A stretch of 64,000 nucleotides of DNA, taken from Candidatus Levybacteria bacterium RIFCSPHIGHO2_02_FULL_40_18 (GTDB lineage Bacteria > Patescibacteriota > Microgenomatia > Levybacterales > GWA1-39-11). The notes under the pieces were generated by a model. The model ran no database searches. It was given only the letters and a program-made list of their open reading frames with translations, and was not told the DNA's origin. The DNA is taken from assembly GCA_001782235.1 (NCBI GenBank), contig MFOC01000007.1, positions 86,799 to 150,798 on the forward strand, in the 5' to 3' direction. The position numbers were made by a program, and so were the translations under genes. This document shows positions 1 through 64,000 of this stretch, piece by piece (position 1 is the first letter of the stretch; each line of letters begins with the position of its first letter).

Positions 1-1501
1 AAACCATCTTTCGGCCCAATTCTATAACTATCTTCTCCTCTCGCATCCTGCTGGAAAACGCGCTCTCAAATATTTAATAGACGAAAGAAAATTGTCCATT
101 CCTTTGATCAAAACTTTCAATTTAGGATATGCACCCGAAAAAGACGCGCTTGTTAGGTATCTGATCGGTAAAAAGAAATACAAAGAAGACGATTTGCTCG
201 TGTCTGGATTAGCGTATCGCACGGGCCGGAATGCCTCCGGCCCTGGAGGGCCTCCGGCCCGGGGGGTTTCGGATTTCTTCCGCGATCGAATTATCTTCCC
301 AATAATTGATCAGAGAGGGAATATAATAGCCTTCTCCGGTAGGTTGCTCGAACCTACCGGCCCTGAGCTTGTCGAACGGGCAGGTGGGAAATACGTTAAT
401 ACCCGTGAAACCCCGGTTTATATTAAAGGCGACACTGTCTATGGATTGAATTTAGCGCGCGACGGGATAAAAAAAGAAGGAAAAGTAATTATTGTTGAAG
501 GGGAATTTGATGTTATAACTGCGCATAAGCAAGGCATTCCAAATATTGTTGCGGTAAAAGGGACCGCACTGACAGAAAATCAGATTAAGCTTCTTAAAAG
601 ATTTGCTCCCAAATTCGCCCTTTGCTTTGATACAGACCCTGCGGGAACCGAGGCACAGAGAAGATCAATTAAAATGATTGAGCGAGAAGGCATTACGGCA
701 ACTGTTATCAGTCTCCAGGGGACTCGTGGTGAGTCTGTCAAACCAAAAGACCCGGACGAACTACTAAATGAAAATCCGATTGCATTTAAAAAGGCGCTTG
801 TAAACGATATTAATATTTATGATTTTATAATTGATACGGCGCTTGGCGAATCGGACTCAAAAACCGCTGAGGGCAAAAAGAGAATACTTGATAGAACCCT
901 TCCTTATTTATCGAATATAGAAAATGATGTGATAAAAGAACACTATCTTAAGAAACTAGCAAATGCCATTGACGCAACTTTGGAAGCAATAATGAAACAG
1001 GCTGATAAAGCTGTGAGGCCTCGATCCGAGACTCCCAAAGCTTCCCCTCGCACGCAGCTGCCGCGCGAGGAACTCGCAGAGATCTATCTTATTTCTTTGA
1101 TTTTCCAATCGGAAAATCCTAAGCAATCTTTAAATTTTGCAAGAACGCTATTGTCAGGGGTCAAACTTTCAACGCCATCAATAGAGAAGCTTCTTTCTTT
1201 TCTTGACACCTATGCTCAAACAGGTGACTTTAATGCGCAAGATTTCTCAAAGTATTTGCCGCACGAATTGCATCTGCCTTTTGATACTTCTTATCTTGCG
1301 TCTATTCCAGAGTTTTTGGACAAAGACCATTTTTATCGCGAACTTGAAAAAGCGGCAAAACAAGTAAGAATTTTGGCAATTAAAAAAACACTTTCAAAAT
1401 TAACAACGCTTATTTCCCAAGCAGAGCAGGAACAGAATAAGGAAAATCTAAAAACTTATCAGGAAAAATTCTCAGAACTCTCAAAACTCCTAGCATCTTG
1501 A
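1..1501 (+). CDS. dnaG: DNA primase DnaG, 5'-partial. The frame is open back to the window edge and the N-terminal zinc-finger region lies outside the window.
   Basis: TOPRIM motifs EGEFDVITAHKQG and NIVAVKGTALT. The N-terminal stretch ...LGYAP is typical of primase. rpoD lies immediately downstream, the classic dnaG-rpoD arrangement. Confidence 0.85.
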   Translation, partial: NHLSAQFYNYLLLSHPAGKRALKYLIDERKLSIPLIKTFNLGYAPEKDALVRYLIGKKKYKEDDLLVSGLAYRTGRNASGPGGPPARGVSDFFRDRIIFPIIDQRGNIIAFSGRLLEPTGPELVERAGGKYVNTRETPVYIKGDTVYGLNLARDGIKKEGKVIIVEGEFDVITAHKQGIPNIVAVKGTALTENQIKLLKRFAPKFALCFDTDPAGTEAQRRSIKMIEREGITATVISLQGTRGESVKPKDPDELLNENPIAFKKALVNDINIYDFIIDTALGESDSKTAEGKKRILDRTLPYLSNIENDVIKEHYLKKLANAIDATLEAIMKQADKAVRPRSETPKASPRTQLPREELAEIYLISLIFQSENPKQSLNFARTLLSGVKLSTPSIEKLLSFLDTYAQTGDFNAQDFSKYLPHELHLPFDTSYLASIPEFLDKDHFYRELEKAAKQVRILAIKKTLSKLTTLISQAEQEQNKENLKTYQEKFSELSKLLAS

Positions 1502-1609
1502 AGGGTATCACGGGGTGACGCGAAGCAACTTTCAACGTGCGGAAACTGCGGAGCGGCAGGATCCCATGTGGCTTGCGTTCAGGCAGGCTTGAGAGTAAAA
1601 TAATCTCAC

Positions 1610-2716
1610 ATGATAAAAGTTGTAAAATCTAAAAAAATAAAAGTGGCCGGCTCAAAAACTGAAGAAGTGATTGCGATGGCCAAAAAACGCGGCTATATTT
1701 CTCAGGATGAAATTTTGGCCGCATTTCCAAAACCAGAGGATCACATATTAGAGCTTGATCTTCTTTACGATCAGCTACTAAAAAAGGGTGTTGATATATT
1801 TGAGACGGTTGAGGAGGAGAAGGAATCGCAAAAATCAATTGAAGATTTAGAAAGAGAACTTGAGGCCCTCAATATTATTCAAGGCGGTGCAGTAACAGAT
1901 CCTGTAAGGATGTACCTCAAGGAAATAGGCCGCATTCCGCTATTAACTTTTCCTGAAGAGGTGGATCTTGCAAAAAGAATTGAGAAAGGAGATCAAAAAG
2001 CTCGCAAGAAACTAGTCGAATCTAATCTTCGATTGGTAGTTTCAATCGCCAAAAAATATGTAGGGCGTGGAATGACGCTCCTTGATTTAATTCAAGAAGG
2101 CAACCAAGGATTAATTCGCGCGGTTGAAAAGTATGACTGGAAAAAAGGATTTAAGTTCTCGACCTATGCTACTTGGTGGATTCGCCAGGCTATAACCCGG
2201 GCAATTGCCGATCAAGCCAGAACAATTAGAATTCCTGTTCACATGGTTGAAAACATCAATCGCTTTATGAGAGTTCAAAGAAAACTCATGCAGGAATTGG
2301 GGCGCCAGCCAACGCCTGAGGAGATCTCGGAAATTTTGGAAATCGAACCCGATAAGGCTCGTGAAATTATCAAAATTTCCCAACAGCCGGCATCTTTGGA
2401 TACGCCGGTTGGGGATGAGGAGGACTCATATCTTGGCGATTTTATATACGATATCACGGCGCCAACTTTGTTTGATACTGCCGGCAGAACCATGCTTAAA
2501 GACCAACTACATCAAGTTTTGACGACTTTATCGGATCGTGAGAAAAGGGTGCTTGAAGAAAGGTTTGGTCTCCGCGACGGGAAACCAAAAACACTTGAAG
2601 AAGTAGGCCGCATGTTTGCGGTAACCCGCGAAAGAATCCGCCAAATCGAAGCCAAAGCATTAAGAAAACTCCGCCACCCCTCACGAGGCAACAAACTCCG
2701 CGATTATTTAGAATGA
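1610..2716 (+). CDS. rpoD: RNA polymerase sigma-70 factor RpoD
   Basis: Region 2 motif [27 protein letters not shown]. Region 4 motif [30 protein letters not shown]. Confidence 0.9.
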
Positions 2717-2943
2717 ACCCTCCCCTTACTCCCTCTGTACGTAACGTCGCAGAAGTATTAAGTGGACTAGAGGGAAAAGAGGGATTAGAGGCAAGTGTAA
2801 ACTACATGATTGATCTCCTAACGCGCAGCGGCTATTTGCTTGATCGTCAGATGAACGCGGTTGAGGAAAAACATAGACGTGAAGGTGGATACAATGAAAA
2901 ATTACTCAAAAAGCGTTTAGATTATAAAAATTCTAGACACTAG
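2713..2943 (+). CDS. Small hypothetical protein. Its start overlaps the rpoD stop (ATGA), consistent with translational coupling.
   Basis: ORF only; no recognisable domain. Confidence 0.3.
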
Positions 2944-2946
2944 TCG

Positions 2947-2986
2947 GGTTGGGAGCATGATATAACAAATGTGGCTGATTTACAAG
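2947..2986 (-). promoter_or_regulatory. Conserved promoter-like motif, copy 1. Minus-strand reading: TTGTAA-17 nt-TATCAT-GCTCCCAA.
   Basis: Roughly 40-bp motif GGTTGGGAGCATGATATAACAAATGTGGCTGATTTACAAG. It is near-identical to copies at 4295-4334 and 4666-4703. Confidence 0.45.
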
Positions 2987-3004
2987 CGAAGTTTGCTTTC
3001 TGGG

Positions 3005-3628
3005 TTAGTCATTTGTCTTTGCAATTACCCTTACCGGAGCAGCGTCAGCTTGGAATTTTGCAGGAAGAGCTATCACTTCAAACTCCCCGGCATTTAATAA
3101 CTGATCAAGATTTGTTAAGTTTTCAAGAATGGTAATGTTATGTCCCAGCAGGATTTTATGAGTAAGCCAGGGCTTATCATAATCCGGCCCGAGCATATCC
3201 ATTCCAACCATTTTTACTTCTAACTCACCCATTCTCGTTGCAAAATCTTCTTTGAGTTCTGGGTAATCCTTAAAGTAATCGCTTGTTCGGTATTTGCTTC
3301 CAAAGCCTGTGAATAAAAGAACTACTGATCCCTTCTCAATTTCAATACCTTCTAATACTGACTCATCAATATTCATTTTCCCCCTAACATCAATTAGCAC
3401 GCCTTTGCCAAAAAAACGCTCTGGGGATATTTCGTCCATTTTCTTACCGCCTTCAATCATATGCAAAGGTGCGTCCATATGCGTCCCTACGTGCATTACG
3501 GAGGTAATTTTATGGTCGTTAAAGGTATCCTTCTCGATATGTGCGACTTGTTCAAGAGTTGCTTTGGGGTCTCCCGGATAAACCGGCATATCAGATGTGA
3601 ATGTGTGTGTAAGATCAATATACTTCAT
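3005..3628 (-). CDS. Putative cyclase family protein (kynurenine formamidase-like metal-dependent hydrolase)
   Basis: HxGTHxDAPxH signature: VMHVGTHMDAPLHMIEGG. Confidence 0.7.
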   Translation of the reverse strand: MKYIDLTHTFTSDMPVYPGDPKATLEQVAHIEKDTFNDHKITSVMHVGTHMDAPLHMIEGGKKMDEISPERFFGKGVLIDVRGKMNIDESVLEGIEIEKGSVVLLFTGFGSKYRTSDYFKDYPELKEDFATRMGELEVKMVGMDMLGPDYDKPWLTHKILLGHNITILENLTNLDQLLNAGEFEVIALPAKFQADAAPVRVIAKTND

Positions 3629-3662
3629 GGGGTAATTATATCAAAAGCAATTTATTTATAAG

Positions 3663-3971
3663 CTATAAGCTAATTTTCATTTTGCCTTCGGTGTAATTGT
3701 TAATAAGTAAATTTATGAGGGTTTGATATGGAATTTTGTTTCTCGCTGCTTTTGCTTTAAGTCTTATCAAGTCCTTTTTCTTAATTCTCAAAGTTATACT
3801 TTTACTATTTTCGAGATCAATGTGGCGTCTGGCTGCCTCTTCAAACATCTTTTTATTTTCCGCAAAATTCGGATCACTTACAAATTCGCCCCTTTCCAAA
3901 GCGTCTTCTATATCTTGCTCGTACTCATCAAGTACTAAATTTTCGAATGGATCAAATTTTTTCTTTTTCAT
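3663..3971 (-). CDS. brnA: BrnA-like antitoxin (ribbon-helix-helix type)
   Basis: C-terminal ...ITLRIKKKDLIRLKAKAARNKIPYQTLINLL pattern typical of BrnA. It overlaps the upstream brnT stop by 20 nt. Confidence 0.6.
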   Translation of the reverse strand: MKKKKFDPFENLVLDEYEQDIEDALERGEFVSDPNFAENKKMFEEAARRHIDLENSKSITLRIKKKDLIRLKAKAARNKIPYQTLINLLINNYTEGKMKISL

Positions 3972-4257
3972 AAGTTTTTAAATATTTCTTTGTAAGTTTT
4001 CTGCTCGGATAGAGCGTTTTTAAAAATAACACCTGTCTTTTGCGATCGATAATATATGGCACTACGTATAAATATGTTTTTATCTTTACAACAAGCAATT
4101 TTTGCCCGCGATATTTCTTTTGATTTGGATTCTTCTTATCTTCAATTAAATTCCCAGACTTAATTGCTTGTATGATATCTTCAAAATCAACACCTCTTAT
4201 TTGTCTTAAAATTTGATTCTTTTCGACAGAGAAATCAAATTTATACTTCACTGACAT
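3952..4257 (-). CDS. brnT: BrnT-like toxin (DUF497/COG2929 RNase)
   Basis: N-terminal FDFSVEKNQILRQIRGVDFEDIIQAI resembles the BrnT fold signature. It forms an operon with brnA. Confidence 0.6.
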   Translation of the reverse strand: MSVKYKFDFSVEKNQILRQIRGVDFEDIIQAIKSGNLIEDKKNPNQKKYRGQKLLVVKIKTYLYVVPYIIDRKRQVLFLKTLYPSRKLTKKYLKTYEKEKI

Positions 4258-4294
4258 ATTATACTACTTGTACATACTTTGTCAATACAATTTA

Positions 4295-4334
4295 GGTTGG
4301 GAGCATGATATAACAATTGAGGCTGATTTGCAAG
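4295..4334 (-). promoter_or_regulatory. Conserved promoter-like motif, copy 2 (TTGCAA-17-TATCAT-GCTCCCAA). It lies about 40 nt upstream of the brnT start.
   Basis: GGTTGGGAGCATGATATAACAATTGAGGCTGATTTGCAAG, with the same architecture as copies 1 and 3. Confidence 0.5.
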
Positions 4335-4335
4335 G

Positions 4336-4665
4336 TTATTGTTTTTCTGCTTCTTCTTGAGGAACTATTTCTGCTTCATCAAGACCAAATGTCAAAGAAG
4401 GCATACCCTCGGGCAGCGCAAGCCTAAACCATCCAGCAGCGACAGGAGAACTTTGCTCTAGGGCGTCAAGCGCTTCTTTTGTAGGGACAAGATATCCTCC
4501 TCTATTTTGAATTGGCCGACCAGAAACAAAATCAACTTCATTTATCCTAGGTGGCATTTTATAAGCTGAGAACTCTAATCCTACCCATGCATTCCTTACA
4601 TCTTCGGGGGCTGGTCCTTCAGGAGTTTTTGTAATTCTTATTCTAAATTGTTCGGGATTCGCCAT
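4336..4665 (-). CDS. Hypothetical protein
   Basis: ORF of 109 aa. A conserved promoter-like motif ends immediately 5' of its ATG. Confidence 0.5.
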   Translation of the reverse strand: MANPEQFRIRITKTPEGPAPEDVRNAWVGLEFSAYKMPPRINEVDFVSGRPIQNRGGYLVPTKEALDALEQSSPVAAGWFRLALPEGMPSLTFGLDEAEIVPQEEAEKQ

Positions 4666-4703
4666 TTGGGAGCATGATACACCCGCAGTAATTGATTTTC
4701 AAG
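4666..4703 (-). promoter_or_regulatory. Conserved promoter-like motif, copy 3 (TTGAAA-17-TATCAT-GCTCCCAA), directly abutting the ATG at 4665.
   Basis: TTGGGAGCATGATACACCCGCAGTAATTGATTTTCAAG. A near-leaderless transcript is implied. Confidence 0.5.
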
Positions 4704-5033
4704 TCAGAAGAGTTTTCCGCCAATGGGAACGTCTTTTTGGGGGACTACGAGGATTGCTTTCCCGTCCTCATCAGGAAAGCCAAGAGTTAGTGTTTCCGAA
4801 ACTTCCGAGCCCATCCGGAATAGAGGCAAATTAACAACTCCCGCCACTAACCTTCCTTCAAGTTCTTCCTTTTTATAATGTGTAAACTGACCAATTGATT
4901 GTTTAGCGCCAATTTCAGGCCCGAAATCTATTTTCATTTTGTAGGAAGGTTTGCGTGCTTCAGGATAATCCTCAACTTTAAGAATCTTGCCTACCCTGAT
5001 ATCAAGTTTGTGAAAATCATCAATTGTCGCCAT
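4704..5033 (-). CDS. tRNA-binding protein (CsaA/Trbp111, EMAP-like OB-fold)
   Basis: LDIRVGKILKVEDYPEARKPSYKMKIDFG...GRLVAGVVNL matches the MetG C-terminal-like tRNA-binding domain. Confidence 0.8.
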   Translation of the reverse strand: MATIDDFHKLDIRVGKILKVEDYPEARKPSYKMKIDFGPEIGAKQSIGQFTHYKKEELEGRLVAGVVNLPLFRMGSEVSETLTLGFPDEDGKAILVVPQKDVPIGGKLF

Positions 5034-5692
5034 TTGGCAATTATAATTGCAAAAGCACTAATATAAACATTAGTGCAAGACCCAAAAAAAATACGCCCAT
5101 TATTCTTAATAACCATACGTAGATTCTTGATCTATATATTGCTAAAACCCATTTCGTAATCACTCCAATGATAGGAAAGTTCCCAAAATATTTTACTTGC
5201 ACTTTTGAGACCTCGACCATATACCCTTGCCAAAATTTAGGTTTTGCTAGGAGGCTTAGACCTAAGGCGGTGAGAATCAGGATATTAATAATAAACGGAA
5301 TATATCTCGTATTAATTGTATTGTATCAAACTCTTTAGGATATTTTTCACGGACAGTTTTAAAAGGCCCCAATTCCCGGAATGTCGAGTGATTTTCCCAT
5401 GTAATGACATTATCTCAAAACTTTTACGGATACGCCGAATTACAAACCGGCTTAACTACTGCTTTTGGGATGTGGCTTGGATTTGTGATGCCGGTCCAGA
5501 CAACAGCAACCATCTTTGGCGATAAAAAATGGGGGTTATTGGGAATTGATACAGGGTATCAACTGGTTTCGTTATTAGTGATGGCCGTTGTTATTGCCCT
5601 TTTGTAACTTGATTGTCGATTATTTCTTGAAGTTTTGGGGGGATAGGCCGACAAGCACATTTTTGGGCATCACATTCTTGCGATGCCACTCT

Positions 5693-6067
5693 TCATTTAT
5701 CTTCATTGATGCGTCGGGATTTTAACAAGCCTACGGCGAGAGGGAGTATAAAAGTCAGACTGTAATAGAGATATATATCGAATTTGTAATATCCGTTTTC
5801 GGGATTAAATGCTTTAACAATAAAAAGATAGTCGCCGATTATAGCAACTAAGGTCCATGTAATTCCTATCAATAAATAATATTTTGGGGACGTGCTTTTA
5901 ATTTTTTTGATCAAAACAAAAAGAGTAATTGCTACGCCGATTGGCGTGACAAACCAGCCTATTTGCGAAGGCGGGACAAGAGTAAAAAGCATTATCCCAA
6001 GGCCGTAGCCGATCAACCAGAGTAAGAAACCCCATCCTAGTAAATCTATAAAGAGTTTTTTATTCAT
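5693..6067 (-). CDS. Hypothetical polytopic membrane protein
   Basis: Four hydrophobic helices; no domain recognised. Confidence 0.5.
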   Translation of the reverse strand: MNKKLFIDLLGWGFLLWLIGYGLGIMLFTLVPPSQIGWFVTPIGVAITLFVLIKKIKSTSPKYYLLIGITWTLVAIIGDYLFIVKAFNPENGYYKFDIYLYYSLTFILPLAVGLLKSRRINEDK

Positions 6068-6078
6068 ATAAGCGCCAA

Positions 6079-6384
6079 CTATCTGACGGCTCCTGAAAAA
6101 AGCAAAACAAGAATAATTGCTGTAATTATAGCGAAAGCAGCTATTGTCTTAAGAGCAAGATCTAGGGCTTGCTTTTTCTTTCCATCAAAATAAAGCTGGA
6201 AAGGTTCATAACCAAAGACATATGCCATCACGGCAGCGGAAAGAGTAAAAAGAGATATAGCGGCAATTGGGCCAATAATGGAATCGACAGGACCGGAAAT
6301 TTTTGTCCCGTAAAACATGACCGACGCAACAACCGCAATATACAATATTGCGCCAATAGCATTCAAAAACGGATTTTTAGTCAC
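6079..6384 (-). CDS. Hypothetical small membrane protein
   Basis: Three predicted TM helices. Confidence 0.5.
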   Translation of the reverse strand: MTKNPFLNAIGAILYIAVVASVMFYGTKISGPVDSIIGPIAAISLFTLSAAVMAYVFGYEPFQLYFDGKKKQALDLALKTIAAFAIITAIILVLLFSGAVR

Positions 6385-6387
6385 GCT

Positions 6388-6459
6388 GCTCCTCCGGGAG
6401 GATTCGAACCTCCGACCAATCGCTTAACAGGCGAGTGCTCTACCACTGAGCTACAGAGG
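6388..6459 (-). tRNA. tRNA-Asn (anticodon GUU), CCA not encoded
   Basis: Cloverleaf folded by hand. Acceptor UCCUCUG/CGGAGGA, D-arm GCUC-AGUGGUA-GAGC, anticodon loop CUGUUAA, T-arm GGAGG-UUCGAAU-CCUCC. The 5' and 3' ends match the E. coli tRNA-Asn pattern. Confidence 0.8.
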
Positions 6460-6544
6460 AATGTATGTGAATTATATAAAATGAGCCTCTACTTGTAAAC
6501 TCCCCCGCTTGTCCTGAGTCATATCGAAGGACTATAATTGCCTC

Positions 6545-7201
6545 ATGAAGTTGCTTTTGACCTCATCAGGGAAGACGAACAAGTCTATAGAGAATGCGCT
6601 GTTGGAGCTTCTTGGGAAACCTTTTGAGAAGGCGAACTTAACTTTTATTCCGACTGCCGCAAACGTAGATGAGGGAAATAAAGCTTGGTTAGTCGACGAC
6701 ATGAATAACTTTAGGAAATTGAACTTTGCACTTTTCGACAGCATCGATATTTCTGCTGTACCAAAAGGAATTTGGCTTCCAAGTTTTAAAAAAGCAGATG
6801 TTTTGGTTTTTGGAGGAGGAGATACTTATTATCTTTTGAATTGGATAAAGAACTCCGGATTGGCAAAAATTCTTCCTGAATTATTAAAGACAAAAGTTTA
6901 TGTCGGAATAAGCGCAGGAAGCATGGTTACCGCCAAAAACATATCTCTTGCGACAGCTGGTATTTTATATTATGAAAAATATGGAAAATTTAAAGATAGA
7001 AAGGGTCTTTCTTTGGTTGATTTTGAAGTACGACCTCACTTAAACTCGGAATGGTTCCCAAAAGTAAGGCTGCCATATCTTAAAAAACTTGCAGAAAAGA
7101 TCCCATACAGTTTTTATGCCATTGATGACAACACCGCTATAAAAGTCGTGGACAATAAGGTTACAGTAATATCCGAAGGCGAATGGAAAAAGTTTAACTA
7201 G
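6545..7201 (+). CDS. Peptidase S51 family (dipeptidase E-like)
   Basis: MKLLLTSSG N-terminus, GGGDTYYL motif and GISAGSM Ser-nucleophile motif. Confidence 0.7.
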   Translation: MKLLLTSSGKTNKSIENALLELLGKPFEKANLTFIPTAANVDEGNKAWLVDDMNNFRKLNFALFDSIDISAVPKGIWLPSFKKADVLVFGGGDTYYLLNWIKNSGLAKILPELLKTKVYVGISAGSMVTAKNISLATAGILYYEKYGKFKDRKGLSLVDFEVRPHLNSEWFPKVRLPYLKKLAEKIPYSFYAIDDNTAIKVVDNKVTVISEGEWKKFN

Positions 7202-7221
7202 GCCTCTGCTATAATTGCCGC

Positions 7222-7268
7222 TTGACAAAACCTCTATTTCTGTTACAATTTACGCATAGATTGTAACA
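7222..7268 (+). promoter_or_regulatory. Sigma-70-like promoter with a perfect 9-bp inverted-repeat operator. TTGACA at 7222-7227, 16-nt spacer, TACAAT at 7244-7249. Inverted repeat TGTTACAAT (7241-7249) and ATTGTAACA (7260-7268), 10-bp spacer.
   Basis: Read directly. The operator overlaps the -10 element and the +1 region of the downstream HTH gene, suggesting autoregulation. Confidence 0.5.
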
Positions 7269-7270
7269 AT

Positions 7271-7810
7271 ATGGATGCAAAAAGCCTTTTTACCGCACAG
7301 GAGCTTGAAGAGCTTTTGGGGAAAATGTACTTCTACAGACAGCGTATTTACAGAATGGCAGAGGACGGAAAAATATCCCCTTATCAAGTTGATGGCAAGT
7401 TTTATTTTTCAAAAGATGAGCTAATAATGGCAACCCTGAATCGATTATCCGCAAGGATAAGGCTAAGGTTCTCAAGGCTCGCCCCCTTTCTAAGGATAAG
7501 TTTTGATGAAAACAAAAATAAAGCCATAACTGTTTACGGATTCCCGGATAAAAGCATCATTACTGCAAATACTGAAAACGAAACAGAAGAAGAACTTTTA
7601 AAAAAAGTAGAAAACAAGGGGAGGGAGGTGAAAAACATGCCAGACATTCCTGTTGGACCAGGTAATCACGATCACGATCATCCACATCCACCTCACCACC
7701 CGCCACATCATCCGCCTCATGGGCATGATAATCCTCCACACGAAGAGATTTTGGAAGTTTTAAGACGGATAGAAGATAGGTTGGTAAGAATTGAGGAAAA
7801 ATTAGGATAG
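7271..7810 (+). CDS. DNA-binding protein with an excisionase/MerR-type HTH N-terminus and a His/Pro-rich low-complexity segment
   Basis: FTAQELEELLGK...ISPYQVDGKFYFSKDEL HTH region. HDHDHPHPPHHPPHHPPHGHDNPPH repeat at about 7675-7745. C-terminal coiled coil. Confidence 0.55.
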   Translation: MDAKSLFTAQELEELLGKMYFYRQRIYRMAEDGKISPYQVDGKFYFSKDELIMATLNRLSARIRLRFSRLAPFLRISFDENKNKAITVYGFPDKSIITANTENETEEELLKKVENKGREVKNMPDIPVGPGNHDHDHPHPPHHPPHHPPHGHDNPPHEEILEVLRRIEDRLVRIEEKLG

Positions 7811-7999
7811 GGTGGAAAATATATAGAATAGCAGTCGAGTCAAAATCGGCTGCTATTCCACGTTGGCTCAGTTTGTACTAGTTTACTCCGTTTTGTCCTA
7901 GTTGACTTTTGAATCCATTTTTACTATTCTATTTTGTTTTCTTCAAAAACTTGAAATTTAGATTTGGGAAGACATAAAAGGGAAAGGGGGTGAAGAGTT

Positions 8000-8233
8000 A
8001 TGACACGCGGTAAGAGTATTACGAATAAGATAAGTTCCTCGCACGTAAGATTCGGAAGACGTACTTATTTCTTTGACGTTAATGAGAAAAACGACAGGAA
8101 ATATTTAAAGATCACTGAATCAAGATTCAACGGAGAAGGAAAAGATCGAACCTACAATTCTTTGGTTCTTTTTCCGGAAGATCTTGAAGGATTCCAACAG
8201 AATCTTTCTGAAGTTGCAGGTTATCTTGCCTAG
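8000..8233 (+). CDS. Small DUF3276-like (Pur-alpha-like) protein
   Basis: RFGRRTYFFDVNEKNDRKYLKITESR pattern recalled from the DUF3276 family. Confidence 0.45.
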   Translation: MTRGKSITNKISSSHVRFGRRTYFFDVNEKNDRKYLKITESRFNGEGKDRTYNSLVLFPEDLEGFQQNLSEVAGYLA

Positions 8234-8267
8234 AGTAAGATACGAGATGCCGGGCCCGGCAACAAGA

Positions 8268-8543
8268 TTATCTTCCAAATAGTTTTCTAAGCTCCGCTTT
8301 TGCTTGTTCGAGAGTTTGTTTTCTCTCCCGTTTCAAGTTTTTCCCAGCGCGGTTAATATAAAAGTTAAGCATGGACATTGCCGACTGGAATGGGGCTGCT
8401 TTTCTTCTCGTACTTTCTTCGGCCGACCGCTTAAGACTTTCGGCGATCCTTTTGGGGTCGCGCCATGTGAATACTCCTTCCTCAAGGTCAAGCGCAATAC
8501 TGTGCTTTGTAACCTCCCCCGACCAGTACTTTTTTCTTGTCAC
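8268..8543 (-). CDS. DUF3175 family protein
   Basis: ALDLEEGVFTWRDPKRIAESLKRSAE...PFQSAMSMLNFYINRAGKNL matches the DUF3175 pattern. Confidence 0.6.
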   Translation of the reverse strand: MTRKKYWSGEVTKHSIALDLEEGVFTWRDPKRIAESLKRSAEESTRRKAAPFQSAMSMLNFYINRAGKNLKRERKQTLEQAKAELRKLFGR

Positions 8544-8761
8544 TATTTATTTTACTTCATTTTAAAAGTTTTCGAAGGGAACTATTTCAGTAACAATTTT
8601 ATTTTGATAGATATGCTCATCTTCCATTTTGTTTCGAATTTTCTCAGCGGTTTCTTTTTGGGCGGGCGAATGATAAAAAATAACCGTTCGACTCAGTCAA
8701 GCAATACTTGACTTCGGATAGGAGCAGGCTTAATACTTATTTATAAGGGGGTGAGAAAAAC

Positions 8762-8950
8762 TTGAAACAAAATGATTACATAAGAGTAACCGGAATAATA
8801 TTTCTTGTAATCGCGGTTCTTCATGTTTTAAGAATTTTTACAGGGTTTGATGTAGAAATTAATGATTACGAACTTCCGGTCTGGGTAAGCATTGTAGGCG
8901 CAGCTATTGCCGGATACCTAGCTTACAGCTCGCAAAAACTTAAAAAGTAA
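8762..8950 (+). CDS. Small two-TM membrane protein (TTG start predicted)
   Basis: ORF only. Confidence 0.3.
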   Translation: MKQNDYIRVTGIIFLVIAVLHVLRIFTGFDVEINDYELPVWVSIVGAAIAGYLAYSSQKLKK

Positions 8951-8961
8951 GTTTCATTAAA

Positions 8962-9999
8962 TTACAGAAGGTTTTGCTGATTTTGTTTTTTCGACAACCT
9001 CGAACCAAGATGTTTATACGCTTCTCCTGTTGCGACGCGGCCGCTTTTTGTCCTTTTGAGAAACCCGATCTGAAGTAGATATGGTTCGACAATCTCTTCA
9101 ATTGTGCCGACGTCTTCTGCTAAAGATGCTGCGATTGTTTCAACTCCAACCGGTCCTCCGCCGTGCTTTTCAATAATGCTTTTAAGATAGCGCTTATCAA
9201 GCGCATCTAATCCTCGCGAATCTACCTCAATTAGCCCAAGTGCTTTTTCGACAAGGTCCAAAGTGATCTCGCCTTTTCCGTGAACCTGCGCATAGTCGCG
9301 GGCGCGTTTTAAAAGTCGAAGAGCGATTCGAGGAGTTCCACGAGCTCTCTTTGCGATTTCAGAAATTGATTTTTTATCGATTTTAACTTTAAGTTTTTTT
9401 GCAGCTTTCACAATAATTTCCTCAAGATCGGAAGGATTATAAAAAACCATCCGATGTACAACACCAAAGCGATCGCGAAGTGGACCTGAGAGCATACCGG
9501 CGCGGGTTGTTGCGCCAACAATCGTGAAGCGTGGCAGATCAAGACGAACAGTCCGAGCTGATGGTCCCTTGCCAAGAACAATATCGAGCGCATATTCTTC
9601 CATCGCTGGATAGAGCGTTTCTTCAACAACTTTATTTAACCTGTGAATTTCGTCTATAAACAGGACGTCTCCGGACTCAAGGTTCGTTAATATAGAAGCA
9701 AGGTCCCCAGCGCGCTCAATTGCGGGGCCTGATGTCACGCGAATATTTGATCCCATTTCTTTTGCAATTAGGTGAGAGAGAGTAGTTTTCCCTAAACCGG
9801 GCGGCCCATATAGTAAAATATGTTCGAGCGCCTCATTTCTTTTTTGAGCAGCATTTATGGCAATTTGAATTGACTTTTTAACAGACTCCTGCCCCACAAA
9901 ATCTCGCCATTCAGAGACCCTAAGAGATGTAAAAATTATTTCTTCTTCAGGTGTTGTTTCTTTCTCAACAATCGAGCCCTTTTGTTTAGATTTGGCCAT
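8962..9999 (-). CDS. ruvB: Holliday junction branch-migration helicase RuvB
   Basis: Walker [27 protein letters not shown] motif, RuvB C-terminal winged helix. Confidence 0.9.
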
Positions 10000-10009
10000 A
10001 TTTAATAAG

Positions 10010-10135
10010 ATATTAGTTGTTAGAAATTAGAAAATGGTTATGGAAATTAGATGTTGGAAATTGGTTTTGGTTCAACTATTTTCCATTTCCCACTTTCTAT
10101 TACTATTTTCTATTCTCTAGTGGCTATTTTCCTAA
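10010..10135 (-). repeat. Word-repeat palindromic leader element, copy A, immediately 5' of ruvB
   Basis: TAGAAATTAG/GAAAATGG/GGAAATTAG words followed by CTATTTTC/CCATTTCC words. Its 3' part ATCTAATTTCCATAAC...TAATTTCTAACAACTAAT is nearly identical to the nrdR leader (copy G). Confidence 0.6.
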
Positions 10136-10693
10136 ATATTTAAGTGCTGCCTTTATTTGCTCTTCAACGCTTGTAGCGCGATCAGTATTCCTTATTGCTT
10201 CATTTATTTCTTTTGTAGTAAATCCAAATGCTTTAAGGGCAGATACGAGTTCGTTTCTTTCTCCATTTGAAACTCCTGCCAAATCAAGTTCTCTACCGCC
10301 CACTTTATTTTTAAGTTCGATTATTATTTTTTGTGCATTTTTTGTCCCGAGTCTTGGAATTCCTGAGAAGAAAGTAACGTCAGCATCTATTATTGCCTTA
10401 GTAATTTCATCGCCTGTACCATTTGAAAAAATTGCAATCGCGGTCCTTGGGCCAACTCCCGGAACAGTGATAATTAATTCGAACAATTTAAGATCTGAAT
10501 ATTTTGAAAACCCGTAAAGCTCCAAGACATCCTCTCGAACATGAGTATATATGAATAATTTCAAATTCGAACCAATCGAAATAGAGGAGAGAACATCCGA
10601 GGCCGCATGAGTTTTATATCCAACTCCATTAACATCAATTATTAAATATGGATCATCCCGAATTATTGCAGAACCAGAAAGGTAACCTATCAT
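10124..10693 (-). CDS. ruvA: Holliday junction DNA-binding protein RuvA
   Basis: MIGYLSG...VNGVGYKTHAA N-terminus; HhH motif LITVPGVGPRTAIAI. Confidence 0.85.
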   Translation of the reverse strand: MIGYLSGSAIIRDDPYLIIDVNGVGYKTHAASDVLSSISIGSNLKLFIYTHVREDVLELYGFSKYSDLKLFELIITVPGVGPRTAIAIFSNGTGDEITKAIIDADVTFFSGIPRLGTKNAQKIIIELKNKVGGRELDLAGVSNGERNELVSALKAFGFTTKEINEAIRNTDRATSVEEQIKAALKYLGK

Positions 10694-10729
10694 GAAGCAA
10701 CTCGATTATACCACAGGATTTTTGTATGT

Positions 10730-11215
10730 TTATGCTGAGCGAAGTCGAAGCGAAAATGCGCAGGTAATGGCGCAGGCGAGAGCATCGACTGTATCGTCTG
10801 GTTTTGGTATCGAAGGCAAATTCAAAAGCATTTTTACCATTTTCCCCATCTGATCTTTTTGCGCCCTACCATATCCTGTTATTGCTGTTTTTACCTGGAG
10901 CGGGGTATAGGAAAAAACTTCCAGTCCCAAATCGGCTGCCGTTACTATTACAACTCCTCTTGCTTGCCCAACGATTAATGCTGTCTTTGCGTTCGTATTA
11001 AAAAACAATTCCTCAACCGAAAGCGCTTGAGGTTTGTGTTCTTTGATAATTCGAACAAGCTCCTCGCGAATTATTTGCAAACGACGCTCAATAGGTAAAT
11101 CGGCTCTTGTCTCAATACAACCAAAGCTTTTGGCTGTTAGCTTTTGGCTGTTATCTTTTTCGACGATGCCCCATCCGGTACGGGCAATCCCCGGATCCAC
11201 CCCCAAAATTATCAT
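10730..11215 (-). CDS. ruvC: Crossover junction endodeoxyribonuclease RuvC
   Basis: MIILGVDPGIARTGWGIVE N-terminus with RNase H-like fold motifs. Order ruvC-ruvA-ruvB. Confidence 0.85.
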   Translation of the reverse strand: MIILGVDPGIARTGWGIVEKDNSQKLTAKSFGCIETRADLPIERRLQIIREELVRIIKEHKPQALSVEELFFNTNAKTALIVGQARGVVIVTAADLGLEVFSYTPLQVKTAITGYGRAQKDQMGKMVKMLLNLPSIPKPDDTVDALACAITCAFSLRLRSA

Positions 11216-11249
11216 ATTGGTTATAAGATTATATACGATTGTAGATTAT

Positions 11250-11714
11250 TTAAAGTGTGTTGATTGTAATTTTTCCGATTTTTTTAGGAAGCCGCCGATC
11301 TAGAGTGATAAAAATGCCCGCACCGGATTCAAGCGCTGAAGCAAGATGAATAGCATCAGGAGTTCGAACACTTGGAAAATTTGCTCTTATCCAGGCGGCT
11401 CGGCGAGCAACGTTTCTGTCAATATCTTTAACCGTGAATAATCCTCCCCCAGTAATAAATTCTTCATAATAACCAATATCTTTTGAAAAATCATCTTTAT
11501 AAAAGTAGACCAAAAATTCCTCAAAAACCAGCGCTGAGATAAAAACCTGGGGGCTTGCCTGCTTAATTTCTTCTAAAATTCTTTGCGCTTTTTCCCCCAG
11601 TGGATTAGGTTTGGTGTATGCGTTGAATGCGGAAATAAATATATTACTATCAAGTGCTAAAATTTGCGAGGGCAAAATTCGATTACTCATCCCATGAACT
11701 TCTTTCTTCTTCAA
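11250..11714 (-). CDS. PIN-domain toxin (VapC-like). The probable true start is the internal Met at about 11693.
   Basis: ILALDSNIFISAF acidic-residue PIN start; conserved D/E positions. Confidence 0.65.
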   Translation of the reverse strand: MKKKEVHGMSNRILPSQILALDSNIFISAFNAYTKPNPLGEKAQRILEEIKQASPQVFISALVFEEFLVYFYKDDFSKDIGYYEEFITGGGLFTVKDIDRNVARRAAWIRANFPSVRTPDAIHLASALESGAGIFITLDRRLPKKIGKITINTL

Positions 11715-11931
11715 GATATTTTAGAGGATCTACCCCTTTCCAGGGGTTTTTTAGCTTCTTATAGTAATCCTGGGGCCAGTTGAGTTTTTCTTCAAGGGTA
11801 GGGCGGGTTAATATAATCTGCTCTCCTGCCACGTGAACATTCATCTTCTGGCCGGGTTTAATATTGGCTTTCTTCCGTATCTCTTTTGGAATTACTATTT
11901 GATATTTTGTACTAACAAGTGTTTGATTCAT
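11683..11931 (-). CDS. AbrB/MazE/SpoVT-family antitoxin (VapB-like). Start chosen at the internal Met MNQTL.
   Basis: TKYQIVIPKEIRKKANIKPGQKMNV swapped-hairpin motif. Lies upstream of and overlapping the PIN gene. Confidence 0.6.
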   Translation of the reverse strand: MNQTLVSTKYQIVIPKEIRKKANIKPGQKMNVHVAGEQIILTRPTLEEKLNWPQDYYKKLKNPWKGVDPLKYLEEERSSWDE

Positions 11932-12002
11932 AATCGTATTACATTTTACATAATCGTAAAACAAAAGTCAACCCCAAAAATTATCATGCAGACTATTATC
12001 GC

Positions 12003-12029
12003 AACTAGTGACTAGACACTAGCTACTAG
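12003..12029. promoter_or_regulatory. CTAG-rich operator-like motif ACTAGTGACTAGACACTAGCTACTAG in a divergent promoter region
   Basis: Four CTAG tetramers in 27 bp; shares ACTAGTGACTAG with the motif at 17512-17547. Confidence 0.4.
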
Positions 12030-12261
12030 AATTTCTTACGGCCTAAAACCTTCGCCAATTGGAGCGGAGTGCATGAGAAATGAACGAGCGTAGAGGGGGA
12101 CCCCTCACGAACTTGATGAGGAGGGGGAATGGTATCCCCCGCTAGTGAGTGAAATTTCGAAAGCACGAGTACCACTGGCGAGAGCTTTTGGTTCTTTTGT
12201 CGGCACAAAAGAATAAGAGATAAATTGACACTAAAGTATGCTATTGTATAATACTGTATAA

Positions 12262-13359
12262 ATGGAAAGACCGATACTTACGATAGCTCAGGCAGCAAAA
12301 TTATTGCAAGTTGATCCGAATACTATTTATCGCTGGGCCAGAGCGGGTAAATTTCCGGCGTCAAAGATCGGAAAAGAGTGGCGAGTACTTCGCTCTGACG
12401 TTATCAAGTTTGTAGAAAGTAAAAAATCGCGAGATCAGTTCCTGACAGAAAATCAAGAGGCTGAGCTTATTACAGCCTTAGTAGGAAGACGCGAAATTCC
12501 ATTAAAGTTCGAATATCTAGGAGAAGGGGCAGATAAATATGTTGCCATATCAGCACCAGAAATTGGGGGAGGTTCTGAAACAGAAATAATTTCAAACTAC
12601 AAAGGCCGTTTTTCAGATTTTTTAAAGAGTAAAAAATTTAACTTAGTGGACATTGGTTCAGGAGACGGGAAAAAAGCAGCGTTTGTTATTTCTCATGTTG
12701 CTAAAACCGTTTCCTCATATTCAGGGCTTGATATTTCAAAGCGGATGCTTGATCTTGCAGGGCAAACGATGCAGATTTCACACCCCGACTTAATGTATGA
12801 GAGATTCATTGAGGATTTTGAACATGGTAGTATTTCTAATGCTACCTATTATCTCAATCGGAGATATCAGAATAATAATTTAATTCTATTCTTAGGTAAT
12901 ACTATTGGAAATGTCTCCGATGCGCATCGTATTCTCATTAATCTTAGAGACGGAATGAGCGATCAGGATCTTTTATTGGTTGGGTTAGCATTCTATAACC
13001 CTCGAAATATTCCGCTTTCGACATATAACAGGAAGGTTGTCATCGATATGTTTTGGACTATTCCTGAAAAAATAGGCATAGAACGGGGAGATGCAAAAAT
13101 ATCGTGGATTTATAATGAGCATTTAAGGCAGGTAGAGTGCCAGCTTGAATTTGTACGCGGTTGGAGCAAGATTTTCGGGGGAAATCTGATTCGGTTTGGT
13201 AAAGGACAAAAGATAAGACTCGCCATCTCAAGAAGATTTACTAAAGATAATATTTTTGAACTTTTTGCCAAAGCTGGTTTTAAAATTGAGATCTTTGTTC
13301 ATGATAAAGATAATGCTTTAGTTTTATGCCGACCTCATGACTGGGAGAAAAGAATCTAA
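12262..13359 (+). CDS. Fusion protein: excisionase-type HTH DNA-binding domain plus EgtD-like (Methyltransf_33) SAM-dependent methyltransferase fold
   Basis: N-terminal LTIAQAAKLLQVDPNTIYRWARAGKFPASKIGKEWRV. Then FEYLGEGADKYVAISAPEI...LVDIGSGDGKKA...YSGLDIS, resembling the EgtD family layout. Confidence 0.5.
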   Translation: MERPILTIAQAAKLLQVDPNTIYRWARAGKFPASKIGKEWRVLRSDVIKFVESKKSRDQFLTENQEAELITALVGRREIPLKFEYLGEGADKYVAISAPEIGGGSETEIISNYKGRFSDFLKSKKFNLVDIGSGDGKKAAFVISHVAKTVSSYSGLDISKRMLDLAGQTMQISHPDLMYERFIEDFEHGSISNATYYLNRRYQNNNLILFLGNTIGNVSDAHRILINLRDGMSDQDLLLVGLAFYNPRNIPLSTYNRKVVIDMFWTIPEKIGIERGDAKISWIYNEHLRQVECQLEFVRGWSKIFGGNLIRFGKGQKIRLAISRRFTKDNIFELFAKAGFKIEIFVHDKDNALVLCRPHDWEKRI

Positions 13360-13988
13360 TCTGTTAGTTCGGCGAGGGAGTGGATTGTTTTTATCTTAGG
13401 ATCTGATTCGTCTGATTTCCTATTGATCCAAATAACGTCTACGAATTTTTGAAGAACCTCTACAACATCGTGTTTGTTATCTATGAACGTTGCCTCGCGA
13501 GGCAACAGTTCTATTGCCTCATCCGAAAGTTTTCTTTTGTGTATAAAAATATATTCGGGAGAAAAGTAGTCTCGTAATTCTGCCGCGTCAAGCTTTCTAT
13601 TTTGCAAATCGCGATTTCCCTGAGAAAAAATTCCAAGAATTTTTTCTCCTTTTAGTTTTTCCAGAACTTCCCGAGCCTCAGGGTAGAGTGAATTTTTATA
13701 TATATCGGTATCCTCCCAAAAAACCCGATCAAGAGGCGCCACATCTTTTCCGAATCTATCTGAAAGGTAGGCTGTTATCCCACGCGGATCAAAGTCGGTT
13801 CTTTCTGAAAGTTTCGAATAATAATCCGCATTTGCACTAATTAATTCTTCTTCAGAAATCCCCAAGATTTTTACAAATTTTGTGCGAATTAGCTTGCCGA
13901 ATTTTTCAGGATCAAAAATGACGCCATCTATGTCAAACAAAATTAACCCCGTTACAAGTTCGTTCCTAGAAGCGTAGGAGCTATCCAT
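13356..13988 (-). CDS. HAD-superfamily hydrolase
   Basis: Motif I LILFDIDGVIFD; downstream HAD motifs. Confidence 0.7.
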   Translation of the reverse strand: MDSSYASRNELVTGLILFDIDGVIFDPEKFGKLIRTKFVKILGISEEELISANADYYSKLSERTDFDPRGITAYLSDRFGKDVAPLDRVFWEDTDIYKNSLYPEAREVLEKLKGEKILGIFSQGNRDLQNRKLDAAELRDYFSPEYIFIHKRKLSDEAIELLPREATFIDNKHDVVEVLQKFVDVIWINRKSDESDPKIKTIHSLAELTD

Positions 13989-14124
13989 GGCTATATACTA
14001 TTAAAATATATTACAAACAATAAGCATATTTGTAACGGGGTTAAATTATGCATCCGAATTCATTATACTATAAGGGGAGAAGATTGCTTTAAGACGGCAA
14101 ATTATTTATAATAAACACTATAAG

Positions 14125-15102
14125 ATGAAAAGTTCTGTACTTTCCTTTTTTACGCAGAATCAAATATTAACCGCGCTTCTTATTATAGGCATAGGATGGA
14201 TAATTATTGAAATTCGAGGAGTTTTAATAGCTCTCTTTGTTTCATATATTCTTATGGCAGCAATCGCCCCTTATTCTGAGGCTTTAAAGCGTGCGAAAGC
14301 CCCTAGCGCGCTTGCGGTAATTATTCCATATTTTGTAGCCGTTATCTTTCTTATCCTAATTTTGGTTTCTCTTGTTCCGTTCCTTGTTTCGCAAGTTCAG
14401 GTTTTGCTATCGCGCTTTCCATCTTATCTTAACTCTGACGTAAGAGTGCTCGGCGTTCCACTTGGAGCAATAAAATTAGATGAGATTGCTACAAAAGAAT
14501 TTAGCAATATTGGACAAAACGCCATAGCCTTCACAAGCCAGATTCTAGGTGGAATTATATCTGCTATCAGCATATTTGCTGTATCTTTTTATCTTCTCCT
14601 TTATAGAAATACAGTGAGAGAGAATTTTGTTTCACTTTTCTCAAAGTCTTCCCAGAATAAGGTGCGAAAAATTACTTTGCTAATTGAAGAGAGGCTAGGG
14701 GGGTGGCTCCGGGGGCAACTAGTTTTGTCAGGTTTTATTGGTGTTATAACTTGGGTTGTTTTGACAATTCTTGGAATTGAATTTGCATTACCTCTTGCTG
14801 TAATTGCGGGACTACTTGAGATTGTTCCTACAATTGGACCAATAATTGCAGCTATTCCTGCAATAATAGTTGCCTTAAACATCTCTTTTCCAATGGCTAT
14901 TGTCGTTGGCGTTGCTTACTTTTTAATACAGCTTTTAGAGAATAATATTTTGGTCCCAAGAATAATGCAAAGAGCAGTCGGACTTAATCCAATTGTTATA
15001 ATCATAGGAATTATAATTGGAGGAAAACTTCTTGGTATAGCGGGTGCTCTTCTTGCGATTCCCTTTATATCGCTTCTTGTCGTTGTTTATAGAAAAATCT
15101 AA
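14125..15102 (+). CDS. AI-2E family transporter (PerM/UPF0118)
   Basis: Eight-TM topology and ...ERLGGWLRGQL... motif. Confidence 0.7.
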   Translation: MKSSVLSFFTQNQILTALLIIGIGWIIIEIRGVLIALFVSYILMAAIAPYSEALKRAKAPSALAVIIPYFVAVIFLILILVSLVPFLVSQVQVLLSRFPSYLNSDVRVLGVPLGAIKLDEIATKEFSNIGQNAIAFTSQILGGIISAISIFAVSFYLLLYRNTVRENFVSLFSKSSQNKVRKITLLIEERLGGWLRGQLVLSGFIGVITWVVLTILGIEFALPLAVIAGLLEIVPTIGPIIAAIPAIIVALNISFPMAIVVGVAYFLIQLLENNILVPRIMQRAVGLNPIVIIIGIIIGGKLLGIAGALLAIPFISLLVVVYRKI

Positions 15103-17492
15103 CGAGGGGAGTTTGAAATTATAAATAGTAAGAAGATTGCTCCAAAAACAAAAGCCAGGGGCAAGAAAGCAAGACTCCCGGACATTTTTTCCGTTCTAAT
15201 TGTTGGAAAATTTAAAAATTTATCTTTATGAAGAAAAACTCTTGCAAAATAGGACGGGGCGTAGGTCAAAATTCCCAGTAGCAATCCATTTCTGTATCTC
15301 CTCCCTGAAACAAATACCAGAAAATTTATATCTACCAAAACCTTCCCGATCTCTCTTAATCTTTTTGCCAAGTCTATATCTTCACCTAGGGTTAGGGCAG
15401 TATTAAAACCTCCTATTTTTAAAAACGCAGATCTACGAACCGCCATATTAAAACCATTAAGATTCCATCCGCCCGAAAGAATTTTATCCAAAACCCAAAA
15501 TGCTTTAAAGAAGTATCTTCCTGCTGCTCGTGCCGTAACCGGTCCTGAATAGAGATTAGATAATCCACCAAACGCAGTAAGAGATTTATCGCGATCAAAT
15601 TCGGAGACTATTCTTGCAAGCCAATTCTCGGGAACTATTGTGTCTGAATCCGTTGATGCAATAATTTCTCCTTTTGCCTCAAAAAAGCCTGCTTGTCTTG
15701 CCTGTGCTACTCCCTTTTGTTTTTCAAGTATCACACGAGCTCCATATTTTTGTGCAATCTCAGAGGTTTTATCTTGCGAATTATTATCAACAACTATCAG
15801 TTCAAAATTCTTGTATGTTTGATTAACAAGACTCTTAAGAGTTGCGGGAATAAATTGCTCTTCATTGTATGCCGGAATAACAACAGTAACGCGAGGATTT
15901 GAAGGATTTATATGTTTCTGTTCCCTAAGACCTATATAAAATTGGGGAGGAATTTTCTTTTGAAATCTTGTAAATAAATAAGACATAAAGCCAAAAAGGG
16001 CGAGGAGCAATATGAGATTTGGCAGTGACCAATAGTCTTTTATATTAAGGTGCGAAGTGTTAATAAGAGCCCATGCCTCATCTACTATCCACCCAATCCC
16101 TGCTCCTACCAATACTACAGAGGCAAGTCCGATTCTTTTACTTTTAATAAACCCTGAAAGGACGAGGAGGAGGAAAGCAAGAGCAACTTGCGAATGATAA
16201 AACTCAATGCCTCCTATCATAAACTTGGGATAAAGGGATGAAGGGAACAAAAAAATTAAAAGTCTTGTTAAGAGAATGGTTATCAAAAACGACAGAAAAC
16301 CAACATAAAGTTGTTCTCCTCGTTCATTACGGCTCATTATTCTAAAAATGCTCTCCTTGTTATATTTATCTAAAAGACCGTAGTAAATAGACTCAAGTGC
16401 GTCAACGGTTTTGCCTACAGAAAAGCTTTCGGATAATTCTACAGCTTTCTCTGAAAGGCTCTTTCTAAGTTCTTTGTTTTCAAGAATTGATAAAATTTTA
16501 AGAGCAAATTCCCGTTTATCTTTGGGGACTAAAAATCCATTTTCGCCGTTTTTAATACACTCAAAAGCAGGATCATCAATTGCTACTACGGGGACTCCGG
16601 ATGCCAAAGCCTCAGGGACCACCATACCTTGGGTCTCGGTAGTTGAAGAGAATACAAAAACATCAGCGTCTTTATAAACATTTGGCATCTCGTCATTTTT
16701 TACTTCTCCTAAAAAATGTGTTTTTTTAGATACCCCAAGTCTTCTTGAGAGAGACTCCAATTTCCTTTTCTCCGGCCCGTCTCCTATTATGACAAGCTGG
16801 GATGCGCGGTTATCTTTGAGCACAAGCGCGAAGCTTCTGATTATAAAATCAACCGATTTTTCTTTCCCAAGCCTTCCGACAAAAAGAAGAATAGGATCTT
16901 TTTTAATTCCTGTGATCTTTCTTAATAAACCGCTTTTGGCATTGTAGAATTTTTCTACATCAATACCACTTGGAATAACGGTTATTGGTTTTTTAACCCC
17001 ATATGATTTAAGTTCTGCAAGAACTCGCTCTGCCGGAGCAATTAAATGATCAATCCTATTCCCAAATATTTTTGTAGCGCGTTCAATCATTTTGGGCGTG
17101 ACTTTCCCTTTCAAAAAGTAGTGAGTATATCTATTCCAAAGAGTATGATAAGTAACAACAAAGGGAATGCCTTTGAGTCTTGCTGTTTCCCATCCAATGA
17201 GCGTTATCGTTCCTCCTCCATGACCATGGATAATATCAAAGTCCATTCCAAGAACTCTCCTTAAAGATTTGTCAGGAAGATGAAGCGCCATCCGAATTTC
17301 CGGCCGTGAAAGAACTTTGAGCGAAGTGAGTCTAACAACATTGAGATCAGAATCTACATACCCCGGGTATTTTGGCGCAACAATAATAACTTCGTGCCCG
17401 CGCCGCTCAAGTTCTTTTGCTGACTCAAAAACGCTCGTCGCAACACCATTAGGCTGTGGCAAAAATCCGTCAGTAAAGAAGCCAATCCTCAT
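15099..17492 (-). CDS. Bifunctional glycosyltransferase: N-terminal GT4, central TM segments, C-terminal GT2
   Basis: GT4 motifs MRIGFFTDGFLPQPNGVATSV and ETQGMVVPEALASGVPVV. GT2 motifs VTVVIPAYNEEQFI...LIVVDNNSQD and DSD. Confidence 0.8.
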   Translation of the reverse strand: MRIGFFTDGFLPQPNGVATSVFESAKELERRGHEVIIVAPKYPGYVDSDLNVVRLTSLKVLSRPEIRMALHLPDKSLRRVLGMDFDIIHGHGGGTITLIGWETARLKGIPFVVTYHTLWNRYTHYFLKGKVTPKMIERATKIFGNRIDHLIAPAERVLAELKSYGVKKPITVIPSGIDVEKFYNAKSGLLRKITGIKKDPILLFVGRLGKEKSVDFIIRSFALVLKDNRASQLVIIGDGPEKRKLESLSRRLGVSKKTHFLGEVKNDEMPNVYKDADVFVFSSTTETQGMVVPEALASGVPVVAIDDPAFECIKNGENGFLVPKDKREFALKILSILENKELRKSLSEKAVELSESFSVGKTVDALESIYYGLLDKYNKESIFRIMSRNERGEQLYVGFLSFLITILLTRLLIFLFPSSLYPKFMIGGIEFYHSQVALAFLLLVLSGFIKSKRIGLASVVLVGAGIGWIVDEAWALINTSHLNIKDYWSLPNLILLLALFGFMSYLFTRFQKKIPPQFYIGLREQKHINPSNPRVTVVIPAYNEEQFIPATLKSLVNQTYKNFELIVVDNNSQDKTSEIAQKYGARVILEKQKGVAQARQAGFFEAKGEIIASTDSDTIVPENWLARIVSEFDRDKSLTAFGGLSNLYSGPVTARAAGRYFFKAFWVLDKILSGGWNLNGFNMAVRRSAFLKIGGFNTALTLGEDIDLAKRLREIGKVLVDINFLVFVSGRRYRNGLLLGILTYAPSYFARVFLHKDKFLNFPTIRTEKMSGSLAFLPLAFVFGAIFLLFIISNSPR

Positions 17493-17511
17493 ATGATTGT
17501 ATTATAGACAA

Positions 17512-17547
17512 CCTAGTGACTAGTTACTAGCCACTAGTGACTAGTTT
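17512..17547. promoter_or_regulatory. CTAG-rich motif CTAGTGACTAGTTACTAGCCACTAGTGACTAGTT between the divergent glycosyltransferase gene and dnaA
   Basis: Five CTAG tetramers; two copies of ACTAGTGACTAGT. The sequence carries stops in all six frames. Confidence 0.45.
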
Positions 17548-17553
17548 GATGTC

Positions 17554-17583
17554 TTGACAAAAAGTTATCCACATCTTTATACT
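17554..17583 (+). promoter_or_regulatory. dnaA promoter. TTGACA at 17554-17559, 18-nt spacer, TATACT at 17578-17583. A perfect DnaA box TTATCCACA sits at 17565-17573.
   Basis: Read directly. A DnaA box inside the promoter spacer indicates dnaA autoregulation. Confidence 0.65.
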
Positions 17584-17631
17584 CAAACCCCGCGAGAATT
17601 ATTTCGCATCTTTGGGGCAACCCTATTTTTT

Positions 17632-18966
17632 ATGGAAAAGCTCTGGAAGCAAGTTTTAGAAGAAATAGAACTCGAAGTATCAAAACCAATATTTCTCACT
17701 TTTTTCAAACCTACCGTTCTTGTTTCGCTTGAAAACTCCGTAGCAACCATTAATTCTCCAACACATATAACAGCGGAGTACATTGAAAAAAGATATTATT
17801 CTTTAATAAAAAAAGCTCTAGATAAAAAAACAGGACAAAATATAAGTATTATCTTTGCTGCAGGCGGATCCTCTCAGATAAATTTTAAAAGCAATAAGGG
17901 AGTAGGCCCTCTTTTTGTTAGCGACATAGAAAAAGATTCTAAAAAAATGCGGCCTGCAAGAATTAGGCCGGATTATACTTTTGAATCTCTGGCAGTATCA
18001 GACAGCAACCAGCTCGCCTATACGGCGGCTATGACTGTTGCCTCGTCTCCTGGAACAAAATACAATCCTCTTTTTCTTTATGGAACTGTCGGAGTGGGTA
18101 AAACTCATCTTATGAATGCTATAGCGAATAAAATTTTTGACGATAAAAAGAGCTTTAAACCCCTCTATTTAACGACGGAGGAATTCACGAACGAGGTTGT
18201 AGAGGCAATAAGAGATAAAACTACGGCAAATTTGAGAAGAAAATTTAGAAATGTTGATATACTTCTTTTGGATGATATCCAGTTTCTTGCCGGAAAAGAA
18301 AAAGTACAGGAAGAACTTTTTCATACATTTAACACTCTTATTGATAAGGGAAATCAAGTAGTTTTATCTTCCGATAGCCCCCCCCAAGAGCTTAAAAAAA
18401 TAGAAAAAAGATTAGCCTCCCGGTTTGAAGGAGGGCTCTTGGTTGACATAGAACCTCCTGACTTTGAGCTAAGATGCGCTATTTTATTAATAAAAAGCAG
18501 AAAATACGGCTTAAACCTAAGTCTTGAAGCTGCAAAAATTATTGCTGAGAAAATTGAGGACACGCGCGCACTCGAGGGGTTTTTGCTAAGACTTTCCTCT
18601 GTTTCTCAAGAAACTGACGATATCGATTTTGACCATGTTCTCTCTATTCTTAAGAAGAATAAAACATCCCCAGTTGTCTTTCATCCAGACACGATTGTTT
18701 CTACCGTCTGTTCTTTTTATAATATAAAACCAACACAGTTAAAAGGGGCAAAAAGAGATTCTTTTTTGGTAAGGCCAAGACATATTTGCATGTATCTTCT
18801 TAAAGAGGAGGCGGGCCTCACTTATGTTGAGATTGGAAATCTTCTTGGGGGTCGCGACCATTCAACCGTAATACATGCTGTGGAAAAGATTGGGAAACTT
18901 GCCTCTTCGTCTGATAAGACCCGTGAGGAAATTATGTTTATAAAAGGAAAAATAAAAGAATTTTAA
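17632..18966 (+). CDS. dnaA: Chromosomal replication initiator DnaA. The TTG start at 17554 in the ORF track is the promoter -35, not a start codon.
   Basis: MEKLWKQVLEEIE N-terminus, Walker A LFLYGTVGVGKTHL, Walker B ILLLDDIQFL, C-terminal DnaA-box-binding HTH. Confidence 0.9.
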   Translation: MEKLWKQVLEEIELEVSKPIFLTFFKPTVLVSLENSVATINSPTHITAEYIEKRYYSLIKKALDKKTGQNISIIFAAGGSSQINFKSNKGVGPLFVSDIEKDSKKMRPARIRPDYTFESLAVSDSNQLAYTAAMTVASSPGTKYNPLFLYGTVGVGKTHLMNAIANKIFDDKKSFKPLYLTTEEFTNEVVEAIRDKTTANLRRKFRNVDILLLDDIQFLAGKEKVQEELFHTFNTLIDKGNQVVLSSDSPPQELKKIEKRLASRFEGGLLVDIEPPDFELRCAILLIKSRKYGLNLSLEAAKIIAEKIEDTRALEGFLLRLSSVSQETDDIDFDHVLSILKKNKTSPVVFHPDTIVSTVCSFYNIKPTQLKGAKRDSFLVRPRHICMYLLKEEAGLTYVEIGNLLGGRDHSTVIHAVEKIGKLASSSDKTREEIMFIKGKIKEF

Positions 18967-19151
18967 TTTTATTAACAAAACATGCACATGTTTATCTACA
19001 AAATATGCACAAAAAAATACGCATTGCCTTGTGGTTTTTTCCAGATATCAACACCCCCTACTACTAATACTAATATAATTATATTGCTGCATTGTTCAAT
19101 TGTTTTTATTGTTATACATATATTAATAAAGCCGTATAATAATATAATTTT
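18967..19151. other. Candidate oriC: AT-rich dnaA-dnaN intergenic region with DnaA-box-like 9-mers and a DNA-unwinding element
   Basis: TTATCTACA (one mismatch to TTATCCACA), TGTGGTTTT, and the AT-only stretch TAATATAATTATATTG...TTATACATATATTAATAAA. Confidence 0.5.
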
Positions 19152-20249
19152 ATGAAAGTCGAATTTTTAATAGAAAATATTGAAAAATTTTTACCCCTAG
19201 TTTCTAAAATTATTCCTATTCATTCACAAATTCCTATTCTTTCAAATATTCTTCTTGAGGCAACAAAGCAAGGATTTTATATAAGCGTTACAAACCTAGA
19301 AATAGGAGCAAGAATTAAAATACCGGCAAAAATTGAAGAGATGGGAGCAACAACAGTTCCAGGAAGACAGTTCGTTGAAACACTCTCATCATTACCGAAA
19401 GACAAAGCATTATTGTTTCTAGAAAAAGATGCTTTAAAAATAAAATGCAGAGGCAATAATATTACTTTTCAAACAATTACAAGAGACGAGTTCCCAAATG
19501 TTCTTGATGAGAAGGGAGAAAAAAAACGTACCTTTTCAGAAGAAGAGATGAGGAGTATATTTGAAAAGTTAATAATAGCAGTCTCGCAAGATGACTCAAG
19601 GCCAGAGCTTACGGGAATATTGTTTTCTCAAAGAGATGGAAAAACAGATTTTGTTGCAACTGACGGATTTCGTCTCTCGTTAAAGAAGATGAAGAAAGAG
19701 AAAATGCTTTTAGGTCAGGAGTCAATAATTCTCCCCGCAAGATTAATTCTGGAGGCTATGGGCCTTCCTGGAGAAACATCTTTATATATTTACAAAAAAG
19801 GCAACCAGGTAGTTTTGGAAAACGATGAAACCCTTCTTATCGGGAGACTAATAAATGGCGAGTTCCCAAACTATGAAAGGGTAATTCCAACGTCTTTTAA
19901 AACAAGTATAACTTTAGATGTCCAAGAGCTTTTGCAAAAGTTAAGACTCGCATCCGTTTTTGCAAGAGACGCGGCAAATATTATCAGGTTAATAATATCA
20001 GAGGGTAAAGTGAAAATAACAGCCCGGGCAAGTGGTATAGGTGAGGGCGAGGCAATTATTGAGGGAGAACAGGAAGGAGAAGATAATGAAATAGCCTTTA
20101 ATATAAAGTTTTTAATAGATCTTTTGAAAAACACTCAGGAAAAGACATTGGTGATGGAACTTTCAAGCCCTGTTGAGCCGGCGACATTCAAGATCCCCGA
20201 GGACCCCGACTTTTTGCACATTATAATGCCCGTGCGTGTCCAAGAATAA
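19152..20249 (+). CDS. dnaN: DNA polymerase III beta sliding clamp
   Basis: MKVEFLIENIEKFLPLVSKII N-terminus; three-domain size; located downstream of dnaA. Confidence 0.85.
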   Translation: MKVEFLIENIEKFLPLVSKIIPIHSQIPILSNILLEATKQGFYISVTNLEIGARIKIPAKIEEMGATTVPGRQFVETLSSLPKDKALLFLEKDALKIKCRGNNITFQTITRDEFPNVLDEKGEKKRTFSEEEMRSIFEKLIIAVSQDDSRPELTGILFSQRDGKTDFVATDGFRLSLKKMKKEKMLLGQESIILPARLILEAMGLPGETSLYIYKKGNQVVLENDETLLIGRLINGEFPNYERVIPTSFKTSITLDVQELLQKLRLASVFARDAANIIRLIISEGKVKITARASGIGEGEAIIEGEQEGEDNEIAFNIKFLIDLLKNTQEKTLVMELSSPVEPATFKIPEDPDFLHIIMPVRVQE

Positions 20250-20251
20250 AT

Positions 20252-20755
20252 TTAATAAGTTTCCCCCTCTTCAGCGTCAGGAATAGGGGGGGAAGATGTA
20301 TTAAGCTCATAAATAAATGGAGGATATAGGGCTGATCCTTCTGTTGATTTTGTTTCTTGCGTAACTGTGATTTTTGTCCTTCCTTCCGCCCAAGAGATAG
20401 CAGGGGTGATTATCAATGAGTTTGGAACAGTGCCTTGCCGGACAGATGTTTTAACAAAAGGTTCAACAGTGTACTTTAAGTTTTCTGGGATTACAACACC
20501 ACTAAACAAAAATTCTACTGGTTGAAAAGTTAAGTAGAAAAGATCAGAGGATTGACGAGGTGAAGATCTAATAACTTGAAAAGTTTTTACCTGCGGCCCA
20601 AGTGTTGGGGAAGAGGTTATTTCTCTGGTTGGTTCGGGTGTGGTTTCGGTCCGGGGCACATAGGGTCTCAAAATTAAAGACAAAAGCAGGAAAAAAACGG
20701 GTATTACGATAATAAATAAAACAATGAATAAGTATATGGTTTTTATTTTTTTCAT
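20252..20755 (-). CDS. N-terminally membrane-anchored hypothetical protein, last gene of the T4SS-like operon
   Basis: One N-terminal TM helix followed by a Pro/Thr-rich linker. Confidence 0.45.
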   Translation of the reverse strand: MKKIKTIYLFIVLFIIVIPVFFLLLSLILRPYVPRTETTPEPTREITSSPTLGPQVKTFQVIRSSPRQSSDLFYLTFQPVEFLFSGVVIPENLKYTVEPFVKTSVRQGTVPNSLIITPAISWAEGRTKITVTQETKSTEGSALYPPFIYELNTSSPPIPDAEEGETY

Positions 20756-20764
20756 TTTATAAAT

Positions 20765-22981
20765 TTATAAACAAAAATTTGCCGCAGTATCAATAGGTTT
20801 TCTTCCTCCTGTTCCGAGAGAGGCAAACTCAAAATGAACATGATTACAATTGGGATTGTTTGTACAAATTTTGGCCCCAACATCCCCTGATTTTCCCTCT
20901 GAAGTGCCGCTTCCCTGGTCTACATGATGGAATCTAAGCCAGTAGAGCTTACTGGAAGGGCTTGTTCCTCTATACTCTATTATATAACCGACGCCGCTAT
21001 TAGTCCTATCTTCGGAAAGTAGTATCCAGTCAAGAATCTCCCCATCAATTTTTGGAAAATACACATTTTGCCCAGGAGGGCCGGGTATGTCTTCTGCGTA
21101 GTGTATATCTTCATATATGCATAGTTCGGGCGCAGGATAGTTGAGGCCGCAATGCCCGCATTCGCTTCTTGGTGTGAACTCGCTTCCGCAGGAAACAGTA
21201 GATGCAGTTGCTCCCGGAATCGGGCATGTAGCTGAAAACAATGGCCCTGAGGGTGGTGCAACTTCGATCAGCGCGCCATAAGACCCTGCCGGAACAAGTT
21301 TTTCATACCAAAATCTTATATTCGGAGGGAAGTTTGGATTTTGTGCGAATGTACAAGGCGCATCATGCCCGTCACTGTACCTACACATAAAATCAGCAAA
21401 TCTATCATTTGATAAAAAACCGAAACTAATAAAAACACAAGCGAGGCTTTTATTAATATCATCATTTTGCTGACCCGGTGCGCACCCAAGTGGGTCTGCG
21501 GCAGGCACCCCTTGCGCCCCCGACTCCTCAATCCATAGAGCAAGAAGAAACGCAGGATTCCATCCGTTTGCAACTGCCTGCGACACAATGGTATCCCAAT
21601 TGCCAATCTTTGCATCGGGCCAGTTAGCAGTGATTTGTCCGCGAATATCTTGCGGGATTACGTTTGGGTCACGAAAGGGTATAGAGTAGTTAAGTCCTGC
21701 CGCCTGTTGTCCTCCATCTCCAGGGCCGGTCCCCTGACCCCCTCCTCCCCCGCCTCCAAGACCAAGGCTGGGAGCAAAATTGCCTGGGTTAAATATAATA
21801 ATGAATAATGCAAGAGCAAAAATTACAAGAAGACCAATTCCTGCCCATCCGATAGGCGTGAGTTTTGCGAAAAAGCCAAGCGGCTGTGTTGCTGTTTGTT
21901 CAACTATTCGTCCCGCTGTTTGGACATTGCTTAACAAAGATGGGAGTTTGTTAATCCGATCCACTAAGCCCCTTCCAAGCCTTGATCCCGGAGCGCTTCT
22001 TATAGGCGTAGTGCCTATAGGTTTCTCAAGCGGAATATATAATTTATGGGGAGGGACAGCAGGTTTTATGGCTTCAAGTCTTTTTGTTGCTTCCGAAACC
22101 GATATTTTTGGAGCCTCGCGCTTAGCCTTTTCTACGTACTTTATTTCTTTCCCCGTGCTCTCTTGGAAAGACCGAAGACTTCTTTGAATACTCTCTCTTT
22201 CGACGGTTCTCCGTATATCATTATTGCTTGCTTGGTAAGCGCTAGATTTAGTAGGGTATTGCTTTGCAAACCTATCCCACTCCCGACTCTTGATCTTCTT
22301 TTCAATCTCGTCCCAATTCTCTTCGAGCTTTCCCGCTTCAAAAAGAGCTTTTCTTGCCTTAATGTGCTCGTCTATATTGCTCTTCGCTCGATTAACAGCG
22401 GGATCTTCATCAAGGGTTTTATAAATCTTTTTTGCGCGCTCGTCATAATATGCTGCCCGGCTTTTGTTTTTTTCGCGAAATTGTCTCTCGGCATCGCTAC
22501 GAAGCGTTGGAGCATCTGGGTTGTCCAAATTGCCATAGCGATAATCTAACCATTCGTGGCTCTCAGAGGTCTTCCCGGGATTATTTTTCTGCCACTCTTT
22601 TGCTAAATTCTCCTCTATTTTTTTAAACTTAGGGTCATCCTCCAATAGATCTGGCCGCCGCCGGATAAAGAAAAGAGGAGACGCTAGAAGTCCTGCAAAA
22701 TTTGCAAAACCCCCCTGCCCTCGAGCGGTTTCTTGTGGAGCTTCAGGTTCTTGCGTGGGTATTGTTGAAATAGCCTCAAGGATTTGACTTCCTATCCAAA
22801 TACGTTCTAGTTTGTTTGGATCAACGCTCAGGTCATTTGCGCGAAGATATGCCGCCAGTTCTGCGCGAGTTTTAAAAGGAGGTACGCGGTTTTCTTTTAG
22901 ATACTCATTTGTTTCTATTGCATAGCTTTGAGCGCGCTCACGGTTATTCTTTATAAATTTTGAAATATTGTCCATTGGCAA
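20765..22981 (-). CDS. Membrane-anchored bifunctional peptidoglycan hydrolase: lytic transglycosylase (SLT) plus M23 peptidase. Functional analogue of VirB1/CwlT/PrgK.
   Basis: TM helix, Gly-rich linker, SLT catalytic ALWIEESGAQG. M23 signature SGDVGAKICTNNPNCNHVHFEFASLGTGGRKPIDTAANF. Confidence 0.75.
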   Translation of the reverse strand: MPMDNISKFIKNNRERAQSYAIETNEYLKENRVPPFKTRAELAAYLRANDLSVDPNKLERIWIGSQILEAISTIPTQEPEAPQETARGQGGFANFAGLLASPLFFIRRRPDLLEDDPKFKKIEENLAKEWQKNNPGKTSESHEWLDYRYGNLDNPDAPTLRSDAERQFREKNKSRAAYYDERAKKIYKTLDEDPAVNRAKSNIDEHIKARKALFEAGKLEENWDEIEKKIKSREWDRFAKQYPTKSSAYQASNNDIRRTVERESIQRSLRSFQESTGKEIKYVEKAKREAPKISVSEATKRLEAIKPAVPPHKLYIPLEKPIGTTPIRSAPGSRLGRGLVDRINKLPSLLSNVQTAGRIVEQTATQPLGFFAKLTPIGWAGIGLLVIFALALFIIIFNPGNFAPSLGLGGGGGGGQGTGPGDGGQQAAGLNYSIPFRDPNVIPQDIRGQITANWPDAKIGNWDTIVSQAVANGWNPAFLLALWIEESGAQGVPAADPLGCAPGQQNDDINKSLACVFISFGFLSNDRFADFMCRYSDGHDAPCTFAQNPNFPPNIRFWYEKLVPAGSYGALIEVAPPSGPLFSATCPIPGATASTVSCGSEFTPRSECGHCGLNYPAPELCIYEDIHYAEDIPGPPGQNVYFPKIDGEILDWILLSEDRTNSGVGYIIEYRGTSPSSKLYWLRFHHVDQGSGTSEGKSGDVGAKICTNNPNCNHVHFEFASLGTGGRKPIDTAANFCL

Positions 22982-22991
22982 GACAAGCTAT

Positions 22992-25049
22992 CTATGAAGA
23001 AACTATTTTTATTCCTTGAGAGCTTTCATCTAGGTTGGCTTGCGAAATTTTTTCTTGCTCTTGAACGGGAGACGTGTTAGCAGGGGGGGCTGTCATATCT
23101 TGCGCCTGTGTCTCTGGTTGCTCTCCGGGAGCGGATTGAGCGTCAGCGATGGAGGCATCCTCGCTGACAGGCGTGGGCGACGTAGCGGTGGCTGCCTCTT
23201 CTTCATGGGCAAGAATATCTTGAGGTTTTGAGGTGATCAGATCATATTCATATTGTGACGCTATGAACTGCGCGGTTACATGGTTTTGTCCTGCAAAAAG
23301 AAGTCCTTCCCCAACCTGGGCGGTTACTAAAAATTGTTTCTCTCCTTCTGATAAAAATAACGTTTTTGCCAAAACTTCAACTTCTGACGAGTTCTGTTTC
23401 AAGAGAATTTGGACTGAGGAGTTTGAAAGAATAGACTTTCCATAGTCGCTTGACAGGAAATCTTCAATATCCTGAGTAAGGGTTGTCACGCCAAGAAAAT
23501 ATTTTCTTGCGCGCTTTGCTATCCCTTGCAAAAAGGAGGCAGAATCAGGATGCTTCATAAGATACCATGCCTCATCAACCACCAAAATTCTTTTCTTAAG
23601 TTTTGTTCTGACGCGATTCCAAATAAAATCTAAAACCACGTGCATTGCAATTGGACGCAAAACATCCTCGAGCTGTTTAAGAGAAAAGACGGTTAATTGA
23701 TTTTTTATGTTGTAATTCGTCTGCTGATTAAATAGCCCAGAGAATCCACCTTTTACATATTTTTCAAGACGGAAAGAGAGATCCCTTGCCTCCGGCTCCT
23801 CCATATTAAGTAAGGTTTTATAAAGGTCCTCCAAGATCGGCGGCTCGTTTTTGTAGGTTGCAGGATCCGGCGTTATTCCCTTTTGCTTGTAACAAAGAAC
23901 AATCGCTCTATCTAAAATTGCCTCTTGTGTTGGAGACATCTCCCCAAGCATTGTTTTTAGGAGTCCGTGAAGAGATAATATTTTTATTCCAAGCTGGGCA
24001 TCTGTCATGTCTTCTTGGAGAAGGGCAAACGGGTTAATTTTTACCTCAGAACTTTTTGAGAAGTTTATATATTCGCCATCCAAAGCATGACATAAGGTTT
24101 TGTATTCATCTTCGGGATCTATTATTAAAATCTCGGCGTCAAACATCATTTGCCGCAAAATTTCAAGCTTTACCAAAAAAGATTTTCCGGCGCCCGATTT
24201 TCCAAAGACCACTTCATTTGCATTCTCAAAAGAAAAGCGGTCAACAATCGCAAGCGAATTATTTATGGTATTCACGCCATATAGAATTCCGTTTGGATGG
24301 GAAATTTCATAAGACGTAAATGGAAAAGTTGAAGCCAAAGACGTTGTGTCCATATTGCGGGTTATAAATAGCTTGTCGATTCCTGCTGGAAGACAGGTTT
24401 TGAATCCGTCTTCCATCTGAAGCGTTGCGGGTTTTACAACCAAAAGGTTTGAGGAAAGCAAAGACTGAAGTTCTTTGGTTTTTATATCTAAATTCTCAAC
24501 TGAATCTGCTGCCAGGGTTATATATAGACCAAATTGGAAAAACCGTTCAAGACCTCGCGCTAGCTCTTCTCGGAGCGCTATAGCATCTTCAAGCCCCGCC
24601 TGAATTTTAGGATCCGGCTCAAGCCCCTGTTCCGCATCTGACTGAAGTGTTGCCTCCATCTCGGAGATTTTCCTTCGCAGGTTTCCCAAAACATCCTTGC
24701 TTTCAACCGGATATACAAACATTGATATGTTCATTGTTTCTTTATAGTCAATAAGAATTGAGAGCCAGTTTGGAGAAACCTGACGAGGGTAATCTACAAC
24801 AAAAAACGTTCTGAAAAACTTATCGCCAACTCTTATATTTTTAAAATCTACCTCAACTGAGGAGGGGGATATAAGGTCAACAACAGAAACCGAGCCTGAC
24901 TTGAGAGCATTATATCCTTGCGAGGAGGCGCGTTTTTGAGCAGGCCCCGCACCGTCCCGGTGCGGGGCAGGGACTTTCTGGATCTGAGCGTTAGCGGCGG
25001 TTGGATCCGATATAGCCTGTGTCTGTTGTTTTTTATCTTCATCAAACAT
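22992..25049 (-). CDS. VirB4/TrbE/CagE-family T4SS ATPase, central and C-terminal ATPase portion
   Basis: LISPSSVEVDFKNIRVGDKFFRTFFVVDYP region; Walker A VFGKSGAGKSF; Walker B ILVVDEAWYLM. Confidence 0.85.
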   Translation of the reverse strand: MFDEDKKQQTQAISDPTAANAQIQKVPAPHRDGAGPAQKRASSQGYNALKSGSVSVVDLISPSSVEVDFKNIRVGDKFFRTFFVVDYPRQVSPNWLSILIDYKETMNISMFVYPVESKDVLGNLRRKISEMEATLQSDAEQGLEPDPKIQAGLEDAIALREELARGLERFFQFGLYITLAADSVENLDIKTKELQSLLSSNLLVVKPATLQMEDGFKTCLPAGIDKLFITRNMDTTSLASTFPFTSYEISHPNGILYGVNTINNSLAIVDRFSFENANEVVFGKSGAGKSFLVKLEILRQMMFDAEILIIDPEDEYKTLCHALDGEYINFSKSSEVKINPFALLQEDMTDAQLGIKILSLHGLLKTMLGEMSPTQEAILDRAIVLCYKQKGITPDPATYKNEPPILEDLYKTLLNMEEPEARDLSFRLEKYVKGGFSGLFNQQTNYNIKNQLTVFSLKQLEDVLRPIAMHVVLDFIWNRVRTKLKKRILVVDEAWYLMKHPDSASFLQGIAKRARKYFLGVTTLTQDIEDFLSSDYGKSILSNSSVQILLKQNSSEVEVLAKTLFLSEGEKQFLVTAQVGEGLLFAGQNHVTAQFIASQYEYDLITSKPQDILAHEEEAATATSPTPVSEDASIADAQSAPGEQPETQAQDMTAPPANTSPVQEQEKISQANLDESSQGIKIVSS

Positions 25050-25057
25050 AATTTATT

Positions 25058-25170
25058 TAATTCAAAACTCAAAAGTCAAAAGTTAAAAATTAAAGTTAAA
25101 ATTTAAAAGTGTTTTTAATACTTTTTACTTTTGAATTGCAATTTTGAATTTTGCATTTTGACTTTTAACT
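25058..25170. repeat. AT-rich mirror/inverted word repeat: AAAAGTCAAAAGTTAAAA words, then after about 25112 their complements ACTTTTGA/TTTTGACTTTTAAC
   Basis: Read directly. Potential long imperfect hairpin between the two VirB4 ORFs. Confidence 0.55.
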
Positions 25171-25845
25171 TTACAATATTACATTCTTAATATCATTCGA
25201 ATCAAAATCCAAAGTAATAAACTCCTGATTGAATAGTTCATAGTAAAGCTTTATAAGCTCATTAGTTGAAAGTGGTCGAGCAGAGAGTCCCATTCTCTCA
25301 ACTTGCGTAGTAACATTGTTTCTTTTTGAAATAAGCGCTGATTTTACCCTCTCATTTAATGCCAGGTTTTTTTTGTCCGTTGTTTTCGCTTGTGCAGCAG
25401 AGGCTACCCCAAGCTCCAGTTGAGAAAACGGGATTACAATATAAATCTTTTTGTCTAAAAGTCCCTCACCCTTTATCAGATCTTTTATAAAATCTCTATA
25501 TAATGTTAATTGTTCCTTGACCTTAGGGTTTTGGATTCCTGCTATTTTATCCTCGATTAGTTTTATGTAACTGACAAGATCTACGCGCCGTGAGACAATC
25601 AATATTTGAATAGATGAAGAGAGAGAATTAAGAAGAGACATGTAGCCATAGATTCTTGCGTTTTGTTCATCTTGTGAGAGAAGGAAAAAATTAACGGACG
25701 AAACTTCCATAATCATACAAGCATTGCCGCCTTTTAAGAAGACAATATCGTCCTGGATGTCAACAATCTCAGTAAAATCTTGCGTGCTTGAGTGAATCTT
25801 TGACTTAGCCATAATCGATATAGAAATTGGTTGTAGGATTTCCAT
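25171..25845 (-). CDS. VirB4 N-terminal domain (CagE_TrbE_VirB N-terminal region) encoded as a separate ORF
   Basis: STQDFTEIVDIQDDIVFLKGGNACMIMEVSSVNFFLLSQDEQNARIYGYMSLLNSL...IQILIVSRRVDL resembles the N-terminus of TcpF/PrgJ-type VirB4. Confidence 0.6.
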   Translation of the reverse strand: MEILQPISISIMAKSKIHSSTQDFTEIVDIQDDIVFLKGGNACMIMEVSSVNFFLLSQDEQNARIYGYMSLLNSLSSSIQILIVSRRVDLVSYIKLIEDKIAGIQNPKVKEQLTLYRDFIKDLIKGEGLLDKKIYIVIPFSQLELGVASAAQAKTTDKKNLALNERVKSALISKRNNVTTQVERMGLSARPLSTNELIKLYYELFNQEFITLDFDSNDIKNVIL

Positions 25846-25880
25846 TACTAATTTCCATTTTCCAATAACTATTTTCTAGT

Positions 25881-26954
25881 CTATGCTGTTGCTTGGACTC
25901 CGCCGAATAGTTCGCGTCTTAGTTTCTCACGTGCGTCGATTGACGTAGTTTCTAGTGGATTAAAAATCTCGCCGTTCAAAGTAATTTCCGTTGCTTCAAA
26001 TTCATGATTTTTCTGTGGGTCCTCAAAATAGATTTTATAGGTGCCGTTTTGAAGCTGAGTAGCAGAGGCAAATTGTCCAAGAGCATTTGTTTTAAAGGCC
26101 CTAACCGGAATGCCGTTTGAGTCAATTACCTCAACTAAAATATTAGGCAAGGTTTTACCTCGTGCATCACGGATAATTCCAAGCACTACATTGGGGACAT
26201 CGGGTAGAGTTGGAAAGCCTCCGGTAAGGCTTGGATTTGCACGCACAGGGGTTGGCTGTGGCAGAGTTGTTTCTTTTGGAATTTCATGCCGAGTTTCCTT
26301 CATTGAAAATTCAGCGTCCCCAGCCTCTTTTTTGGGGACAGGCGGGGGGCGTTGAGCTTCCTTTGCGATTTCATCAAGTCTTTTTTTGTTCAGCTCCGAA
26401 GCCGTGTTTTCTTGATTTACCACCATAGGACTTCCTAAAACCGGCGGAGTAGAGACCGCACTTGATCCGTTTGTAAAATAGCTATTGATGGTGTCCAATA
26501 TGCGAGTTTCTGATTGATCCGGACGGAAAGGAGAATTTCTGAGTCTGCTTAATAAAACTGCTCTTTTTTCATCTTGTGGATTCGCAACCTTTGCTATCCC
26601 GCCTTGGCGGGGGGCACCTTGCTTTTTGGGAAGCTCGCCAAACACTTGAAACGTTGCCAGATTTGCACCCCTTTTTCTATATAGATAGCGATTTTCAGAA
26701 GGAATTGCTTTTGCAAAGTTGACGAGCATTACATCCATTGGTCTTCCTTCAATTGGAACAAATGCAAGAGCAACTCCTACAAGCGCAAAAGCCGCCATAG
26801 TTGGAGCTTTAATTAAAATATTGATTGGAAGTACAAAAGCAACAGTTGTTAAAATTCCAAATCCGAGAAGATATAAAAATTGCTTTACAGTAATGCTTCC
26901 AATGAGTTTAAACTTGAAACCCGTAACATCTTGCGGAATAGGGTGATTTTCCAT
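25881..26954 (-). CDS. PrgI/VirB3-like membrane protein with a long C-terminal extension ending in a carboxypeptidase-regulatory-like beta-sandwich
   Basis: N-terminal IPQDVTGFKFKLIGSITVKQFLYLLGFGIL plus a second TM. C-terminal VVLGIIRDARGKTLPNILVEVIDSNGIPVRAFKTNALGQF. Confidence 0.5.
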   Translation of the reverse strand: MENHPIPQDVTGFKFKLIGSITVKQFLYLLGFGILTTVAFVLPINILIKAPTMAAFALVGVALAFVPIEGRPMDVMLVNFAKAIPSENRYLYRKRGANLATFQVFGELPKKQGAPRQGGIAKVANPQDEKRAVLLSRLRNSPFRPDQSETRILDTINSYFTNGSSAVSTPPVLGSPMVVNQENTASELNKKRLDEIAKEAQRPPPVPKKEAGDAEFSMKETRHEIPKETTLPQPTPVRANPSLTGGFPTLPDVPNVVLGIIRDARGKTLPNILVEVIDSNGIPVRAFKTNALGQFASATQLQNGTYKIYFEDPQKNHEFEATEITLNGEIFNPLETTSIDAREKLRRELFGGVQATA

Positions 26955-27195
26955 AATAACGATTTTCGCTGATTTTTTAGCTGATTTACGCCGATCTGCG
27001 GCAATCCGCCATTAATCCGCGAGAATCCTATAGCTGATAGATCAAAATGACCAATAGGTCTATCTATTAGTTATTAAGACTCTTCCGTATAAACAGGTTA
27101 CTATGTGAAAATTCTGAATGCAAGATTATCAAAATATGTCAGAACCGCGTCAGACGCGGTCAGACTAGAGGAAAATTAAAGCTTTCTCGTGAAAA

Positions 27196-28539
27196 CTATT
27201 TCTGAGAGGCCATGTCCATACCCATATCCGCCACAGCCATAAGAAGAAACAGAAGACCTAGCAGTCCTATCCCGCCAATTGTTTTTGCCTTTTTGATGGC
27301 GGCTTCTCTCTTTAATTTTTTTTCAGCTTTTTGTTCCGGAGAATCTTTAGGATCATCCTGCAATTCATGAAAAATAGCATTTACAGCTGTTTCAAGATTA
27401 CCGCTTTTTAATGCATTTTTTACTTCTCTTGCGGTTTTAGTGTCTACTTGTGCAGTGCGGACCTTTTCAAGATAAATTTGCATGCCCTGGTCCTGCCTTA
27501 GGTAGTCTGAAGCTTTTTCATAAAAAGATACATATTCTCTTTCCAATGCAAGCTCTCGTTCTAACTGTTTTCTCGTTTCTCCATCAAGATTTCCACTATT
27601 TAAGCTCTTCTGAATTTCTTGTACTCTACTTGAAGCTCTTGTAGAGAGCGTATCAAGATCCAAGTTCTGCATAATTTTTGCAGCGGTTTCTGGGTCAAGC
27701 AAATTTCTACCTGCGAGCGAATCTAAAAACTCTTGTTTTTGAGCTGGATCTTCAATAGTGCGTTCAGCAAACCCCCGCATGTCTTCTGTGGTTATAATTT
27801 CTGTTTCATCCGCAGCTTTTTTGCTGAGAGCATTTATATTATTTGAGTCTTTTCCTTCAAGCGCTTGTTCTCCTCCTTGGAGCACATCTATATGCAACTG
27901 GAGTAGCTCCCTTTGCCCGGGGGGCATGCGTGCCATTATTACAGAAGCAGCATCCGGGTTAGAAGTTAAAATTGATTGTTGGATTTGCTCTCGCGTTAAA
28001 GTTTCTGGGACTTGTACATTTTCATTTTCAGGATCCTGCAAGAAACAGGAAAATTTTCCATCTGCAGTTACCTCAAGGCTTTTTACAGTCATTACCTTAC
28101 CGTCTTTTGTATATTTCAAAGGGTCACTGGATTTAAATGTTAGTGCCTCACCTGTATGAGTGCCATCGCTCAAGGTTTCTATTTGCCACATTCCAAAGAG
28201 TAGATTTTTACCCTTATCAGTTTCGAGCAAATTGATTCTTTCCTGCTCTGTCAAGCCCTCGACTTCTTGAGCTGCTTGCCTCATTTCCCTGTAGACCGAG
28301 CGGCTTCCCACAGTCCCTATCTCTCTTATTTGAGTTTGCCTGGAGACTTCTCTTTCTGAAGTTCTTGATTCCTCTTGTTCAAGAGATGAGTCCTGGCGAG
28401 AAGGAGTATCTCGCTGCACTGGTGGCGGCACTACAGCTGTTGCTTCAGGGGTCGCACCTTCTATTGCGTCTGGTCCCATAAACTTATCATACTTGAAAAA
28501 ACAAGCTGCTTCAAGTAATAATAGTGATATATGGTTCAA
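27196..28539 (-). CDS. Hypothetical coiled-coil protein with a C-terminal TM anchor, first gene of the T4SS-like operon. The probable real start is Met-21 (about 28479).
   Basis: C-terminal IGGIGLLGLLFLLMAVA TM helix; no recognised domain. Confidence 0.45.
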   Translation of the reverse strand: MNHISLLLLEAACFFKYDKFMGPDAIEGATPEATAVVPPPVQRDTPSRQDSSLEQEESRTSEREVSRQTQIREIGTVGSRSVYREMRQAAQEVEGLTEQERINLLETDKGKNLLFGMWQIETLSDGTHTGEALTFKSSDPLKYTKDGKVMTVKSLEVTADGKFSCFLQDPENENVQVPETLTREQIQQSILTSNPDAASVIMARMPPGQRELLQLHIDVLQGGEQALEGKDSNNINALSKKAADETEIITTEDMRGFAERTIEDPAQKQEFLDSLAGRNLLDPETAAKIMQNLDLDTLSTRASSRVQEIQKSLNSGNLDGETRKQLERELALEREYVSFYEKASDYLRQDQGMQIYLEKVRTAQVDTKTAREVKNALKSGNLETAVNAIFHELQDDPKDSPEQKAEKKLKREAAIKKAKTIGGIGLLGLLFLLMAVADMGMDMASQK

Positions 28540-31500
28540 TTCAATTCACATGAATTGGCAGTAGCAGGTCCTGCCACAAGACAACCGCGACAAGGGCGGA
28601 AAGAAGAGCAAGCACCCCCAGGATCGGAAACTGTTTTAAAAGTTCGGAAAAGCGCATTCTTAAGAGAAGAAACATCAGGTACTCGTGTAAGAAGCATTAG
28701 AGGACGAGAACGCGGAATCCAGTCAGAGTGGGTTTCTTTAGATGAACATATAAAAGAAGAGTATCGAATTTTTCTAAAAGACCATGCTGAAGGTTTATTA
28801 AGGCTTTACAACAACCACCAAGAAATCCTCCAAAGCGAACCTCACAGACACGATGAGGAATTATTCAACATGTTTACATCTGAGAGAAGAAACGCAGACG
28901 GTACCATTAAGAAAATAATAGATGAACAAAAAATTGAGGGCTTCTTAAAAAAACCGGAAGGATGGATGGTAACAACGCAATTACTTGAGCATCAAACCGC
29001 AATGCAATTGTTTGCGTTAGGGTTGCACGCAGCTGCTAATCCTCAGGGAGAAAGAAATGCTTTGGGTGGTAAGGTAACTATTCCACTTGGAATAGATCAG
29101 GGTATTTTAAACAGGCTTGGGAGGGAAGTGGTAGAAGGTTTAAGACTTAATGAGTTTGCTGCTACCTTTGGAGGAAGAAGAGGGGAGGCAAGAATTTTGG
29201 GCTTAATTAGGGCTCCCTGGGCAGATAATTTAAGGCGATGGCATGTAGCAGGAATAACGGGCGGTGCATCCGCTTTGGGAATAGCAGGCACCGCAATGCT
29301 TGGACCGGAGGCAATGATTGGAGCAGGTATTGCCCCATGGGCATTTCAATGGCTCCAAGCCTCAATTGGCACTGGTGTTCAGGTTGACATGAGGCAGTGT
29401 AGCGCAGCTTTTCAGGCAATAAGAACGAATCCCACAGAGGTTGAATATGTAAAAGAAGTTTTTGGAGTAGATATGCGAGATTTTGTCGATCTTGGCTATA
29501 ATCAAATCGGCCTAGCACCACATAGAGCGGTGGGAGGCAATCTTGAAACCTATACAGACGTAAACAATCTGAGAAATAATGCCGTAGGAAATATAATTAC
29601 GCGCATGGAATTCTACACCAAAATTGGTGTTCCGCTTGAGAAGCTTGATGCCTTACCCGAGCAATTTCTATATTTATATACTAACCAACAGGAGCAAACC
29701 GGAACCGAATGGCAGAGAAGAATTCAAGAAGTCTTCCTTCCGAATGCCGGAGGCATCAGAGACATAAATGGTAATAACATTGAAACTGCTCCCGGAGTTC
29801 CCAATCCGGCTTTTGACGCCAACAATTTGGATTTTGCCGGAAACATCTCAAGATACATGGATGCAAGAAGACAGATAATGGTAGGAATGGTACGGGATAT
29901 GATTCAAGAAGAAAGAAGTGCGGCGGCTTCTTTAGATCAATCAAAGCAAGCAATTACCCAAATGATAACAGAGAGAAGATCTGAAGGTTATAGACAAAGA
30001 AGAACAGAAAGACTGGGTCAAGAAAGAACAAGACTCGAAGCCTATAGAAATATTTTAGATGGGCAGACAGGTGCATTCACTATATATAACCAAACAATAA
30101 CGGAGCTTAATGAAGAGAGAACAAATCTTGCGACCGAACTTTCAAGGACTTTTGCAGGAGCATTTGGAGGAGATGTTGATGCTGCTTTAACCTCGGCCAG
30201 AAGTATTTTATCGACGCCTGGAACTACCATAACTATTAATGGAAATGTAATTGCTTCTACTCGTCAGAGATTTACAGATCTTGATGCCTGGAGGTCAACA
30301 GAGATAGCCGATATAAAAAATCACAGACCAGCACATTTAGACCCGACAGACGATGAGTATCCAGTATGGGTTCAATCAGAGAGAGAAAGAATACTTAGCG
30401 ATTATCAGAACCAGAAAGCTGATATTCAAGCAGATGTAAATATAATCAACCAGCAGATTGAAAATCTTGAGGGGTTTAGAACTAGAGTTACAGTAGCTGA
30501 AAGGCGGCTTGAGAACAACGAAGAGGGACAGCCATCAAGGATTCTCATTCAACAACTCGAGGGTTGGGAGAGGGATCGCGCTCAAATTACTGGTTGGGGC
30601 ACGCCTGCTAATGTTTTGGATAATGCGTTTTTAGCTAGCGGCGATATAGATGCGATTATGGCAAGAATTAACACTGCTAATGCTGCTACTCCCGCAAACG
30701 GTTGGCCGGAGGCAAGAAATAATGATCCGGCTTATAGAACTCGAGTTTTTCAAGCAGTTCTTGAGTCAAGAGCTCAAGTAGCAGAAGCAGCTGACACAAC
30801 AAGAGCAGCAAGACTTCCTGATTATGTCATTATAACTAACCCTGCAGTATGGAATATTAGTCAGAATGAGTTAAGACACATGACTCCTGCCGATTTAACA
30901 GCCGCACTAACAGCAAGGGCCCCGGCATTAGGGGGAATACCAATTCCAAATCCAGCTCAAATTGAAAACGCTATTCGTGAAGCACAAAATAGAATTCAAG
31001 TTAGATTAGGAGCTATCACAGAGCAAACAAGAATTACTGACGAAGCGATAGAAAACAGAAGGTTCCAAATAGAAGGCGTTAACTTTGATGATGAGATCAG
31101 ACAACTTGAAACAGCATTAACTTTGCTTAATCGACAGCCGGATATTATTGCAGGACGCCCGACTCGTGAGAATCGTGCTACATTTACCGACAGGACTGTT
31201 ATGGCAGGAGATACAACATATTCACAATCTGAAAGAGACGTAGGTTCTGTCAGGGGCTATTATGAATTTATGAATCTCCTCTTTAATTATAGAGAAAGAG
31301 GCGTAGTTGAGGGAGTGGACCGCGACGAATATTTTAGAAGAATTTCTCAAGTTTTACCACCAGCAAGATTAGGGCAATTACTAAATGAAGCTTTGGGATT
31401 GGGAGGTTCCGGAATAAATCTCAATACTGTCTTAGCAAGACTTGATGCAAGACTTGCCTCAGGACAAATAAACGACAGAGATATGGTAAGGGTTTTATTC

Positions 31501-31545
31501 AATGTAATAGAAAGAAATAGACTTGAGGCTCTTGCCCTAAGTTAA
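28531..31545 (+). CDS. Large (about 1000 aa) hypothetical protein, divergent from the T4SS operon. It is R/E/Q-rich and alpha-helical with one hydrophobic hairpin.
   Basis: Long uninterrupted ORF with no recognisable domain. GITGGASALGIAGTAMLGPEAMIGAGIAPWAF is a putative membrane segment. Its GC content appears higher than that of neighbouring genes. Confidence 0.55.
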   Translation: MVQFNSHELAVAGPATRQPRQGRKEEQAPPGSETVLKVRKSAFLREETSGTRVRSIRGRERGIQSEWVSLDEHIKEEYRIFLKDHAEGLLRLYNNHQEILQSEPHRHDEELFNMFTSERRNADGTIKKIIDEQKIEGFLKKPEGWMVTTQLLEHQTAMQLFALGLHAAANPQGERNALGGKVTIPLGIDQGILNRLGREVVEGLRLNEFAATFGGRRGEARILGLIRAPWADNLRRWHVAGITGGASALGIAGTAMLGPEAMIGAGIAPWAFQWLQASIGTGVQVDMRQCSAAFQAIRTNPTEVEYVKEVFGVDMRDFVDLGYNQIGLAPHRAVGGNLETYTDVNNLRNNAVGNIITRMEFYTKIGVPLEKLDALPEQFLYLYTNQQEQTGTEWQRRIQEVFLPNAGGIRDINGNNIETAPGVPNPAFDANNLDFAGNISRYMDARRQIMVGMVRDMIQEERSAAASLDQSKQAITQMITERRSEGYRQRRTERLGQERTRLEAYRNILDGQTGAFTIYNQTITELNEERTNLATELSRTFAGAFGGDVDAALTSARSILSTPGTTITINGNVIASTRQRFTDLDAWRSTEIADIKNHRPAHLDPTDDEYPVWVQSERERILSDYQNQKADIQADVNIINQQIENLEGFRTRVTVAERRLENNEEGQPSRILIQQLEGWERDRAQITGWGTPANVLDNAFLASGDIDAIMARINTANAATPANGWPEARNNDPAYRTRVFQAVLESRAQVAEAADTTRAARLPDYVIITNPAVWNISQNELRHMTPADLTAALTARAPALGGIPIPNPAQIENAIREAQNRIQVRLGAITEQTRITDEAIENRRFQIEGVNFDDEIRQLETALTLLNRQPDIIAGRPTRENRATFTDRTVMAGDTTYSQSERDVGSVRGYYEFMNLLFNYRERGVVEGVDRDEYFRRISQVLPPARLGQLLNEALGLGGSGINLNTVLARLDARLASGQINDRDMVRVLFNVIERNRLEALALS

Positions 31546-31553
31546 AGTATTAT

Positions 31554-31901
31554 ATGAGTCTACAGACTAAAGATTTAATAAAAATATTACCCTTTGACGA
31601 GGCTTTTAAGAAAGAGCTTGGTGATTCCTTCGATAGCTTAGACACTGACAAAAGAAATAGTATTGAAAAGCTGCTTTGGGGAACATATTTTGCTCTTTAT
31701 GACTTTAAATTAAATGAGAACCTTTCAATTGCTCTTGCGGAAGCAAAAAAAAACAGAGAAAAGCTAGATGAGAATTTTTATTGGAGAGTGAAAGAATTGA
31801 CGGATCGGGAGATAGAACATGTAAGCGCTGAAGATATAAAAACAGCCGATTTAGAAGAAGCAAGAGATAAACTCGCAGAAATTGTAAGCCCTGATAAATG
31901 A
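31554..31901 (+). CDS. Hypothetical protein. Its stop directly abuts the stop of the convergent pilin-like gene.
   Basis: ORF only. Confidence 0.4.
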   Translation: MSLQTKDLIKILPFDEAFKKELGDSFDSLDTDKRNSIEKLLWGTYFALYDFKLNENLSIALAEAKKNREKLDENFYWRVKELTDREIEHVSAEDIKTADLEEARDKLAEIVSPDK

Positions 31902-32210
31902 CTATCTTGGGGCGAGCTGCCCTACGCCCGTGATTTGGGATATGGCGTTAAGGAAGAAAAATGAGAGAAAGATAAATATCAGACCAGCAAGCGCATAGAC
32001 TAAAGTTTTCCTAGCGCTTGATATCTTTTCAGGATCCCCTTCTGACATAACATATTTATATCCTGCATAAATTATCATAAAAACCGATACAATACCCGCA
32101 ATTACAATAAGGGCATTGATGATATTTTGAAGAACCACAGGGATACACGAAAGAGTTGCGACGCCCTCAGGGCTAACACAACTTCCCCAATCAGAAATAA
32201 TATCAAACAT
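31902..32210 (-). CDS. T4SS pilin-like protein (VirB2/TrbC-like, two TM helices), paralog 1
   Basis: TM...SEGDPEKISSARK...TM shares the loop motif [ST][SG]GD[KP][EQ]K...AR with three neighbouring genes. Confidence 0.6.
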   Translation of the reverse strand: MFDIISDWGSCVSPEGVATLSCIPVVLQNIINALIVIAGIVSVFMIIYAGYKYVMSEGDPEKISSARKTLVYALAGLIFIFLSFFFLNAISQITGVGQLAPR

Positions 32211-32260
32211 ATATATATTTTATAGATAACCTAATCTTAAAATCAATAAAGAAGGTTTTG

Positions 32261-32659
32261 TTATTTGAATTCAGGGAGGGTGAGGATCTTGAGATTTCTT
32301 AGGTCTCCAAGTCCAAGAGCCTGAAGCACAACATTTATAATGACAAAAGAAAGAGCTATTATAATAAGACCTATTACTGCGGCAATTATATGATTTCTTG
32401 CATCTGCAACTTTTTGTTTGTCTCCGCCTGATGTGATCCACTGAAATGCCCCAATGACTATAAAAAGAAGTGCCGCCAAAAAGGCTATAACTATTATAAA
32501 GGCAACCAAAAACCCTACCACTTGGCCAATGGTTGTTTCAGGAGGAATAACAGTTGCGCCCGCGGGAGTTTTGACTCCGGCATCTATCGCGGCAAAAGCA
32601 GGTGCGGCAAGTGAGGAATAAGAAATTAGAGCGAAGGCACCTGATAATATCTTTCTCAT
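32261..32659 (-). CDS. T4SS pilin-like protein with signal peptide, paralog 2
   Basis: Signal peptide ...LAAPAFAA, then TM-SGGDKQKVADAR-TM. Confidence 0.65.
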   Translation of the reverse strand: MRKILSGAFALISYSSLAAPAFAAIDAGVKTPAGATVIPPETTIGQVVGFLVAFIIVIAFLAALLFIVIGAFQWITSGGDKQKVADARNHIIAAVIGLIIIALSFVIINVVLQALGLGDLRNLKILTLPEFK

Positions 32660-32698
32660 AAATTAATTAGAGCATGTTTCAAACCCTTTGTCAATAGT

Positions 32699-33034
32699 CT
32701 ATGGATTAACAACTGTTTTAACACCAAACGCGCCTGCTACGAGATTTACAAAGACAAGCGCCAATGACATAACTATTAATCCAAATATCGCATAGATAAC
32801 TATTCTTCTTGCTTTATCCCATTTTTGCTTGTCCCCGGACGCTTGTAGCCAATAAAAACCCCCATAAACAATATAGAATAGAGAAAGAAAAATTCCAATA
32901 ATTAGCGCTAGTTGAATGAAAAAAGATGCAATATTGCCTATTGTAAATTGAGGTCCGGTAGGAATACCGGGAGGCGCCTCAATATCAACTTGGCCTCCGC
33001 CTGAACCCGGTACTTTTAATGATAAATATCTCAT
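32699..33034 (-). CDS. T4SS pilin-like protein, paralog 3
   Basis: TM-ASGDKQKWDKAR-TM. Confidence 0.65.
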   Translation of the reverse strand: MRYLSLKVPGSGGGQVDIEAPPGIPTGPQFTIGNIASFFIQLALIIGIFLSLFYIVYGGFYWLQASGDKQKWDKARRIVIYAIFGLIVMSLALVFVNLVAGAFGVKTVVNP

Positions 33035-33171
33035 ATTAGAAATTGGTTATTAATAATTAGAAAATAGTTCAGAAATTAGAAATTAGAAATTGGTTCTTGA
33101 TTTTTAACTATTTTCTATTCTCTATTTTCCATTACCATTTTCCATTCTCCTATAACTATTTTCTAATATAT
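33035..33171 (-). repeat. Word-repeat palindromic leader element, copy B, 5' of the pilin paralog-3 gene
   Basis: ATTAGAAATTGGTTATTAATAATTAGAAAATAGTT... then CTATTTTCTATTCTCTATTTTCCATTACCATTTTCC. It contains a 29-bp segment (33084-33112) that is a perfect inverted copy of 34648-34676. Confidence 0.6.
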
Positions 33172-34569
33172 TTAGCGGGTGATTCCTGGTATTTTCAAAA
33201 TATCAACTCCTATTATCTCAAGTATAACAATTGAGAAAATGATGAACAACAATCCTACGACTGCAGAAGTTATCGTTTCCCTTGCTCCTGCGATTTTCTC
33301 TTTATCCCCTCCTGACGTTATTAATATATAGCCTGAGTAGATTATTATTATGATTGCCCCAAATCCCGCAATTGTTAATATAAATCTAAAAATTGTCTCA
33401 ATGAATCCTTTTGGAGTGACATTAATTGGTCCGATTGCCGAATTTATGGTTTTACAGTCACCAGGGCGAAGATTAATATCACCTTCCCCACTTCCACAAG
33501 GCAGTATTGCACCGGGAGCAACCTTATTTAACGCCGCAAGGTCTTTAAGAAAGGTACGATACTCCTCGCCTTTGGGATCTTGTCTATAATGCAGGGGATC
33601 ATCACATGTTCCACCTTCCTTATTATTAGCTGATGTGATTATGCATGTTGCTTCATAATATGTAAATCCACCTTTACAACCAGGTGGGTTTGGAACTGAA
33701 GGAAATACGCTGACGCTTACCCAAGCCCATGCGGTTGGGTTATCATCATCAACCTGTTCTCTTACAGTTATTGTGTATTTTCCAGCGGAAAGTTTTTGAA
33801 ACTCAATTCTTTTTCCACTCTCATTCTCGCTCGTAAAGGCAAGACATCCTCCCTGTCGGTAACCATTGTTTCCAATCATCAAAATTTGGTAGTTATTCCT
33901 TCTCCACCCTCCAGGCCTGAACGAATTATTAATGGCATTGCCTAGATTTACGGTGATTGTTGCGCCAGGTCTCAAGTCTGTACCAGGATAGATTGATAGA
34001 GAAGGATAAGTTCTATGAACATAAAAACCTCCTATTTTAATTGGTTTGTAATAGGCATCTTTTATTAGGGTTCCGATACTCAGCGCATAGACATTCCCAC
34101 CATGAAAATAGACAGTGCCACCACAGTCAGTTTTGACCTTGCTACTTCCTGCTCCGCATACCCCCTTAACAGTTACATTGCCTTTGCTATCTGATTTTAG
34201 CCCTAAGATAAAATTGTCCAATATATCTGGGCCGTTTATCCCAGGTACAAATCCTTCTTCTCTAAGACATGCGCTGTCTCCCGTACAAATTATATAACCA
34301 GACTTATCACTCTCAAGTCCATAAAAAGTAATATCAATTATTTTATCTGCTTCATCAAGACATTCAGGTCGCTCGCTTGTTGAAAATTCAACGTCTGTTC
34401 CCTCAAGAATTGTCTCAGTGGGAGAAGGACTTGTCTGACATGGATCAAGCTGGGCAAAAGCAGGAGTTTTGAAAAGTAAAAATATCGCGGCGAAGAGGAA
34501 GGACGCGGTTAATATAAGAAGCTTCTTCATATATTTATGATAGGCAGAAGGAGTAGGGGAAGTCAACAT
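33172..34569 (-). CDS. Large pilin-domain protein: signal peptide, Cys-rich extracellular domain (about 380 aa), C-terminal pilin-like two-TM module
   Basis: C-terminus ...IIIIIYSGYILITSGGDKEKIAGARETITSAVVGLLFIIF matches the paralog motif. At least 14 Cys in the ectodomain. Confidence 0.6.
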   Translation of the reverse strand: MLTSPTPSAYHKYMKKLLILTASFLFAAIFLLFKTPAFAQLDPCQTSPSPTETILEGTDVEFSTSERPECLDEADKIIDITFYGLESDKSGYIICTGDSACLREEGFVPGINGPDILDNFILGLKSDSKGNVTVKGVCGAGSSKVKTDCGGTVYFHGGNVYALSIGTLIKDAYYKPIKIGGFYVHRTYPSLSIYPGTDLRPGATITVNLGNAINNSFRPGGWRRNNYQILMIGNNGYRQGGCLAFTSENESGKRIEFQKLSAGKYTITVREQVDDDNPTAWAWVSVSVFPSVPNPPGCKGGFTYYEATCIITSANNKEGGTCDDPLHYRQDPKGEEYRTFLKDLAALNKVAPGAILPCGSGEGDINLRPGDCKTINSAIGPINVTPKGFIETIFRFILTIAGFGAIIIIIYSGYILITSGGDKEKIAGARETITSAVVGLLFIIFSIVILEIIGVDILKIPGITR

Positions 34570-34723
34570 CCGCTAGAAATTAGTTATTAATAATTAGAAA
34601 ATAGTTGTTGGAAAATGGAAATTAGTAATGGAAAATAGAGAATAGAAAATAGTTAAAAATCAAGAACCAATTTCTAGTTTCTAATTTCCGAACCATTCTC
34701 TAATTTCCCATAACTACTTTCTG
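34570..34723 (-). repeat. Word-repeat palindromic leader element, copy C, 5' of the large pilin-domain gene
   Basis: GCTAGAAATTAGTTATTAATAATTAGAAAATAGTT... (30-mer near-identical to the start of copy B), then GGAAAATGG/GAAAATAG words, then CTAATTTC words. Confidence 0.6.
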
Positions 34724-36040
34724 CTACTCTGTGAGTTTGTAGCCGCGGCCTTTTATGGTTTGGATAGAATTAGGATTATTGGGATCATCTTCTATTTTCT
34801 TTCGTAAGCGATAAATTATTTGATCAAGGGCTTGGTCTGTTACACCTTCTTGAGTTTTAGTGTCTTTCCAGACATTTGAGATTATTTCGTCTTTTTCACA
34901 TACCCGCCCTTGGTTTTGAAGCAAAAATCTAAGTAGTCTAAACTCCTGCGGAGAAAGAATTTCGGTTAAGTTTTGATCTCCCTTGAGGATCTCATTGCGC
35001 TCCTGATCATAAGACAATCTTGGGGAGGTGGGGGTTAAAGTTTTTAGGTATGTGTCGAACAATGGAATAACGAGTTTGCCATCACGGGTTAGTCCTGCCT
35101 TTTCTAAAAATTCATTTTTATTATTTGCTTTTATATCCTTCTTTTCTTCCGGTGTCAGGAAATTCCATATCTCTGAAAGCGCGCTCCTAACCTGTGGTTT
35201 TAACAGTAAGACTTCGGATAATCGGCTGTTGGCTGTTGGCTGTTGGCTATTGGCCAGGGTAGCTTCATAACAAATTCGTGCGAGTTTTCCGTGGCCGCCG
35301 GTCAGTTTTATAATTTCACTTTTAATTCTTTCATCAGCCGACTTTCCCGAAATTTCTTCAAGATGCTTGAATCGAAATTCTAGTCCCACCTTATCATAAA
35401 GCGAAAGATATACTATGTTACCGATTAAAAACTCAGAGAATTCGGCATAAATAGAAGATTCTAAAACCTCCTCGATTGGACGCGTTATGCCAAAAACAGC
35501 AGTAAATCTATACTTTGCGCGGTTTCGAAGAATCTTTAAGTTAAGAAAAAAGGAAGAGTCAATATTTTGTACATATTCCTCAAAACGGTCCAGCAGAAAA
35601 ACAATATTTAATTCGCATTCATTTGCAAGATAGTCTATAGCTTTTTTTAAGTTTTGAGAAAAGACCATCTCATCGGAGAATTTAAGAGCGTCTGAGAGAA
35701 ATTTATTAACAACCGACTCTTCTTCTTTTAATCTTCTTTCGCCAAAAGAGGAAGCAATAGAGATTAAGATAAATTTTAATATGTCGGAAAGGGACCTTTT
35801 GGCTACTTCTGAGAAGTCCATATAAACAAAATGATAAGAAGATTCCCTTTTACCTAAGTGGAGCTCCCGGACCGTTCTATTATAAGGAAGTAAACGAAGC
35901 GCGTTGCTTTTCCCTGTGCCCGGTAGCCCAATTACCTGACAGGATTTGCCCGATGATACGAATTCGATAATTTTGGCGATCTCAGCCTTTCTTGTTTCTT
36001 TTGGGTATAGGCTCTCAAAATGAGAAGGCTCGATAATCAT
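34724..36040 (-). CDS. AAA+ ATPase fused to a C-terminal OmpR/PhoB-type winged-helix DNA-binding domain. Putative regulator of the locus.
   Basis: Walker A VIGLPGTGKSNAL, Walker B IVFLLDRFEE. C-terminal LSPQEFRLLRFLLQNQGRVCEKDEIISNVW...ALDQIIYRLRKKIEDDP...IQTIKGRGYKL (trans_reg_C). Confidence 0.7.
   Translation of the reverse strand: MIIEPSHFESLYPKETRKAEIAKIIEFVSSGKSCQVIGLPGTGKSNALRLLPYNRTVRELHLGKRESSYHFVYMDFSEVAKRSLSDILKFILISIASSFGERRLKEEESVVNKFLSDALKFSDEMVFSQNLKKAIDYLANECELNIVFLLDRFEEYVQNIDSSFFLNLKILRNRAKYRFTAVFGITRPIEEVLESSIYAEFSEFLIGNIVYLSLYDKVGLEFRFKHLEEISGKSADERIKSEIIKLTGGHGKLARICYEATLANSQQPTANSRLSEVLLLKPQVRSALSEIWNFLTPEEKKDIKANNKNEFLEKAGLTRDGKLVIPLFDTYLKTLTPTSPRLSYDQERNEILKGDQNLTEILSPQEFRLLRFLLQNQGRVCEKDEIISNVWKDTKTQEGVTDQALDQIIYRLRKKIEDDPNNPNSIQTIKGRGYKLTE
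35224..35251. repeat. Heptanucleotide tandem repeat (GGCTGTT)x3 plus GGCTATT inside the AAA+-wHTH coding sequence
   Basis: Read directly: GGCTGTTGGCTGTTGGCTGTTGGCTATT. Encodes ANSQQPTANS on the minus strand. Confidence 0.8.
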
Positions 36041-36103
36041 AGAAAATAGAAAATAGTTATTAGAAAATAGACAATGGTTCGGAAATTAGAAAATAGAAAT
36101 TGG
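36041..36103 (-). repeat. Word-repeat leader element, copy D, 5' of the AAA+-wHTH gene
   Basis: AGAAAATAGAAAATAGTTATTAGAAAATAGACAATGGTTCGGAAATTAGAAAATAGAAATTGG. Confidence 0.55.
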
Positions 36104-36532
36104 TTAACGATCATGGTAATTCTTCCAAGATTTCTTAAGATTCGTTAGTTGCTTACAGGAGATTATATATAAATTTATGACTTCGTTGCAAAGTTTAGGA
36201 TCGACGTATTTACTATAAACATCTATGCATACTGATAAATGATTTATCATTTCGTAACATTCACCTATCGTATCATCTATATATTTACTCCATGCTTTTT
36301 TCTGATATCTTTTGGCAAACCCCTCAGCAAGTATGGCTGGTCCTGCTTTGCAACTACGTCTCATTTGATCAACAAGATCAAACTTCTCTTCCTTCGGTAG
36401 ATTAGTAATTATTTCCTTCAATACTGTGACCATTGCCTTATATAAATTTTGGTACACCTCAAGATCTTGAAAAGTTCTGATTGGCTTTTTCTTTCTATTT
36501 TCCATTTTCAAATATCTATTACCATTTTCCAC
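36104..36532 (-). CDS. Four-helix-bundle protein (23S rRNA intervening-sequence protein family). The probable true start is near 36505, because the first codons are built from leader-repeat words.
   Basis: FQDLEVYQNLYKAMVTVLKEIITNLPKEEKFDLVDQMRRSCKAGPAILAEGFAKRYQKKAWSKYIDDTIGECYEM matches the family pattern. Confidence 0.65.
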   Translation of the reverse strand: MENGNRYLKMENRKKKPIRTFQDLEVYQNLYKAMVTVLKEIITNLPKEEKFDLVDQMRRSCKAGPAILAEGFAKRYQKKAWSKYIDDTIGECYEMINHLSVCIDVYSKYVDPKLCNEVINLYIISCKQLTNLKKSWKNYHDR

Positions 36533-36560
36533 TTTCCTACAACCATTTACAATTATCAGA
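36488..36560 (-). repeat. Word-repeat leader element, copy E (CTATTTTCCATTTTC... on the plus strand), overlapping the annotated 5' end of the four-helix-bundle gene
   Basis: TTCTATTTTCCATTTTCAAATATCTATTACCATTTTCCACTTTCC. Confidence 0.5.
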
Positions 36561-36627
36561 CTTCTGTTACGCTGCTGTTAGGTTAATATCAAGTATCCTA
36601 AGCTATATTCTTGTAAACTTGCGCCAT

Positions 36628-39600
36628 ATGACACACGAAAATTTGACACCAAGAGACGCTATCAACTATTCTATAAATAGAATGCCAGAACCCATAATAG
36701 ATGGCCTACGAGGCGGCTCTGCCTCAAGTCGTTCAGTTCCGGGATATGATTCTTCCAGAACCGTAGATGAAATACAGGCTCAAAGAATTGTTGATGAGGT
36801 CAAATCCAAATCTTATTCTGCTAAAAGCAAATGGAGCAAAGAACAGGTTGATAAAAATGCCGGGCTTTCTGATGAGGAACGTCTTAGTCAAGCAGCTAAA
36901 ATTTTAAATCGGGAGCTTTCTCAAGAACAAAAAGACGCAGTCATTGGAACACATAAAATTAGCGAAGGCGAGATGGGAAAAGATGATAAACCTGTCAAAA
37001 TAGGAGAATACACACAGGCTCAAATTAAAAGAAAAGCCAATTCATTGAAAAAAGCAGGGTTTAATCTTGAAGAAAGGCGTGCTTTGCTTGAAAGCGGCAT
37101 TGCCGGCCTTCCTCTGGAAAGATTCGCCGCTATTAATCCTGACACATATACAGATCCTGAGATTAAAAATAAAACGGGGTTTGTAAAAACTATGGGGACA
37201 GAAGGAAACGCTGATTCGGAATTCTTACAGAATCAACTCTTTGAACTCAACTCTAGAATCGATAGGGGAACTGGGGACCTCAGAGAAGCAAGAACATTTC
37301 GGGATCAAATACAAGATCTTTTGACAGAGGCTCGTAGGCAAGAAACTGCAGAATTAGAAGAGAGAAGGCGTGCCGCGGAGGCAAGGTCTCCTACAGAGAG
37401 AAGGGGAGGCTATGAGCATCTTGAACGAACAGAGGAACAATTAAGAGCTATGACTCCTGAGGAACGTCAGAATTGGAGGGATCAAATTAAGCAGGCAATC
37501 AGAGAAGCGCCAGCCATCGATGCCTCTCGCTTCCCTGAACAACTTTTAGTAATAGCATTGAGCGATAAGGAACTTCGTGAGATGCTTCTCAATAGAATTC
37601 TTTTTAAACCCTATGAAGATACAACTGAGGCAAATATGTATAGGCTTAACTTTTACGCTGAGGGGAATCGCGACGATATTCTTGGGAAATTAGCCGAAAT
37701 AACTGATGGGAAATATGATTATTTTAAAAAACTTCAGACCGCGGTAGAGTTATTTCATGCAATGAATGTATCAACTGTCTCAGGAGACATAGAGCATTTA
37801 CTTGACTATGCTCGGCGAATAAATTTTGAACATTTTTCCTTAATGCAAGAGCTTCCAGGTCTCCCAGATGTCATGAGGCTTTATGAAGAGAAATACCAGG
37901 AGATTTTAGCAAGAGAAGGTAGAATAGCAACAGAGGGTTACAAAACATTAAAAAAAGAAGTAGAGAGAGCCTTCAATGAGATGAATGAAAAAGGGATTGT
38001 CAGAAGCGAATATGAAACGGAAAGGACTGGTGACAGGCCATGGATAATGGAAGACTGGGAAAGAACTAGGGCTATTAATGCGGGAAGAGCATTTTTTAAT
38101 ATTACCATTCGCGCAGCAGAACATATAGCAAATGGACAACTTGAGTCTGGAGGTAGAAAATGGACAGGATTTCCTCAGGAAGACGCTGTAAGACTTATGA
38201 ACTGGCCAAAATGGCTCGTTGAGAGATTTGAGGTTGCTATCCCTCGTGGAGGGCGTGCGTTTCTTGACAGAACAAGTAGAAACTACTTTGAATTTCTTGT
38301 TGAGCGCAAGCGAAAACTGGGGATAAATAGAATAGCCCAGCTTGGAGGAATGAGGGTTGATGAGCTTGAACTTGGGGCAATGTTTGGCGTAAGCGGAGTT
38401 TATAGCTCCTGGAGACTTGAGGCAATGCTATTTCCAAAGATCAAACTTGCCAATGGCCAGACACTTAGAGACTGGCTTGATGAGGAAGTCGGATATATAT
38501 CGCCGGACGGCAAGACAATTATGGCAAGAGGGAAAGACAGGCAGAGTCACTGGGTTGATAAAGGTATCTCCTTGCAGAAGCGGGCTGACTGGTTAGACCA
38601 GATTCAAGGAGATATTAAAAGCCAAGACCAGTTGCTCAAGTTTTTATCTCCTGTCATAGAAAATACAGACATTGCACTTGGTGTATTACTTAAGCAAGGT
38701 CTTACCTCAGGAGAGGTAGGATATAAGGTGAGAGAGAGAATTTGGCAAAGAGTTGCTGAAACAAATCTGCCTCTGATGATAAATTATCTTTCAAGCATTA
38801 GTGAAATGGATGATCCAATAGAGGTTGGTATAGGAGAACCTTTAAAAGGCGCACCAAAAGCTCAAAATCGCATAAGGCCAGATGACTGGACGTGCGGCGA
38901 AGAAGGGAGCGAGGAACGAAAGGAGGGAGATAGGAAGTGGAATGAGTTTAAAGAAAATGTTTTACTGCATCATGCCTGGGAAGTTAAACGCGCGGCGGGA
39001 GCAAATGTGTCAGAGGAGTCGCCTGTCCGTGATTATATTCGTGATCACCAAGATTTGATAGATAAAATTAAGCAAGAGGGGAGAGCACTTGCACCGCAAC
39101 TTGCAGATATTGTTTTTCCTTACGTTCCTTTTATGAATGACGTGCCATTTGAACTTATCGATTATGCAGGCCCGGGAGAAACATTCTACAAGAGGAGATT
39201 AGGCTCTGACCTTCCGAGCTTTAGCGCTGCAGAGCGCGCGTTTACAACCATTGTTAATAATCCGGGTGGGATAGGAGCAGAGAATGCACTTAAGGCATTT
39301 GATGAGATTGTAAAAGGAATTGAGAGTCCACAAGGGACACCGGATGCGCAGGAAAGGGTCTATCCAATGCTTTCTGCCTGGGGAGAATTTGTCCTGGCGC
39401 GTCCCGGGCATAGACAGATGATAATAAAGGCAGTTACAGAGATACTAAGAAAACCCACTTCCATTGCTCAGGAGTTTGCAGGAATGGATGCGGAATCTCT
39501 CGATGAAAATCAAATGCTGGCTGTTTTAGGAAATGCTACGAAAGCTGGAATTATAAGCCATGACCTTTACAATGAGATGAAGAAAAAAAAGCATCTGGGC

Positions 39601-39702
39601 ATTCTTTTTATCTTGTGGGCGCTTTTCCGTGATATTATTATAATGGCTCCGGCAATCGCAGCTTGGGAGATGGGTAAAGATACGATGAAGAAAGCGGCAT
39701 GA
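36628..39702 (+). CDS. Large (about 1020 aa) hypothetical protein with a C-terminal TM anchor, on the opposite strand inside the T4SS-like locus. Start chosen at ATG 36628.
   Basis: Long ORF; C-terminal HLGILFILWALFRDIIIMAPAIAAW hydrophobic helix. R/E-rich with no recognised domain. Confidence 0.55.
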   Translation: MTHENLTPRDAINYSINRMPEPIIDGLRGGSASSRSVPGYDSSRTVDEIQAQRIVDEVKSKSYSAKSKWSKEQVDKNAGLSDEERLSQAAKILNRELSQEQKDAVIGTHKISEGEMGKDDKPVKIGEYTQAQIKRKANSLKKAGFNLEERRALLESGIAGLPLERFAAINPDTYTDPEIKNKTGFVKTMGTEGNADSEFLQNQLFELNSRIDRGTGDLREARTFRDQIQDLLTEARRQETAELEERRRAAEARSPTERRGGYEHLERTEEQLRAMTPEERQNWRDQIKQAIREAPAIDASRFPEQLLVIALSDKELREMLLNRILFKPYEDTTEANMYRLNFYAEGNRDDILGKLAEITDGKYDYFKKLQTAVELFHAMNVSTVSGDIEHLLDYARRINFEHFSLMQELPGLPDVMRLYEEKYQEILAREGRIATEGYKTLKKEVERAFNEMNEKGIVRSEYETERTGDRPWIMEDWERTRAINAGRAFFNITIRAAEHIANGQLESGGRKWTGFPQEDAVRLMNWPKWLVERFEVAIPRGGRAFLDRTSRNYFEFLVERKRKLGINRIAQLGGMRVDELELGAMFGVSGVYSSWRLEAMLFPKIKLANGQTLRDWLDEEVGYISPDGKTIMARGKDRQSHWVDKGISLQKRADWLDQIQGDIKSQDQLLKFLSPVIENTDIALGVLLKQGLTSGEVGYKVRERIWQRVAETNLPLMINYLSSISEMDDPIEVGIGEPLKGAPKAQNRIRPDDWTCGEEGSEERKEGDRKWNEFKENVLLHHAWEVKRAAGANVSEESPVRDYIRDHQDLIDKIKQEGRALAPQLADIVFPYVPFMNDVPFELIDYAGPGETFYKRRLGSDLPSFSAAERAFTTIVNNPGGIGAENALKAFDEIVKGIESPQGTPDAQERVYPMLSAWGEFVLARPGHRQMIIKAVTEILRKPTSIAQEFAGMDAESLDENQMLAVLGNATKAGIISHDLYNEMKKKKHLGILFILWALFRDIIIMAPAIAAWEMGKDTMKKAA

Positions 39703-39721
39703 AGCTTTTCTTGCTGTTCTT

Positions 39722-41335
39722 TTATCTAAAGACCCGTCTGAGAACAGCAGTAAGCCCTTTCTCACCCGCCAGTGGCATAGCGCCTTTTAGAGCTGCAAAA
39801 CCACCTCCAGCAGTTCCCCTAACAGTTCCTGTTATGACACCCAGTCCTCCTGCAACCGATCTTCCTATTGCTGCGGTGTACTTAAATTCGGGCGCTTTTA
39901 GAGCGTCCCTGACAATATTGACAACTTCAGGGGTCAAGAGAATTATTCCAAGACCAATTATTGACGCAAAGTTTGCTGGATCCAAAAAGTCTCCGGTAAG
40001 TGGTGGAACAAAAGGCGTTGTGCTTGGATCTTGTTTAGTAAAGCCACTCATAAAAGCCTTTCCAAAAAGAAACATGGCAATTGTTACCGGAAATACCGAG
40101 AGGTTTGATAATATTGATCTTATCCACGTTCCAAAACCAGATCTTCCCGGGATTAGCCCCGAGGCAATATAAAAGGGGGCAAGGACTACATTTATGAGGA
40201 CGTAGATATAGGATTTAATAAGTTGAAACCAAAGACGCAGGAGCGCTGCAAAAATTGCGATTATTATAATAAGGTACGTAACTGCACCTGCAAAAAATCC
40301 CAGAATTCTATTTCCAGACAGTTCATTCACCCCAAAACCTATTGCAAAACCTGCTACCGCCCCAGGGATCCCTCCGAAACTGCCAGCAGCCTTAGCTACT
40401 TTACCTAGCACTGAAGGTAGTCCACCTCCTGCGCCGCCCAACACGGTTCCAAAGATTCCGCCGACAATTCCTGCTAAAACATTCCCAAGAGTACCATCAA
40501 ATATAGATCGCACAATCCCTGAGATACTTTTAGCAACGCCTTCTGCAATTCCAGATATCCCCATGTCCTTTCCGGTGAGCGGGGCGCTGCCAAATCCTCC
40601 GGCTGCCGCAAAGGGGTTACTTGCCAACATACTTGTTGGGTCAATTCCTTGCTCGGCGAATATTGTCATAATTAAGTAGATTGAGACATACATAAGGTCC
40701 ACTAAAAACCCTGCGATTGCATAAGAGAAGGTAATCAAAACTAGAGCAATCACAATTTTTGGAATTTGATTTTGCATTGTCATAACGGTTCTGGGGTCAA
40801 TTTTTATTCTAAACATTATTCCAAGACCCACAATTATAAAAACAATTACAAAGAGAAGATAAGTCAAATTTCTAAAAGCCTGCCAGAGCTTAAGAGTGGG
40901 CGTAAGGGAATTAAAACCTAGGCTTCCCTCAGGTCCTTGCGCATATGTTTTTTTAACTATGCCAAAATTTGAAGCAACATAGCTTCCGTAATCATGAGTT
41001 GAGACAGGAATGTAAAAAGTTGCCGACATAAGATTTCCCAACATTCCAAGCGCTCCGCCTCCTCCCTCAACAAATCCTATTTTTCCAGTATTTGGATCTA
41101 TTCCAAGACACTTATTACCAGGATTGGCGGGATCAATTCCTGAGAGTTGACAAGAAGTTGCGGCGATAATTTCAATAAAGACGCTTTGGGTGTATGTATG
41201 GAAATTCTGCGGGACGTCCGGATTTGTGTTGAGGTAATTTGCATTAGGGTTTGGGAATTGAGCATTCGCGTTTGGTACAAAAATAAGGAACAATGAATAA
41301 AGAATAACGAATAAAGAGAGCAGTTTAAATATCAT
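39722..41335 (-). CDS. VirB6/TrbL-like polytopic inner-membrane T4SS component, with signal peptide and Gly-rich segments
   Basis: Signal peptide ...VPNANAQ, at least 7 TM helices, Gly-rich loops GGIFGTVLGGAGGGLPSVLG. Position and size typical of TcpH/PrgH/VirB6 analogues. Confidence 0.55.
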   Translation of the reverse strand: MIFKLLSLFVILYSLFLIFVPNANAQFPNPNANYLNTNPDVPQNFHTYTQSVFIEIIAATSCQLSGIDPANPGNKCLGIDPNTGKIGFVEGGGGALGMLGNLMSATFYIPVSTHDYGSYVASNFGIVKKTYAQGPEGSLGFNSLTPTLKLWQAFRNLTYLLFVIVFIIVGLGIMFRIKIDPRTVMTMQNQIPKIVIALVLITFSYAIAGFLVDLMYVSIYLIMTIFAEQGIDPTSMLASNPFAAAGGFGSAPLTGKDMGISGIAEGVAKSISGIVRSIFDGTLGNVLAGIVGGIFGTVLGGAGGGLPSVLGKVAKAAGSFGGIPGAVAGFAIGFGVNELSGNRILGFFAGAVTYLIIIIAIFAALLRLWFQLIKSYIYVLINVVLAPFYIASGLIPGRSGFGTWIRSILSNLSVFPVTIAMFLFGKAFMSGFTKQDPSTTPFVPPLTGDFLDPANFASIIGLGIILLTPEVVNIVRDALKAPEFKYTAAIGRSVAGGLGVITGTVRGTAGGGFAALKGAMPLAGEKGLTAVLRRVFR

Positions 41336-41344
41336 AATTGATTT

Positions 41345-41480
41345 TAGTATTTAGAAATTGGTTTTTGGACAATAGAAATTAGTAATAGAAAATAGAGAAT
41401 AGAAAATAGAAACAAATACTATTCTCCAAGTTCAAATTTCCATAACCATTTTCCAATTTCTTACAACTATTTTCTAATAA
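41345..41480 (-). repeat. Word-repeat palindromic leader element, copy F, 5' of the VirB6-like gene
   Basis: TAGAAATTGGTTTTTGGACAATAGAAATTAGTAATAGAAAATAGAGAATAGAAAATAG ... CCATAACCATTTTCCAATTTCTTACAACTATTTTCTAAT. Confidence 0.6.
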
Positions 41481-41719
41481 GTCTATTTTTAGTATGGGCT
41501 AAAAATATCGTAAATGTCAAATAGTTGGCTTGACCCCGCTAATCTTACCGTTCGCCTTTTTCCCGCCGATATTTTTCGGTCGGGATCCCGCACGAATGTA
41601 ATTCGTCGGGACAGTACTATTCGTACACGGCTCACGGAGCGATTTTAGAGGTGTCTTCTGTCGCTACGCTTCTTGACAATTGGTGTGGTTGGGGTTATTA
41701 TTATCAAAATCTTCATTAA

Positions 41720-42334
41720 ATGAAAAAAGTTGTCTTGGGATTACTGCTCCTGGCCCTCTTTTATTTAAGTACTCCTTCAAAAACACTTGCCCAAACTAAG
41801 CCTATACTTTCTCCTTCGCCCACGGAAGCCCTCATGTCAGAAGATAAACAAATGGAGAAAGAAAAAGAAGCCACGCAAAGTTCGCAGCCTGAGATAGATG
41901 AGTACCCGTTGCCCTATCCTGGAATCTTACCTGACAATCCGTTGCATTTTCTAAAGGCTCTCCGAGACAGGATAATTTTAATGCTAATGTCAGATCCTGT
42001 AAAAGAAGCGGAGTTTAATCTTTTAACATCGGACAAAAGAATTTATGCGGCACAACTTTTAGCAGACAAGGGAAAAGGACAACTTTCAATTTCAACTCTT
42101 TCAAAAAGCAATAACTATTTCCATAATGCAGTATCAAGCGCCGGGGAAGCCAAAAAGATGGGGAAAGATATTGATACAGTTTTACATAATATGAAAAAGT
42201 CTATTGTTAAACACCAACTGGTGCTGCCTATGATGGAGAATGTGCTCTCAAAAGACTTTGCAAGCCAGCTTCGGGCAGAGGGTGCGAGAATGGTAGAATT
42301 TGAAAGATCCGTAGATAGCCTTATCCTGCAGTAA
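41720..42334 (+). CDS. Secreted hypothetical protein (signal peptide)
   Basis: MKKVVLGLLLLALFYLSTPSKTLAQ signal peptide. The sequence TTGACA-17 nt-TATTAT at 41676-41704 upstream is a possible promoter. Confidence 0.5.
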   Translation: MKKVVLGLLLLALFYLSTPSKTLAQTKPILSPSPTEALMSEDKQMEKEKEATQSSQPEIDEYPLPYPGILPDNPLHFLKALRDRIILMLMSDPVKEAEFNLLTSDKRIYAAQLLADKGKGQLSISTLSKSNNYFHNAVSSAGEAKKMGKDIDTVLHNMKKSIVKHQLVLPMMENVLSKDFASQLRAEGARMVEFERSVDSLILQ

Positions 42335-42482
42335 CAATCTAATTCCCTAGTTAGATCATTTTTTTTACACACAAAAACAAAGTGCCCAACTAATTTTTTC
42401 GTCCCATCCGCCAACCGGCGGACTATTACCGCAAAACGAGGCTAAAACATCGATTGCCATAGTTTGATATACAACTTGATAG

Positions 42483-42537
42483 TTGACACGGCTGATATAG
42501 TGTTCTACTATTTTAGTTGACACTATATCTAGTAGTT
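42483..42537 (+). promoter_or_regulatory. Putative nrdR/nrdJ promoter with two NrdR-box-like palindromes. TTGACA at 42483-42488, TACTAT at 42506-42511. Boxes at about 42494-42507 and 42520-42533.
   Basis: TGATATAGTGTTCT and ACACTATATCTAGT resemble the NrdR box consensus acaCwAtATaTwGtgt. Centre-to-centre spacing is about 27 bp. Confidence 0.45.
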
Positions 42538-42564
42538 TGCACCTTGAACAACCAGCCCAATTAA

Positions 42565-42690
42565 GCAGAAAATAGTTAATAGATAATAGAAAATAGTAAT
42601 GGAAGTTGGAAAATAGAAAATAGATTAAATACCAATTTCTAATATCTAATTTCCATAACTAATATCTAATTTCTAACAACTAATTTCTGT
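42565..42690 (+). repeat. Word-repeat palindromic leader element, copy G, 5' of nrdR
   Basis: CAGAAAATAGTTAATAGATAATAGAAAATAGTAATGGAAGTTGGAAAATAGAAAATAG ... ATCTAATTTCCATAACTAATATCTAATTTCTAACAACTAATTTCTG. Confidence 0.6.
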
Positions 42691-42706
42691 AATTTAGAAT
42701 TTAATT

Positions 42707-43156
42707 ATGCAGTGTCCTTATTGTAAAAGTGAAGATTCTGAAGTTGTTGAAACAAGGGTCTCGGATGATGGAACAAATATAAGGCGCAGAAGAAATTGCC
42801 TTTCATGCGGCAAGCGTTATACAACTTACGAGCGGATAGAAAACATCACTCTTATTGTCAAGAAAAAGGACGGAAGGCGCGAGCAATTTGATCGAGAGAA
42901 ACTTCGGCAAGGACTCATGAAAGCCTGCGAGAAGACAACGGTGTCACTTGATGCGATTAATAATATAGTAGACGAGGTTGAAAGAGAGTTAATATCTGGC
43001 GAGTCGGTTGAAATAGAAGCAAAGAAAATTGGTCAGATGGTTGCTCAAAAACTTAAGAAGCTTGACAAAGTAGCATACATAAGGTTTTCAAGCGTCTTCA
43101 AGAGATTCGTAGATCTTGAGGACTTTGAGAAAGAATTAAAAAAACTTATCAAATAA
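42707..43156 (+). CDS. nrdR: Transcriptional repressor NrdR
   Basis: Zinc ribbon MQCPYCKSEDSEVVETR...RRRNCLSCGKRYTTYERIE and ATP-cone domain. Confidence 0.9.
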   Translation: MQCPYCKSEDSEVVETRVSDDGTNIRRRRNCLSCGKRYTTYERIENITLIVKKKDGRREQFDREKLRQGLMKACEKTTVSLDAINNIVDEVERELISGESVEIEAKKIGQMVAQKLKKLDKVAYIRFSSVFKRFVDLEDFEKELKKLIK

Positions 43157-43168
43157 CCAAATTCTATT

Positions 43169-45673
43169 ATGAAATTACAAGGACTTTCGCAAAAAGTATT
43201 TTTGGATCGCTATTCTTTAAAAGATAAGAAGGGGAAGGCTCTCGAAAAAACCCCTGACCGCATGTGGAGGAGAGTGGCCGCGGCTGTTGCCGGTGTTGAG
43301 ACAACTTCCCAAAATAAGAAGCGCTGGGAAAAGGAATTTTATTCTGCGATGCAGGATTTTAAATATGTTCCCGGAGGAAGAATTTTGGCAGGCGCTGGGA
43401 CCGGTTTTGAAGTTACCTACTATAATTGCTTTGTAATTCCATCCCCCAAAGACTCACGTGAAGGGATTCTTGAAACCCTCAAGCAAATGGTAGAGATTAT
43501 GGCTCGCGGTGGGGGAGTCGGAATAAATCTTTCTTCCTTGCGACCGCGCGGGTTTCGCGTTGAAAAAGTAAACGGCTTCTCTTCAGGTCCCTGCAATTGG
43601 GCAGAACTTTTCTCCGTTGCAACAAAAGACATTATTCAACAGGGAGGTAGTCGCCGAGGGGCATTAATGCTTATGCTCTGGGATTGGCATCCTGATATTG
43701 AAGAATTTATTACTGTTAAACAAGATCTTTCCCGTATAAATGGCGCAAACCTTTCTGTCTGTGTTTCAGATTCTTTCATGGAGCAGGTTGAGCGCGATGG
43801 AGATTGGGACCTTGTCTTTCCGGACAGAAGAGATCCCGAGTATGATACAAAATGGGACGGAGATATATACACATGGCGTGCAATGGGCAAAAAGGTTGTA
43901 AAACATAAGACTATCAAAGCGCGCTACATGTGGGATCTAATTGCCGAGGCCGCCTGGAGATCTGCAGAGCCGGGAGTTGTCTTCATGGAACGATACAATA
44001 AACTGCACAATAATTGGTATTGGAACCGAATTAACTGCGTAAATCCATGCGGAGAGGAGGGCTTGCCGCCGTGGGGAGTTTGCAATCTTGGATCAATTAA
44101 TCTTTCAGCTCTTGTTCACGGCGATAATATTGACAAGAAGGGAAAGTTTGATTTTTCTCTACTTAAGAAAGTCACTCGGGCCGCTGTCCGATTTCAAGAC
44201 AATGTTATTGAAATGGATCCTTATATTTTTGATGGGATCAAAAAGACCCAATATGAAGGAGAAAGAAGAATAGGTCTTGGGACAATGGGTCTTGGAGATG
44301 CTTTGATTAAGCTTCATTTAAGATATGGGTCACCTGAATCCCTTCAGTTTATCGATCGCGTTTATAGAATTATAAGAGACGAGGCGTATAGGACCTCAGT
44401 TGAAATTGGCGCTGAGAAAGGATCTTTTGGAAAGTTTGACAAAAAACTTTATCCTCAGGGCAAGTTCATACAACTGTTGCCTGCTGATATTCAGAATGGA
44501 ATTAAGAAAAAAGGCATTAGAAATTCCATACTTCTTATGCAAGCGCCAACCGGGTCAACATCTCTTCTTGTTAATACAACCTCTGGAATTGAGCCGGTTT
44601 TTGAATTCGAATTTGTGAGGCGCGATAGAATAGGCGAGCATGTTGTCCGCCACTACTTATATGAACAATGGTATAAAAAACACGGCAAGGATATTGAGGC
44701 AGGCAAAATTGAGCGGCCCGATTTCTTTGTGTCGGCGAATGATCTGACGCCAGAAGATCATGTCAGGGCTCAGGCAATAATTCAAAAATATGTTGATGCA
44801 TCTATTTCAAAAACAGTTAATGCGCCTAATGCCCACACAGTTGAAGAAGTAAAAAAGCTTTACAACATGGCATACAAACTTGGTTGCAAAGGCGTTACAT
44901 ATATGAGAGAAGGATCCCGCGCAGGGGTCTTGGAACGCATAGATGATAAGAAGAAGGAAGAAGCTCCAAAGGTTGAAGTAAAAGCCCCACCGGTTACAAA
45001 GAGGCCGCCTGTTATGTATGGCTTGACTTACAAAACCCAAACGCCACTTGGAGACGCATTCATTACTATCAATAAAGATGAAGGAGGAAATCCCTTTGAA
45101 GCCTTTATAACCATTGGCAAATCAGGTTCTGATGTTGCTGCCATGACTGATGCTTTGGGCCGAATGATTTCCCTGACTCTTCGCCTTCAGAGTCCTATAC
45201 CGGCACGAGAACGCGTCAGACAGATTGTCGCACAGCTTTCGGGAATCGGCGGCATGAGAACAATCGGATTTGGAGAAAACAGGGTTCGGTCTGTGCCTGA
45301 TGCTGTAGCAAAAGTTTTAGCAGAGGAATTTGGATTTTCAGTCAACGGGATAGTTCGTGATCTAAAGACTTCGGAAAATACCGTAACAAACGGCCAGGTA
45401 GTTTCGGTATCGAATGGCGCAAACGGAAACGGAATTGTGGCAAAAACAAATGGCATCGTCACAAGTGCCAATGGTATAGCAAGTCCTGCGACTGCGCTAA
45501 ATGAATCGCAAAGCGAGGCGGCAGAGCAGACAGTTGTTATGGAACAATTAAGTATTGGGAGTGAGACCTCGACGCATAGCGCATTTGATTTTTGTCCCTC
45601 ATGCGGAGCAGCAACGCTCGCGCATGAAGAGGGATGCAAAAAATGCTATAGCTGCGGCTATAGTGAATGTTAA
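43169..45673 (+). CDS. nrdJ: Class II (adenosylcobalamin-dependent) ribonucleotide reductase
   Basis: Length and motifs: ...VPGGRILAGAGT..., catalytic NPCGEEGLPPWGVCNLGSINL, C-terminal Cys cluster CKKCYSCGYSEC. Confidence 0.85.
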   Translation: MKLQGLSQKVFLDRYSLKDKKGKALEKTPDRMWRRVAAAVAGVETTSQNKKRWEKEFYSAMQDFKYVPGGRILAGAGTGFEVTYYNCFVIPSPKDSREGILETLKQMVEIMARGGGVGINLSSLRPRGFRVEKVNGFSSGPCNWAELFSVATKDIIQQGGSRRGALMLMLWDWHPDIEEFITVKQDLSRINGANLSVCVSDSFMEQVERDGDWDLVFPDRRDPEYDTKWDGDIYTWRAMGKKVVKHKTIKARYMWDLIAEAAWRSAEPGVVFMERYNKLHNNWYWNRINCVNPCGEEGLPPWGVCNLGSINLSALVHGDNIDKKGKFDFSLLKKVTRAAVRFQDNVIEMDPYIFDGIKKTQYEGERRIGLGTMGLGDALIKLHLRYGSPESLQFIDRVYRIIRDEAYRTSVEIGAEKGSFGKFDKKLYPQGKFIQLLPADIQNGIKKKGIRNSILLMQAPTGSTSLLVNTTSGIEPVFEFEFVRRDRIGEHVVRHYLYEQWYKKHGKDIEAGKIERPDFFVSANDLTPEDHVRAQAIIQKYVDASISKTVNAPNAHTVEEVKKLYNMAYKLGCKGVTYMREGSRAGVLERIDDKKKEEAPKVEVKAPPVTKRPPVMYGLTYKTQTPLGDAFITINKDEGGNPFEAFITIGKSGSDVAAMTDALGRMISLTLRLQSPIPARERVRQIVAQLSGIGGMRTIGFGENRVRSVPDAVAKVLAEEFGFSVNGIVRDLKTSENTVTNGQVVSVSNGANGNGIVAKTNGIVTSANGIASPATALNESQSEAAEQTVVMEQLSIGSETSTHSAFDFCPSCGAATLAHEEGCKKCYSCGYSEC

Positions 45674-45856
45674 GTTAGCAATTAGCAATTAGTTTCAAAT
45701 AAGAGTATATATTTGGTAATCGCCGTGAAAGTCGGCGGAACTGCCGGTACTGTAATATCCAGAAAACAATATATACTTTCATCCCCGAGCAGGGTTAAGC
45801 GAAGAAGAATTCCTCTCGGGTTATCGAGAGGTTTTTTTGTGAGCAATAGTTGAACT
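45674..45856 (+). promoter_or_regulatory. Structured 5' leader upstream of the adenosyltransferase gene: hairpin CGCCGUGAAAGUCGGCG (45721-45737), then an intrinsic terminator immediately before the start codon
   Basis: Terminator stem CCUCUCG-GGUUAU-CGAGAGG followed by UUUUUUU. Architecture typical of a riboswitch or attenuator; class not identified. Confidence 0.4.
45812..45839 (+). terminator. Rho-independent terminator (7-bp GC-rich stem plus T7) about 18 nt upstream of the adenosyltransferase start codon
   Basis: cctctcgggttatcgagaggttttttt read directly. Confidence 0.6.
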
Positions 45857-46408
45857 ATGCCTATATATACAAAGACAGGGGATCGCGGAAAAACATCGCT
45901 CTTTTCAGGAAAAAGAGTCTGGAAGCATGATCTCCGTGTCGAAGCATACGGAACCGTTGACGAGCTAAATACTATTTTGGGGCTAGCGCTTGCAGCGCTT
46001 CCTCACAAGAAAAATAAACAAATAGCATATCTTCGTGACTTAATTTTAGAGGTCCAAAAATCCCTTTTTTACATTGGTTCTTATTTTGCCGACCTTCCTG
46101 ACACTCTCGAAGAGATAGATTTGATAGGTAAAACTAATCGGTTCGAAAAAGAAATCGATCTAATGACGAACAAGATGCCAAAGCTTGCGAACTTTATTTT
46201 TCTTGATGGCGGATTGGCCGGGAGTTTTCTCCAGAATGCCCGGGCAATTGCCAGACGGGCAGAAAGGCAAATTGTGAAACTTTCTAAAAAAGAGAAGATA
46301 GATGTGAGACTACTTAAATATATAAACAGGCTCTCCGATTTGTTTTTCACTATGGCGCGTTACGCAAATCATATTGAAGGGAAAAAAGAAAGGATTTGGG
46401 AAAGATAA
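45857..46408 (+). CDS. ATP:cob(I)alamin adenosyltransferase, PduO/MMAB type
   Basis: MPIYTKTGDRGKTSLFSGKRVWKHDLRVEAYGTVDELNTILG N-terminal signature. Confidence 0.8.
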   Translation: MPIYTKTGDRGKTSLFSGKRVWKHDLRVEAYGTVDELNTILGLALAALPHKKNKQIAYLRDLILEVQKSLFYIGSYFADLPDTLEEIDLIGKTNRFEKEIDLMTNKMPKLANFIFLDGGLAGSFLQNARAIARRAERQIVKLSKKEKIDVRLLKYINRLSDLFFTMARYANHIEGKKERIWER

Positions 46409-46409
46409 T

Positions 46410-47471
46410 ATGCCAGCAGTTGCCGAAAGAGAAAGGTACGAAATAGTTGGATCTAATGCTTTTAATTTAGAGTACCAAGAAGGTTTACATTCAGAGTCCT
46501 CGATTAAAGAAGATATAATTTCATACTTAGGTGAATATCGTTTTGAAATTCCTAAATACGAATATAGCTTGTTTTTCTCAAGGAATCATAGTGGGACTTC
46601 AATCTTCACCTCTGATGGCGAGACGATGCTTGAAAAATCTCGCAGGGCAATAGCAAAGAAAAAATTACGGCAAGACCCAACGCATCGGGAAGAAAACGAA
46701 ACATTAGGATTAGTAAACCTTGAGAGTCAATTAAAACAGGCAAAAGAAGGCGATACTATTTTCTGGGGGAGTCCGCCTGGGCCAGAAGATGAGGGATATG
46801 GAAACTATGGATTTATTTATAAAGGAAGAATACAGAGTGGGAAAATTCTGATGGCGGCATTGAGAGTCGATAATCCAACAATAGAACAATATAATCGGGC
46901 AATGACCACTTTGACCGGAGCAAGATTTGATCTTCAACATGCCGATGATTTTTTAAGATCCCCGCGCGTTGTAAATAGAGAAGTCTCTGATTCATATATA
47001 GAGCACGTTCTAAAGCAAGGGTTCTCTTATTCTCCAAATCCTGAAAAACAGAAGGATTTTGAGGGGGCCATAAGAATACTTGGGCCTCTTATTGATCGTA
47101 CTATTTTTGCAATACAAAATGGAACCCGCGAAGAAAAACAAAGAACTTTTTATGCTCTTGAAAATTCTGCAATAGAGCTTTGCAACAGTGGTCATGGAAC
47201 TCTTCTTCGCGGGGGATTAGATTATATTATTTTAACACGCAGTTTCGAGCCACCAGTAGCCCGGGGTAGCTGCGGTTCAACCGCAAGTAACATGCTCTTT
47301 TCAGGAGAATCGAGTATAAACGGTATATTAATGCCTGATAAATATGGAGATCGCGAGTTTGAATGTCCTAATTGTCACCAGATAAATGTTCGTCCTATGG
47401 ATCAGCTTCTTGAAAAGTGCCAGCATTGTGGGAGCAGCGCAGTTAGCTGTGAGAGCGATGAATCTTCTTGA
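46410..47471 (+). CDS. Hypothetical protein with a C-terminal zinc ribbon
   Basis: CPNCHQINV...CQHCGSS Cys4 motif. Start chosen at the ATG directly after the preceding stop. Confidence 0.45.
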   Translation: MPAVAERERYEIVGSNAFNLEYQEGLHSESSIKEDIISYLGEYRFEIPKYEYSLFFSRNHSGTSIFTSDGETMLEKSRRAIAKKKLRQDPTHREENETLGLVNLESQLKQAKEGDTIFWGSPPGPEDEGYGNYGFIYKGRIQSGKILMAALRVDNPTIEQYNRAMTTLTGARFDLQHADDFLRSPRVVNREVSDSYIEHVLKQGFSYSPNPEKQKDFEGAIRILGPLIDRTIFAIQNGTREEKQRTFYALENSAIELCNSGHGTLLRGGLDYIILTRSFEPPVARGSCGSTASNMLFSGESSINGILMPDKYGDREFECPNCHQINVRPMDQLLEKCQHCGSSAVSCESDESS

Positions 47472-48141
47472 TATTCTTTTTCCTAAGAAATGTATAAATT
47501 GTAAAAAATTTGGGGATTTTTTGTGTGCGGACTGTTTTGCCAAGATTAAATACAATGAATCATTTGAGCCAGTTTCAGGCGAATTAGATGGTGTGATATC
47601 GGCAGTTATTTATAATTCGATAATTCGAAAGTTAATCCGCCAATTCAAGTATAAACCGTACGTCTCAAAGCTTGCAGAAATAATTTCCGAGATTATGAAT
47701 GAGGGACTAGCACAAAATGAAGCTTTTTATAATTTCATCGAACAATTCGAGTCGGTTATTATCCCGATTCCATTAAGCCCAAGGCGCCTGCGCGAGCGCG
47801 GGTATAATCATGCGGAAATCCTAGCATCTTTTGTCGCAAAGTATTTCGATTTAAAAATAGAGCCTAAGATTTTAGTTCGCATTAAAGAAACAAAACCTCA
47901 GTTTAGATTAAATAAAGAGGAACGGAAGAAAAACGTCGAAGATGCGTTCTCGGTTCGCAAAGATCCTAAAACCCCCCTTCTGGGCCAGAGGCCCACCGGT
48001 CCGGCGGCAAACATCCCTAAAGCCGTAGTAATCATAGACGATCTTGCAACAAGTCTTGCGACTCTCAAAGAAGCCGCAAAAGTATTAAAAAGCGCAGGGG
48101 CAAAAAAAGTCCTCGGTGTCACCTTCGCGAGAGAGGTTTAA
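47457..48141 (+). CDS. ComF-family protein (phosphoribosyltransferase-like competence protein)
   Basis: N-terminal zinc finger CINCKKFGDFLCADC; C-terminal PRTase motif VVIIDDLATSLATL. Confidence 0.7.
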
Positions 48142-48461
48142 AGCATCGATAATGTCCTTTTTAAAGCTTCTTTAAATTGTCTTCTTCCAAAGCCGCTTTT
48201 GAGAAATTCTTCGCGGGCTTTAGCATCCTCTTCATTTATAAAATATTCGTAATAAATGAGCTTTACAGGTAGCCTGAATTTTGTAGCTTTAATTTCTCCT
48301 CTTGCATGTTTTGTTAATCTATTCTTTAGACTTGTCGTAAAGCCAATATATAAACCTTTATCTTTAAGGCTATGGAGGATATATACGTAGTATCTTTTTG
48401 AAACGTCAAACGTTTCTGACATAAAAATATATCTTTTGAGTGTCGCGTCCAACGCGATCAC
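48138..48461 (-). CDS. GIY-YIG nuclease family protein (UPF0213-like). The probable start is the internal Met near 48422.
   Basis: YYVYILHSLKDKGLYIGFTTSLKNRLTKH is the GIY-YIG signature. Confidence 0.7.
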   Translation of the reverse strand: MIALDATLKRYIFMSETFDVSKRYYVYILHSLKDKGLYIGFTTSLKNRLTKHARGEIKATKFRLPVKLIYYEYFINEEDAKAREEFLKSGFGRRQFKEALKRTLSML

Positions 48462-48499
48462 CTTACAAACGCTGCTTCGTGCGAAGCCGCGTTTGACGC

Positions 48500-48854
48500 G
48501 GTGGAGATGGGGGGCTTTGAGCCCCCGTCCAAAAAAGCATCTATAAAAACATCTACAAGCTTATTCAATTATTTATTGTCATCATGCAAACTCCAATTGA
48601 AAGGATTGAACATGACTAAGATTTAAATTGTTCGAACAAAATCTAAATCGGAACTTTGTCTATATCCAAACTTTGTTTATGCCCATATCTGATCGTTTGG
48701 AAAAATCTAGATATGAACACCAGTTTAAGCTACTGCGTAGCTGTAGGCCGGACTAACATTTCTGTTAGCATTTATTTTTGATACATTTTTACGATTAGTA
48801 TCATTATCGGCTTGCAGTTTTTAAAGAGCAATTCTGTCGATGCAATGCATCCCC
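48500..48854 (-). ncRNA. ssrA: tmRNA (ssrA), about 355 nt, CCA not fully encoded
   Basis: Acceptor stem GGGGAUG pairs with CAUCUCC. tRNA-like T-arm GGGGG-CUCAAAG-CCCCC at the 3' end. Internal tag ORF GCU AAC AGA AAU GUU AGU CCG GCC UAC AGC UAC GCA GUA GCU UAA gives ANRNVSPAYSYAVA then stop. Located immediately downstream of smpB. Confidence 0.65.
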
Positions 48855-48874
48855 AATGAGGCTATTATAGCACA

Positions 48875-49315
48875 CTAGAGGATGGTTTTCAACTCGCGCT
48901 CCTGTTCGCGCTCGATGGCCTCTCGACGCTTGTCGCGGCGCTTCTCGCGCTTGTTTTTGCTCTCAACTAAGGCCAGTTCAAGCTTAAAATTGCCGTCCTT
49001 AAGATATATTGACAAAGGAACAATCGTGAATTTTCCCTGGTCGAGCTTTGATTTTAAGGCCAGAATTTCCTTTTTGTGAAGCAAAAGTTTTCGTGTTCGG
49101 TCTTCTTGATAACCTTCAATCCGAGAAAATTCATAAGGGAAAATTTTTGCATTGATTAAGTTTGCTTCGCTTCCTGAAATTCGAACATAAGCCCCAGTGA
49201 TGTCGGCATGGCTAGCGCGAAGTGCTTTTACTTCGCTCCCGAGCAAAACAATCCCAGCCTCAATCTTTTCAAGAGGTTTATATGATTTTATAAAACGATT
49301 AACAATTCTCATCAA
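48875..49315 (-). CDS. smpB: SsrA-binding protein SmpB
   Basis: NRFIKSYKPLEKIEAGIVLLGSEVKALR...LLLHKKEILAL pattern; basic C-terminal tail. Confidence 0.9.
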   Translation of the reverse strand: MMRIVNRFIKSYKPLEKIEAGIVLLGSEVKALRASHADITGAYVRISGSEANLINAKIFPYEFSRIEGYQEDRTRKLLLHKKEILALKSKLDQGKFTIVPLSIYLKDGNFKLELALVESKNKREKRRDKRREAIEREQERELKTIL

Positions 49316-49525
49316 TCCATTATATCATCGGGTCCTGCCGCTTCGTGATTTTCGCACGTTGAAAGTGACGCTCAGCTTCCTTTAGTTGAAATATTCCATA
49401 TCGTTATCTCGTTCTTCGCTATGTGAACGCAAGTATATGTAAGTTTTATGTAGTTCGAAAATATATTTAAACTTGCATTCGAATCACTTTCAAGTGAAAA
49501 ATCACTTCGCGTCACCCAATGGAGT

Positions 49526-51295
49526 TTATAAATCGAAGGAGTAAAGCTTGTTTCCGGTCACGACGTAGGCTGTTTCGCTCTCCTCATCAATTGCAAGAGA
49601 GGAGGCTTTCGACAGATCTTTCCATGAATACTGATTTTTGAGTTCGCCAGTCTTTGAAATAGAAATAATTCTTGCGTTTGTGCGATCCAGAATATAAATA
49701 TTGTCATAATCAACGTCTGTAAAGATCAGCGAATCGGACGATAGATTTTTTGCCAGGCCCGAAATTGTAAACGTGTCTTCCTTTCCTCTTGTGAACTTTC
49801 TTACCTTGCCGCCATCGATAATCCAAATAGAAGCATCAATACTCATGCTTGCGGGATTGCTAAGCGTTATGTCTTCGGTAAAATAATCCGATCTTGCAAA
49901 AGAGGACCCGGAATATTTATCTACAGTTTTGTTAGATGTGCTAAGCCCATACAGGCTTGATCCAAATGTATCAAGGGCAACTGTTGTATCAGGATCTTCT
50001 ACAATTGTTTGAGTTTGTCCCGAGCTTTTTGTTGTTCTTGTAATGCCTTCTGTCCCAAGCAAAAATACAGAATCTTTATTGGCGGCAATTGCCTTAACAT
50101 CTTTATTCTCAGAGTCGATTTCTTTCTCCGATTCCCCATCTTTTGAAAGAAGAGCAATTTTGCCATCTTCGCGAGTTGCAACAAGAGCGCCATCGCGAAC
50201 TATTACCAAATCAACATTTTCAAAAACTACTTTCTGATTAGCAATTGTTGCGCCCGCTCCTAGTTCGCCTATTTTACTTTCTACCTTTCCTATAAACTCA
50301 TCAAGTTTCTTTCTCTCAGAAGTGTTGGACGCAAATTTGTCCCGCGATTCTTCTAGAGTGGTTTTTAATGTGTCAAATTCTTCAAGCGCAAGCCCTTTAT
50401 TTAAACTGATTAGAGCCTCTGCTTCGTCAAATTTTTCTTGCGCGGGTGTCAAAATCTCGGCTAGAAGCTCTCGCCGGCTTGCACTTTCTTGCCTTTGTCT
50501 TTCAAACAAAACGCTTACTATCAACAACAAGCTTAGGAGAATTATTCCCAGTATTATTAATCTTTTTTTACCCACATTGAAAAGATCCAAGCTTATTGTT
50601 GGAATTTTGATTTGGGGAAGCCTGATTTTCCCGCCTTCGCGTTCATGTCCAAGTTCTTCAATGGATTCGTCTTCTTGCGGCGCAGGACCCTGCGTTTCGC
50701 GAGAGGCAGGTTCCTCAATGCCTTTGTACGTAAGAACAATTGCCGCTTCTGACCCTTCCGATTTTTCATGAATTAGGGGGGCCAGGTGTTCTGAGATTTC
50801 CGAGACTTCCCGGTCATCCAAAATACCTGATAATTTGTTAAGAGGGACCTTTTTTGAAAATCCTCCTGTCTCAAGCACAACAATATCATCAGATTTTATA
50901 TTCCCAGAGTAGGCTACAATATTGTCCGCATCACCCCTTGCGATCACGCCAATTTTCCCGTCTCTTTTAAGAATTATCTCTCCCTCGTTTGCAATAACAA
51001 GATAAAGAACATTATCCTTCACTGTTGCAAGGACAATAGAGATAGAATTTTTGTTAATACCTTCAAGTGATTTGTCTAATGCCCCTTTTATATTTGTGAT
51101 GTTTTTGTCATCAAGCGAGAAATATTCTCGCTGAATTTTTTCAAGCAATTCTTTACCTGACGTTACTATGCCAGCCTCGGCATCTTCGGACCTTATGGAA
51201 AGAACTATGTAGAGATTTAAGGTGGAATAAGCCTGAGCCCATGTTGTATCAGTAGGATTTGCAACGACTTTTGATAAGAGAATATTTTGATCCAT
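49526..51295 (-). CDS. Hypothetical single-pass membrane protein: cytoplasmic N-terminal domain, TM, large extracellular Ser/Thr-rich C-terminal domain
   Basis: TM helix RLIILGIILLSLLLIVSVLF; no confident domain. Confidence 0.45.
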   Translation of the reverse strand: MDQNILLSKVVANPTDTTWAQAYSTLNLYIVLSIRSEDAEAGIVTSGKELLEKIQREYFSLDDKNITNIKGALDKSLEGINKNSISIVLATVKDNVLYLVIANEGEIILKRDGKIGVIARGDADNIVAYSGNIKSDDIVVLETGGFSKKVPLNKLSGILDDREVSEISEHLAPLIHEKSEGSEAAIVLTYKGIEEPASRETQGPAPQEDESIEELGHEREGGKIRLPQIKIPTISLDLFNVGKKRLIILGIILLSLLLIVSVLFERQRQESASRRELLAEILTPAQEKFDEAEALISLNKGLALEEFDTLKTTLEESRDKFASNTSERKKLDEFIGKVESKIGELGAGATIANQKVVFENVDLVIVRDGALVATREDGKIALLSKDGESEKEIDSENKDVKAIAANKDSVFLLGTEGITRTTKSSGQTQTIVEDPDTTVALDTFGSSLYGLSTSNKTVDKYSGSSFARSDYFTEDITLSNPASMSIDASIWIIDGGKVRKFTRGKEDTFTISGLAKNLSSDSLIFTDVDYDNIYILDRTNARIISISKTGELKNQYSWKDLSKASSLAIDEESETAYVVTGNKLYSFDL

Positions 51296-51298
51296 GCT

Positions 51299-51535
51299 CT
51301 ATAAGAATAGCACCGCAAAGAATAATAACGCAACTGTTGCCAGAAGATGTACGAGCGTAAAAACAATAAAGATGGGTGAGAATGTTATTTGATTTATAAT
51401 TCTGTTTAAATTCCTAATCTGTAAAAAAAGAATTAGTGCAAAAAGGCCGTATATAGAGATCAATATAATCAGAATGATTCTGAAAAGAGCATCCTGATTG
51501 GAAAAGATCTTAAGAAAAAAATTAAATATTTCCAT
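51299..51535 (-). CDS. Small two-TM membrane protein downstream of the bPH_2 gene
   Basis: ORF only; paired arrangement mirrored at 58923-59938. Confidence 0.3.
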   Translation of the reverse strand: MEIFNFFLKIFSNQDALFRIILIILISIYGLFALILFLQIRNLNRIINQITFSPIFIVFTLVHLLATVALLFFAVLFL

Positions 51536-51581
51536 AAATTAGAGATCCCGATTTTCATCGGGGTGATCTCATTTCGCCCGG

Positions 51582-52217
51582 TTACTTTAGTGGCTTTCTT
51601 CCTATCATCTCGGCAATAATTTGAACAATTCTGGCCGGTTCCGGCGCGCGGTCAAACTCAAAGTTTGCTTGAGTCGCCGCGGTTTGTACTAACACGTCCC
51701 CATAATTAAATACTGATCTTACAGCTCCGACTTGTGAGTAAGAAACGTCCTCGATAAGATTAATTTTTGTTTCACTGGCGTGCTTAAAAAGAATACCTGA
51801 AACATCAAGATCAATGATTCTTTTGTTAGTTACAAGACCTACATTAAAATACCAAATAGTAAACTCAACCAAAATGAATCCGGCCACAACAAGATAATAA
51901 AAAAGGACCGAAACTACTTGAGTTTGTATGGCAATCTGGAAAAAGGGAGAAAACAAATCGTTGAAAAGAAAAAGGAGCGGAGGAATAAAGATTAATATCA
52001 GAGCGGTAAGAATCCAAGGGACATTGGTTATGAGATCTCGTCTTACGAGAAGCATTATTTCTTCATCTCCCTCCTGATTTTCAAACACTACATTATCGGG
52101 ATTGATTCCAAGCGAGGAATAAAAGTGGACGGATTTTTTGTGGGAAGGTTCTGGTGTACCTTGCGGTATCCGTTCTGAAATAACGAATTCACCACTAAGA
52201 CCATTTTCCCCTGGCAT
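51582..52217 (-). CDS. Bacterial PH-domain (bPH_2/YdbS-like) membrane protein
   Basis: Two TM helices, then GLVTNKRIIDLDVSGILFKHASETKINLIEDVSYSQ...NYGDVLV. Confidence 0.6.
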   Translation of the reverse strand: MPGENGLSGEFVISERIPQGTPEPSHKKSVHFYSSLGINPDNVVFENQEGDEEIMLLVRRDLITNVPWILTALILIFIPPLLFLFNDLFSPFFQIAIQTQVVSVLFYYLVVAGFILVEFTIWYFNVGLVTNKRIIDLDVSGILFKHASETKINLIEDVSYSQVGAVRSVFNYGDVLVQTAATQANFEFDRAPEPARIVQIIAEMIGRKPLK

Positions 52218-52224
52218 AATGAGA

Positions 52225-52325
52225 TTATTATATCAGAAATAGAATAGCTAAATGGCTATAATGGTTAAAATAGTTCTGGCTCGAAAAACTATTCTAGCTT
52301 ATTCTAACTATTCAACTATTTGATC
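52225..52325 (-). repeat. Variant word-repeat palindromic leader, copy H, 5' of the bPH_2 gene
   Basis: GAAATAGAATAGCTAAATGGCTATAATGG...CTATTCTAGCTTATTCTAACTATTC. Confidence 0.4.
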
Positions 52326-52328
52326 TTT

Positions 52329-54053
52329 TTATTGGCGTTCTACATTGAATAGTGGACCGACGATTTGAATATTTGCCGGGGCTCTGAGATTAAACCAGTT
52401 TTTAAATTCATCACCTGAAAAACTTTGTGATCCGCCGTCCCCCAAGATACCTACAGAAGTTGTTCGGCCAGCCGAAAAATCTGCTCCAATAGAAACGTCT
52501 GAGATATTTGAAAAAGGAGTTACTCCTCGATTTGAGAGCTCTTGCCGAACGCGAGCTTCATCCCATGTATCGGTACCCGCAGGATTTGGCTTATCAGTTT
52601 GATAAAGATGCTCTCCAGCGGATGAGTCAGCTTTTGCAAGCAAGATCACATTCATAATGTCTGCTACTTCAGAAGATTTAAGCCAGGCGGTTTTATTATA
52701 CTCTGATCGAGACCCCCAATCGCAATAAAACCACGGAGATTCGCGATCATAGGCATTTGAAAAAAGATCAGAGAATCCCGAGGCCGCGCCTGTTGTTGTA
52801 TCTATTGCATGTTTTGTCCAAGAGGTCGCGCTCCAGCCTGGAAGTTCTGACGTCGATAAAATATATCCGCCGTGAGTTGAAGAGTACCAAGCCTTAATTG
52901 GCGATCCGCCCTGAACCATGACCCAGCCGCGCGTGCTGTTCACTGCCTCTTCCCATGCGCCGCCTTTAGGTTCGGGTTTAAAGACCTGACAGGATTGAGT
53001 GGTGCAAATAGATCCCGCTCCATTGTTTGTATAAGAAAGAGCATAGGAGCGAGCGGCCACAGCCTGAGCTTTTAAGGCTTCCATTGCAAATGATGAAGGC
53101 ATTTCATAAATTCTTTTTACGTACTCCTCGATATTATAAGAGCCGTATCCCTCAACATTAATATTTATATCTTGGGAGTAATCTTTTTTCAGTTCGTAAT
53201 TTACATAATATGCTTCAAGGATTTGTTCTGCAGACTGTCCGGCGCGGGCTCTTCCGTCCGCTCCATATTGATTAAGACCGGTTCTGTTTGGGACGCCGTA
53301 GGTGAAGAAGGCGATTCTGGGAGAAAATCCCGGATCGCGGGTTCTATCATCAACACAGGCAGGAGCCGCGGTCGCGGCAGATCTTGGAATGTTTAATGCG
53401 GCAAGCCTTTGACCTAAAATTTCTTTTTGGCGGGCAGATAACTTTGCAATTTCACTTGACAATGTTGCTTGATATGCTTTTGCGCCCTTTACAACTTTTT
53501 CGATTTCTCCCTTTTCCTGTGCAAGCCTTTCTTTAATGCTCGCAAATTTTATTTCTTCCTCTTCAAGTTTTGCTTTTCGCGTTTCAAGATCAACAATCTT
53601 TAATGCAATGGAGGTTATCGTTTCTTTATCGCGGTCAGCATCTCTTTTTTGATAAATAATGATTCGAGTCATTTCAGCAGCATCTGCCTGGGAAATAAAG
53701 ACGAGAAGAGGGGAGAGAAAATAGCTTTTTATGTAGTAGTCGCGGACGGTTTTATTAAAAATAATTTTACTCTCTTCAAGCTCTTGATAGCCTTGTTCAA
53801 TGAATTTCTTCTTTTCTGCCAAATCGCGCTCAATTGCGGCAACCTGATTTTCTATACCTGTAAGTTGTTTTTGCAAGCTATTAAGTTGTGATTCAAGGGG
53901 TGCCGTTGCTTTTTGAGAGGCAGAAAGCGCTGCCTGAAGTTCGGTCAGTTTTTTATTGATATCGTCAAGCTCATCAGAGAAAACTTGAGGAACAACAAAA
54001 AGTTTGAACGCGAACAAAATACCCACAAGGAGGAGCAAGAAAAATCTTCCCAT
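52329..54053 (-). CDS. SpoIID/LytB-domain protein with N-terminal TM and coiled coil (peptidoglycan remodelling)
   Basis: EEYVKRIYEMPSSFAMEALKAQAVAARSYAL matches the SpoIID signature. Confidence 0.7.
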   Translation of the reverse strand: MGRFFLLLLVGILFAFKLFVVPQVFSDELDDINKKLTELQAALSASQKATAPLESQLNSLQKQLTGIENQVAAIERDLAEKKKFIEQGYQELEESKIIFNKTVRDYYIKSYFLSPLLVFISQADAAEMTRIIIYQKRDADRDKETITSIALKIVDLETRKAKLEEEEIKFASIKERLAQEKGEIEKVVKGAKAYQATLSSEIAKLSARQKEILGQRLAALNIPRSAATAAPACVDDRTRDPGFSPRIAFFTYGVPNRTGLNQYGADGRARAGQSAEQILEAYYVNYELKKDYSQDININVEGYGSYNIEEYVKRIYEMPSSFAMEALKAQAVAARSYALSYTNNGAGSICTTQSCQVFKPEPKGGAWEEAVNSTRGWVMVQGGSPIKAWYSSTHGGYILSTSELPGWSATSWTKHAIDTTTGAASGFSDLFSNAYDRESPWFYCDWGSRSEYNKTAWLKSSEVADIMNVILLAKADSSAGEHLYQTDKPNPAGTDTWDEARVRQELSNRGVTPFSNISDVSIGADFSAGRTTSVGILGDGGSQSFSGDEFKNWFNLRAPANIQIVGPLFNVERQ

Positions 54054-54198
54054 CGGAAATTCTATTATAGCAGATGTTATAGGTGCGAGAGAATTATGGG
54101 TGCGCTTGGATTCGAACCCCGTACAAAACTTACTTGTTCCCGAGGCTTACAGCCTCGCGTCACAAGAGCGTTTCTACGGGGCAAGCCAAAGACATCTG

Positions 54199-54269
54199 TA
54201 GGCCCGGAAGGAGTCGGACCTTCGTGTCGACTTTATAAGAGTCGTGTCCTACCGTTGAACGACGGGCCT
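54199..54269 (-). tRNA. tRNA with anticodon UAU (formally Ile, decoding AUA), 71 nt, CCA not encoded. T-loop UCCGACU is non-canonical (C at position 55).
   Basis: Hand-folded cloverleaf with perfect stems. Acceptor AGGCCCG/CGGGCCU, D GUUC-AACGGUA-GGAC, anticodon CGACU-CUUAUAA-AGUCG, T GAAGG-UCCGACU-CCUUC. Confidence 0.55.
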
Positions 54270-54371
54270 AAAAATTTCTAAAACGCTTGCTTATTATACC
54301 AATACTGGGGTTAAACTTGAAGCCGACAAGTGGTTATACCTTAATACTTTATACTTGATACTGAATACTTA

Positions 54372-56789
54372 CTAAATGGAGCCGCCAGGTCCGAGCCTTC
54401 CTTCTGGGCCTTTGTCAACGCTTGATTGAATATCGCCAAGCACTTCGTATAATCGCGATCTCTTAGCAATTTCTGCCTCAACCAATTCTTTTTGTTTTCC
54501 GTATTTGAGTCTTGATAATTCTCTAATTAATTCTGCGACTCTTGGATTTTCAAGCTTTTTCTCGGCAACCAAATCTCGAGTTAAGTCCAATGAAAATGGC
54601 GTGGTAGGCTCAGAATTAATCAGAGTTTTTACGTATGCATGGAATCTTTCAACATTAATTAAATCCGCTTCGTTAAACACCGGTTGAAATTCATGTTGCA
54701 GGTAATTTGCATCAGAAACTCCTACCCGAAATGAAATTAATGTTCCGACATTTCCAAAGATTGCGTTTTTAACATCCTCCTCAATTTGACCGATAAACTG
54801 GTTCGCAACCGTTAGGTTTAATCTATATTTTCGGGCCTCTGACAAAATTTGTCCAAAATCGGGAGTCGCAAAATTCTGAAACTCATCAACGTAAAGATAG
54901 AAATCCCTACGTTGGTCTTGCGGCACATCTTGCCTTGACATTGCTGCGGCAAGAATTTTTGGAACCAAAATTAAACCCAAGAAGGAGGAATTATCTTCTC
55001 CAATTTTTCCTTTGGCAAGAGAGATAAGTAAAATCTTTCCCTGGTCCATAACTTCTCGCAGTGAAAATGCGCTTTTTGATTGCCCTATGATATTTCTCAT
55101 CATGCGGTTTGTGACAAAGCGGCCGAATTTTGAAACTATATAATCCAACACCTCAGACTTATGAAAATCTGAGGTTTGCGCAATCTGATCAGTCCAGTAG
55201 CGGCGAACAATTGGATCTTGAACTTTCGGCAAGAGCTCCTGCACAAAGGAAGAATCGGTTAGGACTCGGACAACCTCAACAAAAGTATTCCCCGGCTCTG
55301 ACATAACAGTGTACATGGCATTTCTTATAGCATGCTCAAAACGCGGTCCAATAATGCCAGTTTTATTAGGATCATATAATTTGTACATAAGTCCTATTAT
55401 TGACGTAATTATTAGGTCTTTTTGCTCTTCGGTTTGAACGTCCAACATGTTTAGTCCCATTGGGCGTTCCGTGTCTCCCGGATCAAAAAGAATTACGTCT
55501 TCTGCGCGCTCCGGAGGAATGAGAGGCAAGAGCATATCGATTGTGTCATGAGGATCAATAAAACAAACTCCATATCCAGCGCGAATGTCTTGTAAGATCA
55601 TGTCTTTTAAAAATTCTGATTTTCCTACGCCTGTCTTACCTATAATATACATATGACGGCGTCTGTCATCCTCCCCGATATAAACAGGCCGCGAGATCCC
55701 GCGATAAATGCTTTTCCCAGTGTATAATCCGGCGGAAGGAATATTTGCGGGTGCAGGCGCGACTCGGGCACCTAGCCAATGGATAGCAGGTGTCTCAACC
55801 GTTTTATTTGGAAAATGAAAAATTGTTGCAAGTTCATCTGTTGTTAAAACTCCGGGGTTGTTTGGCACAAGCGGAAGTTGACGATAGATAAAATCAATCA
55901 TTGCCATTCCCTTAAACAATCTATGCTTCACTTTTTCAAAGGAGTTAAAAGAAGAGAACTGTGAGAATGAGCCCACAATATTTGTAAGATGTGCTTCTGC
56001 GGATTCCTTTGTTGAAGAAGCAGTAAGGATTCTAACATGCGTTTCAAATCCGGGCTTTGTAATCTTTTGCTCAATTGCCTCAAGTTCTTTTTGATCAACC
56101 GAGTATTTTGCAGTTTCAGGATTCGCCTCTCTCTTTTTAGTGGTTGTAATGTATGATCGGCCGCTTTTTTTCCAAGCGTCGCCGGTAAGGGTTATCAAAA
56201 TTTGTAAAGCCGCAGCTTCTCCTTCCTGCATTTTTCCTAATGTGCTTGTAATTGATGAAAGAGGATCAACCGGAAGATCCTTATAGGTTTTTATTGGAAG
56301 ATAATGAGCTTTTGAGAGCTTTAGTTGTGCGTAGGCGATTTTACCTGGATTTTCAAAAAGATTATATTCTTCAACCTGAAGAATCTGCGCGTCTGGATAG
56401 CTTCCATGAATCTGCTTTTCAACCATGTCGCGAAGCCTATTTGGCACGCCAACATAAAATCTTATATCTTGAGGTTTTGCGACTATTTCAAAAGATATAA
56501 TGTCGGGAACTTTAAGAAATCCAAAAATTCCCTTAGTTCCTGCGATTGAAGTAAGACCTGAGAATAATTGATCTGCAGCGTCTATTTTTATCTCGTTTTC
56601 GCGTGGGAGTGATACCTCAAGAAGAGATGAGTCAAGAGCCTTCTCGTGTCTTTCTTGGGATTTTCGCCAAAACCCTAATGCCAAAAAAATCCCTAACAGG
56701 CACGCAATAACTACGGATGCCATTAAAAAGGCTAGGAGAAAAACAAAGACTAGATTAATAATGGCTTGCGAAAAAGCATCAAGCTGCAC
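54372..56789 (-). CDS. VirD4/TraG-family type IV coupling-protein-like ATPase, with N-terminal TM helices and a roughly 350-aa pre-ATPase domain
   Basis: Walker A YIIGKTGVGKSEF followed by GVCFIDPHDTID (T4CP-like xIDPxGD). Walker B FYLYVDEFQNF. Confidence 0.6.
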   Translation of the reverse strand: MQLDAFSQAIINLVFVFLLAFLMASVVIACLLGIFLALGFWRKSQERHEKALDSSLLEVSLPRENEIKIDAADQLFSGLTSIAGTKGIFGFLKVPDIISFEIVAKPQDIRFYVGVPNRLRDMVEKQIHGSYPDAQILQVEEYNLFENPGKIAYAQLKLSKAHYLPIKTYKDLPVDPLSSITSTLGKMQEGEAAALQILITLTGDAWKKSGRSYITTTKKREANPETAKYSVDQKELEAIEQKITKPGFETHVRILTASSTKESAEAHLTNIVGSFSQFSSFNSFEKVKHRLFKGMAMIDFIYRQLPLVPNNPGVLTTDELATIFHFPNKTVETPAIHWLGARVAPAPANIPSAGLYTGKSIYRGISRPVYIGEDDRRRHMYIIGKTGVGKSEFLKDMILQDIRAGYGVCFIDPHDTIDMLLPLIPPERAEDVILFDPGDTERPMGLNMLDVQTEEQKDLIITSIIGLMYKLYDPNKTGIIGPRFEHAIRNAMYTVMSEPGNTFVEVVRVLTDSSFVQELLPKVQDPIVRRYWTDQIAQTSDFHKSEVLDYIVSKFGRFVTNRMMRNIIGQSKSAFSLREVMDQGKILLISLAKGKIGEDNSSFLGLILVPKILAAAMSRQDVPQDQRRDFYLYVDEFQNFATPDFGQILSEARKYRLNLTVANQFIGQIEEDVKNAIFGNVGTLISFRVGVSDANYLQHEFQPVFNEADLINVERFHAYVKTLINSEPTTPFSLDLTRDLVAEKKLENPRVAELIRELSRLKYGKQKELVEAEIAKRSRLYEVLGDIQSSVDKGPEGRLGPGGSI

Positions 56790-57114
56790 GTTCTCTCCTT
56801 TCCTGTTGTTTTCTCATAAATATTGAGCCCCAAAAAGAAGGATCATCAAATTTCCCAGGTCCCTGTGCTCTAGGGGGTTTAACTGTAGCCTCTGATTTTA
56901 TTTCGAACTGTGAGGAATCAAGAGCTTGAGGCTCTGTTGAAACTTGCGTAAGTTCTCCCCTTGTCTCCACACCGTGCGATGAAAGCTCTGAATGAATTCT
57001 TGCTAAATGTTCCATATCGCTTACTGTTTCGACATGAGGCGAAACTTCAGGAGGAACAAAAGGCGTAACCGCTTCAGCGCTTGGTTTTACAATTTCTTTT
57101 GTGCTGTCTGGCAT
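56779..57114 (-). CDS. Small hypothetical protein immediately upstream of the coupling-protein gene. Start trimmed to an internal Met to avoid the tRNA.
   Basis: ORF only. The longer ORF-track version overlaps tRNA-Ser. Confidence 0.3.
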   Translation of the reverse strand: MPDSTKEIVKPSAEAVTPFVPPEVSPHVETVSDMEHLARIHSELSSHGVETRGELTQVSTEPQALDSSQFEIKSEATVKPPRAQGPGKFDDPSFWGSIFMRKQQERRERAA

Positions 57115-57197
57115 GGATACATGATAGCACAAGAGCCGTTCGGCGGCAACCAAACCAGCCTCATAAAAAGGTAACAAAAAGGCAACAAAAATGAGGG

Positions 57198-57281
57198 CGG
57201 AGGGTGTGGGAGTCGAACCCACTAGCCCCTTGCGGGGCGTGGTTTAGCAAACCACTCTCGTGACCGTCTGAGTCACCCTCC
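57198..57281 (-). tRNA. tRNA-Ser (anticodon GCU), type II with long variable arm, CCA not encoded
   Basis: Acceptor GGAGGGU/ACCCUCC, anticodon arm GUGGU-UUGCUAA-ACCAC, variable hairpin GCCCC-GCAA-GGGGC, T GUGGG-UUCGACU-CCCAC. Confidence 0.75.
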
Positions 57282-57300
57282 AAAACTAGAACGGAGTGTG

Positions 57301-57385
57301 CGGAGGGTACAGGATTCGAACCTGTGAAGGGATTGCTCCCTCGAGTTTTCAAGACTCGCGCAATTGGCCTCTATGCGAACCCTCC
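57301..57385 (-). tRNA. tRNA-Ser (anticodon UGA), type II, CCA not encoded
   Basis: Acceptor GGAGGGU/ACCCUCC, anticodon arm CGAGU-CUUGAAA-ACUCG, variable hairpin GGGA-GCAA-UCCC, T ACAGG-UUCGAAU-CCUGU. Confidence 0.75.
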
Positions 57386-57398
57386 ATTTGACCTCAAT

Positions 57399-57427
57399 AT
57401 TATATCCGATTACGCTCTACCGAACAA
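57399..57427 (-). promoter_or_regulatory. Promoter for the tRNA-Ser pair: TTGTTC, 17-nt spacer, TATAAT. The TATAAT lies 13 nt upstream of the tRNA 5' end.
   Basis: Minus-strand reading TTGTTCGGTAGAGCGTAATCGGATATAAT. Confidence 0.5.
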
Positions 57428-57473
57428 GCTCGCGGGGCTTGACCAAGAATTAATATATTGATACGATGACTTT

Positions 57474-57956
57474 ATGGACGTATTCGGTTTTCTTTTAAGT
57501 AAGCCTGTTTTAATAGGTCTTCATCTTGGGTTTGCGATTGTTGGAATTGATGCATTTTTATGGCTTTTTGGTGAGCTGAAAAACAGAACTTGGAACACAA
57601 GACACATTCGCATAACCGCAGTTATCGGCGTTGTGGGATTTGTTTTAAGTTGGATCTTTGGAGGATACTACTATGTGGCATATTACGGCTCTTTGGTTAA
57701 GCCTGTGATTAAAAGCGGTCTTGCGCCTTGGGCACACAACATCATTATGGAAACAAAAGAGCATATCTTCCTCTTCATCGTACCCCTTGCTATAACTGCT
57801 ATTACAATTGCTTTTCTTAATCAGGATGAATTTCAAAAGTTAAATATTCGTCGTTCAACATTCTTATTGGTAGGTTTTGTTGCCGTTTTGGGACTTACAG
57901 TCGGTCTTATGGGCTTTATTATCTCATCGGCCGCACGCTGGGGAGCGCTGCAATAA
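57474..57956 (+). CDS. Hypothetical four-TM membrane protein
   Basis: ORF with four hydrophobic helices. Confidence 0.45.
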   Translation: MDVFGFLLSKPVLIGLHLGFAIVGIDAFLWLFGELKNRTWNTRHIRITAVIGVVGFVLSWIFGGYYYVAYYGSLVKPVIKSGLAPWAHNIIMETKEHIFLFIVPLAITAITIAFLNQDEFQKLNIRRSTFLLVGFVAVLGLTVGLMGFIISSAARWGALQ

Positions 57957-57958
57957 AA

Positions 57959-58279
57959 ATGAAAAAATCTCGTGTTATTTATGCTTCATCAATTGCTGCT
58001 TTTATAAATGCTGTTTTTGTGACGGCAATTACCATATCTGCAGAGCTTAGCGTGGCATTTAAGAGTTGGCTACAAGAGATATCGGGCCATCACTGGGTCT
58101 CAAAAAGCATACTCGCGATGGCGCTTTACACAATAATATTGCTTCTCGTATATACGATTTCCCAAGATGTAAGTTCAAAAAAAGTAAGAAATGCAGTATA
58201 TTTTGCTACCTGGTCAGCCTTCGCCGGGGCAATTGTGATTTTTGCCTTCTTCGCTGGTCATCACCTCAAGTTGTATTAA
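57959..58279 (+). CDS. Hypothetical three-TM membrane protein
   Basis: ORF; hydrophobic. Confidence 0.4.
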   Translation: MKKSRVIYASSIAAFINAVFVTAITISAELSVAFKSWLQEISGHHWVSKSILAMALYTIILLLVYTISQDVSSKKVRNAVYFATWSAFAGAIVIFAFFAGHHLKLY

Positions 58280-58290
58280 AAATATTACGG

Positions 58291-58851
58291 TTAGAGTTTT
58301 ATGAATCGAGAGGCCAGGAGTACAAGAATTACACCTGAGACATTTAGAATAAATGAAAGAAGTAAAAAGGTTCTGGTCTTCATTTTTGAGATTCCCATGA
58401 GCGTCACGCCCACCTCATCGGGAAGTGGCGATGCAATCACTATTGCCCCAAAAACCGGAAACATCCAGCGGAAATGTTTTGTATGAAGAAGTTTTATTAA
58501 GTGGTGGTTGTGATCCATGCTGTCATAAATAGGTTTTATTTCAGTGACGAGCCTATCCTTAACAAATCGAAATAGCATAAAATCTCCAAAAACTCCACCG
58601 GCGCCTGCAATTATTCCTATCAGTGGAAGACTCAATTTTTCTGCTAAAATCAAAAGAGTTACGACACCCGTAGAAAAACCAAAAGTTGACACAAAGAGCA
58701 TTCCGGCAAAGAAGGCTCCTGCATATCCGTAATTGCCTAGATTTAGGAGAAGTTGATGGAACGGTTCAAATCTTCCTAAGAAAAAGGCAAAGGTTAGAGA
58801 AACAAAAAGAAAAGTAAGGTTTTTATATTTCCAGGATTGCCAAAAGCTCAT
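58291..58851 (-). CDS. Polytopic membrane protein (DedA/VTT-like, uncertain)
   Basis: Multi-TM with Gly-rich IGIIAGAGGVFGDFMLF segment. Confidence 0.4.
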   Translation of the reverse strand: MSFWQSWKYKNLTFLFVSLTFAFFLGRFEPFHQLLLNLGNYGYAGAFFAGMLFVSTFGFSTGVVTLLILAEKLSLPLIGIIAGAGGVFGDFMLFRFVKDRLVTEIKPIYDSMDHNHHLIKLLHTKHFRWMFPVFGAIVIASPLPDEVGVTLMGISKMKTRTFLLLSFILNVSGVILVLLASRFIKL

Positions 58852-58922
58852 TTTATTCTTAAGTATAACAAAAAGGAAGTATAGTCAATTTGTCTTTCGA
58901 CAAATTAACCAAACGAAGACGA

Positions 58923-59165
58923 TTACAGGATGGCCGGAATTCTTATAGATGCAAGCGTATTTGCGAGCACTAGCGCTATTATGACCGCTACGGTAAATGC
59001 AATTAATACATTTATTTCAAGCGCTCTTTTTAAAAATCGAGGCATGCTAAATCCCAGCCTGTAATTTGCGCTGTATATCCTAAAAGAATAGAGAACATTA
59101 AACATTACCAAGAATACGGCAGTCGCAAAAAACAGAGAATACACGATAAGTTTCACAAATTCCAA
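58923..59165 (-). CDS. Small two-TM membrane protein downstream of and overlapping the second bPH_2 gene
   Basis: ORF only. Confidence 0.3.
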   Translation of the reverse strand: MEFVKLIVYSLFFATAVFLVMFNVLYSFRIYSANYRLGFSMPRFLKRALEINVLIAFTVAVIIALVLANTLASIRIPAIL

Positions 59166-59938
59166 ATTGTTTCACCTCCCTCCGGGCCAGAGGTCCTCAA
59201 GGGCGGGTGGCTTTTCTGTCCGTTAAAACCCTGATTCTTAATTTCTTCTACGTATTTCCATTTCCCCTCTTGATCCTTATCTTTTAAATACCAAGCATTA
59301 GCATCTTTTACCTGGCTATTTACATAAGGGTTAGTGGGGCTCAAAGTTCTATGTAGATGGGATTCTATTTTTTTGGGATTGGGAATAGAGGTAAAGACGA
59401 ATTCCACTTGGTGGGTGGGTCTATCGAAAGTTATTATTACGTCTCCAACGTCCAATAACTCATTAATAATCCCCTCAATCCTCGTATCAATTTCCGTGCA
59501 TCTGACTTGGTCAAGAAGGACCTCATTAACATGGCGAGCCGAAAGAGGCCTGTAGGCTACCTCGGTGATTTTTCTGTTTGTTACAATATACAAATTGAAG
59601 TACCAATCTACTATGGATTTGAGCACCATGGTGAATGTAAATATGAATATCAATGAGAACGCGATGATAATAAGCGGCAGAAGACTTGGGAAAAAGGGAT
59701 ATAGAACAAGGAATATAATGAAGGAAAGAAGTACAATAGCAACTGCGAATAGGGAGGGGAATACAAATATTGACCAATGCTTTCTCTGGACAAGAATGAG
59801 TTCTTCTCCTGGGAGGGTAAGGAATTTTGATTTAATCGCTCTGGCAGCGCGAATTTCTTTTTCAGGCATATCTTTCCTCCTTTCTTTCGAAATGCCTATT
59901 CTAGTTGTTATCCTCCGTCCATAAGTTTGAAAAAGCAC
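59153..59938 (-). CDS. Bacterial PH-domain (bPH_2) membrane protein, paralog of the gene at 51582-52217
   Basis: VTNRKITEVAYRPLSARHVNEVLLDQVRCTEID...LDVGDVIITF. Confidence 0.55.
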   Translation of the reverse strand: MLFQTYGRRITTRIGISKERRKDMPEKEIRAARAIKSKFLTLPGEELILVQRKHWSIFVFPSLFAVAIVLLSFIIFLVLYPFFPSLLPLIIIAFSLIFIFTFTMVLKSIVDWYFNLYIVTNRKITEVAYRPLSARHVNEVLLDQVRCTEIDTRIEGIINELLDVGDVIITFDRPTHQVEFVFTSIPNPKKIESHLHRTLSPTNPYVNSQVKDANAWYLKDKDQEGKWKYVEEIKNQGFNGQKSHPPLRTSGPEGGETIWNL

Positions 59939-60034
59939 CTTGTTTATACTCTATGAAAAATATTCATTCAGTAAACAACATTACCCATAAATTGTAATCT
60001 TACTTACATTTTAGGCATGTGATATAATTGCTTT

Positions 60035-60688
60035 ATGGAAGAAGGGGAACAAAAGCTTTTAAAGTTTTTTTCAAAATTTCGGAAGCTCGATTATAAAAAA
60101 CATGAGGTTATTATTCGCGCAGACGAAATCCCACAAGGAGTTTACTATCTTAAAAAAGGATATGTAAGATTATACTCTATATCAGAAGCTGGCCAAGAAT
60201 TAACCCTCATCATATTTAAACCTAATGATGTGTTCCCAATAAGATGGGCGATAACAGACGCCTCTCCATACTATTTTGATACTTTGACGCCCATTGAGGT
60301 GATGAGAGCTCCAAGAGAACAATTTTTAGAGTTCCTTCAGCAAGATCCTGAGGTGCTATATAAAGTGTTAAGTAATATTTTAATAAGACTTGGAGGTCTT
60401 CTTGAGCGAATGGAGTATCTTATTTTTGGGGATGCGCATCAGAAAGTTGCCTCAATTCTTGTAATATGCGCAGAAAGATTTGGCATAACAAGCATTAGAG
60501 GAATTATTATTAGAGTCCCTCTAACTCATAAAGACATAGCAAATCTGATAGGACTAACGCGGGAGACTACAAGCATTGAAATTAAGAAGCTTGAGAAACT
60601 CAGGGTTCTTAAGAAAGAAAGCGGAAGATTTTTGATTAAAAATGTCACGAAATTAAAACAAGAGGCAAACTGGTACAAATTCGGATAA
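60035..60688 (+). CDS. Crp/Fnr-family transcriptional regulator
   Basis: cNMP-binding beta-barrel (GQELTLIIFKPNDVFP); C-terminal HTH THKDIANLIGLTRETTSIEIKKLEK. Confidence 0.8.
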   Translation: MEEGEQKLLKFFSKFRKLDYKKHEVIIRADEIPQGVYYLKKGYVRLYSISEAGQELTLIIFKPNDVFPIRWAITDASPYYFDTLTPIEVMRAPREQFLEFLQQDPEVLYKVLSNILIRLGGLLERMEYLIFGDAHQKVASILVICAERFGITSIRGIIIRVPLTHKDIANLIGLTRETTSIEIKKLEKLRVLKKESGRFLIKNVTKLKQEANWYKFG

Positions 60689-60750
60689 GTTATTGACAAA
60701 CATCAAGTCGCCTGCTAGTATTACCTTGCTTCTGCCCGAACAATAATCAT

Positions 60751-62283
60751 ATGTCGTTCCGAGGCATTGAAGGAGATCCGCGACAAAGAGGAGCACAGGA
60801 ACCCCAACGCCCCCAGATTGGCACTGAGTTTGATTTCGGAGGCGTAAAAGAGAGCGTTGTTACACGTGATGATTTTCCCCTCGAACAGGCAAGACAGGTT
60901 TTAGGGAAGGAAACGATAGCAGTTGTTGGCTATGGAGTACAGGGGCCGGCCCAAAGCTTAAATCTCCGCGATAATGGTTTCAATGTTATAATTGGACAAA
61001 GGGAAGGTAGGACATATGACAAGGCGCTAGAAGACGGATGGATCCCTGGAGTTAGTCTTTTTTCGATTGAAGAAGCAATAAAACGGTCTACGCAACCGGA
61101 AAGGCCGTTAAAACCCGGACAGATACAGTATTTACTTTCAGATGCTGGACAAAAAGACCAATGGCCAAATATAAGAGACCTACTTTCATCTGGTGCTAGC
61201 CTTTATTTTTCTCACGGATTTGGATTCACTTTTCGAGAACAAACAGGGATTAACCCTCCGGAAGAAATTGACGTTATACTAGTTGCTCCAAAAGGAGCAG
61301 GGAGAAGTGTCCGCGAACATTTCCAAGCAGGGCGCGGAATAAATTCAAGCTATGCCGTTGGGCAAGACGCAACAGGCAGGGCACTTGAGAGAACTCTTGC
61401 AACGGGAATGGCAATCGGCTCTGGATTTTTATTCGAGACGACTTTTGAAGATGAAGTATTTTCTGACTTAACAGGAGAACGGGGGGTATTACTCGGAGCT
61501 GTCTATGGGCTTTGGCAGGGCGCCTACAATGTTTTGCGCCAAAACAATTTATCACCTCACGATGCAGTGCTTCATACGGTCGAGATTTCTACTCAAACAA
61601 TATCGAAAATTATCGGAGAAAAAGGCGGAGACGGTTTATTAAAAGATTTGCCGCCCAATTTAGTTCCTTACTTTTTAGGCGGGCTTAGAAGTGCGTTTGA
61701 AAGAAGCAGGTCGGTCTTTGAAGATCTATATGGAAAAGTCGCGACAGGAGTTGAGGTAACAAGAGTGCTTGAAGCAAACAGCAAGCCTGATTACCGTGAG
61801 ACATTAAATAGAGAGCTTGCCGAAATAGCCGGCTCAGAATTCGGACGCGCTGCAACAAACATAAGAGAAAGAAGAAAGGATGGCCCTACTGTTGCGGAGA
61901 AAATTGAAAACAGATTCGACGCGGTTATGGCAGGAGCACTTATTGGAATAATGCACGCGCAGTATGACCTTTTTAGGGAAAAAGGTCATAAACCAAGCGA
62001 AGCATTTAATGAGACGGTTGAAGAGGCAACGCAAAGTTTGTACCCTTTGGTTGACAGAAACGGAATTGACTGGATGTATGCGAACTGCTCAACTACAGCG
62101 CAACGAGGCGCGCTTGACTGGAACGGCCGCTTTAGAAGTGTTCTTGAGAGAGGATTTGTTGATGCATATCAAGAGCGCGTTGTATCTCAAAGTCTTCTGG
62201 ATTATATTATGGATTCTGAAATGTGGAAGGCCGGAGAAACCGTCCGCTATCTTAGGCCTGAGAACCAGAGACTTGTTCGTTGA
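60751..62283 (+). CDS. ilvC: Ketol-acid reductoisomerase, long (class II) form
   Basis: NADPH-binding IAVVGYGVQGPAQSLNLRDNGFNVIIGQREG; length about 510 aa. Confidence 0.8.
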   Translation: MSFRGIEGDPRQRGAQEPQRPQIGTEFDFGGVKESVVTRDDFPLEQARQVLGKETIAVVGYGVQGPAQSLNLRDNGFNVIIGQREGRTYDKALEDGWIPGVSLFSIEEAIKRSTQPERPLKPGQIQYLLSDAGQKDQWPNIRDLLSSGASLYFSHGFGFTFREQTGINPPEEIDVILVAPKGAGRSVREHFQAGRGINSSYAVGQDATGRALERTLATGMAIGSGFLFETTFEDEVFSDLTGERGVLLGAVYGLWQGAYNVLRQNNLSPHDAVLHTVEISTQTISKIIGEKGGDGLLKDLPPNLVPYFLGGLRSAFERSRSVFEDLYGKVATGVEVTRVLEANSKPDYRETLNRELAEIAGSEFGRAATNIRERRKDGPTVAEKIENRFDAVMAGALIGIMHAQYDLFREKGHKPSEAFNETVEEATQSLYPLVDRNGIDWMYANCSTTAQRGALDWNGRFRSVLERGFVDAYQERVVSQSLLDYIMDSEMWKAGETVRYLRPENQRLVR

Positions 62284-62683
62284 CCTCTTCGATTTCGTCG
62301 TATCCTGTAAAGCCGGGAATCATTCTTGATGTTAAAAACAAAGGTCTCAAGCCATGATTTTTGATACCAAAAACTTCATAAGGCTCGATTGTAATAGTTA
62401 AAAGTTCGTTTAAAATCCTCTGCGAATTATTCGCTCGTAAAATTTCAAAATCTCCTGGTTCTTGAAAATTTATTTGTTCCCGCCATTCGGGTTCTCTCTT
62501 GTGGAGGTGTCTTGGAATTTGAGAATTCGGATTTACTTTTAACGCAAAGACGGAGAAAAAGGGCATATCAGGGTTTTCTGGATTAATTTCCTCAGCCAGC
62601 TTAAAAAGAAAAACTCCCGGGTATGGAGTTTCCTTCCAGTCAAGTTCCTCCCAATCAGGCACCCCAACCGCTTCCTGTTTCAT
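62252..62683 (-). CDS. Hypothetical protein, possibly cupin-like. Its 3' end overlaps ilvC convergently.
   Basis: HLHKREPEW...INF...GDFEIL, weak cupin-like motifs. Confidence 0.4.
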   Translation of the reverse strand: MKQEAVGVPDWEELDWKETPYPGVFLFKLAEEINPENPDMPFFSVFALKVNPNSQIPRHLHKREPEWREQINFQEPGDFEILRANNSQRILNELLTITIEPYEVFGIKNHGLRPLFLTSRMIPGFTGYDEIEEVNEQVSGSQA

Positions 62684-62822
62684 ACACCGCGAGTATACTA
62701 CTTCCTCGCCACAATCACAATATTACTCCCTCTTCCACCTAAGCTTTTGCTATACTGGAAATATAGAACCAACAACTCGAGAAAATATAACAAGCACACC
62801 TTCTTCTGAGATTCAGTCTCAA

Positions 62823-63512
62823 ATGCCACCTCAGCCCGAAAAGCCAGCTTTTAATAAGCGAATAGTTGTTGTCTCTATAGCAGTTATCGCGCTTGTCATA
62901 ATCGCCGGAATTATAGGTTATATTTTCAAGGATTATCTTTTGGGAAATGCAGAACGAGAGAATCCGACCACAACAGTAGTTAACTTAGCTACGCCAACAC
63001 CAACCCCAGCGGATAATTTACCTAAGTCGACATTGTACAAAAATGAACAATTTCAATATGAATTGGAATATCCCACAAACTGGGAGGTTACTGAGGCTAA
63101 ACCGAGAATAGGAAATAAAGTAGAATGGGCAGGGGATATTCTTCTAGAGGGAGAGTTGCAAAAAGTAACATTTACAGAGGAGGAGAAAAAAGATTGGCCA
63201 GGAGAATTTCAAATTAGAGTTATGGAAAATTCCAATAATGACACAGTTGAAACCTGGATCGAAAATAATAAACCAAAGGCGGCTGGTGGGGCCAATTTAT
63301 TAAGAGGTACAGTTGATACGGTTTTAGACAACTCGGAAGCGAAAAGGCTGTCTATTTTTGGATTCGATAGGGAGATTACTGAACTAGTGGCTCTAAAAAA
63401 TGGCTACATTTATAAATTGATTTTTGATGGAGAGAATCCAAATGATCCTGATCGCGAGAAACATCAGAAGATTTATGAAAAAATGGTATCAAGCTTTAAA
63501 TTTACAAAATAG
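62823..63512 (+). CDS. N-terminally anchored hypothetical secreted or membrane protein
   Basis: One TM helix followed by a hydrophilic domain. Confidence 0.45.
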   Translation: MPPQPEKPAFNKRIVVVSIAVIALVIIAGIIGYIFKDYLLGNAERENPTTTVVNLATPTPTPADNLPKSTLYKNEQFQYELEYPTNWEVTEAKPRIGNKVEWAGDILLEGELQKVTFTEEEKKDWPGEFQIRVMENSNNDTVETWIENNKPKAAGGANLLRGTVDTVLDNSEAKRLSIFGFDREITELVALKNGYIYKLIFDGENPNDPDREKHQKIYEKMVSSFKFTK

Positions 63513-63514
63513 AC

Positions 63515-64000
63515 CTAGGCTTTCACAGCCTTAATCACGATGTTGTTTGGCTTCCACCTTCCTCCCCACAACAAAGATATCACCCTTTTTATTCGATAGA
63601 AATTTTTAAATGCAAAAAAACATCTCTTTTCAAGCACTCTGAATCCTGAAAGTTTAAGTTCTGTAAAGACTATCGACTCAGTATATTCTCGTACATGTGA
63701 ACTCGGATTTTCTTTCATAAATTTTAGCCCCTCATTTAAAGGAGTAGATAAAATGAATATACCAGTTGGTTTTAAGAGGCTTCGAATATCTTTATAAAGT
63801 TTAAAAATCTTTCGAGGAGATATGTGTTCAATTAATTCTATTGCAACAACTGCATCGAAATAATTTTTTTTATAATAATTTCTAATTTGTAAAACGTTAC
63901 CTATATTAAATTTGCCCCTGATCCTTTTCTTTAATCGGGCGATCGATCTCTTCGATACGTCTATTCCATAAAGTTCATAATTTTTCCCAAGTTCTTGTAA
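63515..64000 (-). CDS. Class I SAM-dependent methyltransferase, 5'-partial. The frame is open to the window end; the 67-aa ORF in the track is its 3' end.
   Basis: Continuous frame from 64000: ...YGIDVSKRSIARLKKRIRGKFNIGNVLQIR...FDAVVAIELIEHISP (post-I and motif II/III). Confidence 0.6.
   Translation of the reverse strand, partial: LQELGKNYELYGIDVSKRSIARLKKRIRGKFNIGNVLQIRNYYKKNYFDAVVAIELIEHISPRKIFKLYKDIRSLLKPTGIFILSTPLNEGLKFMKENPSSHVREYTESIVFTELKLSGFRVLEKRCFFAFKNFYRIKRVISLLWGGRWKPNNIVIKAVKA

Follow-up and report, generated by a model that had tools for sequence, protein, structure and literature searches.

F1, a probable dispersed hairpin insertion element with a four-helix-bundle partner gene in Levybacteria

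Introduction

Within a 64,000-nt stretch of a Levybacteria genome (the window), the start codons of several unrelated genes are preceded by long palindromes built of short repeated words. Are these palindromes regulatory leaders dedicated to the genes that follow them, or copies of an element that is gained and lost between genes? The original prediction, made from the sequence of the window, favoured leaders, all of one polarity, and suggested that they might be operators for an OmpR-type winged-helix regulator encoded in the same locus. Here we describe the family of ~125-nt heptad-armed palindromes, labelled F1; F2 and F3 are labels for other hairpin families, and L-numbers denote comparison metagenomic sequences.

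Results

F1 copies in the window

F1 is an imperfect, hairpin-forming palindrome of ~125 nt, present in the window as five full copies without an ORF, one truncated copy and one ORF-bearing cassette (36041-36575; Table 1). An F1 profile scores the five full copies at 76-88 bits in nhmmer searches, and a 30-nt degenerate pattern derived from the copies matches the window seven times, compared with 0.00 expected from 100 shuffles. These five word palindromes had all been recognized originally, and the 3′ segment shared by the ruvB and nrdR copies and the ~30-mer shared by the copies next to pilin 3 and the large pilin are indeed present. Two further leaders, placed at 36041-36103 and 36488-36560, turned out to belong to a single F1, as its 3′ and 5′ arms on either side of a four-helix-bundle (4HB) ORF, and the palindrome upstream of the bPH_2 gene, taken for a variant of the same element, does not match the F1 profile and belongs to another family (F2); it resembles a non-F1 hairpin at ruvA-ruvB of another Levybacterium.

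The expectation that the transcript can fold into a long hairpin was borne out: RNA folds of the copies have z-scores of -3.4 to -7.9 relative to dinucleotide shuffles, and none of 200 shuffles folds as well, on both strands. We conclude that the F1 copies are truly homologous and constitute one family of long intergenic elements able to form hairpins. The first word of the ruvA-ruvB copy, GGAAAATAG, supplies the last two codons of ruvA and its stop codon (10124-10126), so this copy, which extends to the ruvB ATG (9997-9999), is not purely an upstream leader.

Two elements had been overlooked. The truncated F1 has a PrgI-like stop codon on one side and a TraC-like start on the other, and overlaps the called start at 25845. 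The F3 hairpin has a weak RNA fold, and its words differ from those of F1.

Table 1 Positions of F1 elements and other hairpins in the window
Feature	Position	Strand	Evidence or details
F1, ORF-less, filling the ruvA-ruvB gap	10000..10135	-	nhmmer 10008-10132, 85.5 bits; fold z -4.3 / -4.5
F3, inverted heptad array of CAAAAGT type, TraC-like stop to VirB4-like start	25050..25170	-	z -1.45
F1, truncated (5′ heptads 1-6 and a short 3′ remnant)	25813..25880	-	F1 profile, E 5.5e-6
F1, ORF-less, large pilin stop (33172) to pilin-3 ATG (33034)	33035..33171	-	F1 profile, fold
F1, ORF-less, AAA+-wHTH stop to large pilin ATG	34570..34723	-	86.5 bits, both strands
3′ arm of ORF-bearing F1	36041..36103	-	from 4HB stop codon to wHTH ATG (36040)
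4HB gene in F1 hairpin loop	36104..36505	-	133 aa; PF05635 23S_rRNA_IVP, TIGR02436
5′ arm of ORF-bearing F1	36479..36575	-	F1 profile; last heptads hold 4HB start codon
F1, ORF-less, immediately 5′ of VirB6-like ATG (41335)	41345..41480	-	F1 profile, fold
F1, ORF-less, nrdR leader (nrdR ATG 42707)	42565..42690	+	F1 profile; fold z -7.3
F2, heptad-type hairpin, SpoIID-like and bPH_2 genes on either side	52218..52328	-	no F1 profile match; z -2.8

Conservation of the arms

The repeat unit is not an 8-9-mer, as originally described, but a heptad of consensus GAAAWTR with a G every 7 nt. Each arm is an array of 8-9 such heptads, reading GAAAWTR in the 5′ arm and YAWTTTC in the 3′ arm. Across 23 copies from ~20 MAGs of several CPR lineages, mean column identity is 71% and word order is fixed, with the special units GTTATTG and GTAAT at constant positions. 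Copies at unrelated sites and in unrelated lineages have a complex word order and polarity-specific mismatches in common, at 71-90% identity. Identity is equal within a genome (74%) and between genomes (75%), and variation is restricted to heptad positions 5 and 7. Judged from the alignment, this looks like purifying selection on sequence and not like neutral decay of selfish copies, which would make a host function or a strict recognition requirement likely.

That all copies have the same polarity is trivial for a palindrome at the level of words. At a finer scale F1 is polar, as its two outer words differ (A-type at one end, T-type at the opposite end), and by this measure all five scorable copies in the window are in the sense orientation relative to the downstream gene. 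The copy upstream of the large pilin gene is nearly symmetric.

The original prediction named covariation among copies as a check, and the arms show none: the score for arm base pairs is 0.084, compared with 0.108 in shuffles, and 500 of 500 shuffles reach the observed value. Arm positions are paired in 77.4% of cells, less than in shuffles (80.7%), and the RNAalifold consensus is -1.9 kcal/mol. Mismatches of the A.A/U.U and A.C types are conserved in the hairpin, whose stems consist largely of A and U and are interrupted by a mismatch every 7 bp; RNA of the sense strand is on average less stable than that of the antisense strand. Conserved mismatches without covariation are unexpected if stem formation alone mattered. 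F1 carries stop codons in all three frames of both strands, and an Rfam search with F1 matched no family.

Distribution of F1 and variation at orthologous sites

F1 is found at about 75% identity in MAGs of Saccharibacteria, Levy-, Curtiss-, Nealson-, Moran- and Parcubacteria, always in intergenic positions 0-50 nt from the flanking ORFs, and in either orientation. Full copies in ~20 other CPR genomes adjoin unrelated genes; ruvB, pilin genes, nrdR and, in another genome, carA are among the genes beside F1. The sense polarity seen in the window is not conserved elsewhere, since ~7 copies outside it are sense, 10 are antisense and 2 lie between convergent genes. Hence the random placement and orientation named at the outset as evidence against a leader is what is found outside the window. 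Some copies are nested: that in L059 holds another hairpin in its loop, and those in L013, L113 and L061 lie within other word-hairpins. No F1 copies were found on viral contigs.

A syntenic Levybacterium relative (L222/L129) retains the wHTH regulator, the pilins and the VirB6-like gene. In L222 the junction of large pilin and pilin 3 is TAAATTATG, with a 3-nt spacer and no F1; the spacer orthologous to the copy upstream of the large pilin gene is 53 nt long and has no element; and the promoter region of the VirB6-like gene also lacks F1. The ruvA-ruvB gap contains F1 in the window and in L129, hairpins of other words in L127 and L128, and an empty 24-nt spacer in L126, another Levybacterium; the F1 copy there is common to two species whose RuvA proteins are 77% identical. 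Because L222 has no element at three of the window sites and L126 is empty at ruvA-ruvB, we conclude that F1 elements are dispensable. Their dispensability in relatives, together with the unrelated neighbours and mixed orientation of copies elsewhere, speaks against a regulatory leader as opposed to a MITE. No target-site duplication is visible among 27 copies, a test limited by the AT-rich context and fuzzy ends of the elements; the flanks merely run on, A-rich upstream and T-rich downstream.

A PF05635 gene in the loop of one F1

The two arms of the cassette match the F1 profile and bracket an intact PF05635 ORF. Segments 36045-36071 and 36494-36520 pair, and the outer arms are paired in the minimum free energy fold of 36041-36575. 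The 4HB protein matches PF05635 (E 3e-15, 56.8 bits; cut-off 33.8) and TIGR02436 (48.8 bits; cut-off 24), and only weakly the Avd model NF033474 (E 6e-4; 20 bits against a cut-off of 80). Its AlphaFold model has a pLDDT of 91, and the best PDB folds are 2GSC, 2RLD and Avd in 8UBE, the last with a TM-score of 0.63 (query-normalized) or 0.74 (target-normalized). Repeat words had been noted to run into the N-terminus of this ORF. The arm's last heptads do contain the start codon: 30 homologues begin with MENxxxKPI, which points to the ATG at 36505, and the additional N-terminal residues MENGNRYLK read from a GTG are probably spurious.

The 4HB subfamily has 545 members at E ≤ 1e-10 and is 65-75% identical across the Levybacteria window, a Microgenomates-named record and a Saccharimonadales-named record. 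Genes of this subfamily with F1 arms are also found at different loci in L222, L223, L225b and L099; the 3′ arm is 63 nt long in the window and 23 nt in L222. Two 4HB subfamilies occur in one locus of L225, each with different arm words. We conclude that the repeats are linked to the 4HB protein, encoded inside one copy, and not to the AAA+-wHTH protein.

Inverted heptad arrays on both sides are a general feature of PF05635 genes in CPR, cyanobacteria, Bacteroidota and Acidobacteria; Nostoc punctiforme, Riemerella and Picosynechococcus (between cmr2 and cmr3) have this layout. The CPR arrays are (N4TAG)n upstream and (CTAN4)n downstream, while the arm words of cyanobacteria and Bacteroidota have no TAG. 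Flanking inverted repeats with z > 4 accompany 55 of 69 metagenomic 4HB ORFs. TAG is the commonest trinucleotide upstream of these ORFs, mostly at a spacing of 7 (154 times), and arrays of at least three TAGs occur in 49 of 66 upstream regions, compared with 1 of 189 control windows. Arms of the same cassette are more complementary than arms of different cassettes (median 14.5 versus 8, p 5e-19), and arm words track 4HB protein similarity. Cassettes sit upstream of many unrelated genes, usually with same-strand neighbours (upstream 88%, downstream 85%), and their 3′ arms stop 3-8 nt short of the next ATG.

Transcription and translation context

Promoter-like sites lie upstream of the VirB6-like copy (41520 to 41491) and of the nrdR copy (42454-42540, with palindromic boxes), and the remaining copies lie between co-directional genes; another promoter-like site, on the minus strand (36581 to 36552), is at the outer edge of the 5′ arm of the cassette. 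F1 elements therefore very probably lie within transcripts, so that an RNA-processing consequence remains plausible. An SD-like motif precedes only 4 of 42 genes and many genes have TATAAT 7-12 nt before the ATG; the genome is almost free of Shine-Dalgarno sequences and appears to use leaderless mRNAs. F1 elements end 0-17 nt upstream of start codons. A terminator scan of 32600-42800 found no intrinsic terminator at any element. There is no transposase, integrase, reverse transcriptase or HUH gene in the window, nor any rRNA; all copies are between protein-coding genes.

Discussion

On balance, F1 is probably a dispersed, IVS-like and REPIN-like hairpin insertion element with a four-helix-bundle partner, the copies described here being the ORF-less form of the cassette. 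Homology among F1 copies, spread across lineages, presence and absence at orthologous sites, and the ORF-in-loop architecture are direct observations, and so is the general placement of PF05635 genes between inverted heptad arrays with matching words in the two arms of a cassette. The lack of a transposase in the window and of a visible target-site duplication, the equal identity within and between genomes, the sense orientation of 5/5 window copies, the ruvA-ruvB copy shared between species, the conserved mismatches with no covariation and fewer pairs than in shuffles, and the absence of copies from the viral contigs searched count against a dispersed element.

In its layout F1 is reminiscent of a REPIN/RAYT or MITE/autonomous pair, and also of an rRNA intervening sequence (IVS) moved into mRNA. 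The 4HB gene is an Avd relative, of the protein type discovered within 23S rRNA IVSs. In an IVS, terminal inverted repeats pair into a stem whose loop contains an S23p ORF; IVSs take the place of hairpin tetraloops, and RNase III cleaves them (PMC4990558). Those of Leptospira and Coxiella share with F1 a PF05635 ORF in the loop of a long stem of complementary termini, extension or replacement of a hairpin loop, sporadic occurrence with suspected selfish or horizontal movement, and ORF-less hairpins (PMC4990558). The window thus has the protein and the ORF in the loop but no insertion in an rRNA helix: F1 lies between protein genes or in mRNA leaders and not in rRNA helices 9, 25 or 45, its arms are 7-nt arrays with conserved mismatches, and there are many ORF-less copies per genome. 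Like F1, REPIN-RAYT systems comprise ~100-bp dispersed intergenic hairpins and one gene flanked by the same inverted repeats (PMC3116915); however, the F1 arms are heptad arrays of 55-60 nt whereas REP palindromes are 20-40 nt, and the flanked gene encodes a 133-aa four-helix bundle rather than a Y1/HUH transposase. A RAYT (Y1 transposase, PF01797) is ruled out because this gene matches only PF05635. A MITE, a deletion derivative of a DDE transposon, would be polymorphic for presence, as F1 is at ruvA-ruvB in L126 and at three sites in L222, all empty; the autonomous partner expected of a MITE was not found, as the same-arm partner encodes PF05635 and the window has no transposase.

Other repeat classes share single features with F1. 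ERIC/IRU and Correia (NEMIS) elements are imperfect palindromes of 100-150 bp that are inserted, facing either way, in the transcribed spacers of operons and fold in mRNA, and Correia elements are RNase III targets. Size, intergenic placement and folding in mRNA are common to F1, which has no sequence relation to them, shows no visible TA duplication or IHF site, and goes beyond them in heptad periodicity, an ORF-bearing partner and spread across CPR lineages. The cyanobacterial STRR sequences are intergenic heptamer repeats. TAACTGA direct heptamer repeats occur in Beggiatoaceae, cyanobacteria and Bacteroidetes (PMC4679880). Both resemble F1 in their 7-nt period, three-frame stops, abutment of start codons without a ribosome-binding site, occasional overlap with the upstream ORF end and scattered phylogenetic distribution, but they are direct tandem arrays; in F1 and the 4HB cassettes two inverted arrays pair into a hairpin, with a link to a specific protein family. 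Avd, an accessory protein of diversity-generating retroelements (DGRs), has the same fold as the 4HB protein and contacts structured RNA around its own gene; unlike an Avd/DGR locus, the window lacks a reverse transcriptase as well as template and variable repeats. We rejected an integron attC site such as VCR, since the F1 consensus lacks RYYYAAC...GTTRRRY cores (nearest TTCTAAC and GTTATTG), copies are in both orientations and flank syntenic core genes, and the window has no integrase. In TIGR (tandem interspaced guide RNA) arrays, which adjoin a Tas gene encoding a Nop domain, units of ~36 nt with box C/D-like repeats and two variable spacers are repeated in tandem (PMC12045711), whereas F1 has a period of 7 nt, no variable spacers and a sequence conserved between genomes, and the window has no Nop-domain gene. 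An intrinsic terminator, with its short G+C-rich stem and U tract, is excluded by A/U-rich stems with periodic mismatches and by the scan of 32600-42800, and an Rfam-type cis-regulatory RNA by the absence of covariation, the mixed orientation and the lack of an Rfam match.

The earlier proposal, in which the AAA+ winged-helix (Trans_reg_C) regulator encoded nearby would use the repeats as an operator array or cis-regulatory leader, is largely refuted and retains next to no probability. The regulator gene (34724-36040) has an F1 copy on either side, and the pilin/T4SS-like locus holds a cluster of several; however, copies also occur at ruvA-ruvB and nrdR, and in many CPR lineages F1 lies beside unrelated genes. 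Moreover, OmpR/PhoB-type operators have a period of about 10-11 bp rather than 7, and L222 retains the regulator with no F1 at three sites. It is also very unlikely that the hairpins grew locally by heptamer replication slippage and palindrome homogenization, without transfer between sites. Such growth cannot yield the non-repetitive word order that F1 copies share across unrelated sites and CPR lineages, although heptamers are the commonest long simple repeats of bacteria and are ascribed to slippage (PMC4679880), the arm length of orthologues varies (63 versus 23 nt), the ruvA-ruvB site of relatives holds different word families, and boundaries are fuzzy with no target-site duplication found. 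Local growth could still account for F2 and F3.

A domesticated riboregulator is rather unlikely. An oligomeric 4HB protein would act in trans on the heptad arrays as candidate sites; on the (UAG-N4)n 5′ arm of the transcript it would prevent or promote hairpin formation, and would thereby adjust how the downstream gene is translated, processed or read through, as HutP and TRAP do with triplet repeats. UAG at a period of 7 fits the spacing of HutP sites. Arm positions constrained by sequence and not by pairing, the equal identity within and between genomes, the one 4HB gene with the same arms in the window, and the 5/5 sense copies are all consistent with this, as are arm words that track protein similarity and differ between the L225 subfamilies, and a structural relative, Avd, that is a pentameric, positively charged barrel contacting structured RNA in the DGR ribonucleoprotein. 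However, outside the window antisense copies are as frequent as sense ones, the adjoining genes have no relation to one another, L222 orthologues manage without the element, and cyanobacterial and Bacteroidota words have no TAG. We consider unlikely, too, a host-beneficial intercistronic processing signal, in which an RNase III-like cut at the hairpin base would create a 5′-terminal AUG and so serve internal cistrons and long-leader genes such as nrdR on leaderless mRNAs. Empty orthologous sites function without the element, some copies lie between convergent genes, and mismatches break the AU-rich stems every 7 bp. Nonetheless, the scarcity of SD-like motifs, the many -10 boxes close to the ATG, and the short distances from elements and cassette 3′ arms to the next ATG would suit such a signal; it would work in either orientation, fitting the absent orientation bias, and rRNA IVS stems are RNase III substrates (PMC4990558).

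If F1 is instead a dispersed insertion element, it would be one of two forms of a composite cassette, the form that lacks the PF05635/TIGR02436 gene otherwise carried between the same arms, and copies, which may be mobile, would be gained and lost in intergenic gaps, typically filling the interval from stop codon to next start codon exactly. Stop codons in all frames and a self-closing stem would make it tolerable inside the operons of a leaderless-type genome, as the stem would bring the flanking stop and start codons together. By analogy with rRNA IVSs, the transcript hairpin may be cut out by RNase III, and a 4HB oligomer may recognize the heptad arrays. F1 thus reads as a dispersed element that is gained and lost rather than as a dedicated regulatory leader.

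F1 is a palindrome of 7-nt units that fills intergenic gaps

The sequences described in the original prediction were found on inspection of the window, and a search for GAAAWTRG-type words and their complements returned eight clusters, one of them not previously listed. A 30-nt degenerate pattern built from the copies of this element, which we call F1, matches the window seven times, against 0.00 expected. Alignment in gene-sense orientation showed a plan that is fixed across copies: a 5′ arm of 8–9 heptads with a G every 7 nt (consensus TAGAAAATAG TTATTG GAAAATAG AAAATAG TAAT AGAAATTAG AAAnTAG AAAATAG), a loop of 6–25 nt, and a 3′ arm (CTAATTTC TAATTTC TATTTTC CATTAC nAATTTC nAATTTC TAACAAC TAATTTC). 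Since G recurs every 7 nt in the aligned copies, the repeat unit is 7 nt rather than the word of 8–9 nt first proposed. Mean column identity among 23 aligned copies is 71%, and identity among copies of one genome (74%) equals that across genomes (75%). No Rfam family matches F1.

F1 copies fit almost exactly into the intergenic gaps that hold them. The first word of the ruvA-ruvB copy consists of the last codons and stop of ruvA (GGA AAA TAG), and the next ATG lies 0–17 nt past the end of several copies. In most copies a stop codon is reached within about 50 nt, whichever strand and frame is read. The flanking genes are all on the minus strand except nrdR, and all five scorable copies in the window are sense to the downstream gene, which had been read as a conserved gene-proximal orientation. 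This does not hold in other genomes, which have about 7 sense and 10 antisense copies, plus 2 between convergent genes. Every copy scored for orientation is intergenic, 0–50 nt from the adjoining ORFs, and no target-site duplication is visible around F1 copies.

Coordinates of F1-related and neighbouring features
Feature	Sequence	Coordinates (strand)	Remark
GAAAWTRG-word cluster	window	10023-10131	
GAAAWTRG-word cluster	window	25823-25876	eighth; not in the original prediction
GAAAWTRG-word cluster	window	33039-33163	
GAAAWTRG-word cluster	window	34576-34707	
GAAAWTRG-word cluster	window	36042-36103	
GAAAWTRG-word cluster	window	36495-36529	
GAAAWTRG-word cluster	window	41354-41474	
GAAAWTRG-word cluster	window	42568-42687	
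Four-helix-bundle (4HB) ORF	window	36104-36505	133 aa
Two 4HB genes, one pilin locus	L225	1165-1533; 3001-3405	
4HB gene in CRISPR operon	L220	1195-1551	
ruvA-ruvB spacer	L126		RuvA 86% identical to window; 24 nt, empty
ruvA-ruvB spacer, hairpin	L127	3074-3175	RuvA 82% identical; another hairpin, different words (GAGATGAGAA type)
ruvA-ruvB spacer, hairpin	L128	10574-10632	RuvA 78% identical; short hairpin, different words (AAATAGC type)
ruvA-ruvB spacer	L129		RuvA 77% identical; F1
MazE-antitoxin and PIN-domain pair	window	11250-11964 (-)	
Promoter-like sites upstream of nrdR	window	42454-42540	
CTAACA/TAGAAT arrangement	window	42673-42700	
F1 with same arrangement just 3′	L034	1944-2064	arrangement on minus strand
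Structured G+C-rich stretch	window	41495-41665	
Type IV secretion-like locus	window	20765-36040; 54372-56789	
AdoCbl-II riboswitch	window	45704-45777 (+)	39.8 bits
tmRNA gene directly downstream of smpB	window	48499-48854 (-); 48875-49315 (-)	
Small GIY-YIG ORF	window	48138-48461	

One F1 copy carries a PF05635 gene between its arms

The elements at 36041-36103 and 36488-36560 had been taken for two separate leaders; both are real, but they are the two arms of a single F1 copy. The ORF between them matches PF05635, ‘23S rRNA intervening sequence protein’ (E = 3e-15), and TIGR02436, and weakly matches Avd. The predicted model of its product, 4HB, is a four-helix bundle (pLDDT 91) that most resembles 2GSC, 2RLD and the Avd of the DGR ribonucleoprotein; pentameric Avd forms a positively charged barrel in contact with structured RNA (bioRxiv 10.1101/2023.10.23.563531). 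Because 30 homologues begin MENxxxKPI, the true start is predicted to be an ATG within the last heptads of the arm. The stop codon directly abuts the 3′ arm. In the Coxiella rRNA intervening sequence (IVS), an S23p ORF lies in the loop of a terminal-inverted-repeat stem that is cut out by RNase III (PMC4990558); the window cassette, that is the 4HB gene with its arms, has the same architecture but sits between protein-coding genes.

The 4HB subfamily of the window has 545 members at E ≤ 1e-10; those from the Levybacteria window and from records named Microgenomates and Saccharimonadales share 65–75% identity. Members at unrelated loci also have F1 arms: between a PfkB kinase and a dehydrogenase (L223), in a pilin locus (L225b) and at L099. 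A metagenome scan with another 4HB subfamily, in which the query was an alignment of three close sequences, returned 80 loci. Inverted repeats at z > 4 flank 55 of 69 metagenomic 4HB ORFs. The commonest trinucleotide upstream is TAG, at a spacing of 7 (154 times) or 8 (43 times), and CTA behaves in the same way downstream; arrays of at least three TAGs occur in 49 of 66 upstream regions versus 1 of 189 control windows. Cassettes differ in the variable part of the word, but the arms of any one cassette agree in it (median complementarity score 14.5 within cassettes versus 8 between them; p = 5e-19), and arm words track 4HB protein similarity.

These cassettes are found upstream of many unrelated housekeeping genes, and the neighbours are on the same strand in 88% (upstream) and 85% (downstream) of cases. 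Metagenomic cassettes recur directly upstream of prgI-like genes; no remnant hairpin was seen upstream of prgI in the window. One retrieved pilin locus, L225, holds two 4HB subfamilies with arm words of the GCGTCTAG type (L225a) and the F1 type, making it a natural test case for specificity between protein and arms. Cultured hosts with the cassette architecture include Nostoc punctiforme (pNPUN01, NPUN_RS33770, word GGAGTCA), Riemerella (AAGGTTC) and Picosynechococcus sp. PCC 7003. In the last, an annotated plasmid 4HB gene (L220; AWQ21_RS15215) whose inverted arms are made of GGAGATA heptads separates cas10/cmr2 from cmr3 in a type III-B CRISPR operon. The presence of 4HB genes within cas operons had been recorded in a previous survey (PMC3936711).

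F1 copies are dispersed and are gained or lost at orthologous sites

A pattern scan of GTDB species representatives gave more than 116 loci, about 21 of which are full-length F1 in MAGs labelled Saccharibacteria, Levy-, Curtiss-, Nealson-, Moran- and Parcubacteria, and some labelled otherwise. Many single matches in non-CPR genomes probably reflect chance or tandem GAAAATA runs; we estimate ~70 chance matches in 596 Gb. A 4HB gene does not accompany every match: jackhmmer 4HB ORFs lie at only 5 of 116 pattern loci. No F1 copy was found on viral contigs, where the five pattern matches include no full element. In one locus (L059) another hairpin lies within the F1 loop, and in three (L013, L113, L061) F1 is nested in the loop of other word-hairpins. 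Two other window hairpins, F2 (upstream of the bPH_2 gene) and F3 (at 25050), have no relatives among the retrieved loci beyond a local similarity of F2 to the L128 ruvA-ruvB hairpin.

Related Levybacteria differ in the content of the ruvA-ruvB gap, apparently a hotspot where heptad hairpins are acquired or remodelled time and again. A MazE-antitoxin and PIN-domain pair, upstream of ruvC and on the same strand as ruvC-ruvA-ruvB in the window, is missing from the syntenic region of L127, L128 and L129. On the same contig as L129, locus L222 keeps the window gene order (VirB6-like, 1010-aa gene, 4HB, wHTH, pilins), with a 4HB protein 85% identical to that of the window and an F1-type 5′ arm. However, its wHTH-to-pilin spacer (53 nt), its pilin-to-pilin spacer (3 nt; TAAATTATG) and the region upstream of its VirB6-like gene are all free of the element. 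We conclude that F1 copies are dispensable. The original prediction had also offered F1 as an operator for the AAA+-winged-helix (wHTH) regulator encoded beside the pilins; L222 retains wHTH yet lacks the element at these three sites, which argues against that role.

F1 arms are conserved in sequence and not in pairing

RNA folding of the copies went as predicted, with z-scores of −3.4 to −7.9 for full copies on both strands. Covariation among copies was not found: in a hand-built full-length register, the sole one that aligns both special units, 77.4% of cells pair, compared with 80.7% after shuffling, and covariation is below that of controls. An RNAalifold consensus of 23 copies was rejected, having only 14 pairs (−1.9 kcal/mol) in a register off by one heptad. 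Both arms are conserved in sequence; the pairing itself is not. Heptad position 5 is a conserved mismatch, A.A or U.U, with 16–21 of 23 copies unpaired at each of six such positions, and position 7 is often A.C and depleted in G-C pairs. These mismatches give F1 a real polarity. Optimisation of the sense-strand RNA via G.U pairs was rejected, since the antisense RNA is on average the more stable of the two (−35.1 versus −31.1 kcal/mol; p = 0.03).

Transcription and translation around F1

SD-like motifs precede only 4 of 42 long ORFs in the window, and many genes have a TATAAT-like −10 box 7–12 nt before the ATG (for example at 12262, 14125, 6545, 60035 and 19152 on the plus strand, and 52217, 10693 and 11215 on the minus strand). 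Together, these features suggest widespread use of leaderless mRNAs in this Levybacterium. Promoter-like sites lie upstream of both the nrdR and the VirB6-like F1 copies, placing these two copies in 5′ leaders. The nrdR copy lies between the nrdR start and a region with two TTGACA-containing promoter-like sites and palindromic ACACTATAT/ATATAGTGT boxes; the boxes look like NrdR boxes, which would mean nrdR autoregulation. The conserved CTAACA in the 3′ arm of this copy is followed 16–17 nt on by TAGAAT and then, after 6–7 nt, by the ATG, a promoter-like arrangement that recurs before an unrelated gene in another Levybacterium (L034). F1 may supply a −35 box that faces outward.

A relatively G+C-rich structured stretch (RNA z-score −3.3) separates the VirB6-like element from the divergent gene at 41720; this stretch overlaps promoter-like sites of both divergent genes, has no Rfam match at E ≤ 1 and could represent a small RNA or leader that has escaped annotation. 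Most F1 copies are clustered at a type IV secretion/conjugation-like locus beside dnaA-dnaN, with genes for a VirB4-like ATPase, TraC-like and PrgI-like proteins and four T4SS pilins, and a TrwB/TraG-like coupling protein further away. Elsewhere in the window, an AdoCbl-II riboswitch scoring above the gathering score lies between the genes for ribonucleotide reductase and a PduO-type cobalamin adenosyltransferase, and a small GIY-YIG ORF lies beside tmRNA/smpB.

Discussion

On the best-supported reading, F1 is a dispersed insertion element that has come and gone over time, with an IVS-like 4HB cassette as its ORF-bearing form. ORF-less copies would relate to the cassette as REPINs do to the RAYT gene, or as MITEs do to an autonomous element. 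No gene for a transposase, integrase, reverse transcriptase or Nop-domain protein is present in the window. Insertion between cistrons would be cheap, as F1 has stops in every frame and a stem that closes on itself and so brings the neighbouring stop and start codons together. Four observations argue that the heptad arrays serve as a recognition target, with 4HB itself as the most economical candidate for the recognising factor: every heptad is constrained at the sequence level, copies are as similar between genomes as within one, the mismatches are conserved, and arm words match protein subfamily. In this model 4HB would bind the arrays and RNase III would excise the hairpin from the transcript; the route by which copies spread is likewise inferred.

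F1 does not have the defining properties of an OmpR-type operator for wHTH, of TIGR arrays (PMC12045711), of integron attC sites or of intrinsic terminators; no terminator-like site coincides with any element. A role at the level of the host could take the form of start-codon-adjacent processing in a leaderless-mRNA genome, or of 4HB-dependent control. The nearest described phenomena to the insertion element proposed here are rRNA IVSs, REPINs and intergenic heptamer repeats such as TAACTGA. The latter are unexplained; like F1, they lie directly against start codons that lack a ribosome-binding site and have stops in all frames (PMC4679880). In the searchable literature we found no prior description of heptad arms around PF05635 genes, of this CPR element, or of MITE-like elements in Patescibacteria.

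What the ‘23S rRNA IVS protein’ does has been asked since 1993, along with whether IVSs are mobile. Shown here are the occurrence of the ORF-in-a-hairpin architecture in mRNA intergenic gaps, the 7-nt-periodic arrays that form the arms, with words matched between arms and tracking protein similarity, and the many ORF-less copies that one 4HB subfamily has left across CPR lineages. The question can now be put in testable form: does the protein bind the arrays, is the hairpin excised from mRNA, and how do copies spread without a recognisable transposase? For genome annotation, these findings account for a class of ‘gaps’ and of spurious N-terminal extensions in CPR genomes. A broader proposition, which we think unlikely, is that PF05635 proteins, relatives of the DGR protein Avd, and their bracketing inverted heptad arrays form a widespread, unrecognised two-part element, in which the protein, as an oligomer, would recognise the 7-nt-periodic arrays around its own gene, in RNA or single-stranded DNA form, and would drive the spread, maintenance or processing of ORF-less hairpins. 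If true, this would unite rRNA IVSs, CPR intergenic hairpins and the puzzling intergenic heptamer repeats of cyanobacteria and others. CPR bacteria with leaderless mRNAs may have put the hairpins to use for cutting polycistronic transcripts beside start codons.

Follow-up and report, generated by a model that had tools for sequence, protein, structure and literature searches.

A probable vertically inherited, non-conjugative type IV secretion locus beside dnaA-dnaN in Candidatus Levybacteria

Introduction

Type IV secretion systems (T4SSs) of the Patescibacteria clade have been described in a survey (Quinonero-Coronel et al. 2025, PMC12102498) and in Southlakia epibionticum (SEML1_0006-0019; Wang et al. 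2023, PMC10633639), which cannot grow epibiotically without the T4SS and its pilin array (PMC10633639, PMC12857230). The function of Patescibacteria T4SSs has nevertheless been called 'completely unknown' (PMC11665869). According to the survey (PMC12102498), VirD4 is as a rule encoded remotely in the phylum, the coupling protein is dispensable in S. epibionticum, pilin arrays occur especially in Microgenomatia, and in that group VirB6 is scarce and linkage of PrgI to virB4 rare.

Here we analyse a locus at positions 20252-41335 of a 64-kb stretch of DNA (the window) from Candidatus Levybacteria (Microgenomatia, CPR). With the Patescibacteria-clade systems of PMC12102498 and PMC10633639 the locus has in common a VirB4 whose ancestry is MPF-FATA, a homologue of TrsD adjoining virB4, PrgI/VirB3, tandem PF18895 VirB2-like pilins that have diverged from one another, a wall hydrolase gene behind virB4, a T4CP encoded elsewhere, the lack of a relaxase, and a dnaA/dnaN neighbourhood, the last being typical of Microgenomatia and Paceibacteria (PMC12102498). 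The origin-proximal site, TrsD, PrgI, the pilin arrays, the remote T4CP and the absence of a relaxase were already published for Patescibacteria in 2023-2025. In contrast to the survey's picture, the Levybacteria locus has both PrgI, beside TrsD, and VirB6, 14 kb upstream and too divergent for HMM detection; its hydrolase is invisible to SLT and M23 HMMs. Two antisense slots with unrelated ~1000-aa ORFans and an ATPase-wHTH regulator are not described in the consulted sections of the two papers.

Gram-positive MPF-FATA conjugative T4SSs (pCF10 Prg/Pcf, pGO1 Trs and the CD1110 family of C. difficile CTn2) form the comparison class. Relative to these, the Levybacteria locus lacks a relaxase, an oriT context, an adhesin (PrgB) and an adjacent T4CP, possesses VirB2-like pilins that the Gram-positive systems do not have, and is syntenic and fixed in the chromosome instead of residing on a plasmid or ICE. 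With the MPF-T systems Agrobacterium VirB/VirD4 and R388 Trw it shares VirB2-type pilins, VirB3, VirB4, VirB6 and a VirB1-like lytic enzyme, but its architecture is monoderm and no VirB5, VirB7, VirB8, VirB9, VirB10 or VirB11 was recognised.

Results

Profile searches with Pfam and NCBIfam support the original prediction that the region encodes a Gram-positive/CPR-type T4SS: VirB4, a VirB4 N-domain ORF, PrgI, pilins, regulator families and TraG-D_C were all found, and the by-eye calls of the VirB4 N-domain ORF, an SLT+M23 protein, a VirB6-like protein, pilin paralogs and a TraG-like ATPase were each upheld on testing. The core set consists of a split VirB4 (TrsD plus ATPase), an extended PrgI/VirB3, a divergent VirB6, an anchored lysozyme-fold plus M23 hydrolase, 3+1 pilins and an ATPase-wHTH regulator. 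The outer limits are right, 20252 being the stop end of a 167-aa protein and 41335 the start of a 537-aa polytopic protein. The arrangement proposed for the interior, two clean minus-strand operons, had to be abandoned because three plus-strand ORFs, two of ~1000 aa and one of 115 aa, interrupt the locus (28531-31545, 31554-31901 and 36481/36628-39702). The first two part the pilins from the coiled-coil and PrgI genes; the third separates the VirB6-like gene from the rest of what had been taken for a single operon running from 41335 down to 31902. Position 27196, given as the beginning of the other operon, is where the coiled-coil gene stops; that gene extends up to 28479 or 28539. As predicted, a Pfam scan covering 52 ORFs (>=120 aa) of the 64-kb window detected no relaxase, integrase, recombinase or VirB8/9/10/11 family; with neither relaxase nor integrase nor outer-membrane core, the locus is probably not a classical conjugative element, which agrees with the earlier view.

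The VirB4 ATPase (685 aa, 22992-25049, minus strand) scored 410 bits against NCBIfam NF045971, 'VirB4-like conjugal transfer ATPase, CD1110 family' (cutoff 325), matched Pfam P-loop_TraG (7e-34), CagE_TrbE_VirB (2.8e-4) and PDB 4ag5 (1e-46), and carries Walker A GKSGAGKS and Walker B VVDEAW motifs; it has 7878 homologues at E<=1e-10, and a 100%-identical protein comes from Ca. Levybacteria RIFCSPHIGHO2_02_FULL. Its ORF spans positions 177-732 of the 752 in NF045971, with the N-terminal ~175 positions missing, and a TrsD-like ORF of 224 aa (25171-25845, minus strand) matches positions 18-181 of the CD1110 profile (6e-5), so that the two ORFs tile one VirB4 profile. This free-standing N-terminal domain also matched VirB4_plasma (positions 100-278, 2.4e-9) and NCBIfam TrsD (6.3e-8, below the curated cutoff), and directly precedes virB4 in 73/80 related loci. 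Identity to the closest relative, L001, is 88% for VirB4 and 87% for TrsD, as against 78% each for DnaA and DnaN. The extended PrgI/VirB3-like protein (357 aa, 25881-26954, minus strand; found in 70/80 loci) combines an N-terminal PrgI membrane domain (PF12666, 5.4e-7, 30.5 bits, cutoff 27) with a C-terminal CarboxypepD_reg-like beta-sandwich (CarboxypepD_reg 8.4e-5, below cutoff).

The 537-aa polytopic membrane protein (39722-41335, minus strand) gave no Pfam match itself. It has 770 homologues, and PF04610 TrbL was matched by 3 of 50 aligned members, 44-64% identical to it (best E 1.3e-7). When its AF2 model (pLDDT 70) was compared with PDB by Foldseek, the top five matches were all TrwI/VirB6 of R388, the best with probability 0.97, E 0.098 and TMt 0.41. 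These indirect lines, from homologues and a predicted fold, point to a divergent VirB6/TrbL-like protein.

Comparisons of fold and family likewise supported the modular wall hydrolase (738 aa, 20765-22981, minus strand), a putative VirB1/PrgK analogue on which the SLT and M23 Pfam HMMs found no match. A cytoplasmic helical N-domain (aa 3-303) and a TM segment near aa 375-395 are followed by a domain with the lysozyme/lytic-transglycosylase fold (aa ~430-563, conserved WIEESG) and one with the M23/LytM fold (aa ~580-738, conserved HH and HxH); identity to the L001 homologue is 38%. The last gene of the VirB4 operon encodes the 167-aa N-terminally anchored protein (20252-20755, minus strand) and converges on dnaN with a 2-nt gap. 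Its product matched nothing in Pfam or NCBIfam and has homologues at the same place in 11 related loci (29-46% identity, 29% to L001).

All four predicted VirB2-like pilin paralogs (minus strand) were recovered. Three exceed the PF18895 T4SS_pilin cutoff of 26.6 bits: a 102-aa protein (31902-32210; 1.7e-10, 41.2 bits; TrbC 2.3e-4), a 132-aa protein with a signal peptide (32261-32659; 4.4e-9, 36.7 bits) and a 111-aa protein (32699-33034; 5.3e-8, 33.3 bits). The fourth, a 465-aa pilin-fused protein (33172-34569), falls just under it (24.7 bits, 2.5e-5; Mbov_0395 pilin-like 4.7e-5) and joins an extracellular domain, variable and ~340 aa long, to a VirB2-like pilin domain in its C-terminal part (aa ~387-451); it also has a signal peptide. 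Its gene is flanked by 130-nt inverted repeats (inverted repeat I1), and homologues of very variable length occur in 44/80 loci, the L001 protein being 44% identical. The paralogs are 28-45% identical among themselves, and the array is kept in 38 of the 49 loci with at least 7 kb of upstream sequence. Heading the array is the anticipated AAA+-wHTH regulator (34724-36040, minus strand), a fusion of an N-terminal P-loop (STAND/AAA-like) ATPase, with weak NPHP3_N, AAA_22 and AAA_16 matches, to an OmpR/PhoB-type winged helix (Trans_reg_C 9.5e-23); it occupies this position in 29/80 loci and is present in L081 and L083 as well. The four-helix-bundle call also proved correct: the protein at 36104-36532 (minus strand) belongs to PF05635 (23S rRNA IVP/Avd-like, 3e-15) and is accessory, with BLAST-detectable homologues in only 2/80 loci.

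The VirD4/TraD-like ATPase (805 aa, 54372-56789, minus strand) has an N-terminal TM segment and Walker A GKTGVGKS and Walker B YVDEFQ motifs. It passed the TraG-D_C (25.4 bits, cutoff 22) and TrwB_AAD_bind (24 bits, cutoff 20.5) thresholds and scored under the cutoffs of NCBIfam SXT_TraD (9e-14) and conju_CD1115 (4e-7). Its gene lies 13 kb from the T4SS locus between tRNA-Ile(tat) (54198-54269) and tRNA-Ser (57300-57385), separate and tRNA-bracketed as had been noted; the further notion that it was displaced does not fit a context of its own with tRNA-Ile(UAU) that is conserved. The tRNA-Ile(tat) gene is downstream of virD4 in about 48 of 80 metagenomic relatives, and the adjacency is therefore not an integration scar.

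The dnaN gene is found 46-6551 nt downstream of virB4 in 68/68 related species-level genomes with long enough contigs, a count that excludes 12 of the 80 loci, whose contigs offer <=4 kb there. The order dnaA-dnaN / hydrolase-VirB4-TrsD-PrgI / pilins-regulator is common in related Microgenomatia, and the far flank (VirB6-like, DUF5667, nrdR, RNR) has the same gene content in the two relatives checked, L081 and L083. GC3 ranges from 0.27 to 0.39 in T4SS genes and from 0.24 to 0.39 in housekeeping genes, with similar synonymous-codon likelihood. The region is not bounded by long direct repeats; its repeats are limited to short palindromes between genes, which turn up outside the region as well. 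Both the shared flanks and the native codon usage contradict the proposal that the locus was inserted between the origin genes and nrdR, and on these sequence comparisons it is best taken as an inherited core feature.

Discussion

We consider it highly probable that the locus is a chromosomal, vertically inherited Patescibacteria-clade T4SS, monoderm and MPF-FATA-derived with an added VirB2-like pilin array, lineage-typical in its position by dnaA-dnaN. In the mechanism that we propose for it, VirB4/TrsD docked on PrgI and VirB6 would constitute the cytoplasmic-membrane translocon, and the anchored hydrolase would open the cell's own wall locally. From the pilin paralogs, one of which bears a large and variable ectodomain, the translocon would polymerise a surface filament touching a host bacterium. 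Across this contact the machine would move macromolecules, be they protein effectors or nucleic acid or nutrients taken in, without DNA conjugation, and with or without a feed from the remote VirD4-like ATPase. We infer the direction of transport and the substrate, and an epibiotic lifestyle of the source Levybacteria is assumed by analogy, because no Levybacteria have been cultivated.

That the locus is a machine for DNA uptake or nucleotide scavenging, comparable to the ComB T4SS of H. pylori or to archaeal Ced, through which host DNA would feed a cell unable to make nucleotides, seems unlikely to us. Import has been suggested before (PMC11665869), and a locus with neither relaxase nor coupling protein would suit it. 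VirB4 is weakly similar to CedB (1.8e-10) and CedD (1.3e-6), but at 40 and 27 bits these matches fall far under the cutoffs of 700 and 600 and under the score of the conjugative VirB4 model. The locus adjoins nrdR and ribonucleotide reductase, although this may reflect simple origin-region synteny. A ComF-like gene with a weak DZR_2 match is nearby, and ABY1-class T4SS loci co-localise with comF, recG and radA (PMC12102498); against this, ComB-type VirB7/9/10 are absent and the sequence bears no sign of transport direction.

It is similarly doubtful that the system is mainly an adhesion or pilus organelle, in which VirB4 would serve only to assemble a VirB2-type filament, variable pilins including the 465-aa protein would bind hosts, and nothing would be translocated. 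The divergence of the four paralogs, the large ectodomain of very variable length, the retention of the array and a coupling protein that is remote here and dispensable in S. epibionticum (PMC12102498) would all accord with such an organelle. However, VirB6, PrgI and full VirB4 are retained under strong constraint, the VirD4-like ATPase is conserved genome-wide, and Patescibacteria already adhere by type IV pili (PMC11665869). Finally, an ordinary ICE or decayed remnant inserted by the origin, with the virD4 region as its second fragment, is extremely improbable, for although the best curated VirB4 model is a conjugal-transfer family, virD4 sits between classical integration targets and accessory ORFs of the locus lack homologues in the nearest relative, no relaxase, integrase or recombinase was found in the 52 ORFs scanned, no long direct repeat bounds the region, and placement, both flanks, codon usage and the virD4-tRNA-Ile(tat) adjacency all argue for a resident locus.

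To what has been published, the present analysis makes modest additions: the hydrolase and VirB6 gain support at the level of fold, and two variable slots are seen to carry giant ORFs that change fast and are unrelated to each other. The surface-exposed parts evolve fast, and the ~1000-aa ORFs of the two slots are encoded antisense to the system's genes. The slot between the regulator and VirB6, slot C, contains a plus-strand ORFan with a C-terminal TM tail that opens at 36481 (1073 aa) and probably starts at Met 36628 (36628-39702, ~1024 aa). It has no Pfam match and belongs to a family of 491 representatives at E<=1e-3. Relatives carry an antisense ORF of 937-1237 aa there, between flanking genes ~60-87% identical; the L083 counterpart is 22% identical, and that of L081 is not homologous by hhalign. 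Slot A, between the pilins and PrgI, holds a 1004-aa plus-strand ORFan (28531-31545), unrelated to the 1073-aa ORF, which like the rest of its family lacks Pfam matches and whose homologues occur in only 4/80 loci at 24-28% identity, as against 56-86% for VirB4 in those genomes. PF05635 proteins are found in this slot too (5 of 63 proteins from relatives). The neighbouring tail-anchored coiled-coil protein (27196-28539, minus strand; 447 aa from TTG, likely ATG start 28479) matched no Pfam or NCBIfam family and is accessory and lineage-restricted, with a homologue in L007 only and none in L001. A 115-aa acidic protein (31554-31901, plus strand), which has no significant Pfam match, always accompanies the 1004-aa ORF (L007, L023, L039, L042), is also present in L022, and is a candidate chaperone or partner of that ORF.

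Gene order across the T4SS locus

The T4SS locus occupies positions 20252–41335, outer coordinates on which the ORF map agrees with the original prediction, and lies among ordinary chromosomal genes. One flank holds dnaN (19152–20249), dnaA (17554–18966), dnaG, rpoD, ruvABC and a glycosyltransferase gene; the other holds a DUF5667 gene, nrdR (42707–43156) and ribonucleotide reductase, with an AdoCbl riboswitch, tmRNA and smpB farther along. The first block of the locus carries on the minus strand the genes for an N-terminally anchored 167-aa protein (p167, 20252–20755), a 738-aa hydrolase (20765–22981), VirB4, a TrsD-like 224-aa ORF and a 357-aa PrgI, and, beyond a 241-nt gap from PrgI, a tail-anchored coiled-coil protein (27196–28479/28539). 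A 1004-aa ORF (28531–31545) and a 115-aa ORF (31554–31901) occupy the plus strand of the same block. In the second block, the minus strand encodes three small pilins, a 465-aa pilin-fusion protein (pil465, 33172–34569), an ATPase-wHTH regulator and a PF05635 protein. A plus-strand ORF of ~1024 aa (36628–39702; 1073 aa from its opening at 36481) then converges on the last gene, which encodes a 537-aa polytopic protein on the minus strand (39722–41335).

Two minus-strand operons had originally been drawn, one of them starting at 27196. This arrangement is wrong: plus-strand genes split the locus, and 27196 is a stop-codon end. Co-transcription of the VirB6-like 537-aa gene with the pilin genes is impossible, as a 3-kb gene of the opposite strand separates them. 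Counts from promoter and terminator consensus scans were within or close to shuffled expectation, and we therefore draw no operon boundaries from them.

Position, composition and inheritance

We compared the locus with those of 80 species-level genomes that encode a VirB4 relative (54–88% identity), including Levybacteria, Gottesmanbacteria, Chisholmbacteria and Shapirobacteria. In all 68 loci that are long enough, dnaN is found 46–6551 nt downstream of virB4, encoded on the other strand and in most cases with dnaA next; the remaining 12 of the 80 end at contig ends before dnaN could be seen. On the far side, two relatives (L081 and L083) show the order ribonucleotide reductase, nrdR, DUF5667, VirB6-like gene, ~1000-aa antisense ORF, regulator and pilins, which is the order in the window. 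GC3 of the T4SS genes is 0.27–0.39, and both GC3 and synonymous codon usage are indistinguishable from those of flanking housekeeping genes such as dnaA, rpoD and ribonucleotide reductase; the higher total GC of some T4SS genes stems from codon positions 1 and 2. With both flanks syntenic and codon usage native, the idea that the locus had been inserted is not borne out.

Pfam searches of the 52 ORFs of at least 120 aa in the 64-kb window found no relaxase, integrase, VirB8/9/10 or VirB11-type family, as originally predicted; a relaxase linked, together with a T4CP, to mating-pair-formation genes, as expected of a conjugative element, was thus not found in the window. No direct repeats bounding the locus were found. 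An ICE or conjugative MPF-FATA element was rejected on these grounds: the Pfam scans of the window show no integrase, no bounding repeats were found, the site is filled in all informative relatives, and codon usage is native. We conclude that the locus is very probably a Patescibacteria-type, non-conjugative, vertically inherited T4SS. The earlier interpretation thus stands as far as a non-conjugative CPR-type T4SS is concerned, and falls in its insertion (synteny, codon usage) and its two operons (plus-strand genes). The analysis corrects the tempting view that mobile elements have been inserted where such loci lie. Many database records titled 'uncultured Gammaproteobacteria bacterium' or 'Pseudomonadales' (L002, L004, L007, L008 and many more) carry a Levybacteria-type locus; they look like mislabelled MAGs and not like evidence for transfer to Proteobacteria.

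VirB4, TrsD, PrgI and the pilin array

VirB4 is of the monoderm MPF-FATA/CD1110 type (NF045971, 410.5 bits against a curated cutoff of 325) and matches PDB entry 4ag5 at 1e-46. It is 100% identical to a Candidatus Levybacteria bacterium RIFCSPHIGHO2_02_FULL protein (OGH15939.1 and others), and among its best 120 homologues those with names are Levybacteria or Patescibacteria. The ATPase ORF covers only positions 177–732 of the C. difficile CD1110-type conjugal VirB4 NCBIfam model. The 224-aa ORF, whose TrsD match (6.3e-8) falls below the curated cutoff, matches positions 18–181 of the CD1110 model and positions 100–278 of the mycoplasma VirB4 model (VirB4_plasma). Because this small ORF fills the profile positions missing from the ATPase ORF, we read VirB4 as divided between a TrsD-like N-domain protein and an ATPase; the two ORFs tile one CD1110 profile, in line with the separate N-domain ORF first proposed. 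Among the relatives, a TrsD-like gene adjoins virB4 in 73/80 and PrgI precedes it in 70/80. The PrgI/VirB3-like protein of the window scores 30.5 bits for PF12666 (cutoff 27) and has an additional C-terminal beta-sandwich domain. Compared with the closest relative (L001), VirB4 and TrsD are 88% and 87% identical, and DnaA and DnaN are less conserved (78% each). A 51-nt inverted repeat (25060–25177; 75% complementary, 16-nt spacer), AT-rich and composed of AAAAGT/ACTTTT-like units, fills the 121 nt that separate the TrsD-like gene from virB4.

Three pilin genes exceed the gathering cutoff for PF18895, and the C-terminal domain of the fourth, pil465, scores just under it. The four pilin domains share 28–45% pairwise identity, and pil465 is 44% identical to its counterpart in L001. 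An upstream order of pilin-fusion, pilin, pilin, pilin is kept in 38 of the 49 loci with enough sequence, usually with the regulator ahead of the array (29/80 loci).

A VirB6-like protein and a modular hydrolase

An HMM search of the 537-aa polytopic protein (39722–41335) against Pfam returned no match. The protein has 770 homologues; three of the 50 that were aligned match PF04610 (TrbL/VirB6; best E 1.3e-7), and these are 44–64% identical to it. When its model was compared with the PDB by Foldseek, the top five hits were all VirB6/TrwI of R388 (best E 0.098, probability 0.97, TMt 0.41); the family profile found nothing among PDB sequences. These separate, individually weak lines are indirect but convergent, and point to a divergent VirB6/TrbL-like protein.

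The hydrolase (20765–22981) gave zero sequence matches in family searches, and its folds were assigned from an AlphaFold2 model of the last 315 residues (pLDDT 84). It is a VirB1/PrgK-type protein that joins a lytic transglycosylase/lysozyme-fold domain, carrying a predicted catalytic Glu, to an M23/LytM endopeptidase fold with predicted His/Asp metal ligands. The motifs WIEESG, HH and HxH are conserved and compatible with the lysozyme and M23/LytM folds. The canonical M23 motif HxxxD is replaced, and the M23-fold domain may therefore lack catalytic activity, as EnvC and DipM do. Fusions of the middle domain with canonical M23 or CHAP domains occur in other genomes, and M23, CHAP and SLT domains dominate the slot that follows virB4 in relatives. 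The protein is a mosaic: relatives (L001–L069) have the cytoplasmic N-domain, the lysozyme-fold domain and the M23-fold domain separately or in other combinations; identity to L001 (38%) is confined to the last domain. Some relatives encode the M23-fold domain as a separate protein of ~200 aa with a hydrophobic, signal-peptide-like N-terminus. The neighbouring p167 is 29% identical to its L001 counterpart; a role as VirB8 analogue found no sequence support and was rejected.

The VirD4-like ATPase at a remote site

The VirD4-like ATPase (805 aa, 54372–56789), encoded 13 kb from the locus, scores 25.4 bits for TraG-D_C (against 22) and 24 bits for TrwB_AAD_bind (against 20.5), and has an N-terminal TM segment, a Walker A motif (GKTGVGKS) and a Walker B motif (YVDEFQ). 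NCBIfam T4CP models score under their curated cutoffs, and comparison with the PDB gave no significant match to DotL or TrwB (E 0.17–0.24). At least 598 metagenomic relatives of the gene were confirmed. It adjoins virB4 in one of the 80 VirD4-like loci kept (L121) and in one of the 80 VirB4 loci (L074). A tRNA-Ile with anticodon UAU, which is unusual for bacteria, lies directly downstream in the window (54198–54269) and likewise in ~48 of the 80 loci kept among the matches listed. This remote site thus recurs with its tRNA-Ile(UAU) in relatives, and the coupling ATPase cannot be called displaced, as it had been at first. In the loci around VirD4-like relatives (L085–L164), the tRNA-Ile(UAU) is often trailed by one or two tRNA-Met(CAT) genes.

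Variable slots and giant antisense ORFs

Two positions in the locus vary in content: slot A, between the pilins and PrgI, and slot C, between the VirB6-like gene and the regulator. Slot A of the window contains the coiled-coil protein, the 1004-aa ORF and the 115-aa protein, a trio found in only 4/80 loci, where homologues of the 1004-aa giant are 24–28% identical. The trio is absent from L001, in which PrgI comes straight after the last pilin; other Levybacteria have unrelated ORFs of ~600–700 aa together with small ORFs of ~110–130 aa, some of them PF05635. Slot C is always occupied, in the two relatives examined (L081 and L083), by an antisense ORF of ~940–1240 aa. The slot C ORF of the window is 22% identical to that of L083 and has no homology to that of L081 detectable even by hhalign; the flanking genes in these comparisons are ~60–87% identical. 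The 1004-aa ORF is no paralogue of the 1073-aa ORF by BLASTP or hhalign, and local iterative HMM searches found no link between either giant, or the 115-aa protein, and the slot ORFs of other sizes in other Levybacteria. When both giant families and 37 remote relatives were scanned with Pfam, no consistent domain emerged, and the window giants have no Pfam domain; ankyrin-repeat families are also matched by one of the 37 family or module-sharing relatives.

The family of the 1073-aa ORF has 491 representatives in a library of 1.8 billion proteins. A module of ~90 aa, encoded at ~36826–37155 (aa ~67–176 of the protein starting at 36628), is common to at least 17 otherwise unrelated proteins of 460–1800 aa, in which it is placed N-terminally, centrally or C-terminally. 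Its consensus is RL..A..LLGR.LT..Q..AI..AH.VG.GE.GKDG..AGV.NYT..QL..KA.ILK.AGF...ERR.L.E.G.VG, and it has no match among PDB sequences.

It is possible, if rather unlikely, that slots A and C are polymorphic cargo cassettes and the giants T4SS substrates or host-specificity determinants, such as effectors or tip adhesins. Each slot would, on this tentative proposal, hold a lineage-specific antisense ORFan of ~1000 aa, sometimes with a small partner (115-aa acidic or PF05635). Between species with core genes 60–88% identical, such ORFans would be exchanged or diverge past recognition. If the cargo-cassette proposal is true, the ~90-aa module that the 1073-aa protein carries near its N-terminus would serve in delivery or docking. 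As hypervariable slots in a strongly constrained cluster, slots A and C offer concrete candidates for substrates or host-range determinants.

PF05635, a 23S rRNA IVP/Avd-like four-helix bundle, is found at 36104–36532 of the window and in slot A of relatives. It was detected in 5/63 slot proteins of Levybacteria T4SS clusters, two of which also match bAvd, and no reverse transcriptase was found near these proteins. A diversity-generating retroelement, suggested by the Avd-like protein, was rejected because the window has neither a reverse transcriptase nor a template/variable repeat pair.

Relation to described systems and possible function

The same system is already in the literature, and the finding is therefore the correct recognition of a described system. 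Quinonero-Coronel et al. (2025) surveyed 3035 Patescibacteria genomes, with 59 'Levybacteria' entries and many RIFCS assemblies in their genome table (PMC12102498). As set out in that survey, the Patescibacteria VirB4 clade is monophyletic and nested in MPF-FATA, its most frequent partner is TrsD, and PrgI/VirB3 is also reported; VirB2-like pilin arrays occur, above all in Microgenomatia; T4CP genes are mostly distant from virB4 and relaxases near-absent; and in Microgenomatia and Paceibacteria the T4SS lies near dnaA and dnaN (PMC12102498). The present locus is no new kind of system; it is a clean Microgenomatia example with the full dnaA-to-nrdR gene order. Our analysis adds the fold-level identification of a VirB1/PrgK-like hydrolase and a putative VirB6 in a class where HMMs find them scarce, the conserved ATPase-wHTH regulator, and the two hypervariable antisense slots. 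Escape of VirB6 and the VirB1/PrgK-like hydrolase from standard HMMs in Microgenomatia would explain their scarcity in the survey.

Wang et al. (2023) showed a T4SS and its pilins to be essential for epibiotic growth of a Saccharibacterium, S. epibionticum, the only species for which this requirement in host interaction is known (PMC10633639). Among T4SSs, that of Patescibacteria was the first with a demonstrated essential role for its owner. Going by established knowledge of VirB-type systems, VirB4 and TrsD would dock on PrgI/VirB3 and VirB6 in the membrane, and the anchored hydrolase would open the wall. Pilins would leave the membrane and polymerise into a filament whose variable subunits would contact the host cell, and macromolecules would then cross at the site of contact. 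We rate no functional sub-model as high as an even chance. Reviews name effector delivery or DNA/nucleotide import as possibilities and call the function unknown (PMC11665869, PMC12857230). A T4SS-like system for DNA import, as in archaeal Ced or H. pylori ComB, seems improbable here: CedB reaches 40 bits against a cutoff of 700 and CedD 27 against 600, and Pfam detected none of the ComB-type families VirB7, VirB9 and VirB10.

Intergenic palindromes and RNA features

Imperfect palindromes of 75–150 nt are located at 10022–10112, 25821–25884, 33037–33170, 34573–34729, 36040–36105, 36486–36572, 41344–41496 and 42558–42709. They are built from AGAAAWTRG-like units, with RNA MFE down to −43 kcal/mol, and the 12-mer TAGAAAATAGTT, when up to 2 mismatches are allowed, occurs 50 times, compared with 15.8 ± 3.6 in shuffled sequence. 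Most lie inside the T4SS locus, where two copies (130 nt, 88% complementary) bracket the pil465 gene; others are at the ruvB/ruvA junction and upstream of nrdR. Of 80 related loci, 77 lack the motif. Given this distribution, we rejected binding sites for the wHTH regulator; the palindromes therefore look like a lineage-specific REP/MITE-like element.

On the nrdR side, an AdoCbl-II riboswitch (45704–45777; 39.8 bits against 36.5) separates ribonucleotide reductase from a cobalamin adenosyltransferase gene; relatives have DUF4430, prenyltransferase-like and DUF6580 genes between these two. The tmRNA (48499–48854; 130 bits), detected by Rfam and not reported by ARAGORN, is an ordinary feature that directly adjoins smpB (48875–49315).

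What the first reader, a model, noticed from the sequence alone, without database searches (positions are those of the whole stretch)
22992..25845. VirB4 ATPase encoded as two ORFs separated by a 120-bp AT-rich mirror repeat
The 224-aa ORF at 25171-25845 matches only the N-terminal domain of VirB4/TcpF-type ATPases. The 685-aa ORF at 22992-25049 begins with a 60-residue low-complexity linker and then continues with the canonical middle region (LISPSSVEVDFKNIRVGDKFFRTFFV...) and the Walker motifs. Between them (25058-25170) lies a strand-switching word repeat: AAAAGTCAAAAGTTAAAA words, then ACTTTTGA/TTTTGACTTTTAAC words. This could be a natural two-gene organisation, or a once-intact gene interrupted by insertion of a small palindromic element. 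The palindrome could also be an oriT-like or regulatory hairpin inside the operon.
Basis: partly seen in the sequence, partly recalled or inferred. Interest (0 to 1): 0.55.

Follow-up and report, generated by a model that had tools for sequence, protein, structure and literature searches.

The report
TrsD–VirB4 gene pair with palindromic spacer
The "split VirB4" is the normal, already published two-gene arrangement (trsD-like gene plus virB4) of the secretion system of Patescibacteria, and the 121-bp repeat between the genes is a later-acquired copy of a common intergenic palindrome, not the cause of the split.

Summary
A 224-aa ORF (25171-25845, minus strand) has the fold of the VirB4 N-terminal domain. 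A 685-aa ORF (22992-25049) carries the rest of VirB4. Between them lies a 121-bp spacer of 17% GC, built of 7-nt A-rich words and then T-rich words. It is an imperfect inverted repeat, not a mirror repeat.

The "interrupted gene" reading is refuted.
- All 14 related loci examined have the two genes, and five of them have spacers of only 1-10 bp.
- No residues are missing at the junction.
- Both genes are under strong purifying selection (dN/dS 0.04-0.09).
- A 2025 paper already reports TrsD, a remote homologue of the VirB4 N-terminus, next to virB4 in over 1,600 Patescibacteria loci, near dnaA/dnaN and mostly without a relaxase.

The spacer is the more interesting part. The same stop/start junction carries at least four unrelated hairpin types in close relatives. 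The window's type recurs at 88% identity between atpG and atpD on an unrelated contig. There, its two arms also flank a PF05635 (23S-rRNA-IVS protein) gene. The window holds its own such cassette and five or more other word-palindromes that fill intergenic spacers.

Verdict: a known gene arrangement plus a REP/MITE-like palindrome. Whether the palindrome has a function is untested.

The parts
25171..25845 (-). trsD-like gene. It encodes a stand-alone VirB4 N-terminal-domain protein. The likely true start is the ATG at 25812 (Met12), giving 213 aa. The conserved C-terminal motif is ..DIKNVIL.
   Evidence: NCBIfam TrsD/TraD 6e-8 and VirB4 N-terminal profile positions. Pfam PF26593 TraC-like, precomputed. 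Foldseek top 14 hits are all TrwK/VirB4. More than 500 homologues of ~210-220 aa. dN/dS 0.04-0.07.
25050..25170 (-). 121-bp intergenic word-palindrome (type A). On the mRNA strand, A-rich 7-nt words (AAAAGTC, AAAATGC, AAAATTC) come first, then a loop, then T-rich words (TTTTAAC, TTTTGAC, TTTTGAG). It folds as a hairpin of ~28-36 AU-rich pairs that runs from the trsD stop to ~10 nt before the virB4 ATG.
   Evidence: Homologous spacers in L003 and L007, and a non-orthologous copy in L111.
25115..25156 (-). 13-codon small ORF inside the A-rich arm (MQNSKLQFKSKKY*). It is conserved in L003, L007 and L111 and resembles the N-terminus of PF05635 proteins whose genes are flanked by the same arms. It is probably a remnant. 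Translation is untested.
22992..25049 (-). virB4 gene (VirB4 core and ATPase). Residues 1-56 (24882-25049) are a disordered N-terminal extension. The Walker A motif GKSGAGKS and Walker B motif LVVDEAW are present. Residues ~621-685 form a low-complexity tail.
   Evidence: CD1110 VirB4 profile 177-732 of 752, 410 bits. Pfam P-loop_TraG, AAA_10 and CagE_TrbE_VirB. 4AG5 at 1e-46. Alignment to fused P0137.
25881..26954 (-). prgI/virB3-like gene directly upstream of trsD.
   Evidence: Pfam PrgI 5e-7. Same position in all relatives.
25813..25880 (-). prgI|trsD spacer carrying a short AGAAAAT-type word arm. It overlaps the first 11 codons of the listed 224-aa ORF.
   Evidence: blastn-short of the IVP cassette arms. 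The fold is weak, z -1.0.
20765..22981 (-). 738-aa gene downstream of virB4 in the same operon. The equivalents in relatives carry Peptidase_M23, SLT_3 or CHAP domains, so it is a VirB1-like wall hydrolase candidate.
31902..34569 (-). Array of T4SS_pilin (VirB2-like) genes at the head of the cluster: 465, 111, 132 and 102 aa.
   Evidence: Precomputed Pfam on the identical contig L001. Window coordinates obtained by mapping.

Best explanation
The two ORFs are the conserved trsD-like gene and the virB4 gene of the chromosomal type IV secretion system of a Candidatus Levybacteria (Patescibacteria) genome. In this system the N-terminal ~200 residues of canonical VirB4 are made as a separate protein, and the two proteins presumably assemble non-covalently (inferred).

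The ancestral junction was a tight stop/start overlap of 1-3 bp, of the kind that allows translational coupling. In the lineage of this window, a ~120-bp palindrome made of 7-nt A-rich and then T-rich words was acquired in that junction. It belongs to a class of dispersed intergenic "word-palindromes" in these genomes, whose arms also flank PF05635 (23S-rRNA-IVS protein family) genes. The copy here looks like such a cassette without its gene, because it keeps a 13-codon remnant of the protein's N-terminus.

It is most likely transcribed inside the operon and folds into an AU-rich hairpin of 30-40 bp. The base of that hairpin brings the trsD stop and the virB4 start close together. It is therefore tolerated, and at most it modulates expression (by processing, pausing or uncoupling). 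It is not needed by the secretion system.

Shown: homology, conservation of the split, turnover of the spacer, and dispersal of the element. Inferred: transcription through the spacer, hairpin formation in vivo, and neutrality or a modulating role.
For: Split is natural and old:
- All 14 loci with 45-100% ORF1 identity are split.
- More than 500 homologues are ~210-220 aa long.
- Of 150 family representatives, 48 are stand-alone, 99 carry a disordered tail, and 3 continue into VirB4 core sequence, one of them full-length (P0137).
- dN/dS is 0.04-0.09 for both genes.
- The profile positions abut and a fused homologue shows no loss.
- PMC12102498 reports TrsD next to virB4 in 1,664 cases, near dnaA/dnaN and mostly without a relaxase. 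The window shows the same context.

Spacer is secondary and mobile-like:
- Spacer lengths are 1, 2, 2, 3 and 10 bp in five loci. The outgroup and the basal branch are tight.
- Sister genomes L006/L007 (bootstrap 100) and L133/L004 (bootstrap 96) carry unrelated spacers.
- At least four hairpin types occupy the same junction.
- The type A spacer is 84% conserved across WIN, L003, L007 and L111, although synonymous sites are saturated (pS 0.62-0.71).

Dispersal:
- The 22-mer from the A-arm occurs on more than 119 metagenome contigs, none of which encodes TrsD or VirB4.
- L111 has an 88%-identical full copy filling the atpG|atpD spacer, and it has split arms flanking a PF05635 gene.
- In 41 two-armed cases the hairpins mostly abut at least one flanking gene within ~25 nt. 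Where both neighbours are close, they fill the spacer from gene end to gene start.
- The window has its own PF05635 cassette (36104-36532). It also has five further significant palindromes built of that cassette's words, for example in ruvA|ruvB.
Against: - Only one type A copy is present in the 64-kb window. The rest of this genome could not be scanned.
- No transposase, target-site duplication or other mobility mechanism was identified.
- The high sequence conservation of the A-rich arm could also reflect a selected function rather than recent spread.
- The two arms do not co-vary. The A-arm is nearly invariant while the T-arm drifts. Structure alone therefore does not explain the conservation.
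- The direction (cassette losing its gene, or gene inserting into an existing hairpin) is not resolved.
- There are no expression data of any kind.
Confidence: 0.72

Rival explanations
1. The hairpin is a selected cis-regulatory element of the operon. It would be an AU-rich attenuator or terminator, or an RNase III processing site. It would lower or uncouple virB4 expression relative to trsD, or its 13-codon small ORF would relay ribosomes and open the stem.
For: - The spacer is far more conserved than synonymous sites.
- The hairpin spans from shortly after the trsD stop (within ~5-20 nt) to ~10 nt before the virB4 start.
- All palindromes seen have an A-rich 5' arm and a U-rich 3' arm, as bidirectional terminators do.
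- Genes that follow palindromes lack both a Shine-Dalgarno sequence and the TATAAT-N6-12-ATG geometry that many other genes in this genome show.
- IVS stems that flank PF05635 genes in 23S rRNA are RNase III substrates (PMC4990558).
Against: - Five of 14 relatives have no spacer at all, and others have unrelated sequences at the same site, so nothing specific to the secretion system is required.
- The same element sits between atpG and atpD and between ruvA and ruvB.
- No compensatory changes are seen.
- Sense and antisense folds are equally stable.
- There is no classical terminator signature and no Rfam family match.
Confidence: 0.2
2. A once-intact virB4 was broken by insertion of the palindrome. 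The two ORFs would then be halves of a pseudogene or of a recently fissioned gene.
For: - Canonical VirB4 is a single protein.
- A fused 787-aa homologue exists in another Patescibacteria lineage.
- The spacer is an insertion-like palindrome.
Against: - The split is present in all 14 loci, including those with 1-10-bp spacers, and in the outgroup at 45% identity.
- Both ORFs are under strong purifying selection.
- Each half has its own conserved terminus..DIKNVIL at the end of ORF1 and MLGFGKK or MFD at the start of ORF2.
- The split is published as widespread.
Confidence: 0.03
3. The T-rich arm carries an internal promoter that drives virB4 separately, as a leaderless or short-leader mRNA.
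For: - A sigma-70-like match, TTGACT-18-TAAATT, ends at 25050.
- TTGAC words are repeated in the arm.
- The genome relies on promoters placed just before start codons.
Against: - The match is only 9 of 12, and such matches are near chance level (13 found, 8.6 expected).
- The -10-like hexamer abuts the ATG, whereas real -10 boxes in this genome end 6-12 nt upstream.
- The hexamer is not conserved in L003 or L007.
Confidence: 0.05
4. The palindrome is an oriT or nic-site hairpin for DNA transfer by this secretion system.
For: The only support is the general resemblance of oriT regions to AT-rich inverted repeats.
Against: - No relaxase was found among the window ORFs scanned against Pfam.
- Relaxases are absent from most Patescibacteria type IV secretion clusters.
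- The element is absent from many orthologous loci and present in unrelated operons.
Confidence: 0.01

Closest known systems
TrsD/TraD plus TrsE/TraE (VirB4) of the pGO1/pSK41/pIP501 subclass of MPF-FATA conjugation systems, and the Patescibacteria type IV secretion system described in Microb Genom 2025 (PMC12102498)
   Same: - A ~200-aa protein remotely homologous to the VirB4 N-terminus is encoded directly upstream of a shortened virB4.
- A prgI/virB3-like gene lies upstream, together with a VirB2-like pilin array.
- The location is chromosomal, next to dnaA/dnaN, with no relaxase nearby.
- A coupling-protein-like gene lies ~30 kb away.
   Different: - The match to the NCBIfam TrsD model is far below its curated cutoff (32.7 against 200 bits).
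- The paper does not, in the passages read, discuss the intergenic spacer or its turnover.
Dispersed intergenic palindromes cotranscribed with flanking genes: REP/BIME of enterobacteria and Correia/NEMIS elements of Neisseria. The latter are reported to be cut by RNase III (from my own knowledge, not checked here).
   Same: - Imperfect palindromes of 70-150 bp confined to intergenic spacers, often inside operons.
- Several copies per genome.
- Presence or absence differs between close relatives.
   Different: - These are built of tandem 7-9-nt words with strict polarity (A-rich 5' arm, T-rich 3' arm).
- The word type is genome-specific.
- The arms can enclose a PF05635 gene.
- No RAYT or other transposase and no target duplication were seen.
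23S rRNA intervening sequences carrying an S23p/PF05635 ORF (Leptospira, Coxiella; PMC4990558)
   Same: - Terminal inverted repeats form a long stem that encloses a PF05635 gene.
- The element is described as selfish.
- The stem is excised by RNase III in those systems.
   Different: - Here the cassettes and their gene-less stems sit between protein-coding genes, not in 23S rRNA.
- The copy in the finding has no gene, only a 13-codon remnant.
- Processing is untested.
Short tandemly repeated heptamers (STRR) and small dispersed repeats of cyanobacteria (from my own knowledge). One identical heptamer run appears upstream of jamI in Lyngbya (PMC2799420).
   Same: Tandem heptanucleotide words in intergenic DNA. 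Nested insertions occur within hairpins (L129, L133).
   Different: The phylum and the words differ. No link to this family has been shown.

Membership tests
TrsD/TraD family (NCBIfam NF041427) / Pfam PF26593 TraC-like | Sequence match over the whole ~200-aa model | tested here: inconclusive
   NF041427 gives E 6.3e-8 over profile positions 11-200 of 201, but 32.7 bits against a curated cutoff of 200. A PF26593 hit is on record for this protein. My own Pfam scan at E<=0.01 found nothing.
TrsD/TraD family | Stand-alone protein with the fold of the VirB4 N-terminal domain | tested here: met
   The AlphaFold model has pLDDT 79. The top 14 Foldseek PDB hits are all TrwK/VirB4 (E 3.7e-5 to 2e-3, ~180 aligned columns). 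A fused homologue, P0137, aligns at residues 6-200.
TrsD/TraD family | Encoded immediately upstream of virB4 in a type IV secretion cluster | tested here: met
   The same order holds in 14 of 14 related loci.
VirB4 (NCBIfam NF045971, CD1110 family) | Score above the curated cutoff, with Walker A and B motifs | tested here: met
   410.5 bits against a cutoff of 325, covering profile positions 177-732 of 752. GKSGAGKS and LVVDEAW can be read in the translation. 4AG5 matches at E 1e-46.
VirB4 (canonical single-chain) | N-terminal domain and ATPase in one polypeptide | tested here: not met
   ORF2 lacks profile positions 1-176. These are supplied by ORF1, which is in another frame, with stops in all frames of the spacer.
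Disrupted gene / pseudogene | Residues lost at the break, relaxed selection, intact gene in close relatives | tested here: not met
   No residues are lost. dN/dS is 0.04-0.09. No intact fused gene was found in any of 13 relatives.
Patescibacteria chromosomal type IV secretion cluster (PMC12102498) | VirB4, TrsD, PrgI/VirB3 and a VirB2 array, near dnaA/dnaN, without a relaxase | tested here: met
REP/MITE-like dispersed intergenic palindrome | Imperfect palindrome of ~70-150 bp confined to intergenic DNA | tested here: met
REP/MITE-like dispersed intergenic palindrome | Several related copies at unrelated loci | tested here: met
   Type A occurs in L111 at atpG|atpD (88% over 114 nt), with further arms on the same contig. 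The 22-mer is on more than 119 contigs that lack trsD and virB4. In the window itself type A is single-copy, but the AGAAAAT type has seven or more sites.
REP/MITE-like dispersed intergenic palindrome | Presence or absence differs between close relatives | tested here: met
   L006 against L007, L133 against L004, and L134 against WIN.
REP/MITE-like dispersed intergenic palindrome | Associated transposase (RAYT or IS) or target-site duplication | tested here: inconclusive
   None is recognisable by eye at the junctions. No transposase was found in the window ORFs scanned. The whole genome was not available.
IVS-type cassette (inverted-repeat stem enclosing a PF05635 gene) | PF05635 ORF between the arms | tested here: not met
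   The spacer holds only a 13-codon small ORF. The feature is met for related cassettes: L111, L070 and window 36104-36532, L132 and L135 (precomputed Pfam), and L017 (profile search only).
IVS-type cassette | Excision of the stem by RNase III | not testable with these tools
   This needs transcript end mapping or an in-vitro assay.
Intrinsic terminator | G+C-rich stem followed by a U-tract | tested here: not met
   No terminator-like site lies in 25050-25170. The stem is almost pure A-U.
oriT | Cognate relaxase and a conserved nic region | tested here: not met
   No relaxase domain is present in the window ORFs scanned against Pfam. The element is absent from orthologous loci.

The most novel reading that the evidence does not exclude
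The word-palindromes would be gene-less stems of PF05635 (IVS-protein/Avd-like) cassettes. These would form a mobile, hairpin-forming element family that targets stop/start junctions inside Patescibacteria operons (trsD|virB4, ruvA|ruvB, atpG|atpD, pilin genes). They would always have an A-rich 5' arm and a U-rich 3' arm.

They would persist because the stem folds out of the mRNA. Either RNase III would process it, as it does 23S rRNA intervening sequences, or the stem would bring the stop and start codons together so that the downstream cistron is still translated in a genome that hardly uses Shine-Dalgarno sequences. In effect they would be protein-operon counterparts of rRNA intervening sequences, acting as operon punctuation.
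Probability: 0.2. Interest if true: 0.6.

Novelty: new member of a known kind. Interest (0 to 1): 0.3.

Why it matters
For annotation, this gene pair should be named trsD-like plus virB4. It should not be flagged as a frameshifted or disrupted virB4. The arrangement is the norm in Patescibacteria, and the system is reported to be essential for epibiotic growth in the one tested species (as cited in PMC12102498).

The spacer result is of modest wider interest. It shows that a conserved, probably translationally coupled junction in an essential operon is repeatedly colonised by different palindromic elements within very short evolutionary distances. It also links these palindromes to PF05635 cassettes. 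If followed up, this could explain how ultra-small genomes with few Shine-Dalgarno sequences punctuate their operons. It could also give a function to the very abundant "23S rRNA IVS protein" genes.

Tried and rejected
- PDB sequence searches with ORF1 alone and with a 37-sequence profile found nothing meaningful. Only the structure comparison worked.
- Rfam gave no family for the spacer, for the window apart from tRNAs, tmRNA and a B12 riboswitch, or for 11 G+C-rich contigs carrying the same arms.
- The promoter and terminator consensus scan gave only chance-level hits in the spacer.
- Comparing sense and antisense RNA stability, to find the strand on which a hairpin is selected, showed no consistent bias.
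- I first read "A-rich arm first" as an orientation bias relative to transcription. I rejected that reading because a palindrome has this polarity on both strands. With the 22-mer used as a strand marker, co-directional contexts split 8 to 11, which is no bias.
- A cluster look-up for L111 proteins returned no names, so the taxon of L111 is unknown.
- Literature searches for the heptamer sequence, for heptameric-repeat hairpins and for PF05635 mobility found no description of this element.
- A first whole-window folding scan timed out and was rerun with a coarser step.
Full report
**What is there**

On the minus strand the window carries, in order: prgI/virB3-like (25881-26954), a 224-aa ORF (25171-25845), a 121-bp spacer (25050-25170), a 685-aa ORF (22992-25049), and then 738-aa and 167-aa ORFs.

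An identical contig shows the wider context. Four T4SS_pilin genes and a response-regulator-like gene lie upstream. dnaN and dnaA lie just downstream. The rest of the window holds housekeeping genes (rpoD, ruvABC, ribonucleotide reductase, tmRNA), a coupling-protein-like gene at 54372-56723, and no relaxase. The exact ORF1 protein is recorded in NCBI from Candidatus Levybacteria.

**Homology of the two ORFs**

ORF1:
- It matches N-terminal positions of VirB4 profiles, and it matches the TrsD/TraD model almost end to end, though weakly.
- Its predicted structure (pLDDT 79) finds only TrwK/VirB4 of plasmid R388 among the best 14 PDB matches.

ORF2:
- It scores above the curated cutoff for the CD1110 VirB4 family, covering profile positions 177-732 of 752. 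ORF1 covers positions 18-181 of the same model, so the two abut.
- Against a rare fused Patescibacteria homologue (P0137, 787 aa), ORF1 residues 17-207 align to residues 6-200, and ORF2 residues 57-620 align to residues 210-775.

Nothing is missing at the junction. The split proteins have extra residues instead: a 17-residue ORF1 tail and a 56-residue disordered ORF2 head. The ORFs are in different frames, and the spacer has stops in every frame.

**Is the split natural?**

Yes.
- More than 500 close homologues of ORF1 are all ~210-220 aa long.
- Among 150 representatives of the wider family, 48 are stand-alone and 99 have the same domain plus a Q/P/T/S-rich disordered tail. Three continue into VirB4 core sequence, and only one of these (P0137) is a full-length fusion.
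- All 14 loci I could read (45-100% ORF1 identity) have two genes.
- Both genes are under strong purifying selection, with dN/dS 0.04-0.09.

This is also published. PMC12102498 describes TrsD as a remote homologue of the VirB4 N-terminus, known from the pGO1 subclass of monoderm conjugation systems. It is the most abundant type IV secretion component in Patescibacteria, and 1,664 of 2,272 copies lie next to virB4. The clusters lie near dnaA/dnaN, carry VirB2 arrays and mostly lack relaxases.

**The spacer**

The spacer is 17% G+C. On the mRNA strand it is made of A-rich 7-nt words, a loop, and then T-rich words. It is therefore an imperfect inverted repeat (65-nt arms, 71% complementary), not a mirror repeat.

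Its fold is only modestly better than shuffles. It is nevertheless the joint best hairpin of the window after correction for G+C. The four-word A4N3 pattern occurs nowhere else in the window.

**Turnover at the junction**

Spacer lengths and types in the 14 loci are:

| Spacer | Loci |
|---|---|
| 1, 2, 2, 3 and 10 bp (no hairpin) | L130, L009, L132, L134, L008 |
| Type A, the window's kind (121, 121 and 111 bp) | WIN, L003, L007 |
| Related heptamer variant | L133 |
| TTCGAAA-word hairpin | L005, L129 |
| G+C-containing hairpin | L004 |
| ATGGCTA-word hairpin | L135 |
| AT-rich stretch without a hairpin | L006 |

In a bootstrapped tree the outgroup and the basal branch have tight junctions. 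The sister pairs L006/L007 (bootstrap 100) and L133/L004 (bootstrap 96) carry unrelated spacers. The simplest reading is an ancestral tight stop/start junction that has been filled repeatedly and independently.

The L004 type also occurs upstream of prgI in L133 and, in degenerate form, in the window.

**Dispersal**

- A 22-mer from the A-arm occurs on more than 119 metagenome contigs, and none of them encodes TrsD or VirB4.
- About a third of those contigs form two-armed hairpins. These mostly abut at least one flanking gene within ~25 nt, and where both neighbours are close they fill the spacer from gene end to gene start, in all gene orientations.
- The best relative, in L111, is 88% identical over 114 nt and fills the atpG|atpD spacer, again ending at the ATG.
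- The four type A copies are 84% identical, while synonymous sites between the same genomes are saturated. The A-arm is nearly invariant, the T-arm drifts, and no compensatory changes are seen.

**Link to PF05635 cassettes**

- On L111 the same two arms are ~340 bp apart and enclose a 124-aa PF05635 (23S-rRNA-IVS protein) gene. The same holds in L017 and L070.
- The A-arm contains an ATG. In the gene-less hairpins it opens a conserved 13-codon ORF, MQNSKLQFKSKKY* (window 25115-25156). This resembles the N-terminus of those proteins (MQNLNSKFKSD...).
- In L135 and L132, PF05635 genes sit upstream of prgI flanked by inverted word repeats. In L135 the words are the same ones that form its trsD|virB4 hairpin.
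- The window itself has a PF05635 gene (36104-36532, E 3e-15) flanked by AGAAAAT/ATTTTCT words.
- The same words form significant palindromes that fill ruvA|ruvB (10000-10123) and other spacers at 33035-33171, 34574-34723, 41336-41485 and 42560-42706 (z -3.9 to -6.8). They also form a short arm in prgI|trsD.

Word-palindromes are therefore a general feature of this genome and are not tied to VirB4.

**Mechanism**

Established here:
- The split is conserved.
- The spacer is secondary.
- The element class is dispersed.

Inferred:
- The palindrome is cotranscribed and forms an AU-rich stem of 30-40 bp that juxtaposes the trsD stop and the virB4 start.
- It is tolerated, or at most modulatory.

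In this genome, 3 of 39 gene starts have a Shine-Dalgarno-like sequence, and many have TATAAT 6-12 nt before the ATG, which suggests leaderless mRNAs. Genes that follow palindromes have neither. How they are translated is open. Possible routes are RNase III processing, as for IVS stems, or re-initiation across the stem base. Both are speculative.

An internal promoter, a classical terminator and an oriT are each poorly supported.

**Verdict**

The gene arrangement is already known. The palindromic spacer is a new member of the REP/MITE-like kind, with an unreported link to PF05635 cassettes. Overall interest is modest.

Noticed in passing
window 36041-36560 (minus strand): A PF05635 (23S rRNA-IVS protein) gene lies at 36104-36532 (E 3e-15). 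It is flanked by purine-rich words (GGAAAATGG, AGAAAATAG) on the 5' side and complementary ATTTTCT words on the 3' side. The 3' words run right up to the ATG of the response-regulator-like gene at 36040.
   Followed up: partly
window 10000-10123, 33035-33171, 34574-34723, 41336-41485, 42560-42706: Five long word-palindromes, built of the same AGAAAAT/ATTTTCT words, each fill an intergenic spacer: ruvA|ruvB, between pilin-cluster genes, and upstream of nrdR. Fold z-scores are -3.9 to -6.8. The 5' arm is always A/purine-rich and the 3' arm T-rich.
   Followed up: partly
whole window (upstream regions of 39 long ORFs): Many genes have TATAAT ending 6-12 nt before the ATG, and only 3 of 39 have a Shine-Dalgarno-like sequence. 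This suggests mostly leaderless or very short-leader mRNAs in this Levybacteria genome.
   Followed up: no
L016, L043, L051, L060, L079, L083, L091, L097, L118 (contigs with G+C 0.62-0.66): The same AT-rich heptamer arms (aatTCAAAATGCAAAATTCAAAATTcaaac ... gtttgcattttgaattttgaatt) flank a G+C-rich core of 60-90 nt, with a shared GGTGA-like motif, in high-G+C soil contigs. There is no Rfam match. This is unexplained; it could be a MITE or a structured RNA.
   Followed up: partly
proteins P0126-P0269: Most distant TrsD-like proteins of Patescibacteria carry a Q/P/T/S/N-rich disordered tail of 70-500 residues. In four of the six tails I read (P0180, P0212, P0257, P0265) it ends in a shared ..LPPI(A/S)EI motif. 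In the window's lineage the disordered segment instead sits at the N-terminus of VirB4, and TrsD ends in ..DIKNVIL.
   Followed up: no
window 54372-56723 (minus strand): A 783-aa protein has weak TraG-D_C, TrwB_AAD_bind and DUF87 hits. It is a coupling-protein (VirD4-like) candidate ~30 kb from virB4, as reported for other Patescibacteria.
   Followed up: no
L129 3643-3781 and L133 184-431: Nested insertions. L129's TTCGAAA-word hairpin has an extra G+C hairpin compared with L005. L133's copy of the L004-type element has an extra CCCTGCCTTGCCGGCAGGCAGG in its loop.
   Followed up: no
L029 9757-9880 and 10211-10334: Two near-identical 124-nt heptamer hairpins lie 454 bp apart, each following a short (~110-120 aa) gene. 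This may be a tandem duplication of gene plus hairpin.
   Followed up: no
window 20765-22981, compared with L129, L130 and L132: The gene after virB4 has no Pfam hit here. Its positional equivalents carry Peptidase_M23, SLT_3 or CHAP domains, which suggests swapping of the wall-hydrolase module between close relatives.
   Followed up: no
window 45704-45777 (plus strand) and 48499-48854 (minus strand): An AdoCbl-II riboswitch lies between the ribonucleotide reductase gene and a cobalamin adenosyltransferase gene. A tmRNA gene is also present.
   Followed up: no
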